Assembly: GCA_038496445.1 (NCBI GenBank)
Contig: JALMLS010000015.1
Location: 682,001-746,000, forward strand
Direction of reading: 5' to 3'
Length of the DNA: 64,000 nucleotides
DNA from: Trichosphaerium sp. ATCC 40318
Lineage: Eukaryota; Protista; Tubulinea
Shown: positions 1 through 64,000 of the stretch, piece after piece
How the letters are laid out: each line of letters opens with the position of its first letter
Numbering within the stretch: position 1 is the stretch's first letter
The notes under the pieces: generated by a model
What the model was told of the DNA's origin: nothing
The model's input: the letters and a program-made list of their open reading frames with translations, nothing else
Database searches by the model: none
Position numbers and translations under genes: made by a program

Positions 1-73
1 TTTTTTTCACAACTTGTTTAATCTGGAAAACTGGTGTCACAGGTTGTAGCTTTTTTATTTTTGAAACGAAATG

Positions 74-2573
74 TTATAAGGCTGAGTTATTTACTTGGTT
101 CATGGCAAGTTGTTCTTTTGGTTTTCTGAGAGACCAAGGTACAATCACCTTTCTTAGAGGTCGAAAGACAAACACAGCTACGATTATCACTGCCAAAATC
201 TAAAAAAATGACAATTAAGTGGAAATGTTTCCTACGAGTTACAAAGACAACTTACCAATAAGAATCCAAATGTTACTCCAAGTGATATTGCTATTGTGGT
301 GCTATCACTGGAGCATTCTCCTGCTATGATAAGCAATACAAGTCCAGTTGACAAAAGTTGTTGCTCATGATCAACACAATCACGAGTGATTACTTGAACA
401 GTCCCATTTATACAAGGTGATGAAATAACATTGATCTCTTTATCAGATGATGTGTCCACTCCTGATACATCAATCACAAATGAACTGTTTGGTAATATCA
501 CTAAGCATCCTAAATACATTGTTACTTATTAATATACTACAATACTTTACCTTTTACAGTAAGAATAGGAGTTGTTTCATCATCGAATACTAGAATCACT
601 TCACCTTTGTTTATGAAATCACCTTCGATCACTGTAGGCGCTATTATGCTCACAGAAGTATCGGATGGTACTACAACGTTCGTTTCAATGACGCATGTTG
701 TCATTGGATCGCATTGAAGACAAGAATTACTCTCACATTCAACTGTTTTGTTGTGAAAACTTGGAGTAGTTGTGTTCACAACTGTATTGTTTGGAGCACT
801 TGGAAATACTGATGGAGATACAGGCGAATGTGTAGATGGAATAGAGGTTGCTGCTGACGGAAAATTTGTTGGTGGTAAAGTGTTGTTTGTTGCTATCAAA
901 ATAATTAATAGTGAACTGCTTTGTTAATTACGTACAACAATTAAATAAATAATCACGTGATTGAATAAAGGCAGTGTATTGGTTTGTTTCTGATGATAGC
1001 AACACCTTTGATTTTGAAGTTAATAACAATGGAAGAGAAAGTAAACGACGTACAACAAGAAGGCAGTATTGTTTGTCAAGAATGCCTTGGATTACTGTTA
1101 GATTACCATTTTGAGTTGTTATTTCCTTCTGTAATGTGTTATTCTACATAACATGTTAACTCCAAAAGTTTGCGTATTAGCAATACCATTTGTGGACTTG
1201 AGGAAAATGATACTGTACTTGTACTTTCGTTGAAGTGAATATAGATGAAAGGAGATACTTGTGATATATCTTTCGTGTTTACAGCTGTTGTAGGAGCTTC
1301 ATCAAACGGCAGACGATGTTCGAATAAGGGTATGGGAATTGTCCATATCATTGTTATTTGTGGGTGGAATAGTGTAAGCGTTGTAAATCCAAAAAGTGTA
1401 AAAACAGAAATTCCTGTTTCTAGGAGTGTTTGCATAACACCAGACCTTCCTGAATTAAACTCAAGAAATTGAATTGATTGTATTCCAGTTTGATTGAAAA
1501 CATTGAAAGCCTTTCTATCATTCTCCCCAAACTAAAATTATTAACGGCTTTGTCAATTATAAGAACGTACAAAGGTAAACCCAGATGTATTAAAGATTTG
1601 AAGGGTCACATTATTTTCATAAGCGCGCATCTGATATAAAAAAGTAGTTGTTGTTTTTATGAGTGTGAATGTCGAATCTAATCCTGTATCATTTGTATCT
1701 ACATTAAGTAAGTGGACCGATGCGATAAGATAGTATACGGTGAATGAGTGTTGGTTCTTTGTATTGATGAATCTCAAACATCTTTTCTGTGCTCTCCTCT
1801 GTGTTAATAAAATGAACAAAATATCTACCTAAAACTTGTCATCTTCAACATCTATTGTTTAGATTCGCACCTGCATTTGAAAGGAATGTGTATGACATTG
1901 CGAAGTCTGCTTGACCTTCAAACGATACAGTAGAATTTATCAAAATCGCCTAAAATAAAAACCCTGTCAACACGTGATACGAAGAAAGTAATTTCTTGGA
2001 ACCTTCGTTGGCATGTCAAGGCTCAAGAATATTGCGCCAAAGCTAGTTTCATTTCTATGCATCACAACAAATTTTGGATAATCGTTTAGGTCGACATCAT
2101 TGGTTAACTTGGGTTCTCTGACGCCTGGAATGAAGAAAGGCGTGAACGTTTGGTTGCCAGCAAGCCAATCTATTGCCGATAGATAAGTAAAAATAAAACA
2201 TGTTCTTTGCTTACCATCAATGGTAGTCACTGATATAGTTATACCGGGAATAGCAAACACTACAAAGCAGGTAAAAAGAGTGTAATATTTAGAGTGTAAT
2301 TTTTATTTCAGGTGCACCTGCGTTTGCTGCGAAGATATAGTATGTGGTGTCACGTGTTTCTAAACAGCCCATATTCGATACGCCAATTGACGATATTCCA
2401 GGACCTTGTAATATGTGACGCGACTCAAAAAACTCATCTAATGGCGGTGTTGACGCGAACGCTGCTACAAAATAAAATAAACATCAATATCTCTGTCTAT
2501 CTATTTGAGTTTCATTACCAGGCATTGATAATACGATTGAGTACATCATAATACTCACAACATAACTAAACAT
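74..2573 (-). CDS. Surface-protein family member G1, module A (TM); multi-exon
   Basis: Signal MFSYVVSIMMYSIVLSMP. Head starts STPPLDEFFESRHILQGP...TTYYIFAANA. Then PST stalk, CESNSCLQCDPMTTCV, VIEGDFINKGEVIL, TM helix and tail RPLRKVIVPWSLRKPKEQLAMNQVNNSAL*. GT-AG introns of 40-60 nt restore frame. Confidence 0.8.
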
Positions 2574-2866
2574 CTGCTTGTTCTTCGGATATTTCTATTT
2601 CTATGTGGTTGAGATTGTTCACGTGTTGATATGACTATTTGGGTCAAGACTATTAGAACGGACACATACCATTTAAAGCAACAAGGCTATCAAGCTGTTA
2701 CAACTAGTACTATTTTTCCTAACCACATATTTCAGGCTAGTCGGTTGTAGCATTGAATTCAATTGTCCTAGCAAGTATATTGTAACACTGATTTGAAAAA
2801 AAAACAAGTTGGTAGCTGCCGCTAAAAAAAAATACAACATTTAATTGAAAAAATGGAGATTAGGGA

Positions 2867-5314
2867 TTATTTGTTTGATTGTTTTGTAACACTTGTTGAT
2901 TGGTTTACTTGACTCATAGCTTCTAATTCGTTTTTTCTGAAAGACCAAGGTACAATTGCCTTTCGGAGAGGTTTGACCACAAATACAGAAATGATGAAAG
3001 CAATACATACCTGTTTCAAAAAATTGTTAAAGTTGGAGCTTTGTGAAAGTAATGATACTACATACCAACAAGAATCCAAATGTTACACCAAGTGCTATTG
3101 CCATAGTACTACTCTCAGTAGAACATGCCTGTTCTGATAAAAATAAAGCAAGTCCTGTTGTTGAAAGTTGCTGTTCATGATCAACACAATCGTATGTGAT
3201 GACTTGAACAGTCCCATTTATACAAGGCGATGAAATAGCATTGATCACTTTATCAGATGATGTGTCCACTCCTGATACATCAATCACAAATGAACTGTTT
3301 TGTAGTATCACTAAGCATCCTAGAGTAAATAGTTAATACAATAATTTAAAGTTGTAGATATACCTTTTACAGTAAGAATGGGAGTTGTTTCATCATCGAA
3401 TACTAGAATCACTTCACCTTTGTTTATGAAATCACCTTCAATCACTGTAGGCGCACTCACAGTTACAGTGGTATCAGGAGTGATGATAATATCTGATTCA
3501 ATGACACATGTTGTCATAGAATCGCATTTAAGACACAAACTATTTGTGCATGTCGTGATAGGAGGGATGTGTGGTAGAGGAGGTGATGGTACAGCAGTTG
3601 GAGAAGCAGCTGGGGAGATAAGAGGAGGTAGGTTTGTATTCGCTAGGCAAATGTAAATATGCCAAATAAGTAAGAAACCTACATACGAGTACAAGTGAAT
3701 AAGTCTGCACGGGGTTCAATAAACGCAATGAATTCTTCTTGGTCTGCCAGTAATACCTTCGTATGTTAGAAATAAAAACAAATAACTTTTAAGGAAAACC
3801 ATACGATAAGATTACACCGGTTTCTGTCAAGGATACCTTCTAACACTGACGAATAAATAGTCTCAACACTTGGTACCATCTTTGTTAAAGGATTTTCCTA
3901 CGCAAATTAGTTTTGTGCTACTGTTGTAGATGTACCAGTTGCGGAGTAGAAGAAAACATCATTGTATCATTGTCACTGTCATACCGCAAGTACACGAATG
4001 GAGATACTGGTGATATATCAAACGTGTTTACTGCAGTTGATGGTGCTGTATCACGAGATTCTTGATGCTCTGAAATAAAAAATGCCATTTCACATGTTAC
4101 AGGGGACACATCAAACAATGCTGTAATGGTAGAAGCCAAAGTATCAATTTGAAGGACCAAAGATGACGTAGCTGGATTATAGTCAAGGAACACTATCTTT
4201 CTTATATCATCAGTTTGATTCAATACATATTGTGTAGCATTCTGAAGTAATGTTAGCACTTGATCAAACAAAGTTGTTAAACACGTACGTTCTGTAGAAA
4301 CGTCTCAGAGAATGTGAACTTGATATTCTTATCAATCTCATTTATTGATGCATGTAAAAAACACGTAGAACTAAGTACTGTGAACTCTGAACCTATTCTA
4401 CCCACATCTACCTCACCTGCACTCACGTTAAGTACTATAAGTATTGTTTTTGTTTTGAAGTACTTAGTATAGGTCCTGTTGTTTGGCTTAACTCAAAAGT
4501 ACTTGCAAAATCACCAATTTCCACAAAATGAAAATTAGCAAAGTATTGACCTAACAATCAGTTAGAGCCTAAATCATAGTTTTGTCGTACCAAATCTTGA
4601 GAGGAATGTATGTGACTTCACAATACTAGAGTCTACATTTGGAAATGCTATTGAATTGACTGAAATGTTCTTATGAAGCACGTTCGTTAGTATCAGATAA
4701 AGGCTGATATTGCACCTTCGCTGCTAGATTGAGGTTGAAGAATGTAACTCTAAATTCTATTCCGTCTGTGTGTAACATAGCAAACGTAAGAGAATCACTT
4801 ATATCGATTGAAAGAGTGAGCTCAGGGGATTTAATGCCTGGAATGAACAAAGGCTCAAACGTTGGATTTCCAGCAAGCCAATCTACTTCGAGTCAATGAA
4901 ATATAGATTACTAAAAAAGATTACCATCTAACGTTGTCACTCGGAGTACTGTGCCGTCTATTGGCCCGTCTACAATAAAGTTATTTCTATACGAGTCTAC
5001 CAGAGATTTTTTCAAACAAGTTCAGATACTTTTGAATTTATCACTACAAAAAGATTAATTCGCACCAGCGAACCCGTCAGCAGCGAAAATATAATACGTT
5101 GTATTGTATGTTTCCAAAGCGCCCATAACTGGTGCTGAAGTAACGCTTACGTTCGGTGTTTCAAGTATTTCACTAGAATCAAAAAACTCATCCAATGGTG
5201 GTGTTTGCGCGAAGGATACTAACCATCAATTAAAACACAACTAAATGACAACATACCTGTTGATAACAATATCGAGAAAGCCAACAAAAATGTAGGCGAT
5301 GCAGTACATACCAT
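2867..5314 (-). CDS. Surface-protein family member G2, module A (TM); chimeric, head nearly identical to G14
   Basis: Start MVCTASPTFLLAFSILLST. Head exons and introns closely match 51040-52647. C-terminal part is TTCTNSLCLKCDSMTTCV...KPLRKAIVPWSFRKNELEAMSQV. Confidence 0.8.
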
Positions 5315-5730
5315 GTTATCAAAAATCAGCTTCTTCTCGTGTACTATCACGTGATAGTGCTATTAAGGATGGTATATTAAGGATCATTTAAAACAAGCGC
5401 TAAAAATAACAATTCTCAAATCCGTACAAGATAACCTCTTCGATAATCTCAGAATTTGAAGCAGCGACCATCAATAAACCATGATAACTTTGAAACATTG
5501 TAATAATAACATAAACAAACGCCTTAAAAAAGACTGGCATTGCTCAATCATACATGCTTGCTTTCACATCTTCATCCATTGATTAATTGTCTTCATTAGG
5601 TACCTTGTTTTTACTACTCTAAATTAGTACCCATAGTAACTTTATGCAGTATGGCAGACATGAAAGCGGTTATAAATCTAATCAATATTTGTTTATACAG
5701 CAGGAAGGATAGTATATACATGAACATCTC

Positions 5731-6389
5731 TCATTTTCCTGCAATATTACATAGTTCTACTCCTAAAATCATGTGTTCTACCCAGTCTTTTCTCTACAAA
5801 AACGTGTTAAAACAAAACCAAAGTTAAGTAGAAACTCATCAATAAGATAAAAATCACGTGCTTCTTCCTCTGTAGTAACATATAAGATTATCATTCTTTC
5901 ACGTCCGTCCCATTTTTGCATAAAGGACCATGTAAAGTGACGTTCTGCACTCATCCTATCCTCAACCTGTATTTTTGATATATCAATGAGCGGGATTGTT
6001 TCCTTTATCTTGTTTTGCTATCAGCAGTTATATTACCAAACAAAAAAAACTCTAACAAACCTTTTGCATGGTTAATGTATTAATTCCCAAATCAGAGTAA
6101 TAAGGCCTCCACGGACCAATTCCATAAGTTCGTCTTTTTCTCATAATGTACCCTTGCTTTGGCACAAGCTTGAAGCGCTAAATACACTCATTTATTAAAC
6201 ACGTTGTTTCCCAACAATTGATACAGTAGTATCAATTAATCGTGCCTTGTACAGTAAACTCTTATTTGTGACATCACAATAGACTGTATTTAATGTCCTT
6301 ACAATTTTCATCATTTTAACTGTCTTAACGTTATCTACAATAAGATACACGATCTCTGGAGGTAATCGAAGAGTGTCATTACGCGACAT
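5731..6389 (-). CDS. F-box-like + PH domain protein (4 exons)
   Basis: N-terminal LRLPPEIVYLIV is F-box-like. Spliced continuation KQGYIMRKRRTYGIGPWRPYY...KETIPLIDISKI...ILYVTTEEE/RKDWVEHMILG fits the PH-domain pattern. The last intron needs a GC donor. Confidence 0.65.
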
Positions 6390-6607
6390 TGTTACAAACA
6401 AATAGAAAAAAAGTTCAGTCAAAATCGCCGGCAAGCACACGTGGTTACAATAGCTTCTTTGCACATATAAATTTATGTATTAACGCAGAAAGGTTTAGAT
6501 CTGTTTAGCTGGACTGTTATGTTCGCGGCTCTGTATCCCCTTTAGAAATTGAACAATTAATTAACAAGATAACTCAAAGGCACTATTGTTTACAACAATC
6601 TACATAT

Positions 6608-9600
6608 TTATTCTGAACTTCCTTCACGTAGAAGTCGTTTTACCATGTTTACAACGAGGATAGACCTAATAATAAATGATTATTTATAAAAACTCTTCGA
6701 CTTGTTTTAAAAAAAAGCAGCTTTATCACGTGTAATATCACGTGTTTTTCAGGTTTAAAATTGTTATCATAAAAAGGTTAATTACCTTGCATTTTGAACA
6801 ATCTTACGTAGAGCAGCTCCGTATTTTTGTACCAAATCACTGTGTCGCTTATGTTCAGCGAACAATAAGTTGACAATTTTAAGAATATTTAGTTTTGCCA
6901 AGGATTCAAGGTTTGGATTTTGGAGTATCTGAGCAAGAAGAACGGATACAAAATTCTGTTTGAAGAGACTCTGGTTCACGTGGTGAGACTTTGAGACGAT
7001 GAGTTGGATCGGTTCGGAAACTTTATGACCACCTAAGAACAAAAGCTTTAGAAAGAGAAAATTTCCACAAAAGTCGGAATGTTTTATCTTCTTGAGACGT
7101 ATGCGTACCAATATTGTTTGTTTGATGACCTAAAATAAATGCACTAACTATACAAGAAGCATTTTCAGGCTTAGCAAATTCCCTTCCTACTTTCTTGTGC
7201 TCAAAAGTCATCCAATTTGATAAAGCATCAAGAGCATCAACATAGTAACAGTTATCTTTTAGAAGACTGACATAAAGTTCTACGTAGAATTATAAGACAT
7301 CGCCACAATATTCATAAATAACACTTACTTAGACAGTCATGGTTCCATAGCATCTTTCTCACACGATCAGATGTTGAAGGGAAGTCAAGTAGTATTGGTA
7401 AAGTCAAGTTTCTTAAAACATATCCAGGGTCACCTGATTCTTTCTTTGTTGGTCCAATTAGATGTGGTATAACGCCAGCTTCAGCTGCAATTGATTGATG
7501 AATACGATTAAATTGAAGGAGATAATATAAACAACTAATAGTCTGATTGGCGATTTCCTAAACAAGCATATAAATAAACAAGTTCGTTATCTTTTGGATT
7601 TTGGCAACTTGTTGCTCAAAAATGTAATTGATTATTATTAACGCACGTGTTCCTTTTTAACACGCTTTTTTCTGTCGAGTATACCAACAAGTGTTTGAAT
7701 ATAGTTAAGTTCTGCGACTTTATCTCTTGTCGTTGTATCCAAGCAAAGGTTTTTAAGCTAAAAAAACAAAGTAAGCTCTTTGCTTTGAACCTATAAAAAG
7801 CATTCCATAATAATTAGGTTATACGTACTATCTTTAATAGCTTAAGCAGTAATGTATTATCAATTTGATTACCCTCAAGAAGTCTTTGAATTGCTGCAAT
7901 AATAGAGTTAGTTCAAAGGAAAAACTAATAATTGCTAGTCATGTAAAATCGCACGTGTTAATGTATCTTCTCTGCACATGCGCTGCTTTACATCAGCGTC
8001 AGATTGAGATATATAAGATAAAATACTCGTCACATGATCAATATAAGCTTGCAACCTTCCTAAATTCTTCTTCTTTGCTACACGCATCTTTTTATCAACG
8101 CTACAAAGAACTTACAAACAGAACAACTTCCCAAAAAAGAAGAAAAACATCATCGTTGTAAAGAAGACGTACGCCAAATTCACTAGAGTTGTAGCAAGAC
8201 GTTGTAGAAGATCCGATCGTACAAGTAATCTACAGAAAGCTTTTTTTGGTGCTTTATCCTATACCATAAAGTCAACAGAAATTCTCAAAACAACATGAAG
8301 AAAACTAGTAACCTGTAATTTGAAAATACTCCATAGGGATTCAATTGAATAGTGCACAATACTTCTAAACTCCTTGTAGTTTTCATCAAGCATATCAACA
8401 AGCGTAGATAAAGCGCTAATATAAAAATTAAATTCACATGATAAAACACGTGATTAGAACGTACTCGCAAGCTATAAACATTTGAAGAGTTGATATTCGT
8501 CTTGAACAAATAACTTTGATTATACGAGCGCTTTCTTTTCTAATCTCTTTTGATGACTTTGAATCTGTATACTTAATCATAACTGGTATACCTCCTAATA
8601 AAGAGTCAACGCAACACCCCAGCACGCCAAAAAATTTCTTTCAAGGAAATTCTATAAATAGATACTACACATACCCATTAAGCACATATTCATAGCGCAT
8701 TTGCTGTTACATGAAATCATCGCATTTACAAGCTTAAATACTTGAAATACTACTTTTAAGTCTTTGGACTTCAGGTGATCCACAAGAGGGATATAGTTTG
8801 CCTTCAAAAGGAATGACGAATCACCAATTTGCATACCATGAAGAATTTGAATCTAAATAATTTCTTAGCAAACTTCTAACGAAACTTGTGAAGTTAATGT
8901 AATAAAATAACATACTAGATCTTTGCACGTGTCAATTATATCTTGACTTTCTTCTACAGACTCAAGAAGTGCCATTTTTTTGTTAAAATCTACCAGACAT
9001 TTTTCTCTGTAGATATTTATACCTCCAACTGCAAAAATTAGTTGAAAATATTGTACGAAGAAAAAAAAAAATTTCTGCAACGTTACTAAATATCTTTTTG
9101 ATGGTCTCTATGATGGAAAATAAAGTTGTAAACAACTACTTACAATCATCTTCTTCCCCATCATCACCTTGCATCTCATCTAAAGTATCAAGAGTATCCG
9201 GCGCCTTATACATTTACCATTAGAACTTCATATAACACAAAGTTAAATACGTACATAACTCGCTGTTCGTGCTTCTAAATTAGCTTGTAACTTTCCGTGA
9301 AAGTCTTGTCCTATATCCTCAAACTCATCCCCAAAGTCAATACCCTCTATGAAAGACAGTTAGTTATTGTTTTCCCATTGTAATTGGGGTAGGCTCGCGG
9401 TACCTCCAAAATCGTCATCATCAACTTCTTCAAACTTTGTCAACTGAAGTGTTTCAAACACACTATTCATAGAGTGTTGACGACTTCTTGGCAAAGACCC
9501 ACGTGTTGCACCACCATTATTTTCATCAAAATTTGCTAACGAATCTCCCAATTCCACCCTGCAAGTAATATAAACAAAAAAACACTGAAAAAAAACAACA

Positions 9601-12401
9601 ATATATCTAAGATACAAACCCACTACAACACATTCAGTGCTCCTCACAAAGAAGGACAGAAAAAACCATAAAATAACAATAAATGAAGATCTCTATCCTT
9701 CCAAATAACAAACAACAATCACAAACACTCTGCATCTCCGCTGACTGCAAGCGACAGCAAAACCAAAACCAAAACCACAAAAAAAAATCTTTTGTCTCAA
9801 AAAGGATTTTAAAAAAAACGGACCTGTTATTGATTGCAAGCCGTCCACTATGAGAACGAGTAAGCAAGTCATCTGTACTACAGTATTGTGTTGTTGTATA
9901 GAAGCACGAGAACAATTGCACGTGTGGAAATGTTTCAGTAAAACAACAAATCACGTACGGAAAACCTCCAGCGGTTGTAGGGCTACCGACAAGGCTCTCA
10001 TAGTTGCTTGCTCCGAAATCGTTATCAATAGCATGATCTTCTGGTATTTCCTTCCATCTATCAAGGTCTAACTTTGATTCTTTCCTTGGATGTTGAGGTG
10101 CTTGACGTCTTTTCTTCCTGTGAACTTGTATTACTGGAGACATGCTTCGTTCCTGTGAAGTATTACAGTTAGGATGGTAAATGTGCTCGTTTTTTAAGTG
10201 GCTTGCTTACACTACCAGTTCGGTGACCGCGAATCGTTTTTTCGTCTGGTTTAGGAGTAGTTCTGGAAATGTTAAGAAAAAAACCGCGTTTTGTGTTTTT
10301 CAAATGGTACGTACAATGGATCTATTGTTTGTAAATTGTCAATCCCACCGCGCTGAAAAGCCTTCAAAGCATCTTGATAACGCTTTATTTCATGGACAGA
10401 TGAACGAAGAAGTGTATCCAAACGACCAGATTCTTTTAGCTAAAAAAAAACAAACAAATAAGTAAACCAAACGCACACGCCTTAGAAGTATTATTGTAAA
10501 CCCTCTTTCCTTTTAATTAAGGCTCAAGAGTTGATTTTATATAAATTCAAAATAAAAAAATCACGTGATATATTTTTACGCAAGTGTATTGTTGGAAACA
10601 TACCGTAAGTCTTGCTTCTTTTAACCAAGAGTGTTTAAACAATTTTTTTCCTTCAACACGAAGATTTACATCTTTTTGAAAACATTGCATGAGAAAATCT
10701 TTGGCTCTCTAAGGGTTGTAGATGTTACTCGTAGAAAATAAAGACAAGTACGAGAAAAAGTCCAAAACAAAAAAAGGAGAAAAATATGGCAAAGAACGCT
10801 TGGAACCACGAAAAACGTACTTTAGATACACCAGAGGGGAGAGGAGGGTGATCATCTGTAAATATACGATATAGCGCAGCCGCTGGCTGCCTAAGGCCGT
10901 CAATAAGAGCGCTGCAAGGTATTACACTAGCTACGACTGGTTTTGTTTCAGAAAATGGGCTTTAAAGAATAGAAAAATAGTTGCTTTCCTTGGAAAGCTT
11001 TTGTAATACTCACAGTTCAAAGTATGGCGGATTTCCTGTCAATAATTCAATAGCAGTACAACCTACACTCCAAATATCACAGGCAGCTGAGAAACCGCCC
11101 AGTGCAATGAGCTCCGGTGCCACTAGAATAGCGTGTAAGAATCGTAAATAAAAAATACTTCATGTACTCCAATACGGTGATCCAGCTACCGAATCTTCTC
11201 TTCTCATATCACTTAGTTTTGTAGCCACACCAAAATCCTAAAGGACGGATTGTAAGCCAAAAAAAGCGAGCTCAAAGAGTAAAAAGGAAAAAATTAAAAT
11301 ACGGAAAAATAAAATTTTGGTTTGTTTCGTTTTTCTTCATTATTTACCGCAAGTTTTATAGATCCATCTGTTGATACTAAAATGTTCGCGCCTATGATGC
11401 GTGAGAAGTAGTACGAACGTCGCTTTTATTCATAAAACTGAAAAACCGTAAAAAAAAGATTGCTTTTGAAAAATGCTAAAACGATTTATCCTGCACTGCG
11501 TACCTTTAATATCTCGATGAATGACACCCTGGTCGTGAAGATAAACAAGTCCTTTCAATACTTGAGCTAAGTAAACAGCTACAAGACGCTCTGGAAATGA
11601 TCCATGGTGTCTCACCATATCAGCCAAAGATCCATTTTCAACATACCTAACAGTTTTCGTAAATAAAAAAAATCACGTGATTAATTCTGTAGAAGAAAAA
11701 AATTGGTTCCACGGATGTCACTTGTGTATTTTCAAATCAAGAACACAGAAAAAGCAACACAACTCCAATTGGCTTTAGTGTCTAGATGGATAGTATTGTT
11801 TACGTACTCCATTACAATTGAGATGCAATTTTTTTGAATCTTATGACCAATGTATCGAACAATATTGTTATGGTTTAGCACCTTCAATAGGTCGATCTCC
11901 ATCTGTTTTATATTGTTAGGGTTACTCATAGATTTTACAAGGGAATCCTATAACTACAAAGGCAGAAGCGCACGCCGAGAGTTGAGAGAAGAAGAAACTT
12001 GAGAGTGAGGAGCGCACTTCAAAAAAAAAAAAAATAAAACCGAAATTTAGCAAAAGAGTCCGGCGTATAGACCCCGAAAAAGCACGTGTGTTTACCATAA
12101 AAGAGTCAATATCGTCGTATGTTATATCCGCGGACAAGTCTATTTTTTTAATAGCCGCGAAACTCCCCTTTGCTTTATGAATAGCCTTCCACACTGTCCT
12201 TTTAAATCTTGTTAGTAAAAGAGATAAAAGAGGCAATAAAATAAAAAAAATTATGTTTTTATTTTTACCCGTATCCACCTTCCCCAATCATCTCAATGGC
12301 AGTCTTATTGTATCCTTAGTAAAATAAAGGTGTATATAGTTGATTTTAATACGAAATTTGATTGCGTCCGTCAGGCGGACGGAAACGTTAATTAACAGCA
12401 T
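6608..12401 (-). CDS. STE-group Ser/Thr kinase of the Cdc7/Cdc15/SepA (septation initiation network) type, with C-terminal ARM/HEAT-like region
   Basis: Spliced motifs [83 protein letters not shown] long helical C-terminus ends [17 protein letters not shown]. Start codon tentative. Confidence 0.88.
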
Positions 12402-12978
12402 TCAATTTTGGTTAAAAGAGCTAGGTGGTTGCGTACAAAGCCACATATCGCGTTGTCTCCATCCATACTCTTTGGTATGGATGCCTTACGGTTTGCGTGT
12501 CGCCCTTCTACCCTTGGCGACAAGTAACGCTCTTTTGCGGCCATTGAGCTGAAACCGTGATAGCTTTAGCGCGTATGTGATTCATTATATTCAAGCAAGC
12601 TCTAAAATGGTTCCTAGACGTAGAATAGCGCCTTTACAACGTAACAAAGCAATCATCGTGTTCAACGTAGCGTCTTCGTTCTATTTCTGACCCACTGGTG
12701 CACAACCCAAACTTGTCATTCAAAGGAAGCCATACCTGGCGTCTTTGATAAACTGCAAAGTCTGCAACACGTTAAAACAATCAATAAACCATTCACAACT
12801 CAATTTAATAACTCTACAAGTGCGTGTTTGTGTTAGAAGTGTTTCAATTGCAATTAGCACAAGGACCAAAAATCAGAAAATAAAATAATTGAAGTCAACG
12901 CAGCGCAACCACAAATTCTCGTCAGTTCAATTCATTATTTCATAAAACAACTGAAACGCGTCTAAATTACAAAGGCGT

Positions 12979-14883
12979 ATGAGCAGTGGCTATCAGATTG
13001 TTCATAGTTGGACATTTCCATTAGCTTTTTTGTACCTCATTATAACTCTTGTTGCTGCTTTCCAGCTCGTATGTAGTCTATATTTTAGGTTCGTGACGCC
13101 AATCTTATTCGATTAATTAATATTGGTTTAGATGGAAGGTGGCATCGTTCCACTATGGCCAAGTACTTCTGTCATTCGTGTGGGGCCTTATGCGGACAGT
13201 ATTCTTTATGTTCTTCCATTATTGGGAACAACATATAGCAATCAAGCTTATATTGTTCTGGTAAGCATTACTATATCTTTTTTAGTTTGTTGACGCGCTT
13301 AGGCTGCCTATTAACCTTCACTTTGCAACATTCCTTCTATTAGCGGTTTTCTACACGTCTATCATTTATAAATCATCGTGGAGAAAAGTACGCTCAATAT
13401 GGATGTATGTCTACACCGGCGTAAACTTGCTTCTTTTTGTATTGTTCATTGGTACGTCCTCTCAAACTACGCGCGATCAAAGCTTATGGCATGATAGTAT
13501 CTGTTATTACAGGCACAAGTTCTATGGATCCTCAAAAAGGAAGCACGCAAAAAAGAATGACATTCCAAAGTGCTAGAACAATAGGTAACGCGGTGTTGTT
13601 TTTAGTGCTTGTTGGTGTTTTATCTTTTCTTGGCTGCAAGATCTGTTTAATGTACAGGAACATCAATACAAATCAGGTACGCTTCATTTCTTAACGTATT
13701 TTAGCGCTTTTTTGTGATATGCGAGCTAATAAAGCTTGGGATGGGCGAATTCTTAAATATTTTCAAATAACGTTGTTTTCCCTTTTGTAACGCGCATTAA
13801 CATCGATTTAGCTTCCTCAAGCGACAGGATTGAGTTTTATTAAATTAGTGATTGTAACAACGCTTACGTTTCTCCTCTTCACTTCGAGGAGTATTTACGA
13901 TATGTACGCTTCTATAATAAGCAGTTTCTCAGCGTTGTACTCGTTTTTTAATGTTTTGCAGATTATGCGTCACAGCTACAAAGCTAGGACTGCTTCAAAT
14001 AGATGGAGGAAGTTGGACTAATGAAGCGGTACGCGTAGCCAACGAATAAGCTTCTCTGGTGTTCAAACAAATCAAAAAACAAGTTTCTCCGCCTTCCTTT
14101 TTTTAGCGTTTTTCGGCTACTTGTTCTTATTTTTTTTTTGTAGAGTGTCAAGCACCAAGTAACGGCATGTATACTATATGCCATGTGGGAAATTATTCCT
14201 ACAATATTGATTCTATTACTCTTCTGGAGGGTACGTTAGAGCTGAGATATTTATCTTCTTTTGACACGCAACATTTTTTTCTGAAAGAAAAGCGTGCTGC
14301 CTTAACTACGTGCTGTTTACTCAAATATTGTAGATTCCAAGAGCCTCTGATTTAAACCGTGGAAAGGCAACGTTTCCATATACTAGGCTAAACCAAGAGA
14401 GTATGAGTAATTTCTTTGTTTTGATTTCAAGTTCTTTTTGTTTTAATGTATGCTTAGGCGCTACAAGAACTAAGCTTTTAGCTGGACTTGCTGATTCAAT
14501 AGGAGAAGACGAAACTGGGGTCTTTAAAGACCCTAATCGTTATAATTCAGGTACATCTGGTAGCGATGATGATAATATAAACAATAAACCAAAGTATGAC
14601 ACTGTAAATAATGGTACGTCTTCTACACGTTTTGCCCAATTATAAAATCCATTTCCCACGCACTTTTGGTATTGACACCCAAATAAACCGATTATCACGC
14701 GTTTTTATTGTTTTCCTTTTTTCGAGCTTTAGGTTCGCTAACAATACACGTATAGAACCTATTCAGCGTGAACGTGCGCCATGGAGCTCTTTAGTAGGTG
14801 GTCCTTATAAAGCTTACGCTTCTTCGTTTGATGGCGCGCCAGAGTCAAAGAGCGATGAAGAGCCACGATTGGTTATTCAATAG
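12979..14883 (+). CDS. GPR137/TM7SF1-like 7TM membrane protein
   Basis: Hydrophobic helices WGLMRTVFFMFF and FWLPINLHFATFLLLAVFY. C-terminal FKDPNRYNSG..SDDD resembles the GPR137 FDNPRRYDSDDD motif. 3' end could be 14645 or 14883. Confidence 0.7.
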
Positions 14884-15366
14884 AGCCAATCTATGTACAT
14901 ATCAACAAGAAAAAAAAGAAGGAAAAAAGAAGAAAACAGGGAGCACTTGTTGGACTTAGTAGTATATTAATACTGCAAAAAATTGTAATTACACCAGCAA
15001 TATCCTGATATTTGTGTATCGATGTTTTTATTGCAATCAATAACAATAAACAAAATGAGTTTATTAGCGTATAGTGTGCATTAAAATACTAAGTAAGGAG
15101 CTCCTGAAAGAGTATTCAAAGCGTACATTATATTCCGAGAGAATATTTGGTATTGCGTAGCTGTGAATCGCTCACGCAAGTAACATTCACTCCGTCCTCT
15201 CGCGGTTGATAAATCCAAGACTAGACACGTATTTTTACATGCTTAAGACTCCTTGAAATTGCGAACGTATTACATAAGAGTGAACACTTTGATTGATTTT
15301 GTGCATTTGAATCCCAAGTCAACATTTTTAACACCCAATCCAAAAACTTTGAAACCAACAAACAAC

Positions 15367-16230
15367 ATGTCTGTAAAAGCAAAGAAATACACCCTCAGTC
15401 GCCATAATTTCCATGAGGAATCAGAAGCAGGGTTAAATACTCACATCAACGCAGAGCTTTCTGCTCACTACACGTTAGTAAACCGGTTTTGCTTTTTTTT
15501 TTCATGGCTAAATATTTTCTCCGTATCAATCTTAAATGCTCTTAGGTACACTGCTATGGCAGCTCACTTTGACAGAGATGATGTAGCTTTGCCTGGTTTT
15601 AAAAAATATTTTGCTGAGCAAGCTAAGGAGGAACGACAACACGCTCAAGCGTTCATAGATTACCAAGTACGTTATTTTAATCTATCAACCACTTTGCCCG
15701 CTGCGGAAAAATTCAAAAAGTATATCAATCATAAGTATTTTTACGGACTGTCGTCGACGTGTCTTGCGTCAGTTTGATGAAATAAAAAAAATTTTATCAC
15801 GTGATCGCAAGCCAAAAAAAATTTCATTGTTCAAAAATAACGTTGTAGTATCCAGTGGCTACTTCGTTGTCATTTCTACTATTTTACAAAATTAACACTT
15901 CGCGTTGTTTTTTTTTAACACTTGTTTGTTTAGAATAAGCGTGGTGGACGTGTTCAATTAAGCGCTATCGAAGCACCCCCAACGGAATTTACGCCATTGG
16001 CTGCTTTTGAACAAGCTTTACAGCTAGAGCACGAAATATACGATAAACTATTGGCTCTACACGCAATAGCATCAAAACATAACGATCCTCAATTTTGTGA
16101 CTTTTTGGAGTCCAATTTTCTCGAGGAGCAAGTTGCTTCACTCAAAGAGATTTCTGGTATTATTACTAATCTCAAACGTGTTGGAGATGGTATTGGTGTA
16201 AACATAATAGACAAAGACTTAAGATGCTAA
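15367..16230 (+). CDS. Ferritin (3 exons)
   Basis: RHNFHEESEAGLNTHINAELSAHY, FDRDDVALPGFKKYFAEQAKEERQHA, YQ/NKRGGRV, NDPQFCDFLESNFLEEQV are eukaryotic ferritin signatures including ferroxidase residues. Confidence 0.96.
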
Positions 16231-16442
16231 GTCAATCAATTAATCGGCCGATTCCCGTAGGCCTTTTTTTTTGTTGAGAAAATAAAACTTGTTTGCAGAA
16301 GATTTATTTATTTTGAGCTTCGTTTTATCTTTTTCATGAAATGAGTCCGTCTACCCAATGTATAAAAAGTATTAGCAGTCTGTATTACTTTATAACGTAA
16401 TATGGAGACTTGGTTATAAGGTATCATGTGGAGGAATTCACA

Positions 16443-18911
16443 TTATTGTTGTGTCATTTTCTTCTGTGTATCGGAGTTTCTGGATGCCATTGAATCATTT
16501 TCGGCGTATATGTTTTTAGAGGAACTCATTGATCTACCAGAGGTTATGGCATCTTCTTCATATTCAGCTCCTTCTGACATGGCTACTTCAAACTCAATTT
16601 CAAAGTTGAACAATGAGAACACCTATGGTTTACAATTTGTTAACATTGAAGTACTTCACGTGAGCTTTGCAGTATTGGTGCTACTGGATAACCACAAGAT
16701 ACTACTCTTAAGTTGTAGCTAAAATTTGGACGCACCTCTATCTCTATACCAACGCCAATTGATCCAGTGATACCTTAAGTAATGTTACTTCAGAAAACTC
16801 TCAGTGAGGGCGTACCATTTTTCTGAGCCTTAAGGATTGTTTGTCGTAAACCTATAATAGCTTTTCGGATAGAATTAGTAAGTATTCTCCTTAGGACGGC
16901 TAGTAAAAACGGATTAGTACAAAACGCTACTATTTTGTGAGCGTACTTGACTTTGCTTCTTTTTCTTCTTCCTCGTCTTCATCAATAGCATCGGCAGTTT
17001 CGTCGTCAGCCTCATGCTACATGAAGGCATTAATATGCAATTCAAACACATGGTAATTCTGCAGCACTTACATCAATCTCATCATCCAACTGCTCTAGTT
17101 TGTGCTCTTCCTCATTAGTATCAACTGAAGCTGGATCAATAGTAATTGATGCAAAGACTTTGAATATTCCCTGCAAAGCAATAAGTTGTCTTAGGCATCA
17201 ATAAAACATTTTAGCGTACCACTTTACAACCAATAGAAACAGTACAGGCAATGCCTGCTTTAGCAAGCATGAGTTTAACAAGATTCAAGGCATATATTAG
17301 TTTGCTTTGCAGCTTGACCATAGTTGACTCGCTTAGGTCATCCACGTGCTTTACTAGTCTTGTAACTTCTACGTCTACTTCCATATCACTCATGCCAAAC
17401 GATTCCCACTGTCTTCGTGTCTCTCCTTCTGCGAGGGTATCCAAGAAAGAGTAGGCTCGTCTCGGACTTAACAATAAAGGTAAGAAAATTTTGTGTAACT
17501 AACGAACGTACTTCCAGGTTCCATTAGGCCCTGACTGTGCGCAGGTAATTCTGAATGCATCAAGAAGAGAAAAATCACGTCCTACGTTAGGTACTTCGAA
17601 TCCGAAATCGTTCTCCTTTGTAAACTACAATAACATAAGCAAACTAGGTTGCCGTTCGTTTTTATTTGTACCTTGCAATTATCTTTCTTTACTTTTTTAG
17701 TCAAACTCTTAACCTTTTTACGGGTAGAGTTGAGTTGTATCTCAAGATTTACCTGAGAGGGGAGAACACCTCCACTAACGGATAAAGTAAGCATAAAAAA
17801 CCCCATTTAATTTCTTTTGTACTTTCTCTCCAAGTTTCGAATTCCATGAATCTTCAAATCAACCCAAACAGCTGCAGTAGCGCCCCCACGATCTCCTCTA
17901 AATGCCTAGATGTATATCAAATTTAGTCCATGACAAGAGTGTATCACTGAACTGTAATACAACTTCAAAAGAAAAACATATGAACAAAACTTTCTTGGTA
18001 CTTGTGATTATTCTCTGACGTACATTTTTTATGACAGTGCGTGAGATTGAGTTAAGGTACTTATCCTTTGTTATACCGCCAGTCTAGAGAGTAAGTGAAT
18101 AAAGCATCAGGTCAAGAATGTAGTGATTGATCATACCCTTGATACCAAAGCTTTTGGGATTCTGCTCTTTGGCAAGGCCATGTGTGTCACATTGAACCGT
18201 ATTTTAGGGCTATATACTGCTCCTGTTGAACTACCTTCTGGTACCTCTTTATATTGTGGGTACTTGTGCTCATGTGCAATAGAATCGTTGAGCTTTAGAT
18301 TGTGTAAATCAAACTCGAACGGTTTATCACTACAAAAAGATCAGCTGAAACTGCGCTTTAAATACCTAACTAAACGCTCCGTACAGTTTCTTTTTAAAGC
18401 CAACAGTCTTGAAATCATATCTACAGTATTGGTTTTAGATAAAGGAAAGGTACAGAAGAGAAAACCGAAAAAAGTTCAAATCTCACACTTTAAATTCAAT
18501 TACGTCATCGATGCCTCCTTGTTTGTTGAGTAACGTATCTTTAACAGTTTGTCAGCTCCATTACTATACTATAAGCGGTGTACCAGGCACTTCAAGAATG
18601 AAAATCTCATAAAACTGCTAGTTGTTAACCAAGAATTTTATAAAATAGCTGCTTACCACTGGTGAGCGTGTGTGCTTTTGTATTCCGCTCTTATGTCTCA
18701 TTTCGTTTCCTTTCGACTTTAAATTGAGAATGTAGTACGGATCGCACCTAGATAGCGTTAGGATACATATATACGCTCAAAAAGGAATATAAAGCTCGTA
18801 TTTGATGTACCGCATAGAAAGAGGATCTTTCGAGCTACCAGGCCTAAAATCTGTACCATTGAGCAGTAAGACTTCTACGAAGTGCTGTTTCTTCTCTTCT
18901 GTTGCAGCCAT
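16443..18911 (-). CDS. C2-domain-containing protein, multi-exon
   Basis: MAATEEKKQHFVEVLLLNGTDF...CDPYYILNL...KSGIQKHTRSPV...FYEIFILEV...EFKV/YDFK follows the C2 pattern. The acidic C-terminal part ends KKMTQQ*. Confidence 0.6.
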
Positions 18912-20030
18912 GTCGGTTTAGCCGTATCTACTTGCGTATTATCTCACTAGTGCTTACTCAAGAAACCTAAACACGTTAAGGAGTTGTTTCAATAAGGAAA
19001 GAGGCTCTAAATTGTTCTTGGCGCATCTATCATTTATAAGTATGTTCGTTGTCACTTTTAGCACTGTTAGCTAAAAGGACAACCGTGTAGTTACTCGCCT
19101 TGTAAATTCATAGAAAAACAAACCACGTGCAGTGCAATCTTGTGGTGAAAAAAATAACGAACAAGTGAAGCTCACTTTTATGACTGCTTGCACTAGCGAT
19201 GTTCCAAACGGATAGATTGCAAAATTCGTGTTTGAACCAAATTTTCTTGGTTTATTCGAATATATTCTTCTCGCTTTTTTTGTGGTGAGATAAAACGGCA
19301 CAAATTACATCCTTATTGCTGTCCTGAACCCATTTTTTTACATCTGAACACGTCTGAGACTTTTTTTTAATAGAGCAAGTGGATAAAACTACAAAATTGT
19401 GATAAAATATGTTTTACCTCAAGTGATGGCTATTTCTACTCGTGGAAAGTACTAAAAAGTGGTTTTGAGACAGCAAAAAATAGATCACGTGGTGGGCTCA
19501 AGATTGGCTCGAATTGTCAAAAAAACGTCACCACTGGCACAATTTCACAACAAAAGTGTCGGTTAGGCTTACTGTGTTACCGCTAAAACGTAGGTATCTT
19601 AAACTCACTCAATATAGGGCTTTCAACCACTCTATGTATAGAAATATGCATTTTAAAACGTATGAGAGTGGTTTGGATGAACAAAAAGCACTTGGTGATT
19701 AAAAAAAAAGCCAACAACTTTCAGTTTCACAGTCGCTCTTCTCTGAAAACCGAATCGGAATATATTCGACTATTTCCAACTTTTTACGTTCTGGCGATAG
19801 ATTCGGTATTCTATTCGTTTGGAACATCGCTAGCTTGCACGTGTCAACATATTGAGTTTTTAAACGTGTATACATACCAGTATGTCATGACGAATCAACA
19901 AAGCTATTTAGGACGTTTCTGTAAACTACAATTTGTTCAACCAAAATTAGGACAGTTTCTTTCCCGTCAGTACAAATTAGCTGGCATACAGGTGAAAGTT
20001 GAAGTCCCATATGGTCAGAGTTGAAACAAG

Positions 20031-20165
20031 AAATTCTTCATCCTTGATATCAATTCACAGGAACAACTTTTACTTCTCTTCTTACACTTCTGAGAGACCA
20101 CGGCACAATAGCTCGCCTTAGAGGGCCACAGATAAATACAGATACTATGAAAACAACGAATATCT
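20031..20165 (-). pseudogene. Orphan duplicate of the last exon of G3 (TM end and tail)
   Basis: Near-identical to 21289-21443 with a small deletion; no upstream exons. Confidence 0.8.
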
Positions 20166-20205
20166 TTATACTACAGCCTCTGCGTTCTATGTACATAGCT
20201 GTTGG

Positions 20206-20513
20206 TTAAGCTGAGAAGCATGCATAGAAGTCGTTGCCTTGAATAGTTGTTGCAGAAGTACAGCCTCGTGCATAGCATGTCCTGCATTTTTTAGAACTTG
20301 TTTTTGCTTCTACACCAGGATACTCCTTTTGTGGGCAATGTTTGGTTTTATGCTTACATAGTTGAATTCCATTGTAAACTAAACCCTTCATTAAAACAAA
20401 AACACAAAAGTGAGTTCTAAAGACATACAGTATTTCCTGGAGCATTTACCATTACAGCCTTTGACAATGCATAGCAAGCAAAGAAATACAGCGAAGAGTA
20501 GTAGGAGTTTCAT
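20206..20513 (-). CDS. Secreted 6-Cys cationic peptide, copy P1 (one intron)
   Basis: MKLLLLFAVFLCLLCIVKGCNG/LVYNGIQLCKHKTKHCPQKEYPGVEAKTSSKKCRTCYARGCTSATTIQGNDFYACFSA*. Hydrophobic signal peptide; two paralogues in the window. Confidence 0.8.
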
Positions 20514-21327
20514 TTTTAAGGGTGTAGTTGTTTGTATTGTTGGTGTTGAAGAACAATGCTAATTTAAGTGAGATATTGGCTATTTTACGTTTGTGATTCC
20601 TTAATAACTTACTATTCACTTCTACGCTCATTGAGGTACCCAAAGAAGTGAATAGAATTATAAATGATGCAAGTTAAATATCGGGTAAATAGTTACTACC
20701 GGACAAACTGCAAAAACACGTGCGCCTCGGAAAGGTAGTTTTATGATTGACGCCTTTGGGTAGGCACTTAGGGAGGACATCCAGTGCCACGATTGAGGGT
20801 ACAACCAACCCTAGACTTTTTTTTTTCTGAACTTTCAGCTGATGCCAAAAAATATTACCGATTGAACTTAATGACTAGAGCTCATAGAAAACTGGTACAA
20901 ATTAATATTACTTTTTTACATGTTAACTTACTAGCTCCAGGCGCGAATGCTGGCACATTCAGGCGTAAAGAGGAGTGTTAACCGCGAGAAAACTGTTAAA
21001 ACCTCAAAGAAAATTACAAGCATGTCCAAAGTATCTTGCGCTGAGCGTACGGTATTAACATAGTGTAATAATCTGTTTTAGAGTATAGGAGACAACTGTT
21101 AGACCTCTAAGGTAATCAGAGACGTTAACAGAACTACACTGTACCAAATAAAATAATGGTTAAAAACACGTGGTGTCGCAATATGTATGCGTTGTAGACG
21201 TGGATTTAGTTTTTTCCAGAACTGACAAGATCCGTCAGATCTGACTAGTAGTTTTTGACAGATCTTGCAAGAACTAACAGAAGTTGAGAAATTCTTCATT
21301 TTATTTAGCTACAACTTTCCCTTGATA

Positions 21328-23677
21328 TCAATTCACAGGAACAACTTTTACTTCTCTTCTTACACTTCTGAGAGACCACGGCACAATAGCTTGCCTTAGA
21401 GGGCCACAGATAAATACAGATACTATGAAAACAACGAATATCTATTACATTAGCAAGATCACTAAAATAAGAAGTTGCACTTACTACTAAGAAACCAAAT
21501 ATTGCTCCAAGCACAATGGCTAAAGTATTACTATCACTTCTACAGTCGTTTGTGATTAAAAACAAGTCAATGCCATTGTTAGAGCGTTGTTGTTTGTGGT
21601 CAACACAATCACTGGTTATTACTTGAACAATGCCGTTTATACAAGGTGATGAAATAGCATTGATCACTTTGTCAGATGATGTGTCCACTCCTGATACATC
21701 AATCACAAATGAAGTATTCTGTTTTATCTCAAGGCACCCTAAAAACATTGTAAGAACTACTACAAGGACTTCATAGTACCTTCAACAGTAAGAGTTGTAG
21801 CTGTTTCATCTTCAACTTGTAGGATTACTTCACCTTTGTTTGTGAAATCACCTTTGATCACTGTTGGCGACTGAATAGTTACAATGGCATTTTGAAGTAC
21901 AAGAACGTGAGCATCAATAACGCATACTGATTCCATCGGATAACATTGAATACAACAACTATCCGTACACTCTCTAATTCTTGCTTGTAAAGAAGTAAAC
22001 CAAAAGTTTATTTAGTCACAACGTACAACGACAATCCGCAAACTCTGAAGCATTAATGAAAGCCCAATATTGATCGCTAGTTATATCTGACGCCAGCAAC
22101 ACCTATTAAATAGTCCCAGAGTTGTTACAAAAACGAATAGCATACGAAAATTAGGCAGTGCTGTTTGTCCAAAAAGGTGTGAATATCTGGTCGGGAAATT
22201 AGGCTAGTAATTTGGGATGTATTAACTTTCTTCTGAACTGCGTCTTCCTATGATATGTTAAAAACAATTCAATAGCACGTTCATTGATACCAATTGCGGG
22301 GTAGAAGATAACGTGACATCTTTTGAAATCCTGTTGAAGTGTAAATACACAAATGGAGTGTACCCAGACTCGTGAGTGTTTATGACTGCTGTTGGCCCCG
22401 CATCCAGCGACTCCTTTAGAGTATAGGGAGTGATTCCACCAGTCCTAAAACTTGCACTGTGTCTGCAATTACTACCTACTAGTTTGTATATTGTTGTAAT
22501 TGTAACGCCTATTTCTATATGTATCTGCAATACCAAAGAGTTTTTGAACTCATTGTACTCCAGAAATTCTATTGTGTTGACATAGGCACTGTAATTGAAC
22601 GCACTGGTCTGATTTCGTAAGTATACCATGTTATTTGAAGTCAACGTACTGTTGGAAAGACAGCTAGTTTATTCTCTTCAACATCGAAATAGGAGATAAG
22701 CAAGAAAACAGTGTTGTTGATAGTATGTGCCAGCAATAGAGTTGTATTGTCAGCTACTGCAAAGGCAAAATCATGTACTCTTTCAGTGGCGTTTAAAAAA
22801 GGTGAAAGCCCTTTTGGTAAGTAAATTCTACATCACATAATTTTTTTTTGAAGTATTTTTTTATGTACGTATGGGATTTTGATCTTGGTAAAACTCGAAC
22901 GTTGTTCTGCTATTAAAGAAGTTGAAAGAAACATAGTATATGCCTAACAGTACTTAAATAAAGCGACAGGCGTCGTTTCGATAGTGCATCATACCTTCAC
23001 GTGAGATAAAATTATATGACCTTACAACGAGATTCTCAGAAAGAGGAAATGCATGAGTAGAGCGTATTGATATTTCCTTCAACAAAAAGCACACAATGTT
23101 AGAAGCAAAAGTATACTGTTTGGTGCTTACCTTTGTGGAGATGGTAAGACTAAGGAATGATACACAAAAGCTTGTTACGTTTTTGTGTATCATGGCAAAG
23201 CCTGGGGAATTGTTGCGGTCGACATCATTGGTTAGCTTCGGATCTCTAATGTTCGGAATGAAGAACGGTTCTAATGTTTGATTTCCAACCAGCAAATCTA
23301 CTCATGGCTTAAGTGAACGTAGATATTTTGAAGGTTTCTTACCATCTAGCGTTGTCACTGTAACAATTACACCAGGAACAGATGCTTTGTCTATCAAATA
23401 AGTCAATATGAAACCAAACGACGCTAACCACCTGCATTAGCTGCGAAGATGTAAAAAGTAGTGTTGTATGCTTCTAAAGCGCTCATAGTTGTTGTTCCAT
23501 TTGAAGATATGTCAGTTCCTTCAAGTATCCCACGTGAACTAAAAAACTGATCCAAAGGTGGTGCAGGGCTGAATACAACTAACATGCATAAATAAATAAC
23601 CGTTTAAACAATAATTCTACTTGAGTACCTGGTAGAAATAAAAGCGAGTACAGTATAGCAACGGCGATGGTTAACAT
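21328..23677 (-). CDS. Surface-protein family member G3, module A (TM), no PST stalk
   Basis: Start MLTIAVAILYSLLFLP. Head is APPLDQFFSSRGILEG...TTFYIFAANA. Then ECTDSCCIQCYPMESVCV and tail GPLRQAIVPWSLRSVRREVKVVPVN*. Confidence 0.8.
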
Positions 23678-23744
23678 TTAAACCTGTGTGTAAGTTGATG
23701 CCAAAAAGAGTTGAATGATGTTGTTTTATTTGGGGAACACCAAG

Positions 23745-24343
23745 ACTTGAGAAATAAAACAGAACACCAGTGTCGCTCATCTGTCATTCCTCTGCTACAG
23801 TAGCATTAGCAATATCGTCATCACGCGATATTACCCACATAACACAACCTTCCTAAGAATCATTCATAATGGCAAACCAAGTGCATTCAAGTTCGGCACA
23901 AAAGTGCCATGAAGATCTGGGCATATAAATTGCCATCTGTTTTCAAGTCTTTTTTTTTTAGGTTCTAGAAGTTTCAATCAATAGATTCTTCAAAAAATTG
24001 AGTTGTCTTGGCATTTGGTCTTCCTGAATGCAACATAAATTAGGATAAAAGCACATTGGCTAATAAAAATATCAAACAGAAATTTCAATATTTTCGAGTC
24101 ACGCTTGAAAAGTGGCATTGGTAAACCAATAGAACCAGAGCCGTACTATGTACCCCTCCAGAACCAAAGAAGGAGATAGGTGAAGAGGTGTAATATCAGG
24201 AGTTGAGAAATAAACCAGAACATCACTCATCTATCATTACTCTACCACAGTAGAAATAGCGGCTCGTTTTCATTGAATAGTTCCTTAGGAAAGCTCGTCG
24301 TGATATTACCCAAACAATACGCTCCAAAGAATTATTCATAATG
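23745..24343 (+). repeat. Imperfect ~125-140 bp direct repeat (about 23745-23871 and 24200-24343) in the divergent G3/G4 promoter
   Basis: Both copies contain ttgagaaataaa.cagaaca...ctcatct.tcatt.ctct...acagtag...gatattaccca...aagaat.attcataATG. Confidence 0.65.
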
Positions 24344-27282
24344 AAGGGAGTACAGGTGTTGTTGGCATTCGCAATATTGTTTTACAAAGGTTTTTTATTT
24401 CGTTGGTGTTATTACTAACAACGTAGTAGTGTACACACAAATACCACCCATAGATCAATTTTTTGATTCTAGTGGAATACTTAAATTACCAAACGTAACA
24501 TTGGTTAAAGCACCAGTCATGGGCGGTGTGGAAACATTCACTACAACGTATTTTATTTTCGCTGCTGAGGGAATCACTGGTGAGTGTTAAGCATAATTTT
24601 TCGAGTTATATGTTTATTAAATTGATATTATATTAGGCGGACTGGAGGAAGGAATAGTACTTCGAGTGACAACTCTAGATGGTTCTAAACTCTTATTTGA
24701 TATTTTTGTATTTCGCTTACTACTGTACAGATTGGCTTGCTGGGAATCTAACGTTTGCGCCTGTATTGTTGCAAGGCATCACATCGCCTTGTCTGACCTT
24801 CACAGTTAACAGACGTGGTCCTCTAACGTTTGCTATGTTTCATAAAATCGGAATGGCCTATGCTGTTAAATTCCTCAGCCTCAATTTAGCATTGAAGGTG
24901 CATACAACTATTTTTCTGAATCGTCTTTTTGAAGGCCCCAAAGGTTTGCCTTTATGAAGGCTGTCACTTTACAGCACAGAATGTTTTACTGAGTATTTGG
25001 TTGGTGCCTATAAACGAGCGAAAAGTGTTGTTTCCTTTAAATGAAGAGCGAAAAACTGTTTGTGGCTTAGCGAACATACTCACGTGTATATTTAGATCAT
25101 TTCAGAAGATTCAGAATTTATGTTTCCAGCTGTAGACTCTTTTAATGTGAAATCATACACATTCTTCGCGAGTTATGGTATGATGAAATAATGATTTAGG
25201 CTCTAACTTTGTGTTAGGTTATTACTTTGTAGATTTTCATTTTTTCGAAGGCGATTTGGCAGATACATATGATTTAATCAAATCAACAGAACCTGTACTA
25301 CGTACTTTATAAACCAAAAATACCGTTGATAGTGTCCGTAAACTTACTGTATATGGCTACATAGGTGATATAGATGTGGGTGCAATAGATTCAGCGTTTG
25401 CAGCACTTGCTTCTACGTGTTTTCTTCATGCATCAATAAATGAGATTGGAAAGAATATCAAGTTCACATTCTCTGATACGTTTCAACAGAACGTGCGTAT
25501 TTGACAACCATATTTATCAAGTGCTAACATTAATTCTAGAATGCTACACAATACGTATTGAACCAAACCGATGATATTACAAAGATAGTGTTCCTTAAGT
25601 ATAATCCATTTATACAATCTTTTGTGATTCAAATAGAGACAGCCTTGGGTTTAACAGTTACAGCACTATTTGACGTGTCCATTATAGACTGCGACTTTGC
25701 ATTTGTTTCAGAAGTGCATCAATCACCACCCAATACAGCGCCATCAACTGTAGTAAGCACTATTGATATATATACAACGTTAGTATCTCCATTCTTGTAC
25801 TTGCGCTATGATAGTGACAATGATACTATGATGTTTTCTTCTACTCCGCAACTGGTACATCTTCAGCAGTAATACAAAACTAAAGATTGAACAGGATGAT
25901 CCTTTAACAAAGAACGTGCCAAGCGTTGAAACCATTTACCCATCAGTGTTAGAAGGTATTCTCGACAGAAACAGCTGCAAACTTGTTGTAAGCCTTCGCT
26001 AATTTCTATTTCTGACTTACATAAAACAAAAGGTATTACTGGCAGACATGGAAGATTTTGTTGCCTTTATTGAATTTCGTATAAACTTGTTTCCTTGTAC
26101 TTGTACGAAGTTGTTTTATTTGACATATATGCATTAAATGTATCTAGCAAGTACTCCAGCTCCTGCAAGCCTACCGCCTCTTACAGCTGAACCTGTTTCT
26201 CCAACTGCTGTGACTGTTGTGCCAACACCTCAGCCAAGTATTCCGCCTATTGCTCCACCGACTACAGAGCCTCCAACACCGAATATACCTGTTGGACCTC
26301 CGTCATCAAACCCTTTTCCAGATGTACGCTTTTGCAACCGTCGTTATATTAATGTTTGTTGTTAGATTGAGCCTCGACTTGATTGTATCTTAGAAGTAGG
26401 CAACACCTTCACTTTAATTCTTGGATGGAATACACTGGTACCATTTTCTTGATCGTATACGATTTGTAAACAAAAAAGTGACACCTTGAAGGATACACAA
26501 GCAATTATGGTTGAAAGAGGAGAAAATAATATGATGACTGCTGGTGGTGTATCAATAACAACTCAGCCAACTTCTTTTGCTGGAACTGCCCCGTTTTATC
26601 CTGCGTCAGGACAGTTTAGATTCGACTTCTCAGGTGGGTCAGGCATGTGGATTCTCGGAAGAGGAGTGATCAACTTTGATAGTTCTGATCCAGATACAAG
26701 GTGTATTACTGATGGTACGATTTTCCCAACACATCCTTAACCTCAATATCACTTTTTAGAGGCATCAGTTGCTTTGACAATCAACGAAGCATTTCCTTTG
26801 GATGACAATACTCTCACTGGTATTCAAAATGAAGTTTCAAAAGGAATGGGTATTGATCCAAACATCACAGAAGTAACTCAACAACCAGTTACAAACAAAC
26901 GTCAGGCAAGCACAACTGTTACTGTCACTGTTGCATGTACGTTAAGTTCTATACTTCGTTGTACATGTTCTCATGTATATTTGTAGCAACAAGTACCGTT
27001 CAATCTACAAGCGTTGTTGCAAACTTCATAAACAATGCTACTTTGGTATCACAGACTACAACTAACATAGAGACATCAGTCAATGTTATGGTTGAGGTAG
27101 GACAAGAGCAAAAAATTCGTTAACTTACGCGTTTTGTCTTCATTTAGGATGTCTCTACTCCTGCACCTTCAACCGTTGTACAAAGCACAGATAGACCTTT
27201 ACCACCTGTGGCAACACCAAGCAGCTTTATGATTTTAGAACCTGACTTTATAATTGGGATTCTTATTTTATATTTTATTTAA
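24341..27282 (+). CDS. Surface-protein family member G4, module B (GPI-type C-terminus)
   Basis: Start MKGVQVLLAFAILFYK. Head IPPIDQFFDSSGIL..., Pro-rich stalk, RLDCILE...GGSGMWILGRGVINFDSSDPDTRCITD, NKRQAS. Ends PSSFMILEPDFIIGILILYFI* with no cytosolic tail. Confidence 0.8.
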
Positions 27283-27671
27283 ATCATCACGTGTTTAAAA
27301 TAACATCTTCCATCTAAACAAACTATCTAAATACATTTCTGTGGAGCTCCATTCAACTTAATCACAAACCAAACCTTTCTTTTTGATGATATTTAATGTT
27401 AAGCGAACAAGAATTTTATGACTTGAATTGCCAATTAAATTAAATATGTCACGGAACTGTATATTCGCGAAACTATTTCGCAATAAGCATGATACTATTT
27501 TTCTAAACTTGTACACTATCGTTTTAGTGATTGACAACAGTGTAAGTTGCTTTGTGTATATATTGGCTATAATGAAGTTGTTGAAATCCCAATCCTTTTT
27601 TTTGAGAACGACACCTTGAAAAACTTCCAGTATACTCTCAACTTTCACACTGGTGTATTGTCGAAAGGCAT

Positions 27672-28370
27672 AGTATGTCCGTCCTAATAGCCTTGACCCA
27701 AATAGTCATATCAACCCGTGAACAATCTCAACCACATAGAAATAGAAATATCCGAAGAACAAACAGCAGATTTTTAAATTTAGGATAACGCGTTTGGGTT
27801 TCGCAACAGAAAGATATACGATTCCCCTGCCCTTGTTAGAATATCTATACCTACCGATGAAGCACCTGCAACAGCTGTAAACACGAAAGATATATCACAA
27901 GTATCTCCTTTCATCTATATTCACTTCAACGAAAGTACAAGTAAAATCAAAGGTATTGCTATCAAGAAGCAAAATACACTGCCTTTATACAAACAACACT
28001 TTACTACAGCCAACTGTTGCATCACTCCCAAGCTCTATGCCATCGGTTCTTATTGTTCCTTCCACTCTTTCGCCTGTAGATCCATCTATATTTCCAACTG
28101 CGCCAAACAAAACAGTTGAGTGTAGAAATAGTTCTTGTATTCAATGCAATCCAATGACCACATGCGTCATTGAAACGAATGTTGTTGTACCATCTGATAC
28201 TACTGTGAGCATAATAGCGCCTACAGTGATCGGTGATTTCATAAACAAAGGTGAAGTGATTCTAGTATTCGATGATGAAACAACTCCTACTCTTTCTGTA
28301 AAAGGTATTGTCGTATAATGTAATCACCGTATTTACTTTTTTCTTGTATCTAGGATGCTTAGTGATAATG
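27672..28370 (+). pseudogene. Collapsed G1/G7-type copy (G5) with several internal deletions
   Basis: A G1-type promoter joins directly to the hypervariable head segment, then to the stalk and Cys-rich exon (27956-28318 ORF), and stops after GCLVI. Confidence 0.75.
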
Positions 28371-28608
28371 TGAGCTGAGAGTATGACGACTATTGATAGA
28401 GTTTGATAAAGATCAAACATAGGAATATTTTTTGATTAATGTTAATCAAACCGTGTAAAACAAGTCATTCTTTAACTAGTACATGGTTGAATAACAAAAA
28501 GATGAGTGTACAAAACATACAAAGTATAATGGAATGTTGAGGGGTTTATTGGTGAAACAATAAACGAGTTTATACAGCCTCTGCGTTCTGTGTGTACATA
28601 GCTGTTGA

Positions 28609-28923
28609 TTAATCTCTGCATGTATAGAATTCATTGCCTTGAATAGTTATTTTAGCACCACCACAGCCTCGTGCGTAGCATGGCCTGCATTTTTTAGAAC
28701 TTGTTTTTGCTTCTACACCAGGATACTCCTTTTGTGGGCAATGATCGATTTTCTGCCTACATAGTTGACGTCCGTTGTGAACTAAACTTCATTAAAACAA
28801 AAACACAAAAGCGAGTTCTAAAGACATACAGTATTTCCTGGAGCATTTATAATCACAGCCTGAATCTGATTTGACAATGCATAGCAAGCAAAGAAATGCA
28901 GCGAAGAGTAGTAGGAGTTTCAT
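28609..28923 (-). CDS. Secreted 6-Cys cationic peptide, copy P2 (altered splice sites; possibly a pseudogene)
   Basis: Signal MKLLLLFAAFLCLLCIVKSDSG. Exon 2 encodes (LV)HNGRQLCRQKIDHCPQKEYPGVEAKTSSKKCRPCYARGCGGAKITIQGNEFYTCRD*. The ancestral GT donor reads AT here. Confidence 0.65.
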
Positions 28924-29551
28924 TTTTAAGGGTGTAGTTGTTTGTATTGTTGGTGTTAAAGAACAATGCTAACTTAAGTGAGATATTATCTATTTTACGT
29001 TTGTGATTTCTTAATAACTTACTATTCACTTCTACGCTCATTGGGGTACCCAAAGAAGTGAATAGAATTATAAATGATACAAGTTAAATATCGGGTAAAT
29101 AGTTACTACCGGACAAACTGCAAAAAACACGTGCACCGGAAAGGTAGTTTTATGATTGACGCCTTTGGGTAGGCACTTAGGGAGGACATCCAGTGCCACG
29201 ATTGAGGGCACAACCAACCCTAGACTTTTTTTTCTGAAGCTCATAGAAAATTGGTTAGCGACTTTATCGGTTATGACAATTCGTAACCGGTTCGGTTGTG
29301 GTTATGGTGAAGATGAAAGTTGTTGGCTTCACCCCTCCGGCGCACGTGTTTTTGCAGTTTGTCCGGTAGTAACTATTTCTCCGATATTTAACTTGTATCA
29401 TTTATAATTCTATTCACTTCTTTGGGTACCCCAATGAGCGTAGAAGTTAATAGTAAGTTATTAAGAAATCACAAACGTAAAATAGATAATATCTCACTTA
29501 AATTAGCATTGTTCTTCAACACCAACAATACAAACAACTACACCCTTAAAA

Positions 29552-29857
29552 ATGAAACTCCTACTACTCTTCGCTGCATTTCTTTGCTTGCTATGCATTG
29601 TCAAATCAGATTCAGGCTGTAATGGTAAATGCTCCAGGAAATACTGTATGTCTTTAGAACTCGCTTGTGTGTTTTGTTTTAATAAAGGTTTAGTTTACAA
29701 TGGAGCTCAACTATGTAAGCAGAAAACCAATCATTGCCCAAAAAAGGAGTATCCTGGTGTAGAAGCAAAAACAAGTTCTAAAAAATGCGAGTCATGCGGT
29801 TCACGAGGCTGTACTGGTAAAATAGTTGTTCAAGGCAATAGTTTCTTGCAATGCTAA
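29552..29857 (+). CDS. Secreted 6-Cys cationic peptide, copy P3 (one ~63-nt intron)
   Basis: MKLLLLFAAFLCLLCIVKSDSGCNG/LVYNGAQLCKQKTNHCPKKEYPGVEAKTSSKKCESCGSRGCTGKIVVQGNSFLQC*. Confidence 0.82.
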   Translation: MKLLLLFAAFLCLLCIVKSDSGCNGKCSRKYCMSLELACVFCFNKGLVYNGAQLCKQKTNHCPKKEYPGVEAKTSSKKCESCGSRGCTGKIVVQGNSFLQC

Positions 29858-30391
29858 ACTTAACCACAGCTTGTTTATAGTTTCGCCAATAAACCCCTCA
29901 ACATTCCATTATACTTTGTATGTTTTGTATACACTCATCTTTTTGTTATTCAAACCATGTACTAGTTAAAGAATGACTTGTTTTTACTGTTTGATTAACA
30001 TCAAATATACACGGTGATGTATGTTCACCCAATTGCCTCTACAGTCAGATCCAGTTAATTTGTGTTCACATTTTTTGTAAGCGCTTTGTCAAAGTGCGTA
30101 TGTCTGTTATAACAGAGCACTTACTGTAGTTTAACATTCTATTCCCAGAACGACATGTGATAGCAACAAGTACATTCATTCCATTCTGTGGAGCCTCATA
30201 CAAATTCCTCTACAGCACTGGGTTTATGGCGGCAGAAAAGTAAGGTTAAGCTAACGCTAATAAAACTGACAAGATGCTAAGTTATTTATTTCACACTTAG
30301 AACTGAACAATAGAGCCATTCGTTCTACAGATACATTTACACATGATAAAGCATTAATATGACAGGTGTGAACCACATACAACAATTGTCC

Positions 30392-31309
30392 CTACTTGTG
30401 CTCTCCTTCTCGCTTATCATTGATATAACAACATTGTTCTTGCAATTGGCCATTGTCATTCCAATACTTGTACTCTCCCTGCCGCTCACCATTGATGTAA
30501 TAGCATTGTTCTTTCAATTGGCCATTTTCATACCAATACTTGTACTCTCCTTGCCGCTTACCATTGATGTAATAGCATTGTTCTTTCAATTGACAATTAT
30601 CAGTAGTGAAAGGCATATCATTGTTGTAGTAAAACAGTTTCCTATGGTACCAACATTTGTATTCTCCTTCCCGAATATCATTGATGTAATAACATTGTTC
30701 TTTCAATTGGCCAATATAATACCAATACTTGAACTCCCCATACAACTTATCATTGATGTAATAACACTGTTTCTTACGCTGCCCATTTGAATACCAACAC
30801 TTGTACTCGCCTTCTAGCTTATCATTGACAAAATGGTACTGCTCTTGCAATTGGCCAACAAAACTCCACCTACTATACTCTCCTTCTTGCTTATCATTAG
30901 AGTAGTAGCACCGCTTCTTCGATAGGCCTAAGCCAAACCACGTGCGCACTCCTTCCAATTTACCATTTATGTATTGGTGCTCGCTATCTAAATCACCGTT
31001 TATTCCCCACTCTGTGCGTGTTCCATGACGCAGACCGTGCCTGAAATACTCTCGTACTTTCAGTTGACAGCTATAATTATAGTGATATTGTACCCACTTT
31101 CCATGTTTTTCCAGGGCGCTGTCAAACCTTGTCAATGCTGTGTACCTTGATAAAAGCGGCCACTTGACATAAACTTCAAAGTCTAAATCTAAAATATCAA
31201 GTTGCAGCTCAACTGGGAGGTACGATATACCACAATGATCCACTTTTTTGGTATAACTCTGATATGTCACTAGTGTGATAGACGTAACTACCTTGTGTGT
31301 TAATTCCAT
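30392..31309 (-). CDS. Intronless MORN-variant repeat (YwqK-like) protein with N-terminal F-box-like motif
   Basis: 305-aa open frame. SYLPVELQLDIL is followed by about 8 repeats of the ~24-aa unit EGEYKxWYxNGQLKEQCYYINxK. Confidence 0.85.
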   Translation of the reverse strand: MELTHKVVTSITLVTYQSYTKKVDHCGISYLPVELQLDILDLDFEVYVKWPLLSRYTALTRFDSALEKHGKWVQYHYNYSCQLKVREYFRHGLRHGTRTEWGINGDLDSEHQYINGKLEGVRTWFGLGLSKKRCYYSNDKQEGEYSRWSFVGQLQEQYHFVNDKLEGEYKCWYSNGQRKKQCYYINDKLYGEFKYWYYIGQLKEQCYYINDIREGEYKCWYHRKLFYYNNDMPFTTDNCQLKEQCYYINGKRQGEYKYWYENGQLKEQCYYINGERQGEYKYWNDNGQLQEQCCYINDKREGEHK

Positions 31310-31984
31310 TTGGTTTTATATTCAAATAGCCCTTTATCATTCATTGATTATTAGCAGCGTAGTAATGACATGCTGTTAAAGAGCGTTAATATAAATTCTT
31401 TGAATATAACCTAAATAACACAATCACGTGTACAGCTTATTGTTGACCCTTGCTAAGTCGTTTCGGATAATCTTAGTTGAGCACCATGTGCGTTTTACGA
31501 TAAGTTGTGCGTTCAGTCAATCAAGGTCATACTGTAATTGTTGAGTTCTTGACTAAACGTGATTCTGTGCTTGATTTAATGCACTGGATACCTAACATTT
31601 TAGGTCTTCACGAAGAACAATATTGTTTACGTTAATTTGTGATTGTTTTTTTCATTACACTTGAATGAAATTATTACGCCTTCCATTGGCGCTTGGTCTT
31701 TGACAGCAAGTGAAAGTGGAGAAAAGAGATGTTTTTATTAACGCAGAAAAGAAAAAATAAAAAATGTGAACAACTGCAAAGCTTTGCTGACTCATAAAAT
31801 TTCAACCTGAGTATTTATTTTGCCACGTGCTTAGAGTAGCAAGAAACGAAACAGTAGCACCAGATACAAAACATTCAGAACCGAATATCCACGCTACTGC
31901 AAAAGCACACTGAAGTTGTACGCCAAATACAATGAAACATGAACCAATCATATACCTTGAACAACATTAATGAAAAGCGGTATC

Positions 31985-32515
31985 TCTTACATCGAGATGT
32001 GTTGCTAATAACATATAGAGTACCAGAGGAAGGTATATTACTCCGAGTGACAAACATTGAAGGTAATTAAACCTTATTGTATTACTATTCACTTCGCTTA
32101 CCACAGATTGCCTCGCTGATAATCACACGTTTGCACCTTTGTTCATTCCAAGTATTGATCTCACTGTTTAAACTGATACGAGCGATTCTCTAACGTTTGC
32201 TATGCTTCACAAAACCGAAATGGACTTTGCTGTTACATTCTTTAACATAAATCTAGCAGCGCAGGTGCCATATCAATCTTTCTATAATCCGCGCTCACAT
32301 GCTTCTTGGAACATTTCAGTCAATTCAACAGTTGTGGTTCCAAATGTAGACTATGGCACTGTGAAATCATACACATTCCTCTCAAGATTAGGTACGACAA
32401 AACTATGATTTAGGCTCTAACGATAACATGTGTCATTGAATCAGATATTATCATCACTCCTGATACCAATGTGACTGTAAGTGCCTACAGTGATCAATAT
32501 ACTTGCTAGGGCAAT
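31985..32515 (+). pseudogene. Collapsed G2-type copy (G6)
   Basis: G2/G14-class head exons (LRVTNIE, FAMLHKT, SYTFLSRL) jump to the module-A segment TCVIESDIIITPDT and then to the G1-type upstream region. Confidence 0.7.
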
Positions 32516-32685
32516 TTCATTCAACTGTCTACAACCGACTAGCCTGAAATATGGTTAGAAAGTAGTAAGAGCTTGATAGGATCGTTGCTTTAAATGTTGG
32601 TGTGTACGCGCTAACAGTCTTGACCAAATAGTCATATCAACACGTGAACAATCTCAACACATAGAAATATATGAAGAACAAACAG

Positions 32686-35264
32686 ATGTTTAGTTATGTT
32701 GTGTGTATTATGATGTACTCAATCGTATTATCAATACCTGGTAATGAAACTAATATAGTTAGACATAGATACTGATTTATTTTATTTTGTAGCAGCGTTC
32801 GCGTCAACACCGCCGTTAGATGAGTTTTTTGAGTCGCGTCAGATATTACAAGGTCCTGGAATATCGTCAATCGGTGTATCGAATATGGGCTGTTTAGAAA
32901 CACGTGACACCACATACTATATCTTCGCAGCGAACGCAGGTGCACCTGAAATAAAAATTACACTCTAAATATTACACTCTTTTTACCTGCTTTGTAGTGT
33001 TTGCTATTCCCGGTATAACTATATCAGTGACTACCATTGATGGTACGCAAAGAGCATGTTTTATTTTTACTTATCTATTGGCAATAGATTGGCTTGCTGG
33101 CAACCAAACGTTCACGCCTTTCTTCATTCCAGGCGTTAGAGAACCCAAGTTAACCAATGCTGTCGACCTAAACGATTATCCAAGCTTTGTTGTGATGCAT
33201 AGAAACGAAACTAGCTTTGGGGCAATGTTCTTGAGCCTAGATGTGCCAGCGAAGGTTCCAAGAAATTCCTTTCTTCGCGTCACTTGTTGACAGGGTTTTT
33301 ATTTTAGTCGATTTTGATAAATTCTACCGTTTCATTTGAAGGTCAAGCAGATTTTGCAACATCATACACATTCGTGTCGAATACAGGTGCAAATCTAAAC
33401 AATAGATGTTGAAGATGACAAGGTTTAGGTCGATATTTTGTTCATTTTATTAACACAGAGGAGAGTACAGAAAAGATGTTTGAGATTCATCAATATAAAG
33501 AACCAACACTCATTCGCGGCACACTATCTTGTCAAGTGTTCAATCCACTTACTTAATGTAGATGGAAATAATACAGCATTAGATTCGACATTCTCAATCG
33601 TCAAACTAATACAAACTTACTTATATCTATATCAGATGCGCGCTTATGAAAATAATGTGACATTTCAAATCTTTAATACATCTGGGCAAAGCGTTGTACG
33701 TTCTTATATTTGACAAAATAGTACTAATGAGTTCAGCTTAGGGAGGAGTACGCAACTATTTTCGATATGTTCAAAACAGGAATAGTATCCATTAAATTCG
33801 TTGAGTTTAATTCAGATGCTTCTGCTGTTTTGCAAATACTCCTAGAAACAGGAATTTCTGTTACAACACAATTCAAACTTGCAACGTTAGGAATAGGAAT
33901 GACACAAATATTGGCAATTGCGACCGTAGACGAGGTCGAATATTGTGCGCCTGTTGATGAAGCACCTGCAACAGCTGTAAACACGCAAGATATATCACAA
34001 GTCGCTCCTTTCATCTATATTCACTTCAACGAAAGTACAAGTACAGTATCATTTTCCTCAAGTCCACAAATGGTATTGCCAATACGCAAACTTTTGGAGT
34101 TAACATGTTATGTAGAATAACACATTACAGAAGGAAATAACAACTCAAAATGGTAATCTAACAGTAATCCAAGGCATTCTTGACAAACAATACTGCCTTC
34201 TTGTTGTACGTCGTTTACTTTTTCTTCCATTGTTATTAACTCTCAGCATCAAAGGTATTGCTATCATCAGAAACAAACCAATACACTGCTTTTATTCAAT
34301 CACATGATTATTTATTTAATTGTTGTACGTAACTTTCGGGCAGTTCAGTGTTAATTATTATCAAAGCCACGATTAGCACTTCGCCACCAACAATGTTTCC
34401 ATCAGTGCCAACATCTATTCCGTCGGTTCATAGTGCTCCTTCTACCCTTACGCCTGTATCTCCATCTATGTATCCGTCAGCGCCAAGCTCTTTTCCGTCA
34501 TTTCATATTGCTCCTTCCATGCTTACGCCCATGTCTTCAAACACAACATTTGTTTGTGTGAATAGCTCTTGTCTTAAATGTGACTCAATGACAACTTGTG
34601 TGGTTGATTCAGATATTATTATCACTCCTGATACCATTGTGACTGTAAGTGCGCCTACTGTGATCGAAGGCGATTTCACAAACAAAGGTGAAGTGATTCT
34701 AGTATTCGATGATGAAACAACTCCCATTCTTACTGTAAAAGGTATATTATTGTAAAGTATTGTAATCTATTACAATGTAATAAATGTATTTAGGATGCTT
34801 AGTGATACTACCAAATAGTTCATTTGTGATTGATGTATCAGGAGTGGACACATCATCTGATAAAGAGATCAATGCTATTTCATCACCTTGTATAAATGGG
34901 ACTGTTCAAGTAATCACTCGTGATTGTGTTGATCATGAACAACAACTTTTGTCAACTGGGCTTGTATTGCTTATCATAGCAGGAGAATGCTCCAGTGATA
35001 GCACCACAATAGCAATATCACTTGGAGTAACATTTGGATTCTTATTGGTAAGTTGTCTTTGTAACTCGTTGGAAACATTTCTACTTACTTGTGATTTAAA
35101 AGATTTTGGTAGTGATAATCGTAGCTGTGTTTGTCTTTCGACCTCTAAGAAAGGTAATTGTACCTTGGTCTCTCAGAACACCAAAAGAACAGCTTGCCAT
35201 GAACCAAGTAAATAACTCAGCCTTAACATTTCGTTTCAAAAATAATAAAAGCTACAACCTGTGA
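32686..35264 (+). CDS. Surface-protein family member G7, module A (TM); inverted paralogue of G1
   Basis: Same exon structure as G1, and ORFs 32997-33290 and 34784-35215 match G1 ORFs. One intron has a GC donor (33519). A 1-nt deletion at the G1 stop extends the tail to ...SALTFRFKNNKSYNL*. Confidence 0.8.
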
Positions 35265-35339
35265 CAGCAGTTTTTCCACAATAAACTCACAGCTTTTCTT
35301 TATTTGCCTACAATAATTATGCCTGTATAATAAACAAGG

Positions 35340-35385
35340 TAAACTTCAAAGTCTAAATCTAAATTGCAGCTCAAGTGGAAGGCAC
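35340..35385 (-). pseudogene. Tiny remnant of the F-box-MORN gene
   Basis: taaacttcaaagtctaaatctaaa..ttgcagctcaa matches 31170-31212. Confidence 0.55.
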
Positions 35386-35580
35386 AATAACAACAAATTT
35401 CCCATTTACAATGTCAAGGGGTATCATTGAATACACTATCTCTTTGGGTGTTTTTTGAACATAGCTTAGATGAAATCACGTGTACCGTTTTTTTCTCATG
35501 AATACCGAAATAAAATGTGAAGTTCTTGTGCATGGTTTTCTCTTATCGAATTTAAACTGTACAAACAAGGCTCAAGGCAA

Positions 35581-37010
35581 ATGGTAAACGGTATTGTAAT
35601 TATGCCGTATTTGATGTTAGTGTTACCTAGTAAGCTTTGAACGCACTGAATATTTGAAAAAGCTTTTTTTTTTAGTCGTACTAGCTCAGCAGTTTCCCAT
35701 AGATGAATTCTTTAATTCAACTGGCGTGCTAGAAGGACCTAACATAACACAGCTCGCACTAGCCAATATAGGTGCTTTAGAAACACGTGATACAACGTAT
35801 TATATCATTGCTGCTAACGCGAGTGCGTCACAATCTTTTTAATTTTACAAATATCTAAATTACTAACGATATTGAGATAGATTCAAATGGCACAAGCGGT
35901 GTAATTGTACAAGTGACAACAATCAATGGTAAGGAATACAATCTTTAAATTTGAAGCTTTTGTGCGTAGCAAGTGAAAAAATCTGTACATTCTTGGTTTT
36001 CTCTGCAACTTGCTTGCGACGGACACCACATTCATATCTAACAACCATTAGATTGTATAACAAGAAGGTCTTGCGGAAACATTCGAGCTTTAAGAACATT
36101 GCAATCCAAAACTCACTAGCAGTAATTTGTTCCTAAATTAATAATTTTTTTTTCAAACTGATAAGCTTAGGTGTAAATCTATTTGTTTCTGATGCTTTGT
36201 TCGAAGTTATTGGACCAAATTGTTTTTTACATGCCTGGTTCGACAACTTGAATATGATTTCCTTCACCTCCGTTGATACATCTTTGAATACTGTACGCTT
36301 GTCAACGTTATTAAATGTGACTAATTTCTAAAACTACAAGGCCACCGAACAAAAAGTGTTCAATGAAACAGCACCTGAGGAAATAACAGATATTGAGTAT
36401 CTTGAATACAACTCATTCACTAACTCTTTGGTAATCCAGCTACATTGCAAAATACAACTATTTTAAAGGCGCTATTCGAAATGGACATACAACATTGTAA
36501 ACATGCGAAATTCTTAGAGAGTCATCACGTGATATTCGAAAATGGAGAAGCAGTAAACACTTATGATAAATCAGCTATTTCTCCATTTGTTTATATTCAC
36601 TATGATCCATTTCCTAACACTACTGTTGTGTTTTCTTCATCTCCGCGATTGGTACGACCATAACACGATACCGAAGTTTGCCTATTCAAGTCATCACATA
36701 CAATTGCGTTGATCACGAACAGCAATTTTCAACAACAGGACTTGTTTTATTTTTAACCATAGGTGCATGTTCAACTAAAAACAGTACAAGTAGTACTATG
36801 GCAATATCACTTGGTGTAACATTTGGTTTCTTATTGGTAAGTAAGACTGATCACTTATTTACTATCTTAACATTGTTGGATTAGATATGTGTTGCTTTCA
36901 TCATTTCTGTATTTGTGGTCAAACCTCTCCAAAAGGCAATTGTACCTTGGTCTCTAAGAAAAAATGAATTAGCAGCTATGAGGCAAGTTACCCAATCAAA
37001 AACTGTTTAA
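35581..37010 (+). pseudogene. Internally deleted family member G8: G15-type head joined to a module-A TM tail
   Basis: 36060-36660 closely matches 54645-55245. It then jumps to IQVITYNCVDHEQQ...KPLQKAIVPWSLRKNELAAMRQV. Head exons, stalk and Cys-rich domain are missing. Confidence 0.75.
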
Positions 37011-37241
37011 CAAACGAATAAACCAATATCTGTTTTTTTCAAATATAAACGTTTGTATGATCTATGAATTGAATAATAGGAAGACATTACCGAAAAAGAG
37101 AAACAACACAGTTGCTACGGTAGCAGAGTAATGACAGATGAGTGACACTGGTGTTCTGTTTTATTTCTCAAGTCTTGGTGTTCCCCCAAATAAAACAACA
37201 TCATTCAACTCTTTTTGGCATCAACTTACACACAGGTTTAA

Positions 37242-39599
37242 ATGTTAACCGTCGCCGTTACTATACTGTACTCACTTTTATTTCTACCAGGTACTCAAGT
37301 AGAATTATTGTTTAAACGGTTATTTATTTATGCATGTTAGTTGTATTCAGCCCTGCGCCACCTTTGGATCAGTTTTTTAGTTCACGTGGGATACTTGAAG
37401 GAGTTGAAATATCTTCAATTGGAACAACAACTATGGGCGCTTTAGAAGCACACAACACTACTTTTTATATCTTCGCAGCTAATGCAGGTGGTTAGCGTCG
37501 TTTGGTTAAATATTGACTTATTTGATAGACAAAGCATCTGTTCCTGGTGTAATTGTTACAGTGACAACGCTAGATGGTACGCAATCTTCGTTATATCTCG
37601 GTGAACTTAAGCCGTGAGTAGATTTGCTGGTTGGAAATCAGACATTAGAACCGTTCTTCATTCCGAACATTAGAAAACCGAAGCTAACCAAAGATGTGCA
37701 CATAAGCGATTCGCGAGTATTCGCTATGATGCATAGAAACGGAAACGATACAAGCTTTGGTGTAACATTCGTGAGCCTTAATCTCTCTACAGAGGTAAGA
37801 TAACGTTTAGTATTGCTTCTAATATCACGTGCGTTTTATCAAGGAGTTATCAATAACATCGAGTCATTCATTTCCGATTACTCTATCTCAGAGTATTGTA
37901 CTAATATCATATACATTCGTATCATATGAGCGTACGAGACTTGCACTAAAAATGTTAACGGCTGTTAGATACGTACTATGTTTCATTCTTCACGCTTCGC
38001 AGTAGAACTAGTCATAGCGAAAGAGCAACGTTCGAGTTTCAACAAGACCAAAGCCCCAAACGTACGCCATTGAATATCTATGTCGTGAATGTTGTCAATG
38101 ACATATTGTAGGGAATCGGGTTTTTTGTATAGTAGTCTAATAGTAACAGATTTCGACTTTGCAGTTGCTCACAATACAACTTTGTTGCTTGCACGTAGTA
38201 TTAACGCAACTCTATTCTTGCGAATCACTTATTTTGACACTGAAAAGAACGGAATTCTTGAGTTAGAAGGAGTAAGTTTTTGTTGTAACAACTGTTCAGA
38301 ACGTAACCTTAAACTGAAGGACAGTGCTTTTGTTCAAACAGCGCCAATCAGGAACATAAATGGCGTAGAATACAATCTATTCAAAAACTCTTTAGTGATG
38401 CTGATAGAGCTAGAAACAGGGGAGGCCATTACTGCTTCTCACAAGTTGGTAGGTAATTGCAATCACAACTTGGGCTTCAGAACAGGAAAAATCACAGCAG
38501 ATGTTGTGCGACAATTTCAGGTATCGGTTGATGCCGCCCCTGTAGCAGTTATAAACGCTCATGGCTCAGGTTACACTCCATTTGTGTTTGTATTCTTTGA
38601 CAACAACACAACTGATTTCATGTTGTCTTCCTCCCCACAATTGGTATTTCAATGACAGTACACGTGATAAATAATTATTTACAAGATACAGGGAAACGCT
38701 GTTGAGAAAATAGTGAGAACTACCCAAATAAACAGCCCGTTTTCACCAGGGGAGATTCAAGGCATTCTGGATGAACAACACTGTCTTTTTTTAGTATGTT
38801 ATTCGTTTTTAACTCGTCTTAAACTTATGTAGGTGTTACTGGCATCAGAGAATGATCAATATAGCGCATTCATAAATGCATCAGACTTCGCTGATTGTAG
38901 TTGTATGTAGTTAAAAAACAGATAGTTTACTCCTTTACTAGCAAGAACTATAGAGTGTACGGATAGTTGTTGTATTCAATGCGATCCAATGGAACCAGTA
39001 TGTGTGATAGAAGCTAATGTTATCGTACTTAATGATGCCATTGTAACTATTCAATCGCCTACAGTAATCAAAGGTGACTTCACAAACAACGGCGAAGTAA
39101 TTCTAAAAGTTGAAGACAACGAGGGCGCCACTCTTACTGTTGAAGGTATTAGAGACCAACTGTAACTAGTTAACCGTGTTTTTAGGGTGCCTTGATATAC
39201 AACCAAATGCTTTATTTGTTATTAATGTATCAAGAGTGAACACATCATCTAACAAAGTGAATAATGTTATTTCATCACCATGTATTAGCGGCATTGTGCA
39301 AGTAATAACCAGTGATTGTGTTGACAATGAACAACAACGCTCTAACAATGGCATTGACTTGTTTTTAATCAAACGCAAATGTACACGTGATAGCAATAGT
39401 TTAGCAATTGTACTTGGAGTAATGTTTGGTTTCCTAGTAGTAAGTACAACTTCTCTATTTTTGTACTTGCTAATGTTGTGCTAAGCTATTTGTTGTTTTA
39501 ATCATATTTGTATTTGTATTTGGGCCTCTACGACAAGCTATTGTGCCATGGTCTCTCCGAAATTTAAGAAGAGATGTAAAAGTAGTACCAGTGAATTGA
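37242..39599 (+). CDS. Surface-protein family member G9, module A (TM); inverted paralogue of G3
   Basis: Promoter and 5' exons are near reverse complements of 23300-23800. Tail is GPLRQAIVPWSLRNLRRDVKVVPVN*. Confidence 0.8.
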
Positions 39600-40146
39600 T
39601 ATCAAAGGAAAGTTGTAGCTAAATAAAATGCTTGGTATTTGAAATAGGTCACAACATTCTAAGAATACTCATTGGCTTACGGGGTTCTGCTTCTAAGGAT
39701 TACCCTAGGCAGTGAGAAGGAAGATACAGTGAACTGAGTCACAATAACACGGTGGAAAGTTTTAGTCAAGTGCTCCATGAATCAATGCACGTGTTTGTAT
39801 TCAGTACCAGCCTGTTCTTTCCAAAGTTTTCTTTCACGTTTTGATTTATCAATCAAACAATCAATCACCTAGTCGCTCAAAGCAAGTATTTTCTGCTCAT
39901 TAGCCAAGTATCAATAAATATATTCTAAATATAAAGCTTCTTGCTGTTAGTTGTGGCACCCAATCCGCCCCATTTCTGACCTTGATATGTTTAACGTCCT
40001 TTCTACGGCCTTCAGGCTACCTCTGCTTTGTTGGATGTACTTAATAACTTCAGCCAACTCGGTTTGTGCAGATTGTGCACGTGGAAAACTAGTATTGACC
40101 AACAGCGAATACGTTTTATCTTCGCGTGAACAAGTTAAAATTGAAG

Positions 40147-42172
40147 ATGTTTAGTACACTGGGACCCTATTTAACCGTAACTACTTCATTAATATGGGTA
40201 ACTGGTAATAAAAAACAATTTGTTTCTAGTTTTATTTTTTTATAGTGTTCGCGCGTGGGGCGCTAGAAGATGAATTTTTTGCCTCCAATTGGGTGATGGA
40301 AACTAAACACACAATGAGAGAAAATGGAACGACAGAAATAGGATCAATACGAACAGCGGACGCTACTTATGTCATCTTTGTGTCACGTGCTAGTAAACGA
40401 CACTTTTTTTGAAAACAATTTTGTTATTTACAACACTGTAGCAAATAATGTAACATTGGATGTTGGAGTCAGTATAGCGGTAACCACCATACAAGGTAAT
40501 GGCTTAATCATCACTTTTAATTGGTACTAACGTTTTGAAAAGATTGGCGTGCTGGAAGTCGAACTTTTGAACCATTGTTTGTAGCGAATGCTTCAAATGC
40601 GAAAGTCCCAACTTTATCAAATTTAGTACACCAACCTGAATTTGTTTCGGTGTACAAAAATATAGACGGAAGTTTGCGAGTATTGTTTTTACGTTTGGAT
40701 ACAAGTGCAAAGGTAGGCGAGAAGACTACGGAAACCCAACCTTACTTTCTTGAAAAGACAATTGAAGTTACCAACGACACTCTATTTCAAGAAGAAATGG
40801 CTAACTCGTTAGACGCTTCAAGAAACTCAATTGTAGAATGTACGACATAAATATTTCGTTGTTAGCGCTAACTCCTCTTTTTAGATAAAGTGAACAAATA
40901 CTTGCTTCATTGTTTTGTAAAGTTAGGACCTTCTTACACTTACATTCTTGAAAATGGATTGGACCCTGTATTAATCGGATGTGCGATTCAGTTGTTAGTT
41001 TAATATATCACTGACACATTTTTTAAAGTTGATAATACAAGTATTGTTGATAGTTCACTTGTATTCTTTAATCAAAGCTGTTTTGTGGTTGCATCAGTTC
41101 GCCATCGCCAAGGAAATCTGAAATTCACATACTGGAATAACTCCCTTCCTGTACAGTTTATTATATTGACGTCACTTATTGACACTTGTTTTAGGCGGTT
41201 GAACATAATACACTAGGTGTTTTAGAATCAGTACAGAGAGTATATTTGAGATACAACTTGGATCAAAATGTTCTTCATTTGCAAGTGGATGATTTGAATT
41301 ACACTTACTCAGCCATAATCACAGCTACATGTGGATCAGTAACGTTAGTACAGTCTGATTTTTTCGACAGTGCTCCTGAATTATCTACCATAAGCGTTGG
41401 ATCTTCTACAACCTCTCCATTTGTCTTTCTGTATTTCTACCCAAATACAACACAAAATATTAAGTACTCATCAAATGTTACCTTGGTATGTCAGTCTTAC
41501 CTTATTGGATTCCCACTAATGTTCTTAAAGGAAACAGTCATTGAGAAACAGTTACCGATGAACTTGCCTGAATATGCTATTAGTGGTATTATTGACAAAC
41601 ATAGTTGTGTTCTGTTTGTACGTTTTCGATGAATGCAAAGAATTTGTAACCAATAGATACATAGATATTGGCGTCAGCAGGGAATATGCAATACAATGCC
41701 TTCATTACACCTCAGGATGGTCTATTCGATTGTATACGTGAGTATCTATTCCATAACTAGTACCCCTTATTCATGTTCTAGCAATTACTCCAGCACCTAC
41801 GAGCTCAAGAATTGTAAACAACACCTTAGAGTGTATGAATAGTACTTGCCTTCAGTGTCTTAGAACAGAATGTACAGACATAGAGTATCAACCTACACTT
41901 TGCTGCGTTATTGACCACAGTGATTGAAGTGCTTTCACAAACAATGGCGATGTGATTCTAGTGGTTGACGATGAAACTTACATTTTGTGAAAGGTAATGA
42001 TATGTAGATTATTGTATTGATTATAACTTTAGGTTATTTGGTGATACTGCCTAATAGTTTGTTTATTGTTGATTTATCCGGTGTTGACACATCATTGAGC
42101 AAGTAATCAATGTTATTTTCACCTTGTATAAAGGTGATTTTAAGTAGTTTCCAGTGATTGTGTTGATCATGA
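40147..42172 (+). pseudogene. Family member G10 (G11/G13 subclass), 3' part frameshifted and truncated by a minisatellite
   Basis: The 5' three quarters parallel G11 and G13. From about 41870 there are many 1-3 nt deletions. It ends at VDHE where the repeat starts. Confidence 0.7.
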
Positions 42173-42435
42173 ATTCTACTTTATTTTCCACAAATCTAGC
42201 TTTTTTTGGGCTGAATTCACACTTATTTTTCTGGTGAATTCTACCATACCAACTTAAATCTAGCTTGTTTTTGGGCTGGTTTCACGCTTATTTTTAAATA
42301 TGATTCTACCTTGGTTTTCAGTCTGAATTCTACCTTATTTTCAACTAGCTTTTTGTAGCTGAATTCACGCTTATTTTAATTGAATTCTACCTTGGTATTC
42401 ATCTGGAATTCTACCTTACTATTTGAAATTAGCAT
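42170..42435. repeat. Degenerate minisatellite of TGAATTC(T)AC..TTATTTT-type subunits with ~55-65 bp higher-order period
   Basis: About 9 copies of gaattc(t)ac-like cores and 3 copies of ctagcttttt..gctg. Confidence 0.75.
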
Positions 42436-42961
42436 TTTGAACTAAAATTGTTTATTTACATTGGAAATCATGTCAAAAGGCATACTTTTCAACGCAAAAC
42501 AATGAACCTAAGTCTATTGAAAAATAATGCAAAAAAAAAACCATGGATACTGAATAAATGCGAAATCCCACTGTGTTCAGTTTACTCCAACGTTAGCATA
42601 CCTCAAAATTTACTACAAGCGTACAGTGCGTTAAAATAGCGTCAAAACGTGATAAATTACCACAACACGACCCGTAATGGTAAACACAATGGAGGTGCTG
42701 TTGGCTCTCATTCTCTAAGATATGTTCTAAATATAAAGCCTTGTTACTGTCAATGTTGGCACCCAACTCACCTCATTTTTACCTTGATATGTTTAACGCC
42801 CTCATATAGGAGTGTACAACCCTTGGTACGACCTTCAGGCAACCTGTCTGCTTTGTATTCACAACTACGATGTATTTACTAACAGCGTGGAAAAAAATTG
42901 ACCAATCTATTACGCTTTTGGAAAGCGGTCTAACTTTAATTCTAGCCAAATTAACTCGAAT

Positions 42962-45621
42962 ATGGTTTGTACACTGGGTGTCTATTTAACAATATCAGCG
43001 TCATTAATATGGATAACTGGTAAATATAGCAATAGGTGTAGTTAATTTAGTGATTAATTTTTTTTGTTAGTGTTCGCGCGTGGGGCGCTAGAAGATGAAT
43101 TTTTTGACTCCAATTGGGTGATGGAAACTAAACACATAATGAGAGAAAATGGAACGACGGAAATAGGATCAATACGAACAGCAGACGCTACTTATGTCAT
43201 CTTTGTGTCACGTGCTAGTAAGCGATACTTCTAATTCAATTTTTGATTTTTAATTTTTTTTCTTTTTCTGTAGAGTGTTTCGATAATCTAGAATTCTAGA
43301 TATCGCCAATACAGTTCAAATCGTTCAAATTCTCTAAATTTATTTCCGCTACAATCAGAAACGCCTTTATTTTAATTATGCTCAAAAACAGTACTTGCAA
43401 GCACCGGGTAAAGTAAAGAATTTGAACGATATTGCTGTACCTGAGATTCTAGAATTCTAGATATTCTAGACATTTGAAAATAAGGCGCCCTTCATATGGT
43501 ATAATATACCGCACTATACCATACGAAAGTGACTTTAATTATCTTGTGAATTATCTAGTTTATCGGAGATATTTAACCATCTCCGTAGCAAATAATCTAA
43601 CGTTGGATGTCGGAGTCAGTATAGCGGTAACCACCATACAAGGTAATGGTTCAATCATCACTTTTAATTGGTACTAACATTTTGAAAAGATTGGCGTGCT
43701 GGAAGTCGAACTTTTGAACCATTATTTGTAGCGAATGCTTCACATGTGAAAGTCCCAACTTTATCAAATTTAGTACACCAACCTGAATTTGTTTCGGTGT
43801 ACAAAAATATAGACGGAAGTTTGCGAGTATTGTTTTTACGTTTAGACATAAGTGCAAAGGTAGGCGAGAATACGGAAACCAACCTTACCTTTTTTTTGTG
43901 AAAGACAATTGAAGTTACCAACGACACTCTATTTCAAGAAGAAATGGCTAGCTTGTTAGACGCTTCAAGAAACTCAATTGTAGAATGTACGACATACACA
44001 TTCATTGTTAGCGCTAACTCCTCTTTTTAGATAAAGTGAACAAATACTTGCTTCATTGTTTTGTAAAGTTAGGACCTTCTTACACTTACATTCTTGAAAA
44101 TGGATTGGACCCTGTGTTGATTGGATGTGCGAAATCCTAGTTTAGCTTTACTATTATACCTTTTGACATGTTTTGCTTTTAGTTGATAATACAAGTATTG
44201 TTGATAGTTCACTTGTATTCGTTAATCAAAGCTGTTTTGTGGTTGCATCACTCCGCAATCTGCATAGAAATGTGAAATTCACATACTGGAATAACTCTCT
44301 TCCTGTACAGTTTATTATACAACCTCTCTTATTCACACTTGTCTTAGGTGGTTGAACATGATTCAATAGCTGTTTTAGAATCAGTACAGAGAGTATATTT
44401 GAGATACAACTTGGATCAAAATGTTCTTCATTTGCAAGTGGATGATTCGAATTACACTTACTCAGCCATAATCACAGCTACATGTGGATCAATAACGTTA
44501 GTGCAATCTGATTTTTTCGAGAGCGCTCCTGAATTATCTGCCATAAGCGTTGGATCTTCTACAACCTCTCCATTTGTGTTTCTGTATTTCTACCCAAATA
44601 CAACACAAAATATTAAGTATTCATCAAATGTTACCTTGGTACGTTAGTCTTGCCTTATCAGTTCCCAGTAATGTTCTTAAAGGAAACAGTCATTGAGAAA
44701 CAGTTATCGATGAACTTGCCTAAATATGCTATTAGTGGTATTATTGACAAACATAGTTGTGTTCTGTTTGTACGTTTTCTATGAATGCAAAGAATTTGTA
44801 ACAATTGATAAATAGATATTGGCGTCAGCATGGAATATGCAATACAATGCCTTCATTACACCTCAGGATCGTCTATTCGATTGTATACGTGAGTATCTAT
44901 TCCATAACTTATCGTTTATTGTTGTTATAGCCATTACTCCAGCACCTACAAGCCCAAGAATTGTAAACAACACCTTAGAGTGTACGAATAGCACTTGCCT
45001 ACAGTGCCTTTTGGCAGAGTGTATATACAATGGGAGTATTTTGATACCTAACACTGTTGCTATACGCATAACTGAGCCTACAGTGATTGAAGGTGATTTC
45101 ACAAACAATGGCGATGTGATTCTAGTGGTTGACGATGAAACTACTACACTTTCTGTGAAAGGTAATGATATCATCTACAACGTAGAGTTATTGTATTAAT
45201 TATAACTTTAGGATGCTTGGTGATATTGTCTAATAGTTCATTTATTGTTGACATATCCGGTGTTGACACATCATCTGAGCAAGTAATCAATGTTATTTCA
45301 TCACCTTGTATAAATGGTGATGTTCAAGTAGTAGCCAGCGATTGTGTTGGTTATGAACAGCAACGCTCTCCTACAGGTCTTGATTTGTTAATTGTCACGA
45401 GCAAATGTTCTGGTGATACTACCATACCAATAGTACTTGGTGTAACTGGTGGTTTCTTGTTTGTAAGATCCACTTGGTTTCTTTTGCATTTACTTATTTT
45501 CTACTAGATTTTTGTAGCATTCATGATATCTGTATTTGTCATCAAACCTCTCAGAACAGCTATAGTACCTTGGTCATTGAGAACTAGACAAAAAGAAGCG
45601 AAAATAACACCAATGAACTAA
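42962..45621 (+). CDS. Surface-protein family member G11, module A (TM)
   Basis: Start MVCTLGVYLTISASLIWIT. Head ARGALEDEFFDSNWVME..., then ECTNSTCLQCLLAEC and tail KPLRTAIVPWSLRTRQKEAKITPMN*. Confidence 0.8.
43282..43465. mobile_element. MITE-like foldback element inside intron 2 of G11
   Basis: Arms contain the palindrome tctagaattctaga and the pair atcgttcaaattct/agaatttgaacgat. Absent from the equivalent ~48-nt intron of G10. Confidence 0.55.
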
Positions 45622-45847
45622 AGAATGCCATTACCATTTCACCACGAAAGAAAAACTTACAAGGGTAAAAACTAAATAAAGGAACGGGGTCACCGTTGGC
45701 TATATTTTACTCTAAGATTTATGTTTATTTCGCCACAAAGATATACCAGAGCGTACCTTAAAGTGCCATCCTTAAAATAGCGTCAACACGTGATAAATTA
45801 CCCGAAACAACACGAAACAACACGACCCTCCAAAGAACGATAAAATA

Positions 45848-46191
45848 ATGGTAAACACAGTGGAGGTGCTGTTGGTAGTCTCAATATTGCTATTCCCATG
45901 TATGTTATTACGTTAGATGAGTTTTTCGATTCTAGTGAAATACTTGAAACACCAGACTTAAGCGTTACTTCTGCACCAGTTATGGGCGCTTTGGAAACAC
46001 ACAATACAACGTATTATATTTTCGCTGCTTAAGAATTCACCGGTGAGTGATTAGCTATATTAGACGACGTAAGTCTAATACAAAAACAATACTTAACATA
46101 AGTACAGGTTCCATAGATGTAGGTAGAATAGGTTCAGCGTTCACAGTACTTAGTTCTACGTGTTTTTTACATGCATCAATAAATGAGATTG
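45848..46191 (+). pseudogene. Collapsed G14-type copy (G12)
   Basis: Same upstream region and ATG as G14 (50919), an in-frame TAA at FAA*, and serial deletions. Confidence 0.8.
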
Positions 46192-47225
46192 GCTCTCATT
46201 CTCATATAAGATATGTTATAAATATAAAGCCTTACTGCCAGTGTTGGCACCCAATTCACCTACGCTGTATTTACCAGTTTTCAAATGTTGAAGTTAAGGA
46301 TATTTATCCAGGAGAATCTCATTGACAGCTATAAGTTTCTCTGCATGCAGAGTTGGTTCTAATGAGTTAAAGTAAATGATGTGTAGGAAATAGTGGTATG
46401 GCTACTGCGATAGGTGTAAATTTGGTAGTGCGGCCATTGGCAATGCTGCGTTTTTGCTGAGAACTGCCAGAGATCAAAAAGTCAGCATCCAATCATATTA
46501 GCATACTATTGGTTGGTCAGTCGGCTAAAGCTAGAGTCTGCTCCTACTGCAACAGAGTGGTGATACATAGGTCATTCAGGAAGTGCGTGTTCACAGTGTG
46601 TTGTTTTCCCGACTACGAGGTTCCGAACAGAAGGTTCACAGTTGCCAATCTCCCAGAGTTGACAGAGATTGTTCACAGCCTGCTTTACCCTGATGCCTGT
46701 GAAAAATACAAAATGGCGTATTCTGAAATGTACTTTCAACTAGCCAATGAACATTTCAGCTTCAAGCAAATGACAACACAACTTAATAAATAATTTTGGT
46801 ATTCAAAAATGGCTTGTTTTTGTTCAGTCTACTTTGCTACAGGTTAAAACTCGTGTCTAGTGCGACTCAGTGCACCGTTGTACTCATACAGCATTATGTT
46901 CACAGTGGTGAGTCAACTTTAGTTCAGTCATATGCCTGAGTTGGGTTAAAATCAACACTGAGTCATCAGTCAACAGATGTATTAGTTTATTTTCACTTTC
47001 AATCTACAGCACTTGACAACACTGACTTTGAGACTCATTGTGGTTGATGTCATGTACATGTTGAGTCAGGTGAGTCTGGTTTTGTCAGGGTTAAAAACAG
47101 ACCTGAGTGGGACTCACCCTTTATGATGGTGCTCATATGTCACCAAATAATTTCGGCTGACGGCTGACTTGACTTCAGTCGTTTAACACTATACCAAGTA
47201 GGCTCCGTTTTTAATAACTGAGCCA

Positions 47226-47995
47226 TCAGTGGCAATGACTTAAAAAGGCATTGGTTTTATTAATTATATTGGTTGCAGAAATGGATTGATATATGGTTAT
47301 TATTTGGTTTCGAGTGGTTGAAGACGCTACGGTTAGCAAGAAAAAGCCTGGTTTTTGAAGATATGCAAGGGAGTCAAGGCCTAGACCAGTGCTTTTTTTT
47401 CTGAAACGTCTCTCAGGTTGGATTTTCCAAGGTATTTTGGCGTCTGCTCTGAGTAAGTCGGCTCCATTGCATCGCACTCTTTTGAGGATTGTTGGGTCTA
47501 CTACTGTAGCGTTGGTCACAAAGGTAATACCTAGGTTAATGACTATTTATGATTGTGGCTTTTCGATAAACATTAAATTTTCTGAAGCGGATAAGGCGAG
47601 ACCAGCTGCATGTCTTCTAGAGATTTCTTTGTTTTGTTTAGTGTTGTTGAGATTGAGGTTAATATGTATGCCTAGGTCTTTGTAGCGAGGAAGGAGACAT
47701 GGTTATCACCTACTTTAGGAGGTGGGTATAGGTGGGTTGGAGCGGATCTGTTAATGTGATTTCTTGGCGTTAATTTTCATCCCATAAAAGGAGCACCATC
47801 ATTTCTTCATATGATTCTGCAATGATTTTTATATCATCATACGCTATTATAGGTACTCAGATGTTGGTGAAAGGATTTTGTAGCCACAGTTCATATTTTC
47901 AAGTTCTTTGATTAATATATTTGCAAAGGTGGAAAGTATTGGGCTGAGGCCATCGCCTTGTTTGACGCCTTTCTCAGTGTTAATGGAATTTTGCC
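47226..47995 (-). mobile_element. Decayed non-LTR retrotransposon (LINE-type) reverse transcriptase fragment
   Basis: Minus-strand motifs in the expected order across frameshifts: EKGVKQGDGLSPIL, VPIIAYDDI (YADD box), WCSFYGMKINAKKS, RYKDLGIHIN (YKYLG box). Confidence 0.85.
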
Positions 47996-48139
47996 AACTA
48001 TGATGTGGCGGTAAGACCTTTGTGCCACATTGCTGTTACGTTCTTTTTAGAAACCGTATTTGCTGTGGAATAGTATTGACCAATCAAATACGCTTTTGGA
48101 CAGCGAAGTAATTTAATTTGTATCCACGTTAACTCGAAT

Positions 48140-50724
48140 ATGGTTTGTACACTGGGTGCCTATTTAACAATATCAGCGTCATTAATATGGATAACAGGTA
48201 AATATAGCAACAGGTGTAGTTAATTTAGTGATTTATTTTTTTTTGGTAGTGTTCGCACGTGGGGCGCTAGAAGATGAATTTTTTGACTCCAATTGGGTGA
48301 TGGAAACTAAACACATAATGAGAGAAAATGGAACGACGGAAATAGGATCAATACGAACAGCAGACGCTACTTATGTCATCTTTGTGTCACGTGCTAGTAA
48401 GCGACACTAATTCAATTTGATTTTTTTCTTTTTCTGAGTGTTTCGATACTCTACAATTCTAGATATCGCATATACGCTTCAAATCGTCCAAATTCTCTAA
48501 ATTTGTTTCCTCCAACAAAATTTGAACGATATTGCTGTACCTGAGATATCTAGAATTCTAGATTATCTAGATATTTGAAAATAAGGTGCCTTTCATATGG
48601 CATAATATACCGCGCTGTACCATATGAACGTGGTTTTGAAACGTGACTTTAATTATCTTGAATTATCTAGTTTATCGGAGATATTTAACCATCTCCGTAG
48701 CAAATAATCTAACGTTGGATGTCGGAGTCAGTATAGCAGTAACCACCATACAAGGTAATGGTTCAATCATCACTTTTAATTGGTACTAACGTTTTGAAAA
48801 GATTGGCGTGCTGGAAGTCGAACTTTTGAACCATTATTTGTAGCGAATGCTTCACATGTGAAAGTCCCAACTTTATCAAATTTAGTACACCAACCTGAAT
48901 TCGTTTCGGTGTACAAAAGTATAGACGGAAGTTTGCGAGTATTGTTTTTACGTTTGGACATAAGTACAAAGGTAGGCGAGAAGACTACGGAAACCAACCT
49001 TACCTTTTTTTTGTGAAAAAGACAATTGAAGTTACCAACGACACTCTATTTCAAGAAGAAATGGCTAACTCGTTAGACGCTTCAAGAAACTCAATTGTAG
49101 AATGTGCGACATACACATTCATTGTTAGCGCTAACTCCTCTTTTTAGATAAAGTGAACAAATACTTGCTTCATTGTATTGTACAGTTAGGACCTTCTTAC
49201 ACTTACATTCTTGAAAATGGATTGGACCCTGTATTAATTGGATGTGCGATTCATTGTTGTTACTTTAATATATCACTGACACATTTTTTAAAGTTGATAA
49301 TACAAGTATTGTTGATAGTTCACTTGTATTCGTTAATCAAAGCTGTTTTGTGGTTGCATCAGTTCGCCAAGGAACTCTGAAATTCACATACTGGAATAAC
49401 TCCCTTCCTGTACAGTTTATAATATTGGCGCCACTTATTCATACATATTTTAGGCAGTTGAACAAGATTCAATACGGCTCTCACAGGTAGCACAGAGAGT
49501 ATATTTGAGATACAACTTGGATCAAAATGTTCTTCATTTGCGAGTGGATGATTTGAAGTACACTTACTCAGTCATAATCACATCTACATGTGGATCAGCA
49601 ACGTTTGTGCAGTCAGATATTTTCGACAGGGTTCCTGAATTATCTGCCATAAGCGTTGGATCTTCTACAATCTCTCCATTTGTCTTTCTGTATTTCTACC
49701 CAAATATGACACAAAATATTAAGTACTCATCAAATGTTACCTTGGTATGTCAGTCTTACCCTATCAGATCCCACTAATGATCTTCAAGGAATCAGTCATT
49801 GAGAAACAGTTATCGATGAACTTGCCTAAATATGCTATTAGTGGTATTATTGACAAACATAGTTGTGTTCTGTTTGTACGTTTTCAATGAGGGCAAAGCA
49901 TTTGTAACAATTGATAAATAGATATTGGCGTCAGCAGAGAATATGCAATACAATGCCTTCATTAAACCTCAGGATCGTCTATTCGATTGTATACGTGAGT
50001 ATCTATTCCATAACTTAGCTACCCTTATTCATGTTCTAGCAATTACTCCAGCACCTACGAGCTCAAGAATTGTAAACAACACCTTAGAGTGTATGAATAG
50101 CACTTGCCTACAGTGCCTTTTGGCAGAGTGTACATACAATGGAAGTATCTATATACCTAACACTGTTGCTGTACGTATAACTGAGCCTACAGTGATTGAA
50201 GGTGATTTCACAAACAATGGCGATGTGATTCTAGTGGTTGACGATGAAACTACACTTTCTGTGAAAGGTAATGATATCATCTACAACGTAGAGTTAGTGT
50301 ATTAATTATAACTTTAGGATGCTTGGTGATATTGTCTAATAGTTCATTTATTGTTGACATATCCGGTGTTGACACATCATCTGAGCAAGTAATCAATGTT
50401 ATTTCATCACCTTGTATAAATGGCGATGTTCAAGTAGTAGCCAGCGATTGTGTTGGTTATGAACAGCAACGCTCTACCGCAGGTCTTGATTTAATTGTCA
50501 CAAATGAATGTTCTGGTGATACTACCATACCAATAGTACTTGGTGTAACTGGTGGTTTCTTGTTTGTAAGATCCACTTTGTTTCTTTGCATTTACTTCAT
50601 TTTCAACTAGATTTTTGTAGCATTCATGATATCTGTATTTGTCATCAAACCTCTCAGAACAGCTATAGTACCCTGGTCATTAAGAACCATAGCAAGAGAA
50701 CCGAAAATAACACCAATGAACTAA
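48140..50724 (+). CDS. Surface-protein family member G13, module A (TM); tandem paralogue of G11
   Basis: Same exon structure as G11. Tail is KPLRTAIVPWSLRTIAREPKITPMN*. Confidence 0.8.
48444..48567. mobile_element. Internally deleted copy of the foldback element in intron 2 of G13
   Basis: Right arm gatatctagaattctagattatc is the exact reverse complement of the G11 left arm gataatctagaattctagatatc. Confidence 0.55.
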
Positions 50725-50918
50725 ATATTGTTATTACATTCCAACGCGAAAGAAAAAACTTCCTATATTTTACCCTAAGATTTGAATATGTTTATTTCAC
50801 CTCAAAGTATGTACTATAAGAGCGTACCTTAAAGTGCCATCCTTAAAATAGCGTCAACACGTGATAAATTACCCGAAACAACACGAAACAACACGACCCT
50901 CCAAAGAACGATAAAATA

Positions 50919-53682
50919 ATGGTAAACACAGTGGCGCTGCTGTTGATAGTCTCAATATTGTTATTCCCATGTATGTTATTACGTTAAACTAGAAATTAAC
51001 ATTGTATTACAGTGGCGTATGCGCAAACGCCGTTAGATGAGTTTTTCGATTCTAGTGAAATACTTGAAACACCGGACGTTAGCGTTACTTCAGCACCAGT
51101 TATGGGCGCTTTGGAAACATACAATACAACGTATTATATTTTCGCTGCTGAAGGATTCACTGGTGAGTGATTAGCAGCTTTTGTTTCTGAATAAGCGTTA
51201 TTAAACTAGCTATATTAGACGGGCCAATAGACGGCACAGTACTCCGAGTGACAACGTTAGATGGTAATCTTTTTTTAGTAATCTATATTTCACTGACTCG
51301 AAGTAGATTGGCTTGCTGGAAATCTAACGTTTGAGCCTTTGTTCATTCCAGGCATTAAATCCCCTGAGCTCACTCTTTCAATGGATATGAGCGATTCTCT
51401 TACGTTTGCTATGTTACACACAGACGGACTAGAATTTAGAGTTACATTCTTCAGCCTCAATCTAGCAGCGAAGGTGCAATATCAACCTTTTTTCTGATCC
51501 GTACTAACGTGCTTCTTTAGAGCATTTCAGTCAATTCAACAGCATTTCCAAATGTAGACTCTAGTATTGTGAAGTCACATACATTCCTCTCAAGATTTGG
51601 TACGACAAAACTATGATTTAGGCTCTAACTGATTGCTTAGGTCAATACTTTGTTAATTTTCATTTTGTGGAAATTGGCGATTTTGCAGATACCTTTGAGT
51701 TAAGCCAAACAACAGGACCTATACTAAGTACCTCTAAAACAAAAATAATAATAATTGTATACTTAATGATTACAGGTAAGGTAGATGTGGGTAGGATAGG
51801 TTCAGCGTTTACAGTACTTAGTTCTACGTGTTTTTTACATGCATCAATAAATGAGACTGGTAAGGATATCAAGTTCACATTCTCTGAGACGTTTCTACAG
51901 AACGTACGTGTTTGACAACTTTGTTTGATCAAGTGCTAACATTACTTCAAGAATGCTACACAATATGTATTGAATCAAACTGAGGAAATAAGAAAGATAG
52001 TATTCCTTGACTACAATCCAGCCACGTCATCTTTGGTTATTCAAATTGATACTTTGGGTTCTACAATTACAGCACTGTTTGATGTGTCCCCTGTAACATG
52101 TGAAATGGCATTTTTTATTTCAGAGTATCAAGAATCTCGTGATACAGCACCATCAACAGCAGTAAACACGTTTGATATATCACCAGTATCTCCATTCGTG
52201 TACTTGCGCTATGACAGTGACAACGATACAATGATATTTTCTTCTACTGCGCAACTGGTACAGCTATAACAGTAACACAAAACTAAATTGCATAGGATAA
52301 TCCACTAGAAAAGAACGTACAAAGTGTTGAGACTATTTACCCGTCAGTGTTAGAAGGTATCCTTGACAGAAACCTATGTTATCTTGTCGTACGCTTTCCT
52401 TAAAAGTGATTTGTCTAACACTAAAAACAAAGGTATTACTGGCAGACCAAGAAGAATTCATTGCGTTTATTGAACCCCGTGTAGACTTATTCACTTGTAC
52501 TCGTACGTAGGTTCCTTCCTTATTTGGAATATTTACATTTGCCAAGCGAATACTCCGCAGCCTACAAGCCTACCTCCTTTTACCTCTCAACCTGTTTCTC
52601 CAACTGCTGTACCATCACCTCCTCTACCACTCATCCCTCCTATCACGCCACCGCCAACTACAGAGCCTCCAACAACGAATGCACCTGTTGTACCTCGAGC
52701 ACCTATTCCAAACCCATTCCCAAATGTACAGCAGTTTTTCCTATTGGTATTGTCACAACTTATTATTCGATAGATTGAGCCTCGACTTGATTGTATCTTG
52801 GAATTAGGCAACACATTCACTTTAATTCTTGGATGGAACACCATGGTAACAATATTTGGTAACTAAGCTATTGACACTTTTGAAGGAAACTCAAACAATT
52901 ATGGTTGATAGAGGAGAAAATAATATGATGACTGCTGGTGGTGTATCAATAACAACTCAGCCAACTTCGTTTAATGGAAGCGCTCCTTTTTATCCTGCAT
53001 CAGGACAGTTCAGATTCAACTTCTCAGGTGGATCAGGGATGTGGATTCTCGGAAGAGGAGTGATCAACTTTGACAGCTCTGATCCAGATACAAGGTGTAT
53101 TACTGATGGTACGATTTTCGCAGCATCCTTAACCTCAATACTACTTTTTAGAGGCATCAGTTGCTTTGACAATCAACGAAGCATTTCCTTTGGATGACAA
53201 TACTCTCACTGGTATTCAAAATGAAGTTTCCAAAGGAATGGGTATTGATCCAAACATTACAGAAGTAACTCAACAACCAGTTACAAACAAACGTCAGGCA
53301 AGCACGACCGTTACTGTCACTGTTGCGTGTACGTTTAATTCGCTATCACGCTTTATATTCTCACATATATATTTTTAGCAACAAGTACCGTTCAACCTAC
53401 AACTGTGGTTGCGAACTTCATAAACAACGCTACTTTGGTATCACAGACTACAACTAACATAGAGACATCAGTCAATGTTATGGTTGAGGTAGGATAAGAA
53501 CAACAAATTCGTTAACTTACGCTTTTTGTCTATAGGATGTCTCTACTCCTGAACCTTCAACGGTTGTACAAGGCACAGACCGACCTTTACCACCTGTAGC
53601 AACACCAACGCCAAGCAGCTTTGTTGTATTGCAACCTGCATTTGTAACTATAATTATGTTTCTCATACTAGCCGTTTTGTGA
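50919..53682 (+). CDS. Surface-protein family member G14, module B (GPI-type)
   Basis: Start MVNTVALLLIVSILLFP. Head QTPLDEFFDSSEILETP..., module B as in G4. Ends PSSFVVLQPAFVTIIMFLILAVL*. Confidence 0.82.
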
Positions 53683-53874
53683 ATTAAATAAACCTGCACG
53701 TGTAGAAATAACACAATTTTATTTACCTTCAAAGATTTTTCTCAGTTCATTCTGGTAGTTCCGAATCACCACATTGTCACAAAGAGGCGAGGTGTAAAGA
53801 TTTCAAGAAAGCATGCCTTAACCACGTGATCTGCACAAAATTCCTTTTTTCTCCATAAAAAAACGAAGAGCACA

Positions 53875-56693
53875 ATGGCGAAGAGTGCCACCATTGTCCT
53901 TACCTTCTCTATGTTGCTTATACCTGGTACTTTGTTTTTATGTTCGGCTAATTAACTAACGCTTGTACAGCTCTTTACGCGCAAATCTTGCCCTTTAATG
54001 AGTTTTTTAATTCAAGTGGATTAGTAACTGGACCAAACGTAGCTCAGCTTGCATTATTAGAGATGGGCGCTTTAGAAACTCAAAACACAACATATTTCAT
54101 CTTTGCTGCCAATGCGAGTTAGTAATTTTTCGTTCTCTTTTACAAAAAAGGTTTGATAATTCATAATACCTAGACGAAAATGGCACAAACGGTATAGCTG
54201 TACAAGTGACGACAATCAACGGTAATCAGCAACATGTAACAGTAATTCAGATCTAACATCCATTAGATTGGAGTGCTGGAAACCTAACATTCAAGCCTTT
54301 GTTCATTCCACAAACGAGAGATCCGAAACTGACCACTTCAATTTCTATTAACGGTTCTACAACATTTGCTATGATACACAAACCTATGTCCGCATTTAGT
54401 GTATCGTTCCTTCAACTTAATCTATCAACAAAGGTGCTGACCACAACTATTTTCGACATTTCTCATATTTTTTCTAATCACGTTCAAGGTTGTATCGGTT
54501 TCGCAAACCTATTCGTTTGGTGGTCTAATAGACTCTCAAGGCGTAAGCAAACATACATTTACATCATACAAGGGTACAATATTTAAAGAATAAACCAACC
54601 TGATAATAGGTAGGTAAATATTACGTTAATTTTTTTTTCAATGAACGAGAAGGTCTTGCTGAAACATACGAGCTTCAAGAACAATCTACCCCCAAACTCG
54701 ATGCCAGTAATGCGGTCCCAATTTATTTATCCGCTGATAAGTTTAGGTGTAAATCTGTTTACATTCGATGCTTGGTTCACAGTTATTGGACCAAACTGTT
54801 TTTTGCATGCCTGGTTTGACAACTTGAATACGATTTCCTTCACATTCGTTGATACATCTTTGAATACTGTACGCTTGTCAACGTTATTAAATGTGACTAA
54901 TTTCCAAAAATACAAGACCACCAAACAAAAAGTGTTCAATGAAACAGCACCTGAGGAAATAACAGATATTGAGTATCTTGAATACAACTCATTCACTAAC
55001 TCTTTGGTAATCCAGCTACATTTGCAAAATGCAACTATTTTTAAAGCACTATTTGAAATGGACAAACAACAACACTGTAAACATGCGAAATTCTTAGAGA
55101 GTCATCACGTGATATTCGACAATGGAGTAGCAACAGCAGTAAACACTCATGATATATCATTTATTTCTCCATTTGTTTATATGCACTATGATCCATTTCC
55201 TAACACTACTGTGGCGTTTTCTTCAACTCCGCAATTGGTACAACAATAACATGGTAAACAGAATTTTGACCTTGTTGCATTAGGACAACCTAATAACGAA
55301 GAATTTGCCAATAGACTCTTTTTTTGTTCGAAAAGTACAAGGCATTCTTGATAGACACCACTGCATTCTTGTTGTACGTTTAGATTTTCTAATCTTTAAA
55401 GATTTTAACAATATTATTGAAGGCCCTGATTGGAAATCATGCAGCCCAGTTCAGTGCCCTTATTGAGCCTCATGATGACTTGTTTAATTGCATTTGTAAG
55501 TACCAAGATTATTCTCGTATAGGCGCTTAAGTTGCTTAGCAAATACTCCTCCTCCAATCTCTCTGATGCCAATCTCTGTAACTCCTACTTTGTTACCTAC
55601 CACTACTCCAACGCCTGTATCGCCAACTGTTGCGTTTACAACCCCACCACCAACTACAGAGGCTCCAACGTCCAATCCACCTGTCGCTCCATCAGCAAAT
55701 CCATTTCCAAATGTACATTTACTGCCTTTGTAACTTTGTTGTAATTGTTATTTGTTAGATTGTACCTAGACTTGATTGTATCTTGGAATCAGGCAATGAG
55801 TTCATTGTAATTCTTGGATGGAGCACCATGGTAACCGTACTCTTCACTATTTGTTGGAAATTACTGACATGTGAAAGCGTACATTGAGCGTAAACGTTGG
55901 CGAAAATAATATGGTTAGTGCTGGTGATGTATCAATAACAAATCAGCCAACTTCATTTTCTGGAGACGCACCGTTTTACCCTGCGTTGGGACAGTTCAGG
56001 CTCACTTTCTCAGGTGGCTCTGGCATGTGGATTCTCGGAAGAGGAGTCATCAACTTTGATAGCTCTGATCCAGATACAAGGTGTATTACTGATGGTACCA
56101 TTTTCCCTAACTGCACAATCTTAACCTCACTTTACTTGTTAGAGGCTTCAATTGCTTTGAGAATCAACAAAGCGTTCCCTTTGGATGACAACACTCTCAC
56201 TGGCATTCAAAACGAAGTTTCAAAAGGAATGGGTGTTGATCCAAATATCACAGTGGTCGATCAGGAATCATCAAACAAACGTCAGGCAAGCACAACTGTT
56301 ACCATTACAGTCGCTTGTACGTCAATCAGTAAAATCCACTTAAATATTTATGTTTTTAGCAACAAGTACCGTACAGCCTACAACCGTGGTTGCAAACTTC
56401 ATAAACAACGCTACTTTGGTATCACAGACTACAACTAACATAGAGACATCAGTTAATGTTATGGTTGAGGTAGGACAAGAACAAATAATCATGATACCTA
56501 TGAACTAATTTTGTTTTCCTTTTAGGATATATCAACTCCTGCGCCTTCAACGCTTGTACAAAGCACAGACAGGCCTTTAACGCCTGCGGAATCACCGGTT
56601 GTATCAGAGCCAAGTAGTTATGTTGTTTCACATCCTTCGTCTCTACTTACGTTTGTGCTAATGCTGATACTTTGTATGCCTTTCCAGCTTTGA
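53875..56693 (+). CDS. Surface-protein family member G15, module B (GPI-type)
   Basis: Start MAKSATIVLTFSMLLIP. Head QILPFNEFFNSSGLVTGP..., SSNKRQAS. Ends PSSYVVSHPSSLLTFVLMLILCMPFQL*. Confidence 0.82.
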
Positions 56694-56860
56694 TAATAAA
56701 CACATACTTATCAGAATTGACATGTACTGCTGAATACACTTTAGGTGTAATGCTCAGGGTAAAAGGTGTTTACAAGAAGATTCATAATGGTATTTAAAAC
56801 ATGTTTTATCACGTGGTATTGTTACAAATAATACTTTGAGTTTTTTCTGAATAAAAAAAT

Positions 56861-59800
56861 TTACAGTACAGCGTCTTTTGAGTTTGTTTCTTTAAGCGTT
56901 GACGCTATGTAATGTATTAAAACAAATATTGTTAAGCAAGTAAACATACCATTGCTTGTGTTAGTACCAGTATGGACAGAAGACATTTTAGTACTTTGTT
57001 TAAAGCTCGCTTCTATCATGTACTTATGTCCAAAAAGAGCAATTACAGTCAAAGCTACGCGTATGTTAGAATGTTTGGCAACTCGGCACGTGGTAAATTA
57101 CATACCTGTTCCAGCCATTACAAGAAGAGAAACAATTAAGAAAGATGTAAACCTCTTGAGATTCGCAAAAGATAACCCAAATGCTATCAAAGCGAAAAAG
57201 AAGATATTGTATATTGAGAAAAATAGTACTTTTGACTCATTGTAGCGTTTAATTGGAATCATTCTAACTCGGAATGCAAGAACGCACCCAAAAAGAAGCA
57301 GTAGGGCCTGTGGTACAGTTAAAATCGGAGTAAAGTTTAAAAACGGGTAAGGAGAATTACAAAATGATGTTTGAAAACTCGGATTTGTGAACGTACGTTT
57401 GTACCAATAATGATGTACAGGAAAATGTAGTATACAAGATCGTGATCACATTGGTAGTAGTTAAGACCGTGTCTAATCTCATCAACAACCACATACTCTG
57501 TTGTGTACTTGCCAAGAATAGTCTACAACAATAAGTCTAAAAACAAAAAAAGAATTATTACCAAAAGAGTGAGTAACACCATATGAACACCCAAAAGCGC
57601 TGATACCCACATGAGAACTTTAAGGTTTGAAATACTGAATACAGTTGTACTCTCGTTCCTCCACAATCTCTCTATTCTTAGAGTTTTTGCAAGAAACGGA
57701 CTTGACACAAGTTAGAAAAAAAACGCTTACTTTGAGTGTCTTTTTCGCACCCAAACAGTAGAATGAAACCAATATCTACTAACCAAACACGTGCTATACA
57801 CGTGAATTTTGATACAATATTAGGCATAAAAAAGAAGGGGCTGAAGTAAAGTATAATGCTTCCAATGAGAATAAACAAAAGGAACAAAGGAGATGACGCC
57901 TACAGAAGAATCATTAAGTAAAAACTCTTGATTGTGACCTACAGTAAAAAGATTCCGGGTCCGCTTTGTGAATATCATTGTAAACGTTATTAAAGCTAAG
58001 AAAATAGATAGGGCTATGCTCTTTAGAGTGAAAACAATGGCAACAACAGTTACAAATATTTCACTCCAATGACCTTTCTTCATGTTAGTTCATTCATAAA
58101 ATTACTAACTATATGGAGTTCTTAGCGTACCGTACTCTTGCTTGAAAATACGTTCTTTCCAGGTAGGCATAGGATAAACGAAATCATGTGTTTTAAGACG
58201 TTCAGGAGCAATAACTTCTCTTTTTCCGTTTATGTATTGAATAAAAACTCCTTCTCTTTGCTGAACTTGGTCTGCTCCCCATGAATAACGACCTGATATT
58301 GTATCAAGCTTCATAGAGAATACTGCTCTATATAATTCATCTTGGAATAATCTGAACCCAGCTGTTGTAGTATTTTCCATGTCCTTAAAAATTGTTAAAC
58401 AAAAATTTCTTCAACAACTCCGTACATCTTGGGAACACGTGCACTCATCTTCGGTGTCTATAAAAAGACGCCCATTTTCATCAATCTGAATACACTATTA
58501 ATAAAGTGTACTAACAAAAATAATCACGTGCATCAAGTGTATGGTGTTTTGCTACTTGTTGTATACCCTCCCGAACAAGCAACGACATCGTTAGAGCGTA
58601 AACGTGTGCTTCCGAGACAGTGACATTGAATCGATTGTATATATCCTCACCAAACTGTTTCATTGTACCATAAGTGGTTGGCGAGAAGCTAGCACTAGGC
58701 TCGAACTAAAAGACAATATCAGCTCAACTCTAGTAGTTCCTCAAACCCGTAGAAATGTAATTATATTAACCAGAGTTCGCGAAAGAGATGTGAAGTTTGT
58801 TCTACTTCATTATGATAATCAACACAAATAACGTACCACAGCTACACCTGAGCGAAATTCCCTAAGGTCGTAATCAATGTTTTCTGCAGTCAGTGGCATT
58901 TCACTCACAAAAGCTACGGAGAGAAAACTAAGAACAAAAAAAACCCACCATTGTACGAATATTAGAAAATAATACCTTTTGGCGTGTAGTCCATGTCTCG
59001 AAAGTAGCTTGAAAATATATTACCAGTACGAGATACAGGGTGACAAAATATCCATGCGTCTGGATCCTCAGATATTACTTCATCAGCAGTATCCGTAATA
59101 TTTTTTGTATAACTCGGAGGATAGTCTGCAAGTGGCAAATCAGATCTAATACCAAAGTCTATGAACCGGGTTATGAAAGGTACATAGAAACAAAGTAATA
59201 TTGTACTTCTTGTAAGAGGTATAACGTGTGTGCCAACAATCGTAAAAGCGTTATCCGCCAAGTACTCCAAAAAACTATCACTTTGGCATCTGGCAACAGC
59301 TTCTTCCGCGTAAATCAAACTAACTGTACTCGCACCAGCTAGTCGTAAAGAATTTAAAGTAATCCTTTTTGAAAGAATAAATAAGCAAGGCGATGAGTAA
59401 TTTGTGACATCACGTGATAGTACGTAGTACGTAGCATAAAGTCAGAAAAAATTAAATTTACGCACCTGAACATATCTTCACTTGGCGATACTATAGAAAC
59501 ACCACGCCTAGCTTTACCGAAACCAGCACCAATCCAAAAGACTATAGAGCTGTTAATATTTTCGCTAAACAAGCGAAAAACTACGCACATCCTGCTGCAT
59601 CAATTTGTTCAAGTATTTCACCAACGGCTGTAGAGCTTGGTGTACCAAAAGGACCATAGAACACTGAAACACTCGAATCATTTATGTACTTTTGATATAA
59701 CGACTTTGTAATAGTTATGTTTCCCCCATCATCCTCTATTACAAACTTGAAGCGAATATTTAAAGTGTCATTATTTTTATCGCGAACCTAACACAAAAAA

Positions 59801-60134
59801 AATGTTAGTTGACGCTTTTTTTTTAATAGAACTTGTGACTTACAACGGCAGGGTTGGTCTCCATCCATTCTTCAACAAATTGTAGTCCATCTCTTTAATG
59901 GAAAGAGTTAATTTTCTTTGTAAGGGCAGGTGTTAGTACCTTGCTGGCTCCGCTATGCCTCCTGCAAAGATAACACTTGATAGTGGTAATGACAATCCTA
60001 AAATTGATTATTGGTTATTCTTGAGGTATAAAATCATCGCTATTACGTATTTTGATATCCCTGTCGTACTCTTTACATGATGCTAAATAAAAACAGGCGA
60101 TACAAGCTAAGAAAATAAGGTTAGAGGCAGCCAT
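56861..60134 (-). CDS. Family C (GABA-B/Grl-like) GPCR with periplasmic-binding-protein-type ectodomain
   Basis: Signal MAASNLIFLACIACFY. Ectodomain has IEDDGGN, VFYGPFGTPSS, LDTISGRYSW, VIAPE..KTHDFVYPMPTW. 7TM region has CIARVWLVDIGFILLFG, LAKTLRI, AFRVRMIPIKRYNESK. Confidence 0.88.
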
Positions 60135-60718
60135 TGCCACTTTTGCAGTTTTTTTGGTTTTTTCGTGAAGCACGTGATTTACCTGCTTTTACTGCATAGG
60201 AACGCCTGTCAATTCGGCGTAGTAGATGCCTCACTGATACCTAAAAGCTTATTTCCGTACTATAATGGAAAAACACAAAAAAAAGCATGGCGGTACTGCA
60301 TAGCACTTTGGCGAACCTTCACTTTGCATTACAGGACGATGTTTCACATCAGCAACGAACCAGGATGAATAAACTTACATTGGGAGTTAACAACAATCTG
60401 AAATTTACAATAACGTCTCACATAGCGACCAGGTCTTCATTATTGAGGTTTCGTTGTTACAAGGCGTAGTGAGAAGTTTTGAATCAGAATTGATGAAAAA
60501 AATTCCTTCACTGGAAAATAAACTTTCCTGTTTTTGATTCTGCCTGGGTATAGCTGGCGAAAAATCGATAACAGTGTCAGGTTGTGTCTTTTGTAATTTT
60601 TTTATTTGAGCACTGTGGTAAAAGGCTGAGCGATCCCAATTTGTGATTGAGGGGAGCAGTAACAATATAAAATTTAGCCGCCAATTACCACGTGTGCATC
60701 TGCTAGCTAACGTTGTAA

Positions 60719-61748
60719 CTATGATTCAGCTAGGTCGTTAATAGCCTGAATCCATGCAATTGTTTGAGTGCACCCAGAGAACTGTACACTAGAGGCAAAC
60801 CTTAGATAAAGTATGGAATCAGAAAAACAAGGTTTTCGAACCTTTTCCCACTTTCTCTCATTGTAAGCACATAATAAGGTACTCCATTAACGCCATAAGT
60901 GTTCCTAGACTCAATTTCTTGTTCTAGAATTTCTTTCTTATTTCTATCACTCTCAATGTACTCTTTGACGCCCTTGTACAACACATGAGACAAAGTTTAT
61001 GGATTCAAAAGAAATAACTATCCGTACAACAAGTCCTGCGTTTGTACCAATCTGATCAAGTACATTTGCATCACTAATGATAGCAGCATCTTCAAAATAT
61101 GCTTTGAAAAGAGTATCCATCAACTAAAGTAACAACACAATGTCACAGGATAATATCAAAAAAAAAAAAGAAAAAAAAAAGAAAATTTCGTTGAAGTCTT
61201 CTAAAAAGCAGCCAAATAAACAAACAAGCTAATACATACATTGTTAAGTTTACCTTGTTCCTTAGCTAATCGTATTAAACGATGAGAGTCAAGAGTTGGA
61301 ACAACAAACCTTTTATTGTTTATCGCAATGCCAACCTTTTTACCTTTTGTCCAAAAAAAGTTAAAATCGAAGAAAAAAACTGTACTGCTTACCAGCTGTT
61401 GGTACAGGTCCATCGACGCGTGATTTGTATCCGTGAGTGGCTAGAAACATCAGTTAAAGAAGAAACGCAAGAATTTATAAAAAATTGTGTTTTTACATTT
61501 GCACGTTGCGTACCAAGTAAGTAATCATCCAGAGGTACTCCTTGCTTTGGTACTCTACCGCGTGGTACTAAAAAGAATGGTCTCCAATCAACTTGAGCGG
61601 TTTAGAGTTAAACGGTTTTAAGTAACGTACCAGTAAAGTCATACTTGTTTTCCAGACGTTTCAGAGCGTTATCTAGATGTTTTTTGCCAATATAACACCA
61701 CGGACAAACATTATCAGATATACACACTACATCGACTTTCTTGCTCAT
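60719..61748 (-). CDS. DsbA-family (FrnE-like) thiol-disulfide oxidoreductase, multi-exon
   Basis: MSKKVDVVCISDNVCPWCYIGKKHLDNA, DWRPFFL, PTLDSHRLI, LFKAYFEDA, YGVNGVPYY, FSGC. Confidence 0.92.
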
Positions 61749-61840
61749 GTTGAAAGTTAATTAGGTCTGTTACAGGCTTGGAAGTGTAGAAAAACTTAAC
61801 GAACAGGATGTTTTAAGTCAACACCAAGAACTACATAATT

Positions 61841-61954
61841 TATACGCCACACAGGTATTGTAATCCATCAAAGTTGGATATATCAACTCCACATTGCTTA
61901 TACGCCATACAGGTATTGTAATCCATCAAAGTTGGATATATCAACTCCACATTG
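61841..61954. repeat. ~57-bp tandem duplication of the 3' end of the MORN gene
   Basis: tatacgcca(c/t)acaggtattgtaatccatcaaagttggatatatcaactccacattg occurs twice. Confidence 0.85.
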
Positions 61955-62599
61955 AGTTAATTGACCATTGTCATGCCATTCTTTGTATTCACCCTGTTTT
62001 ATGTTATCTTTGTAATGGTATTGCATTAATAACAGACCGTTGTCTCGCCACTCTTTGCATTCACCGTCACACGTCTTCTTTGAAATCACATTGTACTCGT
62101 AATTGTCCGTTGTCATGCCATTCTTTGTATCCACCCTCTCGTTTCCCGTCCTTACAATGCCATTTTACACTAAGAATACCATTTTTTTTATGCCAATACT
62201 TGCCTTCCCCTTGTATTCGTTTATGATCATCAAAGTAATATTGCCCTGACAACTGACCATTCTCATAAAACTCTTCGCACAATCCTTTCTTGTCTCCTCT
62301 TAAGTATAGCCGCATTTTAACCTTTTTGCTGTTTTCATAAAACTCCTAAAAAAAACCGTTTTAGTAAAAAAAAGTGGGTTACGTACCTCCTGCGTAGGTA
62401 TAAAATTACCAGCGTCAGTTGAGTAGAATCGCAAAGGAGAACGCAATGCCATCGCGCTTGCAGTATTTACTATGTGACGGCAATGTAATGAACCATACAA
62501 TTGTAATGTTTTAGCCTTGCATATTCTAGGCTTGTACTGTGATTGCCTTATCGCAACGTTAGCTGTTAATTGTCTTAGGACACCTACTAAACGTAACAC
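61898..62599 (-). CDS. MORN-variant repeat protein with an Arg-rich, mitochondrial-presequence-like N-terminus; frameshift near 62070
   Basis: Repeats GLCEEFYENGQL, EGGYKEWHDNGQL, QGEYKEWHDNGQL are split over two frames. The N-terminal exon ends ...RSPLRFYSTD. Start not resolved. Confidence 0.6.
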
Positions 62600-62870
62600 A
62601 TCCTAAAAACGGTGAGATATAGGCAAGCTCATTTTCTTTGTCTATTGTACGTACGTAGCAACATAACTGTAGGCCTCAGTGTTCACAAAAAAATGAGATT
62701 ACTGGAGATCCTTGCGGCTTAAGCCGTTTGGGAGATTCTTTTGTAGCTGGTAATATTTTTTAAGAGTCTATAACTCATGGCAACATACTTTGCTTACCGC
62801 CCATTAAGGCTAGACGAAAAGTACTGTCAAACATAATCCTTAAAAACATGTGGTGTCGCAATTAAATACA

Positions 62871-63178
62871 TGCGTTGGCATCTAGTAAGTTGGTTTATAT
62901 CCTTAAAGCTACAGGAAGATCCTAAAGACGTTGAAGAAACTCAAATCTTTCGAAACTCCGTCAGGGCAAAATGATGACTTCATGACATCAATGTACTGTA
63001 TATTGAAAGGATACTTTGGATTGGTTTTTGAAGAAAGACAACTCTTCTTGTGTTTTCAAATGCCAGTTGACATGTTTGTAAAGTGGTGGTGAGTACAAGA
63101 CATAATCGGACAACCTTAATGAATGGTGATTACGTGATAAAGATTTTACTAGTCCAATTGAATGGGATCAAAGTATTG
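62871..63178 (+). pseudogene. Deletion-riddled tandem copy of the 63181-63669 ORF
   Basis: Colinear with 63178-63606 but about 120 nt shorter through many small deletions. Confidence 0.75.
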
Positions 63179-63180
63179 CG

Positions 63181-63669
63181 TTGACATCTAGTAAGTTGGT
63201 TTATATCCTTAAAGCTACAGGAAGATTAGAACAGTGGGAAAATAAAGACGGTGAAGAAACTTCTGTAATATCTTTCGAAAAACAGGAGATTAAGACATTC
63301 CGTCAGCCTTTATTTGGCCGGAAATATACTCCTCAAGGTGACCCTGTACTTCATTATCGACCAGAGCATTTAAAGTATAAGAAGTATGTAAGGAACTGGG
63401 ATATTGAAAGGATACTTTGGATTGGTTTTATGAAGAAAGACAACTCTTCTTGTGTCTTTCAAATGATGCCAGTTGAGATGTTTGTAAAGATACTAAGTTT
63501 TTGTGGTGAGTACAAGACTGGATATATCGTTGACAACCTTAATAAGAATGGTGATTACCAACGTGATAAAGACTTTACTAGTCCAATTGAATGGGATCAA
63601 AGTATTGTGCATGTTGACAACAATACAATCCAAATAAGACAAATAACATTAATGCGAAGGAAAAAGTAA
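63181..63669 (+). CDS. Hypothetical intronless protein with an internal F-box-like motif; start uncertain
   Basis: 162-codon open frame containing WDIERILWIGFMKK...CVFQMMPVEMFVKILSFC. No ATG at the frame start because of the upstream duplication. Confidence 0.5.
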   Translation: MTSSKLVYILKATGRLEQWENKDGEETSVISFEKQEIKTFRQPLFGRKYTPQGDPVLHYRPEHLKYKKYVRNWDIERILWIGFMKKDNSSCVFQMMPVEMFVKILSFCGEYKTGYIVDNLNKNGDYQRDKDFTSPIEWDQSIVHVDNNTIQIRQITLMRRKK

Positions 63670-64000
63670 AACAAAGACGTAAGAATGTATCAATAAAAAG
63701 ATCTAATACAAACACAAGTTGCTGAGAATATCCACAACAGAGCGCTTAATCCGGTTGCTTGTCCACACAAACAAACAAGTGGCTGTTTTGCGACGTTAAA
63801 AGCCGTCACCGAAAAAGTAACTTACTGATATTAGCTTTGACACGTGATTTCTAGAGATATAGCACTGAATATTTCTTGTTATTGCAAATAAAAAGTATTG
63901 CCACCTAATAGAAAAGTGTCGGTTATTCTCACTTTTATAGCAAGTACTCGCTTGTTACAGTACATTGTTAATGTCATTGCTTTGCGTTATGACAAGTAAC

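Follow-up and report, generated by a model that had tools for sequence, protein, structure and literature searches.

The window analysed here, that is, the whole stretch of 64 kb of DNA under study, is eukaryotic, with about 36% GC and introns of 38-56 nt, and some 57 kb of it (positions 74-56693) is spanned by an array of 16 loci of one gene family, which lie on both strands and were mapped by tblastn with two draft proteins (E-values down to 0). The introns carry GTAYG donor and CTAAC branch-point signals, and most intron positions and phases are common to the family members and to the RNA-verified structure of one of them, G14. Ten loci are apparently intact, with open frames, signal peptides and canonical splice sites, and the other six (c20, f27, g32, i35, k40 and m45) are degenerate or fragmentary. 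The first-pass annotation of this DNA had reported about 15 paralogues or fragments sharing a head; the mapping bears this out, and all the motifs it had named recur in ordered clusters on both strands. Gene models obtained ab initio alone were over- or under-spliced, homology guides from uncleaned proteins kept in-frame introns, and the final models are still approximate in intron 4 of e24, exon 5 of G15 and the 3' end of h32. We consider it probable that the family is a lineage-restricted tandem array of type I cell-surface glycoproteins with two C-terminal anchoring cassettes.

Each protein is laid out as a signal peptide, a head of about 390 amino acids with four conserved Cys, in most members a Pro/Ser/Thr linker, and one of two C-terminal modules, A or B. 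The heads fall into five classes (I to V), each with 100% tree support, as had been anticipated from about five visible subclasses, and are 27-43% identical between classes; the tails are much more conserved (54-78% for module A and 77-91% for module B). Module A consists of an 8-Cys stalk, a transmembrane (TM) segment and a short cytoplasmic tail. The juxtamembrane motif of this tail, PLRxAIVPWS[LF]R, hardly varies from one head class to the next, and this implies that the tail has a conserved partner in the cytosol, for signalling or sorting. The module-A tails are devoid of Tyr; ITIM, ITAM and endocytic Tyr motifs are absent, as is any other known signalling motif. Module B comprises a membrane-proximal domain of about 200 residues and a Ser/Thr-rich stretch, and ends in a hydrophobic peptide that is followed by no cytosolic residues. 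In G14, where it occupies 52774-53682 on the plus strand, the folded part and the Ser/Thr-rich stretch are followed by PSS and a hydrophobic C-terminus of 20 residues, and the C-termini of G14, e24 and G15 alike consist of 14-20 hydrophobic residues after PSS. The module-B proteins thus combine a signal peptide with a C-terminal hydrophobic peptide preceded by small residues, and from this C-terminal pattern module B is predicted to end in a GPI-type signal; the omega+2 position, two past the likely attachment Ser, is bulky (F, Y or L). Module A is carried by G1, G2, d21, h32, j37, l43 and n48, with remnants in c20, f27, g32, i35 and k40, and module B by e24, G14 and G15, the same carriers of two alternative modules as listed initially.

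Two apparently intact module-A genes stand at the start of the array on the minus strand: G1 (74-2573), recognised by motifs and gene models, has a class I head and a linker and encodes about 650 amino acids, with signal peptide MFSYVVSIMMYSIVLSMP and, behind the 8-Cys stalk and TM segment, a PLRKVIVPWSLR tail; G2 (2867-5314) joins a class II head and half of a G14-type linker to module A. The same strand holds c20 (20050-20273), a lone module-A TM/tail exon remnant that is d21-like (95%), and the apparently intact d21 (21328-23677; G3 of the first-pass annotation, whose labels are given in brackets below), with signal-peptide exon MLTIAVAILYSLLFLP, a class III head without mucin linker, and module A. 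The remaining loci lie on the plus strand. Locus e24 (G4; 24341-27282) combines a divergent class II head (62% amino acid identity to G14) and a linker with module B (91% to G14), in an ORF-preserving model with an ambiguous intron 4 region. Two remnants follow, f27 (G5; 27847-28318), in which the 3' part of a class I big head exon is joined to linker and first stalk exon, and g32 (G6; 32085-32542), with class II head exons 4-5 and then a piece of stalk exon A1. In h32 (G7; 32686 to about 35330), a class I head with a long linker and module A, the sequence is G1-like save that the central patch of the head has diverged and the first stalk exon is G2-like, and the 3' end is approximate because the stop at the G1-equivalent position is missing. 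The degenerate i35 (G8; 35581-37010) has a class V head with large internal deletions, 87-97% identical to G15 in its rear part, after which come the end of stalk exon A2 and a G2-like TM/tail. Class III with module A recurs in the apparently intact j37 (G9; 37242-39599). A class IV head is found in three loci: k40 (G10; 40147 to about 42133), a 3'-truncated pseudogene whose module A is internally deleted and lacks TM and tail, and the apparently intact module-A genes l43 (G11; 42962-45621), with a short linker and a second intron of 371 nt, and n48 (G13; 48140-50724). Between the last two lies m45 (G12; 45898-46192), a class II head remnant made of exon 2, which stops prematurely after YYIFAA, and a piece of a later exon. 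The array closes with two module-B genes, G14 (coding sequence 50919-53682 in an mRNA-covered unit of 50886-53724), with 16 exons, a class II head and a linker, and G15 (53875-56693), with a class V head, a linker and a module B 79% identical to that of G14 (heads 43%), in a model that is likewise ORF-preserving and is ambiguous in the exon 5 region. The labels G1, G2, G14 and G15 are unchanged from the first-pass annotation.

G14, a class II head on module B, is a real and expressed gene. A spliced mRNA from a JGI dataset (L001; protein P0001) is about 99% identical to it, covers the whole head-linker-module-B gene and confirms all 15 of its GT-AG introns (38-56 nt); the join of this head to module B is genuine, being spanned by a single spliced mRNA. 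Over 1944 nt the transcript differs from the window copy at 19 positions, equivalent to 6 amino acids in 647 residues (a single comparison between two sources), and 14 of these 19 differences match the base found in e24 or G15. RNA support covers one of the 16 loci: G14 was the sole member in the one available transcriptome, for which the search profile would have caught all classes. The sample ID of the dataset may belong to the series given to transcriptomes of marine protists in culture.

The clearest exchange of anchors is seen between G2 (module A) and G14 (module B), which share a head tract of about 1.6 kb at 93-98% nucleotide identity, introns included (heads 89% identical in amino acids). 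The tract starts at exon 2 and stops midway through the linker exon; in promoter-proximal region, signal-peptide exon and tail the two genes are unrelated. Exon alignment places the breakpoint at 3555 on the minus strand in G2, directly 3' of the PPIT codons and inside a continuous in-frame linker exon, and at 52646 on the plus strand in G14, within linker exon 52547-52725. The first-pass annotation had put two head types on both anchors. For the G14 type this holds in the comparison of G2 with G14, both apparently intact, but the second proposed module-A case, g32, is a remnant; for the G15 type a class V head is indeed joined to a module-A tail in i35, but that locus is degenerate. Among apparently intact genes, a head class occurs on both anchors only in G2 versus G14 and e24. 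The suspected incongruence of head and tail histories was confirmed by AU tests, which reject the module-B heads as a clade (p = 9e-7) and the grouping of the G2 head with class I (p = 3e-5), while the module-A tree places G2 with class I (support 97/96); at least two to three anchor switches are needed on the head tree.

Painting of the loci showed mosaicism to be pervasive and its breakpoints sharp. Along single gene pairs dS varies up to about 15-fold, and the tails of G15 and G14 (dS 0.69) are younger than their heads (dS 1.3-2.5). The array thus evolves by duplication and frequent gene conversion or unequal exchange, with head segments and tail cassettes moving independently. The closest pairs, such as G2(-)/G14(+), sit on opposite strands; a simple inverted segmental duplication as their source was rejected because the gene order is not mirrored. 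No donor above 93% for the module A of G2 was found in the window, so that a conversion of the head and an older swap of the tail both fit. Gene conversion confined to the head may be what keeps the heads of G2 and G14 alike, and a single older recombination is also compatible with the alignments. The initial description of the family as rapidly diversifying finds little support, since dN/dS is 0.2-0.9 nearly everywhere and rises to about 1 solely in a central head patch of a single pair, values that give no strong arms-race signature; most of the variation comes from mosaic gene conversion. Purifying selection on module A and its tail motif is clear (dN/dS 0.3-0.45).

Searches for the head, module A and module B brought up no homologue, Pfam family or PDB relative, in keeping with the original failure to recognise the family. 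Pfam gave no match for eight exon pieces or P0001, and specifically no Ig, IPT/TIG, PA14, Flo/Flo11, Als or other adhesin domain. PDB sequence and profile searches with P0001, A1, A4 and A5 returned only noise, homologue searches with whole P0001, its head or its module B returned only the self match, and an exon profile run against 1.84 billion representatives retrieved P0001 and one spurious repeat protein. Viral contigs gave no match. An exact-match query with an intronless MORN protein yielded no hit, and neither did scans for tRNAs and Rfam families. Profiles of module A and head found nothing in JGI contigs either, a weak negative because L001 itself was not recovered, that is, the relevant sample is absent from that collection. 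A beta-propeller had been expected for the head, but hhalign self-comparison of an 11-sequence profile detected no internal blade repeats (best off-diagonal probability 0.1%) and the single-sequence AlphaFold model (pLDDT 33.8) was too poor for fold assignment; the head is probably N-glycosylated and all-beta, and a propeller devoid of sequence repeats is possible. For module B the corresponding model (pLDDT 37.5) shows a b-a-b-b-a-b order in the rear half at low confidence, and Pfam detected no SEA domain in it.

Dictyostelium tgr loci had been put forward as the analogue, but the receptor/decoy arrangement of the CEACAM genes appears closer, by mechanism and not by homology. CEACAM genes are clustered paralogues in which a near-identical ligand-binding N-terminal domain is carried on a TM segment with cytoplasmic tail (CEACAM1/3) or on a GPI anchor (CEACAM5/6), heads are held similar by gene conversion and pseudogenes are common (PMC11646289, PMC2832619, PMC7042247); opposite gene orientation was proposed to favour conversion (PMC11646289). 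Similarly, one cluster here holds the same head on a TM paralogue (G2) and a putatively GPI-anchored one (G14), which share an apparently converted head tract and, like the other closest pairs, lie on opposite strands. Unlike CEACAMs, the array proteins have no sequence or domain relation to them, with no Ig (V-type N) domain by Pfam and no PDB sequence relative, their module-A tail has neither ITIM/ITAM nor Tyr, the host is a microbial eukaryote with short introns, and the exchange point lies inside the linker exon instead of at exon boundaries. In this reading the heads would bind extracellular ligands, A-type members would transduce or internalise, and B-type members would show the same binding surface without a tail, in a form that sits in rafts and is non-signalling or releasable. 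Gene conversion would keep the TM gene and its GPI-type counterpart alike, in the manner of CEACAM receptor/decoy pairs. The array might in this way supply paired TM and GPI-type recognition receptors, and roles in kin, prey or pathogen recognition and in shedding are conceivable. We regard this proposal as rather unlikely in its full form: a true paired-receptor system of a unicellular eukaryote, built from three modules without detectable relatives, in which head-restricted conversion keeps one head in step between a TM receptor for signalling or endocytosis and a releasable, GPI-anchored decoy or co-receptor.

Several other explanations have to be set beside it. Fungal Als, Flo and Epa proteins consist of a head, a Ser/Thr/Pro-rich stalk and a GPI signal and belong to tandem or subtelomeric families that recombine into new adhesins, and the array could be a comparable adhesin or glycocalyx family of structural or adhesive glycoproteins, its TM forms acting as surface sensors and its recombination generating adhesin diversity. 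The module-B genes, with head, mucin-like linker, GPI-type end and 7-18 N-glycosylation sequons, resemble such adhesins, as do the recombining tandem organisation and the intron signals, which we take to recall those of fungi. However, PA14, Flo, Als and other adhesin domains were missing in Pfam, most members are TM proteins with a Cys-rich stalk, and the invariance of the cytoplasmic motif in module A points to a role beyond passive anchoring; we consider this explanation doubtful, if a serious contender. A variant surface coat in the style of Giardia VSPs, trypanosome VSGs or ciliate surface antigens, with one or few members on at once and conversion from silent or degenerate copies altering the exposed head, would account for G14 being alone in the transcriptome, for the many fragments as potential donors and for mosaic heads with divergent central cassettes. 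Giardia VSPs, a large family including pseudogenes, likewise combine a variable ectodomain with a conserved TM segment and a short near-invariant tail motif, but they are CXXC-rich, end in CRGKA and have no GPI-type alternative, whereas the array heads are Cys-poor. Exclusive expression, moreover, is not demonstrable from a single transcriptome, the window holds only 16 copies, dN/dS is mostly below 1 and nothing indicates that the organism is parasitic or under immune pressure; we judge such a coat improbable.

A locus for self/non-self (kin) recognition like Dictyostelium tgrB1/tgrC1 or Hydractinia Alr, with heads highly polymorphic between strains, is very improbable. The tgrB1/tgrC1 genes are clustered, recombining genes for single-pass surface glycoproteins of a protist (PMC11088635, PMC12745789), a description that also fits the array, and the transcript source and the window differ by about 1%, largely in variants shared with paralogues. 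Tgr proteins, however, are a polymorphic ligand-receptor pair with IPT/TIG repeats and TM anchoring only; the array has two anchor types, no TIG or Ig domain by Pfam and no evident ligand-receptor gene pair, and in the single comparison available its divergence falls well short of the hyperpolymorphism that allorecognition genes typically show. Least credible, and hardly to be entertained, is an assembly artefact or a decaying, functionless pseudogene cluster in which the chimeras are collapsed or mis-joined repeats: tracts of 1.6 kb at 93-98% identity and six degenerate copies could mislead assemblers, but the independent mRNA across the entire gene largely refutes this for G14, in ten loci the frames are open, signal peptides are present and splice sites are canonical, module A and its motif are under purifying selection, and the G2 breakpoint falls in a continuous in-frame exon.

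If the family proved to be merely a lineage-specific set of adhesins, the present analysis would still provide useful annotation for 57 kb that is otherwise unannotatable. Were the paired-receptor interpretation true, the array would be convergent with the CEACAM, Fc-receptor and KIR-type paired receptors of vertebrates and would point to a host-pathogen or predator-prey arms-race logic at the surface of a protist cell. The principle of one head on two anchors, coupled with conversion, would then not be limited to vertebrate immune-type receptor clusters and would have arisen independently in a microbial eukaryote. The array would also offer three new domains for structural work (the head, module A and module B), a compact natural case in which cassettes are exchanged at a low-complexity linker, and, in an organism with none known, a candidate system for recognition or adhesion.

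The window is eukaryotic in character, as indicated by a GC content of ~36% throughout, bacterial-style ORFs that are all short and genes interrupted by very short introns. The JGI transcript contig L001 (sample 3300016894; 2,171 nt), which carries an unbroken ORF for a 647-aa protein (P0001), aligned with positions 50886-53724 in 16 blocks of 96-100% identity each (~99% overall), with 15 intervening gaps of 38-56 nt that are each bounded by GT..AG. L001 is thus a spliced mRNA from the window's source organism or one almost identical to it, and the model of the corresponding array gene, G14, is RNA-verified. P0001 starts at an internal Met, without the signal peptide and PLDEFF motif, because of an 11-N gap at positions 90-100 of L001, directly after the first splice junction. 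The 15 verified introns have GTA[CA]G-type donors, CTAAC-like branch points and [TCA]AG acceptors. Introns of the family are often stop-free and a multiple of 3 in length, as at 2171-2215 (G1) and 51728-51775 (G14), so that ORF-based reading and homology-guided predictors tend to keep them as coding.

All motifs listed in the first-pass annotation were found again as ordered clusters on both strands, and tblastn with two draft proteins as queries mapped 16 loci between 74 and 56693, confirming the array as a whole; the interpretation attached to it was borne out in part. Spliced models came from a small gene finder based on dynamic programming; its training set was the 15 verified introns, 14 of which it recovers, and homology with the verified protein then served as a guide. 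Ten loci (G1, G2, d21, e24, h32, j37, l43, n48, G14 and G15) gave models that are open and canonical and start with a signal-peptide exon, approximate for e24 around intron 4, for G15 at exon 5 and for the 3' end of h32, where the G1-type stop is absent. The other six are remnants or disrupted: c20 is nothing but a tail exon, f27, g32 and m45 are fragments (m45 with a premature stop), i35 has large internal deletions and lacks the stalk, and k40 has a decayed module A without a transmembrane (TM) segment. Most head introns match those of G14 in position and phase across classes. In l43 (43217-43589) and n48 (48396-48701), both of class IV, an insertion not present in k40 has lengthened the second intron to 300-370 nt.

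The encoded proteins have a head of ~390 aa after the signal peptide, with four conserved Cys, and 7-18 N-glycosylation sequons per protein. The head is followed by a Pro/Ser/Thr linker, which class III lacks and class IV has in short form. Module A, one of two alternative C-terminal cassettes, comprises a stalk of ~120 aa with eight conserved Cys over two exons, a strongly hydrophobic TM helix that crosses an exon junction, and a tail of 25-35 aa beginning PLRxAIVPWS[LF]R, nearly invariant in all classes. Module B consists of a folded part of ~200 aa, a Ser/Thr-rich stretch, then ..PSS and 14-20 hydrophobic residues at the extreme C-terminus, with zero cytosolic residues, a pattern that would correspond to a GPI-attachment signal; a bulky residue lies two positions past the likely attachment Ser.

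The maximum-likelihood head tree resolved five classes, each with 100% support: I (G1, h32), II (e24, G2, G14), III (d21, j37), IV (k40, l43, n48) and V (i35, G15), with II and V as sisters (97/97). Identity between classes was 27-43% for heads and 54-78% for module A, and module B sequences were 77-91% identical even with attached heads at only 39-62%. Mapping anchor type on the head tree needs three changes, of which strongly supported branches make at least two unavoidable. AU tests rejected both a clade of the three module-B heads (delta lnL 191.5, p 9e-7) and placement of the G2 head with class I (p 3e-5), whereas the module-A tree joined G2 to class I (97/96). Head and tail histories therefore differ, the incongruence expected under the first-pass proposal of heads combined with either anchor.

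Whole-locus pairwise alignments, introns included, showed identity switching abruptly. G14 and G2 share a tract of 93-98% identity from about exon 2 to halfway through the linker exon (roughly 1.6 kb), with the upstream sequence, the signal-peptide exons and everything downstream at background. The tract ends just past the codons for ..PPIT (G14 ~52646, G2 ~3555), beyond which G14 continues with more linker and G2 enters the Cys-rich stalk at once; the junction lies not in an intron but within an exon, in low-complexity linker sequence. For G14 an assembly artefact, which would make such chimeric joins spurious, is excluded, and for G2 it is unlikely. G14 and e24 show the reverse pattern (module B 90-98%, heads 60-80%), and G15 and i35 have 87-97% identity in common at the rear of the head only. 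Painting each locus by its nearest paralogue per 120-nt window revealed fine mosaics at every locus: G2 passes from a G14-like head through an h32-like first stalk exon to an i35-like TM and tail, h32 resembles G1 apart from a divergent patch in the middle of the head and a stalk exon like that of G2, and k40, l43 and n48 take turns as mutual nearest relative (92-99%). The d21/j37 pair starts at 90-99% identity for ~540 nt, falls to 30-60% in its central part and reaches 60-88% in the rear part. Along single pairs dS varied up to ~15-fold (0.09 to 1.44 for d21/j37; 1.3-2.5 in heads and 0.69 in tails for G15/G14), as predicted by mosaic ancestry and not by uniform divergence. At 14 of the 19 nucleotides at which L001 differs from G14, the transcript agrees with the corresponding position of e24 or G15; either paralogues continue to exchange variants between strains, or the assembled transcript is a mixture of two module-B genes that are both expressed.

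In each of the three closest pairs, G1(-)/h32(+), G2(-)/G14(+) and d21(-)/j37(+), the two genes lie on opposite strands. One inverted segmental duplication was considered as the origin of this layout and rejected, the gene order not being a simple mirror image.

The description of the system as rapidly diversifying is not supported in its strong form, since dN/dS was 0.2-0.9 in nearly all regions and pairs. Values of ~1 were confined to head codons 201-300 of G1/h32 and to non-homologous or degenerate comparisons, and modules A and B were clearly constrained (0.26-0.45). The diversity arises mainly from shuffling of divergent segments.

Pfam returned zero matches for exon pieces and P0001, and PDB sequence and profile searches returned noise only. 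An exon profile searched against 1.84 billion representative proteins retrieved P0001 alone, and word-indexed searches with whole P0001, its head or its module B gave only the self-match. Scans of viral contigs had no match, nor did scans of JGI contigs, a weak negative given that these missed L001 itself. Single-sequence AlphaFold models were unusable (pLDDT 33.8 and 37.5), offering only a hint that the head may be all-beta and that in module B a b-a-b-b-a-b unit may come after a beta part. Profile self-comparison found no internal repeats in the head, leaving the beta-propeller expected at first reading without support, though the fold may still be one.

Unrelated genes split the array at 5.5-20 kb, a 14.5-kb stretch between G2 and c20/d21 that holds a ferritin gene (PF00210; ~15250-16230, +). 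Nested inverted repeats at 28506-29932 (470-nt arms at 28657-29126 and 29349-29818, 93% complementary; outer arms of 63 nt) are a foldback or MITE-like element within the array; one 76-aa ORF is repeated in both long arms. Also inside the array, and together with this element spanning 28.5-31.3 kb, is an intronless 305-aa ORF with MORN_2 repeats (PF07661; 30395-31315, -), whose 24-aa repeats are visible as a 72-nt periodic DNA repeat; the exact protein has no record among public assemblies. A short ORF between m45 and n48 (47850-48035, -), negative in Pfam, contains a GxxQGDxLSP-like motif that we take to be reminiscent of a reverse-transcriptase remnant. On the right the array adjoins a class-C (glutamate/GABA-B-type) GPCR gene (~57100-59800, -) with 7tm_3 and a periplasmic-binding-protein-type ligand domain, and a second MORN_2-repeat gene (PF07661) lies in that flank (~61900-62350, -). 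No RNA genes were found in the window.

Taken together, the results give good support for a tandemly arrayed orphan family of type I surface glycoproteins whose members carry one or the other of two anchoring cassettes and whose head and tail segments are swapped by gene conversion. Of known systems the CEACAM family comes closest. There the TM receptor CEACAM1 binds pathogens through its N domain, and counterparts of that domain occur on CEACAM5/6, which are GPI-linked and easily shed, and on CEACAM3, which is endocytic; similarity is kept by gene conversion and inverted gene orientation has been proposed to favour it (PMC11646289, PMC2832619, PMC7042247). The G2/G14 pair has the same geometry. 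The likeness is one of mechanism and membership is not claimed, because the array proteins, unlike CEACAMs, lack Ig domains and Tyr motifs. The analogy drawn initially with the Dictyostelium tgr loci fits less well (PMC11088635, PMC12745789): the array family has neither TIG domains nor an evident ligand-receptor pair, and the two sources, transcript and window, differ by only ~1%. The array is a sequence-orphan family that would act like a known kind of system. Its function we infer by analogy, and these proteins may serve as paired recognition receptors of the CEACAM kind, or as adhesins, as a variant coat or in kin recognition.

Follow-up and report, generated by a model that had tools for sequence, protein, structure and literature searches.

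A lineage-restricted gene family for putatively secreted, cationic eight-cysteine mini-proteins in an amoeba-like protist

Three short genes in the window, the 64,000-nucleotide stretch of DNA that was analyzed, belong to a lineage-restricted family that was seen only in this amoeba-like protist. We put at about 0.9 the probability that it is rightly described as a multigene family of two-exon genes encoding secreted, cationic mini-proteins with eight cysteines. The best reading of the sequences is an orphan family that is probably under diversifying selection. The products may serve as host-defense or anti-microbe effectors that kill prey or are directed at competitors, a tentative assignment to which we give somewhat less than even odds.

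Gene models and the eight-cysteine frame

The window contains three intact two-exon genes, designated c1, c2, and c3 (Table 1). They lie where the initial annotation had placed its three copies, and every peptide string that it quoted is present. The core that it had called invariant, EYPGVEAKTSSKKC, is indeed identical in c1, c2, and c3, and the spacing that it gave for exon 2, C-x6-C-x16-C-x2-C-x4-C-x13/14-C, is correct. However, its count of six cysteines in the mature peptide was too low, since exon 1 adds a C-x2/3-C-S-R-K-Y segment. The splice donor proposed earlier, GTAAAT, is missing from c2 and from most paralogues, whereas GTAYGT following ...SR(K/R)Y is kept in all 16 family genes; use of the conserved donor, GTATGT in the window copies, gives a mature peptide with eight cysteines. 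The intron of c3 is by chance open in frame, which accounts for an unspliced open reading frame (ORF) of 101 amino acids.

Independent support for this splicing came from a transcript. The spliced model of the paralogue designated C140 agrees at every residue with the protein P0001 (MMETSP Transcript_20384), a complete transcript-derived ORF of 87 amino acids; this confirms the splice and shows that the C140 paralogue is expressed. Transcript support is limited to this one paralogue, and the c1-c3 clade had no member in the public protein collection. Full-length searches and folding were done with P0001, and the spliced joins were used for translation and codon statistics only. The contig encoding P0001 had no database record. 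On the 3' side of c1, neither an AATAAA within 200 nucleotides downstream nor the 3' block of the family was found. An Rfam search of positions 19500 to 30500 gave no match.

Table 1. Features of the three family genes in the window (upstream positions are relative to the gene start)
Feature	Position	Strand	Remarks
c1 gene	20206-20513	-	intact, two exons
c1 5' flank, conserved	20514-20900	-	CACGTG at -209, TATA-like box at -150, 19-nt leader motif spanning roughly -30 to -11
c1 5' flank, possible 5'UTR intron donor	-99	-	GTAAGT
c1 exon 1	20429-20513	-	signal peptide of ~19 aa, then CNGKCSRKY and first base of split codon
c1 intron	20379-20428	-	50 nt, phase 1, GTATGT...TTTAG
c1 exon 2	20206-20378	-	six Cys; stop at 20206-20208
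c2 gene	28609-28923	-	intact, two exons
c2 3'UTR	28436-28608	-	starts with ~30-nt insertion common to c1, then conserved 3' block of family with AATAAA
c2 exon 2	28609-28781	-	six Cys, includes stop
c2 intron	28782-28829	-	48 nt, phase 1; GTATGT present, GTAAAT of c1/c3 missing
c2 exon 1	28830-28923	-	signal peptide, then SDSGCDYKCSRKY
c2 5' flank, conserved	28924-29126	-	one arm of inverted repeat with c3
Spacer between head-to-head promoters of c2 and c3	29127-29348		222 nt
c3 gene	29552-29857	+	intact, two exons
c3 5' flank, conserved	29349-29551	+
c3 exon 1	29552-29645	+	signal peptide, then SDSGCNGKCSRKY
c3 intron	29646-29693	+	48 nt, phase 1
c3 exon 2	29694-29857	+	six Cys, includes stop
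c3 3'UTR block, conserved	29858-30004	+	AATAAA at +31

The 70-Mb genome holds 16 family genes and one fragment, the latter on contig C192. Precursors of 85 to 90 amino acids consist of a cleavable signal peptide of about 19 residues and a mature domain of 66 to 71, and all are basic, with a net charge of +4 to +11 and a pI of 8.7 to 9.7 across the family (+7 to +9 and 9.1 to 9.3 for c1-c3). The start codon, donor, acceptor, frame, stop, and eight cysteines are intact in 16 of 16 genes. A fixed scaffold, made up of the eight cysteines, the CSRKY strand, CP-x-K-x-YPGV, and SKKC-x2-C-x2-RGC, carries three fast-changing surface stretches: the N-terminal tip, the Cys3-Cys4 loop, and the hairpin at the C terminus. 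Loop columns show up to nine residue states, compared to complete invariance of the eight cysteines; the first cysteine pair is spaced C-x3-C in half of the genes.

The unit in which the genes have spread is a cassette of about 0.9 kb with its own conserved promoter, 19-nt leader, intron, and 3' block; such cassettes often stand in head-to-head pairs and exchange segments. The 19-nt leader occurs at 16 sites genome-wide, 14 of them preceding family genes, and the reversed control gave none. That the upstream region is a generic repeat was ruled out, as the block from -250 to -1 was found only at family genes and at one site on contig C203. The palindrome TCTCT[C/G]AGAGA was not found at these genes. 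The conserved promoter and leader point to regulation specific to the family. An F-box/MORN gene adjoins c3 and three other family genes, and was considered as a recurrent neighbor; with more than 2,300 candidate loci for that family in the genome, such adjacency is at chance level.

Sequence divergence and selection

The initial annotation had set near-identical promoters, signal peptides, and introns against a divergent mature part, and in c1-c3 this contrast was confirmed: 10 of 200 columns vary in the region from -200 to -1, 1 of 54 in the signal peptide, and 3 of 49 in the intron, versus 38 of 167 in exon 2. Among seven close paralogues, the p-distances were 0.059 for the -200 to -1 region, 0.039 for the intron, 0.086 for the signal peptide, 0.185 for the mature part of exon 1, and 0.220 for exon 2, which diverges 4 to 5 times as fast as the intron and 5' flank; a Fisher test on the variable columns gave p = 4e-12. 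The synonymous divergence of the mature part (0.19) is also higher than the intron divergence (0.05), so constraint on the flanks or their homogenization, rather than acceleration of the exons, may explain part of this contrast.

The proposed comparison of dN and dS in the mature region gave a result that depended on the method. Maximum likelihood yielded an omega of 2.25, significantly above 1 (2dlnL = 9.97, p = 0.0016, under a model that ignores the recombination seen among the copies), while NG86 counting gave a mean dN/dS of 1.41 with a bootstrap 95% interval of 0.85 to 2.40, which includes 1 (P(dN<=dS) = 0.09). By counting, dN/dS exceeded 1 in 19 of 21 pairs and reached 3.5 to 3.6 for c1/c3 and c2/c3. 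The signal peptide showed an omega of 0.73. Because the counting interval includes 1, the case for positive selection rests mainly on the likelihood test.

That interval is also what one might expect if the copies were decaying duplicates under relaxed constraint, their apparent diversification being neutral drift. The loss of the 3' block from c1, the fragment on C192, and the fact that the window copies were not seen among transcript-derived proteins all fit such decay. We nonetheless regard it as very improbable, given that every one of the 16 genes retains its coding signals, frame, and cysteines, that the likelihood omega is significantly greater than 1 and not equal to it, and that the scaffold motifs are invariant right beside the varying residues.

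Diversifying selection on a secreted scaffold would place the family in known company. The same evolutionary mode has been described for conotoxins, defensins, and the mussel MgCRP-I peptides (PMC4558851, PMC3823881, PMC4018336). Conotoxin-type and MgCRP-I-type families (PMC4558851, PMC3823881) are likewise multigene, with conserved signal and noncoding parts, an invariant cysteine frame, hypervariable loops between the cysteines, and raised synonymous change in the mature part; they also show dN in excess of dS, as the likelihood estimate, though not clearly the counting estimate, suggests for the present family. Here, the p-distances of the signal and noncoding parts (0.04 to 0.09) are below those of the mature exons (0.19 to 0.22), and the invariant frame with variable loops is found in 16 of 16 genes. 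However, there is no relation in sequence or fold and no pro-region, and the eight cysteines are borne on a domain of 66 to 71 amino acids, predicted to be all-beta, in a unicellular, amoeba-like host. Membership among the hypervariable secreted cysteine-rich peptide families is a matter of evolutionary mode and not of homology, and the present family is a probable member.

Predicted fold and search for relatives

AlphaFold modeled the full mature domain as a five-strand, all-beta structure with a pLDDT of 85 and a pTM of 0.68, from a shallow input alignment of 15 rows and with five models that span a pLDDT of 57 to 85. Exon 2 alone gave a pLDDT of 62, and a fold search with that model came back empty; the gain from 62 to 85 indicates that the strand encoded by exon 1 belongs to the fold. 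We infer secretion, disulfide bonding, and the fold itself: the eight cysteines would form four disulfides, and the mature domain would adopt a small, all-beta fold of five strands. The initial annotation had not recognized a fold, and comparison of the mature-domain model agreed with this, giving no match (best Z, 2.9).

Sequence searches were similarly unproductive. A check for housekeeping domains gave no above-threshold Pfam match, and the exon 2 peptides and the unspliced c3 ORF had no Pfam match. Queried with c3 exon 2, the c3 ORF, and P0001, a word-index search of proteins found nothing except P0001 itself, and an exhaustive profile search of 1.84 billion protein representatives again returned only P0001. 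The ESM Atlas gave no usable match by features or by shape, the PDB had no match by sequence, and a scan of metagenome contigs yielded 292 pattern matches, none of which was confirmed.

Two structural classes were compared. Three-finger toxins and Ly6-uPAR domains share a length of about 60 to 70 amino acids, eight cysteines, five strands, and fast-evolving exposed loops, and a few short-chain neurotoxins were among the weak Foldseek rows (TM, 0.27 to 0.30; E > 1). This fold was rejected: no such chain reached a Z of 2 in two VIA-align runs, the C-terminal CC-x4-CN and the canonical cysteine spacing are missing, and the alignment contains no adjacent cysteine pair. The other was the zinc ribbon. 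Mature residues 3 to 32 of P0001 matched Pfam PF21302, Zn_ribbon_RlmA, at an E value of 5e-4 and 20.4 bits, which is below the cutoff of 27; the likeness lies in the N-terminal half of P0001, in a C-P-x-C, then a hairpin and another pair of cysteines. Against it stand the subthreshold score, the C-x3-C spacing in half of the family, and the presence of a signal peptide.

A broader possibility, which we consider unlikely, is some other extracellular role, as a protease or enzyme inhibitor, a component of the cell coat or cyst wall, or a zinc-ribbon-like metal-binding mini-domain in the secretory pathway. The reactive loops of inhibitors likewise evolve under positive selection, and the subthreshold PF21302 match together with two C-x2-C knuckles would suit metal binding. 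Yet half of the members, 8 of 16, are spaced C-x3-C at the first knuckle, the presence of a signal peptide implies an oxidizing compartment for the domain, and neither the fold searches nor the sequence searches matched any inhibitor or zinc-ribbon structure.

The antimicrobial families offer a further comparison. Defensins, macins, and the fungal AFP/PAF proteins also have a signal-peptide precursor, six to eight cysteines, positive charge, and a small beta-rich structure; they too have duplicated and, as is probable here, have been under positive selection. The present family differs in its cysteine spacing, in having no predicted helix, and in lacking a structural match. None of these families gave a Pfam match; for AFP/PAF and the defensins this holds at E values up to 10, and there was no PDB sequence match and no fold match either.

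The receptor array and candidate functions

The initial annotation had read the peptides as either effectors or polymorphic ligands of the variable receptors among which c1-c3 lie. The evidence favored the first part, a secreted, cationic, diversified effector, through the signal peptide, charge, cysteine frame, and dN in excess of dS, and did not support the second. Only 3 of the 16 genes are in the array. Those three genes lie within 0.3 to 0.8 kb of receptor gene ends (two of the flanking receptor genes are at 21305-24400 and 24429-28318), and a fourth copy, on contig C13, has a receptor head-domain relative about 5 kb away. For the other 12, no array-type exon was found within 40 kb on the contig (three genome-wide probes) or in the fetched flanks; for most of these loci, the available context extended 10 kb in one direction and 1.5 kb in the opposite one.

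Both gene families diversify fast, and this, together with the close spacing in the array and the C13 neighbor, is what could be expected if the peptides were polymorphic ligands of the surrounding hypervariable single-pass receptors in a locus for self/non-self or mating-type recognition. We think such a function decidedly doubtful. Besides the 12 peptide genes that stand apart, some 60 to 70 receptor loci have no adjoining peptide gene. The c2/c3 cassette adjoins a receptor gene whose membrane exon is missing, and it lies exactly at a rearrangement breakpoint with respect to a second contig, C398, that is 99% identical and whose similarity begins only at 30033. The peptides show no similarity to the receptor cysteine module, and the variation was observed among paralogues, not alleles. 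The comparable systems, SCR/SP11-SRK and Dictyostelium tgrB1-tgrC1, also place a small variable secreted cysteine-rich protein or a variable partner gene next to variable single-pass receptors. Here, however, linkage of a candidate ligand gene to a receptor gene, which would be consistent in an S-locus-type system, was seen for three, perhaps four, of 16 genes. Neither system is homologous to the present one, in which the pairing of peptide and receptor is putative and an allelic series is lacking. A narrower version, in which the array copies alone have come to act as diffusible ligands for the hypervariable receptors beside them, so that this stretch of contig C9 would be a self/non-self or mating recognition locus built from two orphan families, seems to us quite improbable.

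The peptides might instead be secreted signals of a pheromone-, cytokine-, or quorum-like kind, with receptors encoded elsewhere and with discrimination of partners or strains driving their diversification. Ciliate pheromones and the cysteine-rich signal peptides of plants are likewise small, secreted, and cysteine rich, with a conserved leader and a variable mature part (PMC5557327), and the tight conservation of promoter and 19-nt leader suggests coordinated regulation. A set of 16 paralogues whose positive charge is high throughout is more in keeping with effectors than with signals, though, which makes signaling an improbable role.

Defense is the tentatively preferred function. The effectors would be released or delivered to phagosomes, and varied microbial targets may select for peptide diversification. 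Against this, cationic cysteine-rich peptides also act as signals, inhibitors, and structural proteins, and c1 is without the 3' block and AATAAA of the family.

Animals and plants provide well-documented examples of defense and toxin-like families with a conserved leader and a hypervariable mature part, and in the literature searched we found no report of such families in free-living amoeboid protists. The present family offers a clean case, with 16 genes, an apparently new eight-cysteine beta scaffold predicted from models, a promoter and leader of its own, and an excess of amino acid change that can be measured. Should binding to the neighboring receptors prove true, the region would represent a novel type of recognition locus. 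If the peptides are antimicrobial, they would provide a new scaffold and a way to study how a protist that feeds on bacteria deals with its varied prey and pathogens.

Gene models of the peptide family

The three small two-exon peptide genes recognized by the initial annotation, here called c1, c2, and c3, were all recovered in the window, which has a G+C content of about 36% and short spliceosomal introns and lies on C9, one of the 642 contigs of the 70-Mb assembly. A repeat finder gave 93 to 97% identity for the 5' parts of the copies but only 82% for the 3' coding part of c1 versus c3, in agreement with the earlier description of similar 5' parts joined to divergent mature regions. The c2 and c3 genes are arranged head to head, with their promoter arms 222 nt apart.

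Coordinates of the peptide genes and of the features discussed with them
Feature	Sequence	Position	Strand	Remark
Ferritin-like exon	window	15253-15777	+	Pfam Ferritin, E 6e-10
Peptide gene c1	window	20206-20513	-	
Short dispersed repeat	window	20878-20950		
Receptor-like gene	window	24429-28318	+	
Peptide gene c2	window	28609-28923	-	
Head-to-head pair	window	28609-29857		
Leader, one example	window	29523-29541		
Peptide gene c3	window	29552-29857	+	
Segment matching C398 1-2865	window	30033-32891		99% identity, reverse orientation
Short dispersed repeat	window	30278-30394		
F-box-like and MORN-repeat gene	window	30392-31309	-	intronless; Pfam MORN_2, E 7e-13
Promoter-block copy	C203	57626-57804		74% identity
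Segment without similarity to the window	C398	2866-4222		last 1357 nt

Searches of the whole assembly with DNA, proteins, and profiles agreed on a family of 16 genes and one fragment. Four genes lie on C9 (three in the window and one at about 515 kb), two genes and the fragment on C192, two head-to-head genes with identical coding sequences on C140, two further head-to-head genes on C219, and one gene each on C156, C61, C211, C2, C13, and C10. Inverted head-to-head pairs thus recur on C140, on C219, and in the window. The introns of the C140 pair differ by a 12-nt indel despite the identical coding sequences.

The splice model was derived from an alignment of all genomic copies. A donor, GTATGT or GTACGT, is kept in every copy directly after the S-R-(K/R)-Y codons plus one base, and a TAG some 48 to 78 nt past the donor is the acceptor of this phase 1 intron. 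The base preceding the donor is variable (T, G, C, or A), and exon 2 supplies the other two bases of what is then a hydrophobic or basic codon. A GTAAAT further 5', which could be mistaken for the donor in c1 and c3, is absent from c2 and most paralogues. Under the GTAYGT-type model all 16 genes encode open precursors of 85 to 90 amino acids, although the C211 gene stays in frame only if splicing uses an AG that lies seven bases before the usual acceptor. Each precursor consists of a signal peptide of about 19 residues and a mature part of 66 to 71 residues with eight cysteines, in the pattern C-x2/3-C-S-R-x-Y ... G-x2-L-C-x6/7-C-P-x3-Y-x-G-V ... S-K-K-C-x2-C-x2-R-G-C-x13/14-C. The six-cysteine spacing originally proposed is therefore correct for exon 2 but falls two cysteines short of the spliced mature peptide. 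The complete 87-amino-acid open reading frame of P0001, a public protein from an MMETSP transcript, is identical residue for residue to the spliced model of the C140 pair, which confirms both the splice and the eight-cysteine product and shows transcription of at least one member.

The eight cysteines, SR-x-Y, the glycine before Cys3, C-P, Y-P-G-V, S-K-K-C, and R-G-C are invariant or nearly so. There are three variable stretches, of which the first lies ahead of Cys1 and continues to Cys2, the second is made up of the six residues that separate Cys3 from Cys4, and the third covers almost the whole sequence from Cys5 to the C terminus. Every mature peptide is basic, with a net charge of +4 to +11 and a pI of 8.7 to 9.7.

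Conserved cassette and divergent mature exons

The ten more closely related genes share a conserved block that begins near -250 and runs up to the ATG, and genome-wide this block occurs only at family genes and at one extra site, on C203. No search detected a peptide exon near the C203 copy, which may be a solo promoter remnant. Landmarks of the block are CACGTG near -210, a TATA-like box at -150, and a consensus donor GTAAGT at -99 with TTAG 54 nt later, a possible 5' untranslated region (UTR) intron. A 19-nt leader, CAACAATACAAACAACTAC, lies at about -30 to -11, its end some 10 nt short of the ATG; it is exact in 11 family genes, has one mismatch in a few more, and is kept even between paralogues with only about 45% peptide identity. 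With one mismatch allowed, there are 16 such sites in 70 Mb and 14 of them precede family genes, while the reversed 19-mer has none. Besides those at family genes, two one-mismatch sites lie on C57 and C118. Downstream, a 3' block of about 145 nt, with AATAAA 25 to 60 nt past the stop codon, is common to most members, though not to c1.

Rates were compared among the seven closest paralogues (c1, c2, c3, and the genes on C192, C156, C61, and C211). Mean pairwise p-distances were 0.059 for positions -200 to -1, 0.039 for the intron, 0.086 for the signal-peptide codons, 0.185 for the mature part of exon 1, and 0.220 for exon 2. Variable columns numbered 76 of 170 in exon 2 versus 35 of 251 in intron and flank (Fisher p = 4e-12), and the contrast between mature exons and flank or intron is solid. 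Constraint or homogenization of the flanks may contribute to it; at synonymous sites the mature part is itself four times as divergent as the intron.

By the Nei-Gojobori method the mature part gave a dS of 0.19 and a dN of 0.27, with dN/dS above 1 in 19 of 21 pairs (3.5 for c1/c3 and 3.6 for c2/c3). Maximum likelihood (GY+F1X4) gave an omega of 2.25 for the mature part and 0.73 for the signal peptide; fixing omega at 1 for the mature part cost 4.98 log-likelihood units (p = 0.0016), in a test that presupposes a single tree although c2 has a mosaic structure. Between -215 and the end of exon 1, with its 9-nt SDS insertion, c2 resembles c3; over the 3' half of exon 2 and the initial 30 nt of the 3' UTR it resembles c1. 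Segments have therefore been exchanged between copies 8 kb apart. With 15 of the 16 genes (C140b, identical to C140a in coding sequence, being left out), omega for the mature part was 0.84, at a depth where synonymous sites are near saturation. The dN/dS comparison suggested in the initial annotation favored positive selection by likelihood, but the counting estimate of 1.41 had a codon-bootstrap 95% interval of 0.85 to 2.40. Because of that interval, the one-tree assumption, and the raised synonymous change, diversifying selection on the mature part is likely but not proven.

Predicted fold and search for relatives

Full-length analyses were based on P0001, and the exons were searched separately. 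Exon 2 alone was predicted to fold poorly (pLDDT 62), whereas the full mature domain of P0001 reached a pLDDT of 85 and a pTM of 0.68 (alignment A4, exon-2 rows), with five strands predicted at residues 6 to 13, 18 to 24, 35 to 43, 56 to 59, and 62 to 67. In the model, therefore, the exon 1 strand is part of the fold. Foldseek against the PDB found no match, its best E being about 1; among its weak rows were a few three-finger toxins, with TM scores of 0.27 to 0.30. VIA-align likewise found none among 48,161 representative chains (best Z 2.9), its re-scoring of the Foldseek list gave a best Z of 2.3 and no three-finger chain, and the Atlas shape comparison returned TM scores of at most 0.52, to unrelated families. 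The fold, not recognized by the initial annotation either, is best called unmatched rather than new, because it was modeled from a shallow alignment and pLDDT ranges from 57 to 85 over the five models.

An exon-2 peptide profile (alignment A1) matched exactly one of 1.84 billion protein representatives, P0001 (E 4e-23). Word-index protein searches found no other relative, and the c1-c3 clade was absent from public protein sets. That absence is consistent with decay of these genes, a very unlikely reading. No relative appeared in a scan of metagenome contigs, in the Atlas by features or by shape, or in PDB sequence searches; Pfam gave no match for the exon-2 peptides, and the literature searched reports no such peptide family in amoebae. 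The two Pfam matches of P0001 were below threshold: DUF7836 (E 0.05) and Zn_ribbon_RlmA (20.4 bits against a cutoff of 27). The latter spans residues 22 to 51. The N-terminal half resembles the RlmA zinc ribbon in its C-P-x-C, hairpin, and second cysteine pair, but half of the family has C-x3-C at the first pair. Roles of another extracellular kind, a zinc-ribbon-like metal site among them, are unlikely.

Residence in the receptor array and possible function

The neighboring genes code for orphan membrane proteins of the single-pass type, in which no Pfam domain scored above threshold. Genome-wide, probes for the membrane/juxtamembrane, head, and stalk exons gave 72, 33, and 61 matches, respectively, clustered on C9 (559 to 760 kb), C398, C560, C131, C93, C26, C20, C67, and C54. 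A ferritin-like exon of a housekeeping gene lies between receptor genes. The linkage that had led the initial annotation to propose the peptides as possible ligands holds for c1-c3, which reside inside the array, but of the 13 peptide genes located elsewhere in the genome, only that on C13 has an array exon closer than 10 kb, namely a head relative at a distance of about 5 kb. The nearest matches lie 44 to 76 kb from the genes on C2, C140, and C61 and from the C9 gene at 515 kb, and the three probes found none on C156, C192, C211, C219, or C10. A local flank search (10 kb on one side, 1.5 kb on both) found no array exon except one weak stalk-like match near the 515-kb gene (E 2e-5).

The receptor-like gene at 24429-28318 stops after its stalk exon and lacks the membrane/cytoplasmic exon of its relatives, making it either a truncated or a secreted form; the c2/c3 cassette sits where that exon would be. 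Similarity to C398 ends 175 nt past the c3 stop codon, which places the cassette at the edge of a rearrangement or haplotype difference. C398 represents either a structurally divergent haplotig or a segmental duplication of recent date. The receptor exons that it carries match those of C9 in part and differ in part. Two short dispersed repeats, possibly MITE- or SINE-like elements, flank the cassettes, one of about 117 nt on more than 25 contigs (84 to 88% identity) and the other of about 70 nt on more than 12. The F-box-like and MORN-repeat gene adjoining c3 recurs near three other family genes, but a first look gave more than 2,300 candidate loci, a very large expansion, and the adjacency was set aside as being at chance level.

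A role of c1-c3 as ligands of the linked receptors would fit their position and that of the C13 gene. The 12 peptide genes without an array exon within 10 kb, the cassette at a breakpoint beside a receptor gene without a membrane exon, and a peptide with no similarity to the receptor's own cysteine module make such a role, suggested by gene arrangement, quite improbable. Taken together, the linkage, breakpoint, neighbor, and cysteine-module results suggest that residence in the array came about by chance, through the mobility of the cassettes in a plastic region, and is not a family rule. Signaling through unlinked receptors is also unlikely, to about the same degree as the other extracellular roles.

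The family matches a known evolutionary kind, that of secreted cysteine-rich peptides in which, as in conotoxins, defensins, and mussel MgCRP-I, a conserved leader is joined to a hypervariable mature part (PMC3823881, PMC4018336, PMC4558851). Since a predicted secretory, strongly cationic, and disulfide-rich family has duplicated and diversified, we rank first, at a probability of about 0.4 to 0.45, that by analogy these peptides would serve as defensive or prey-killing effectors in a bacterivorous protist.
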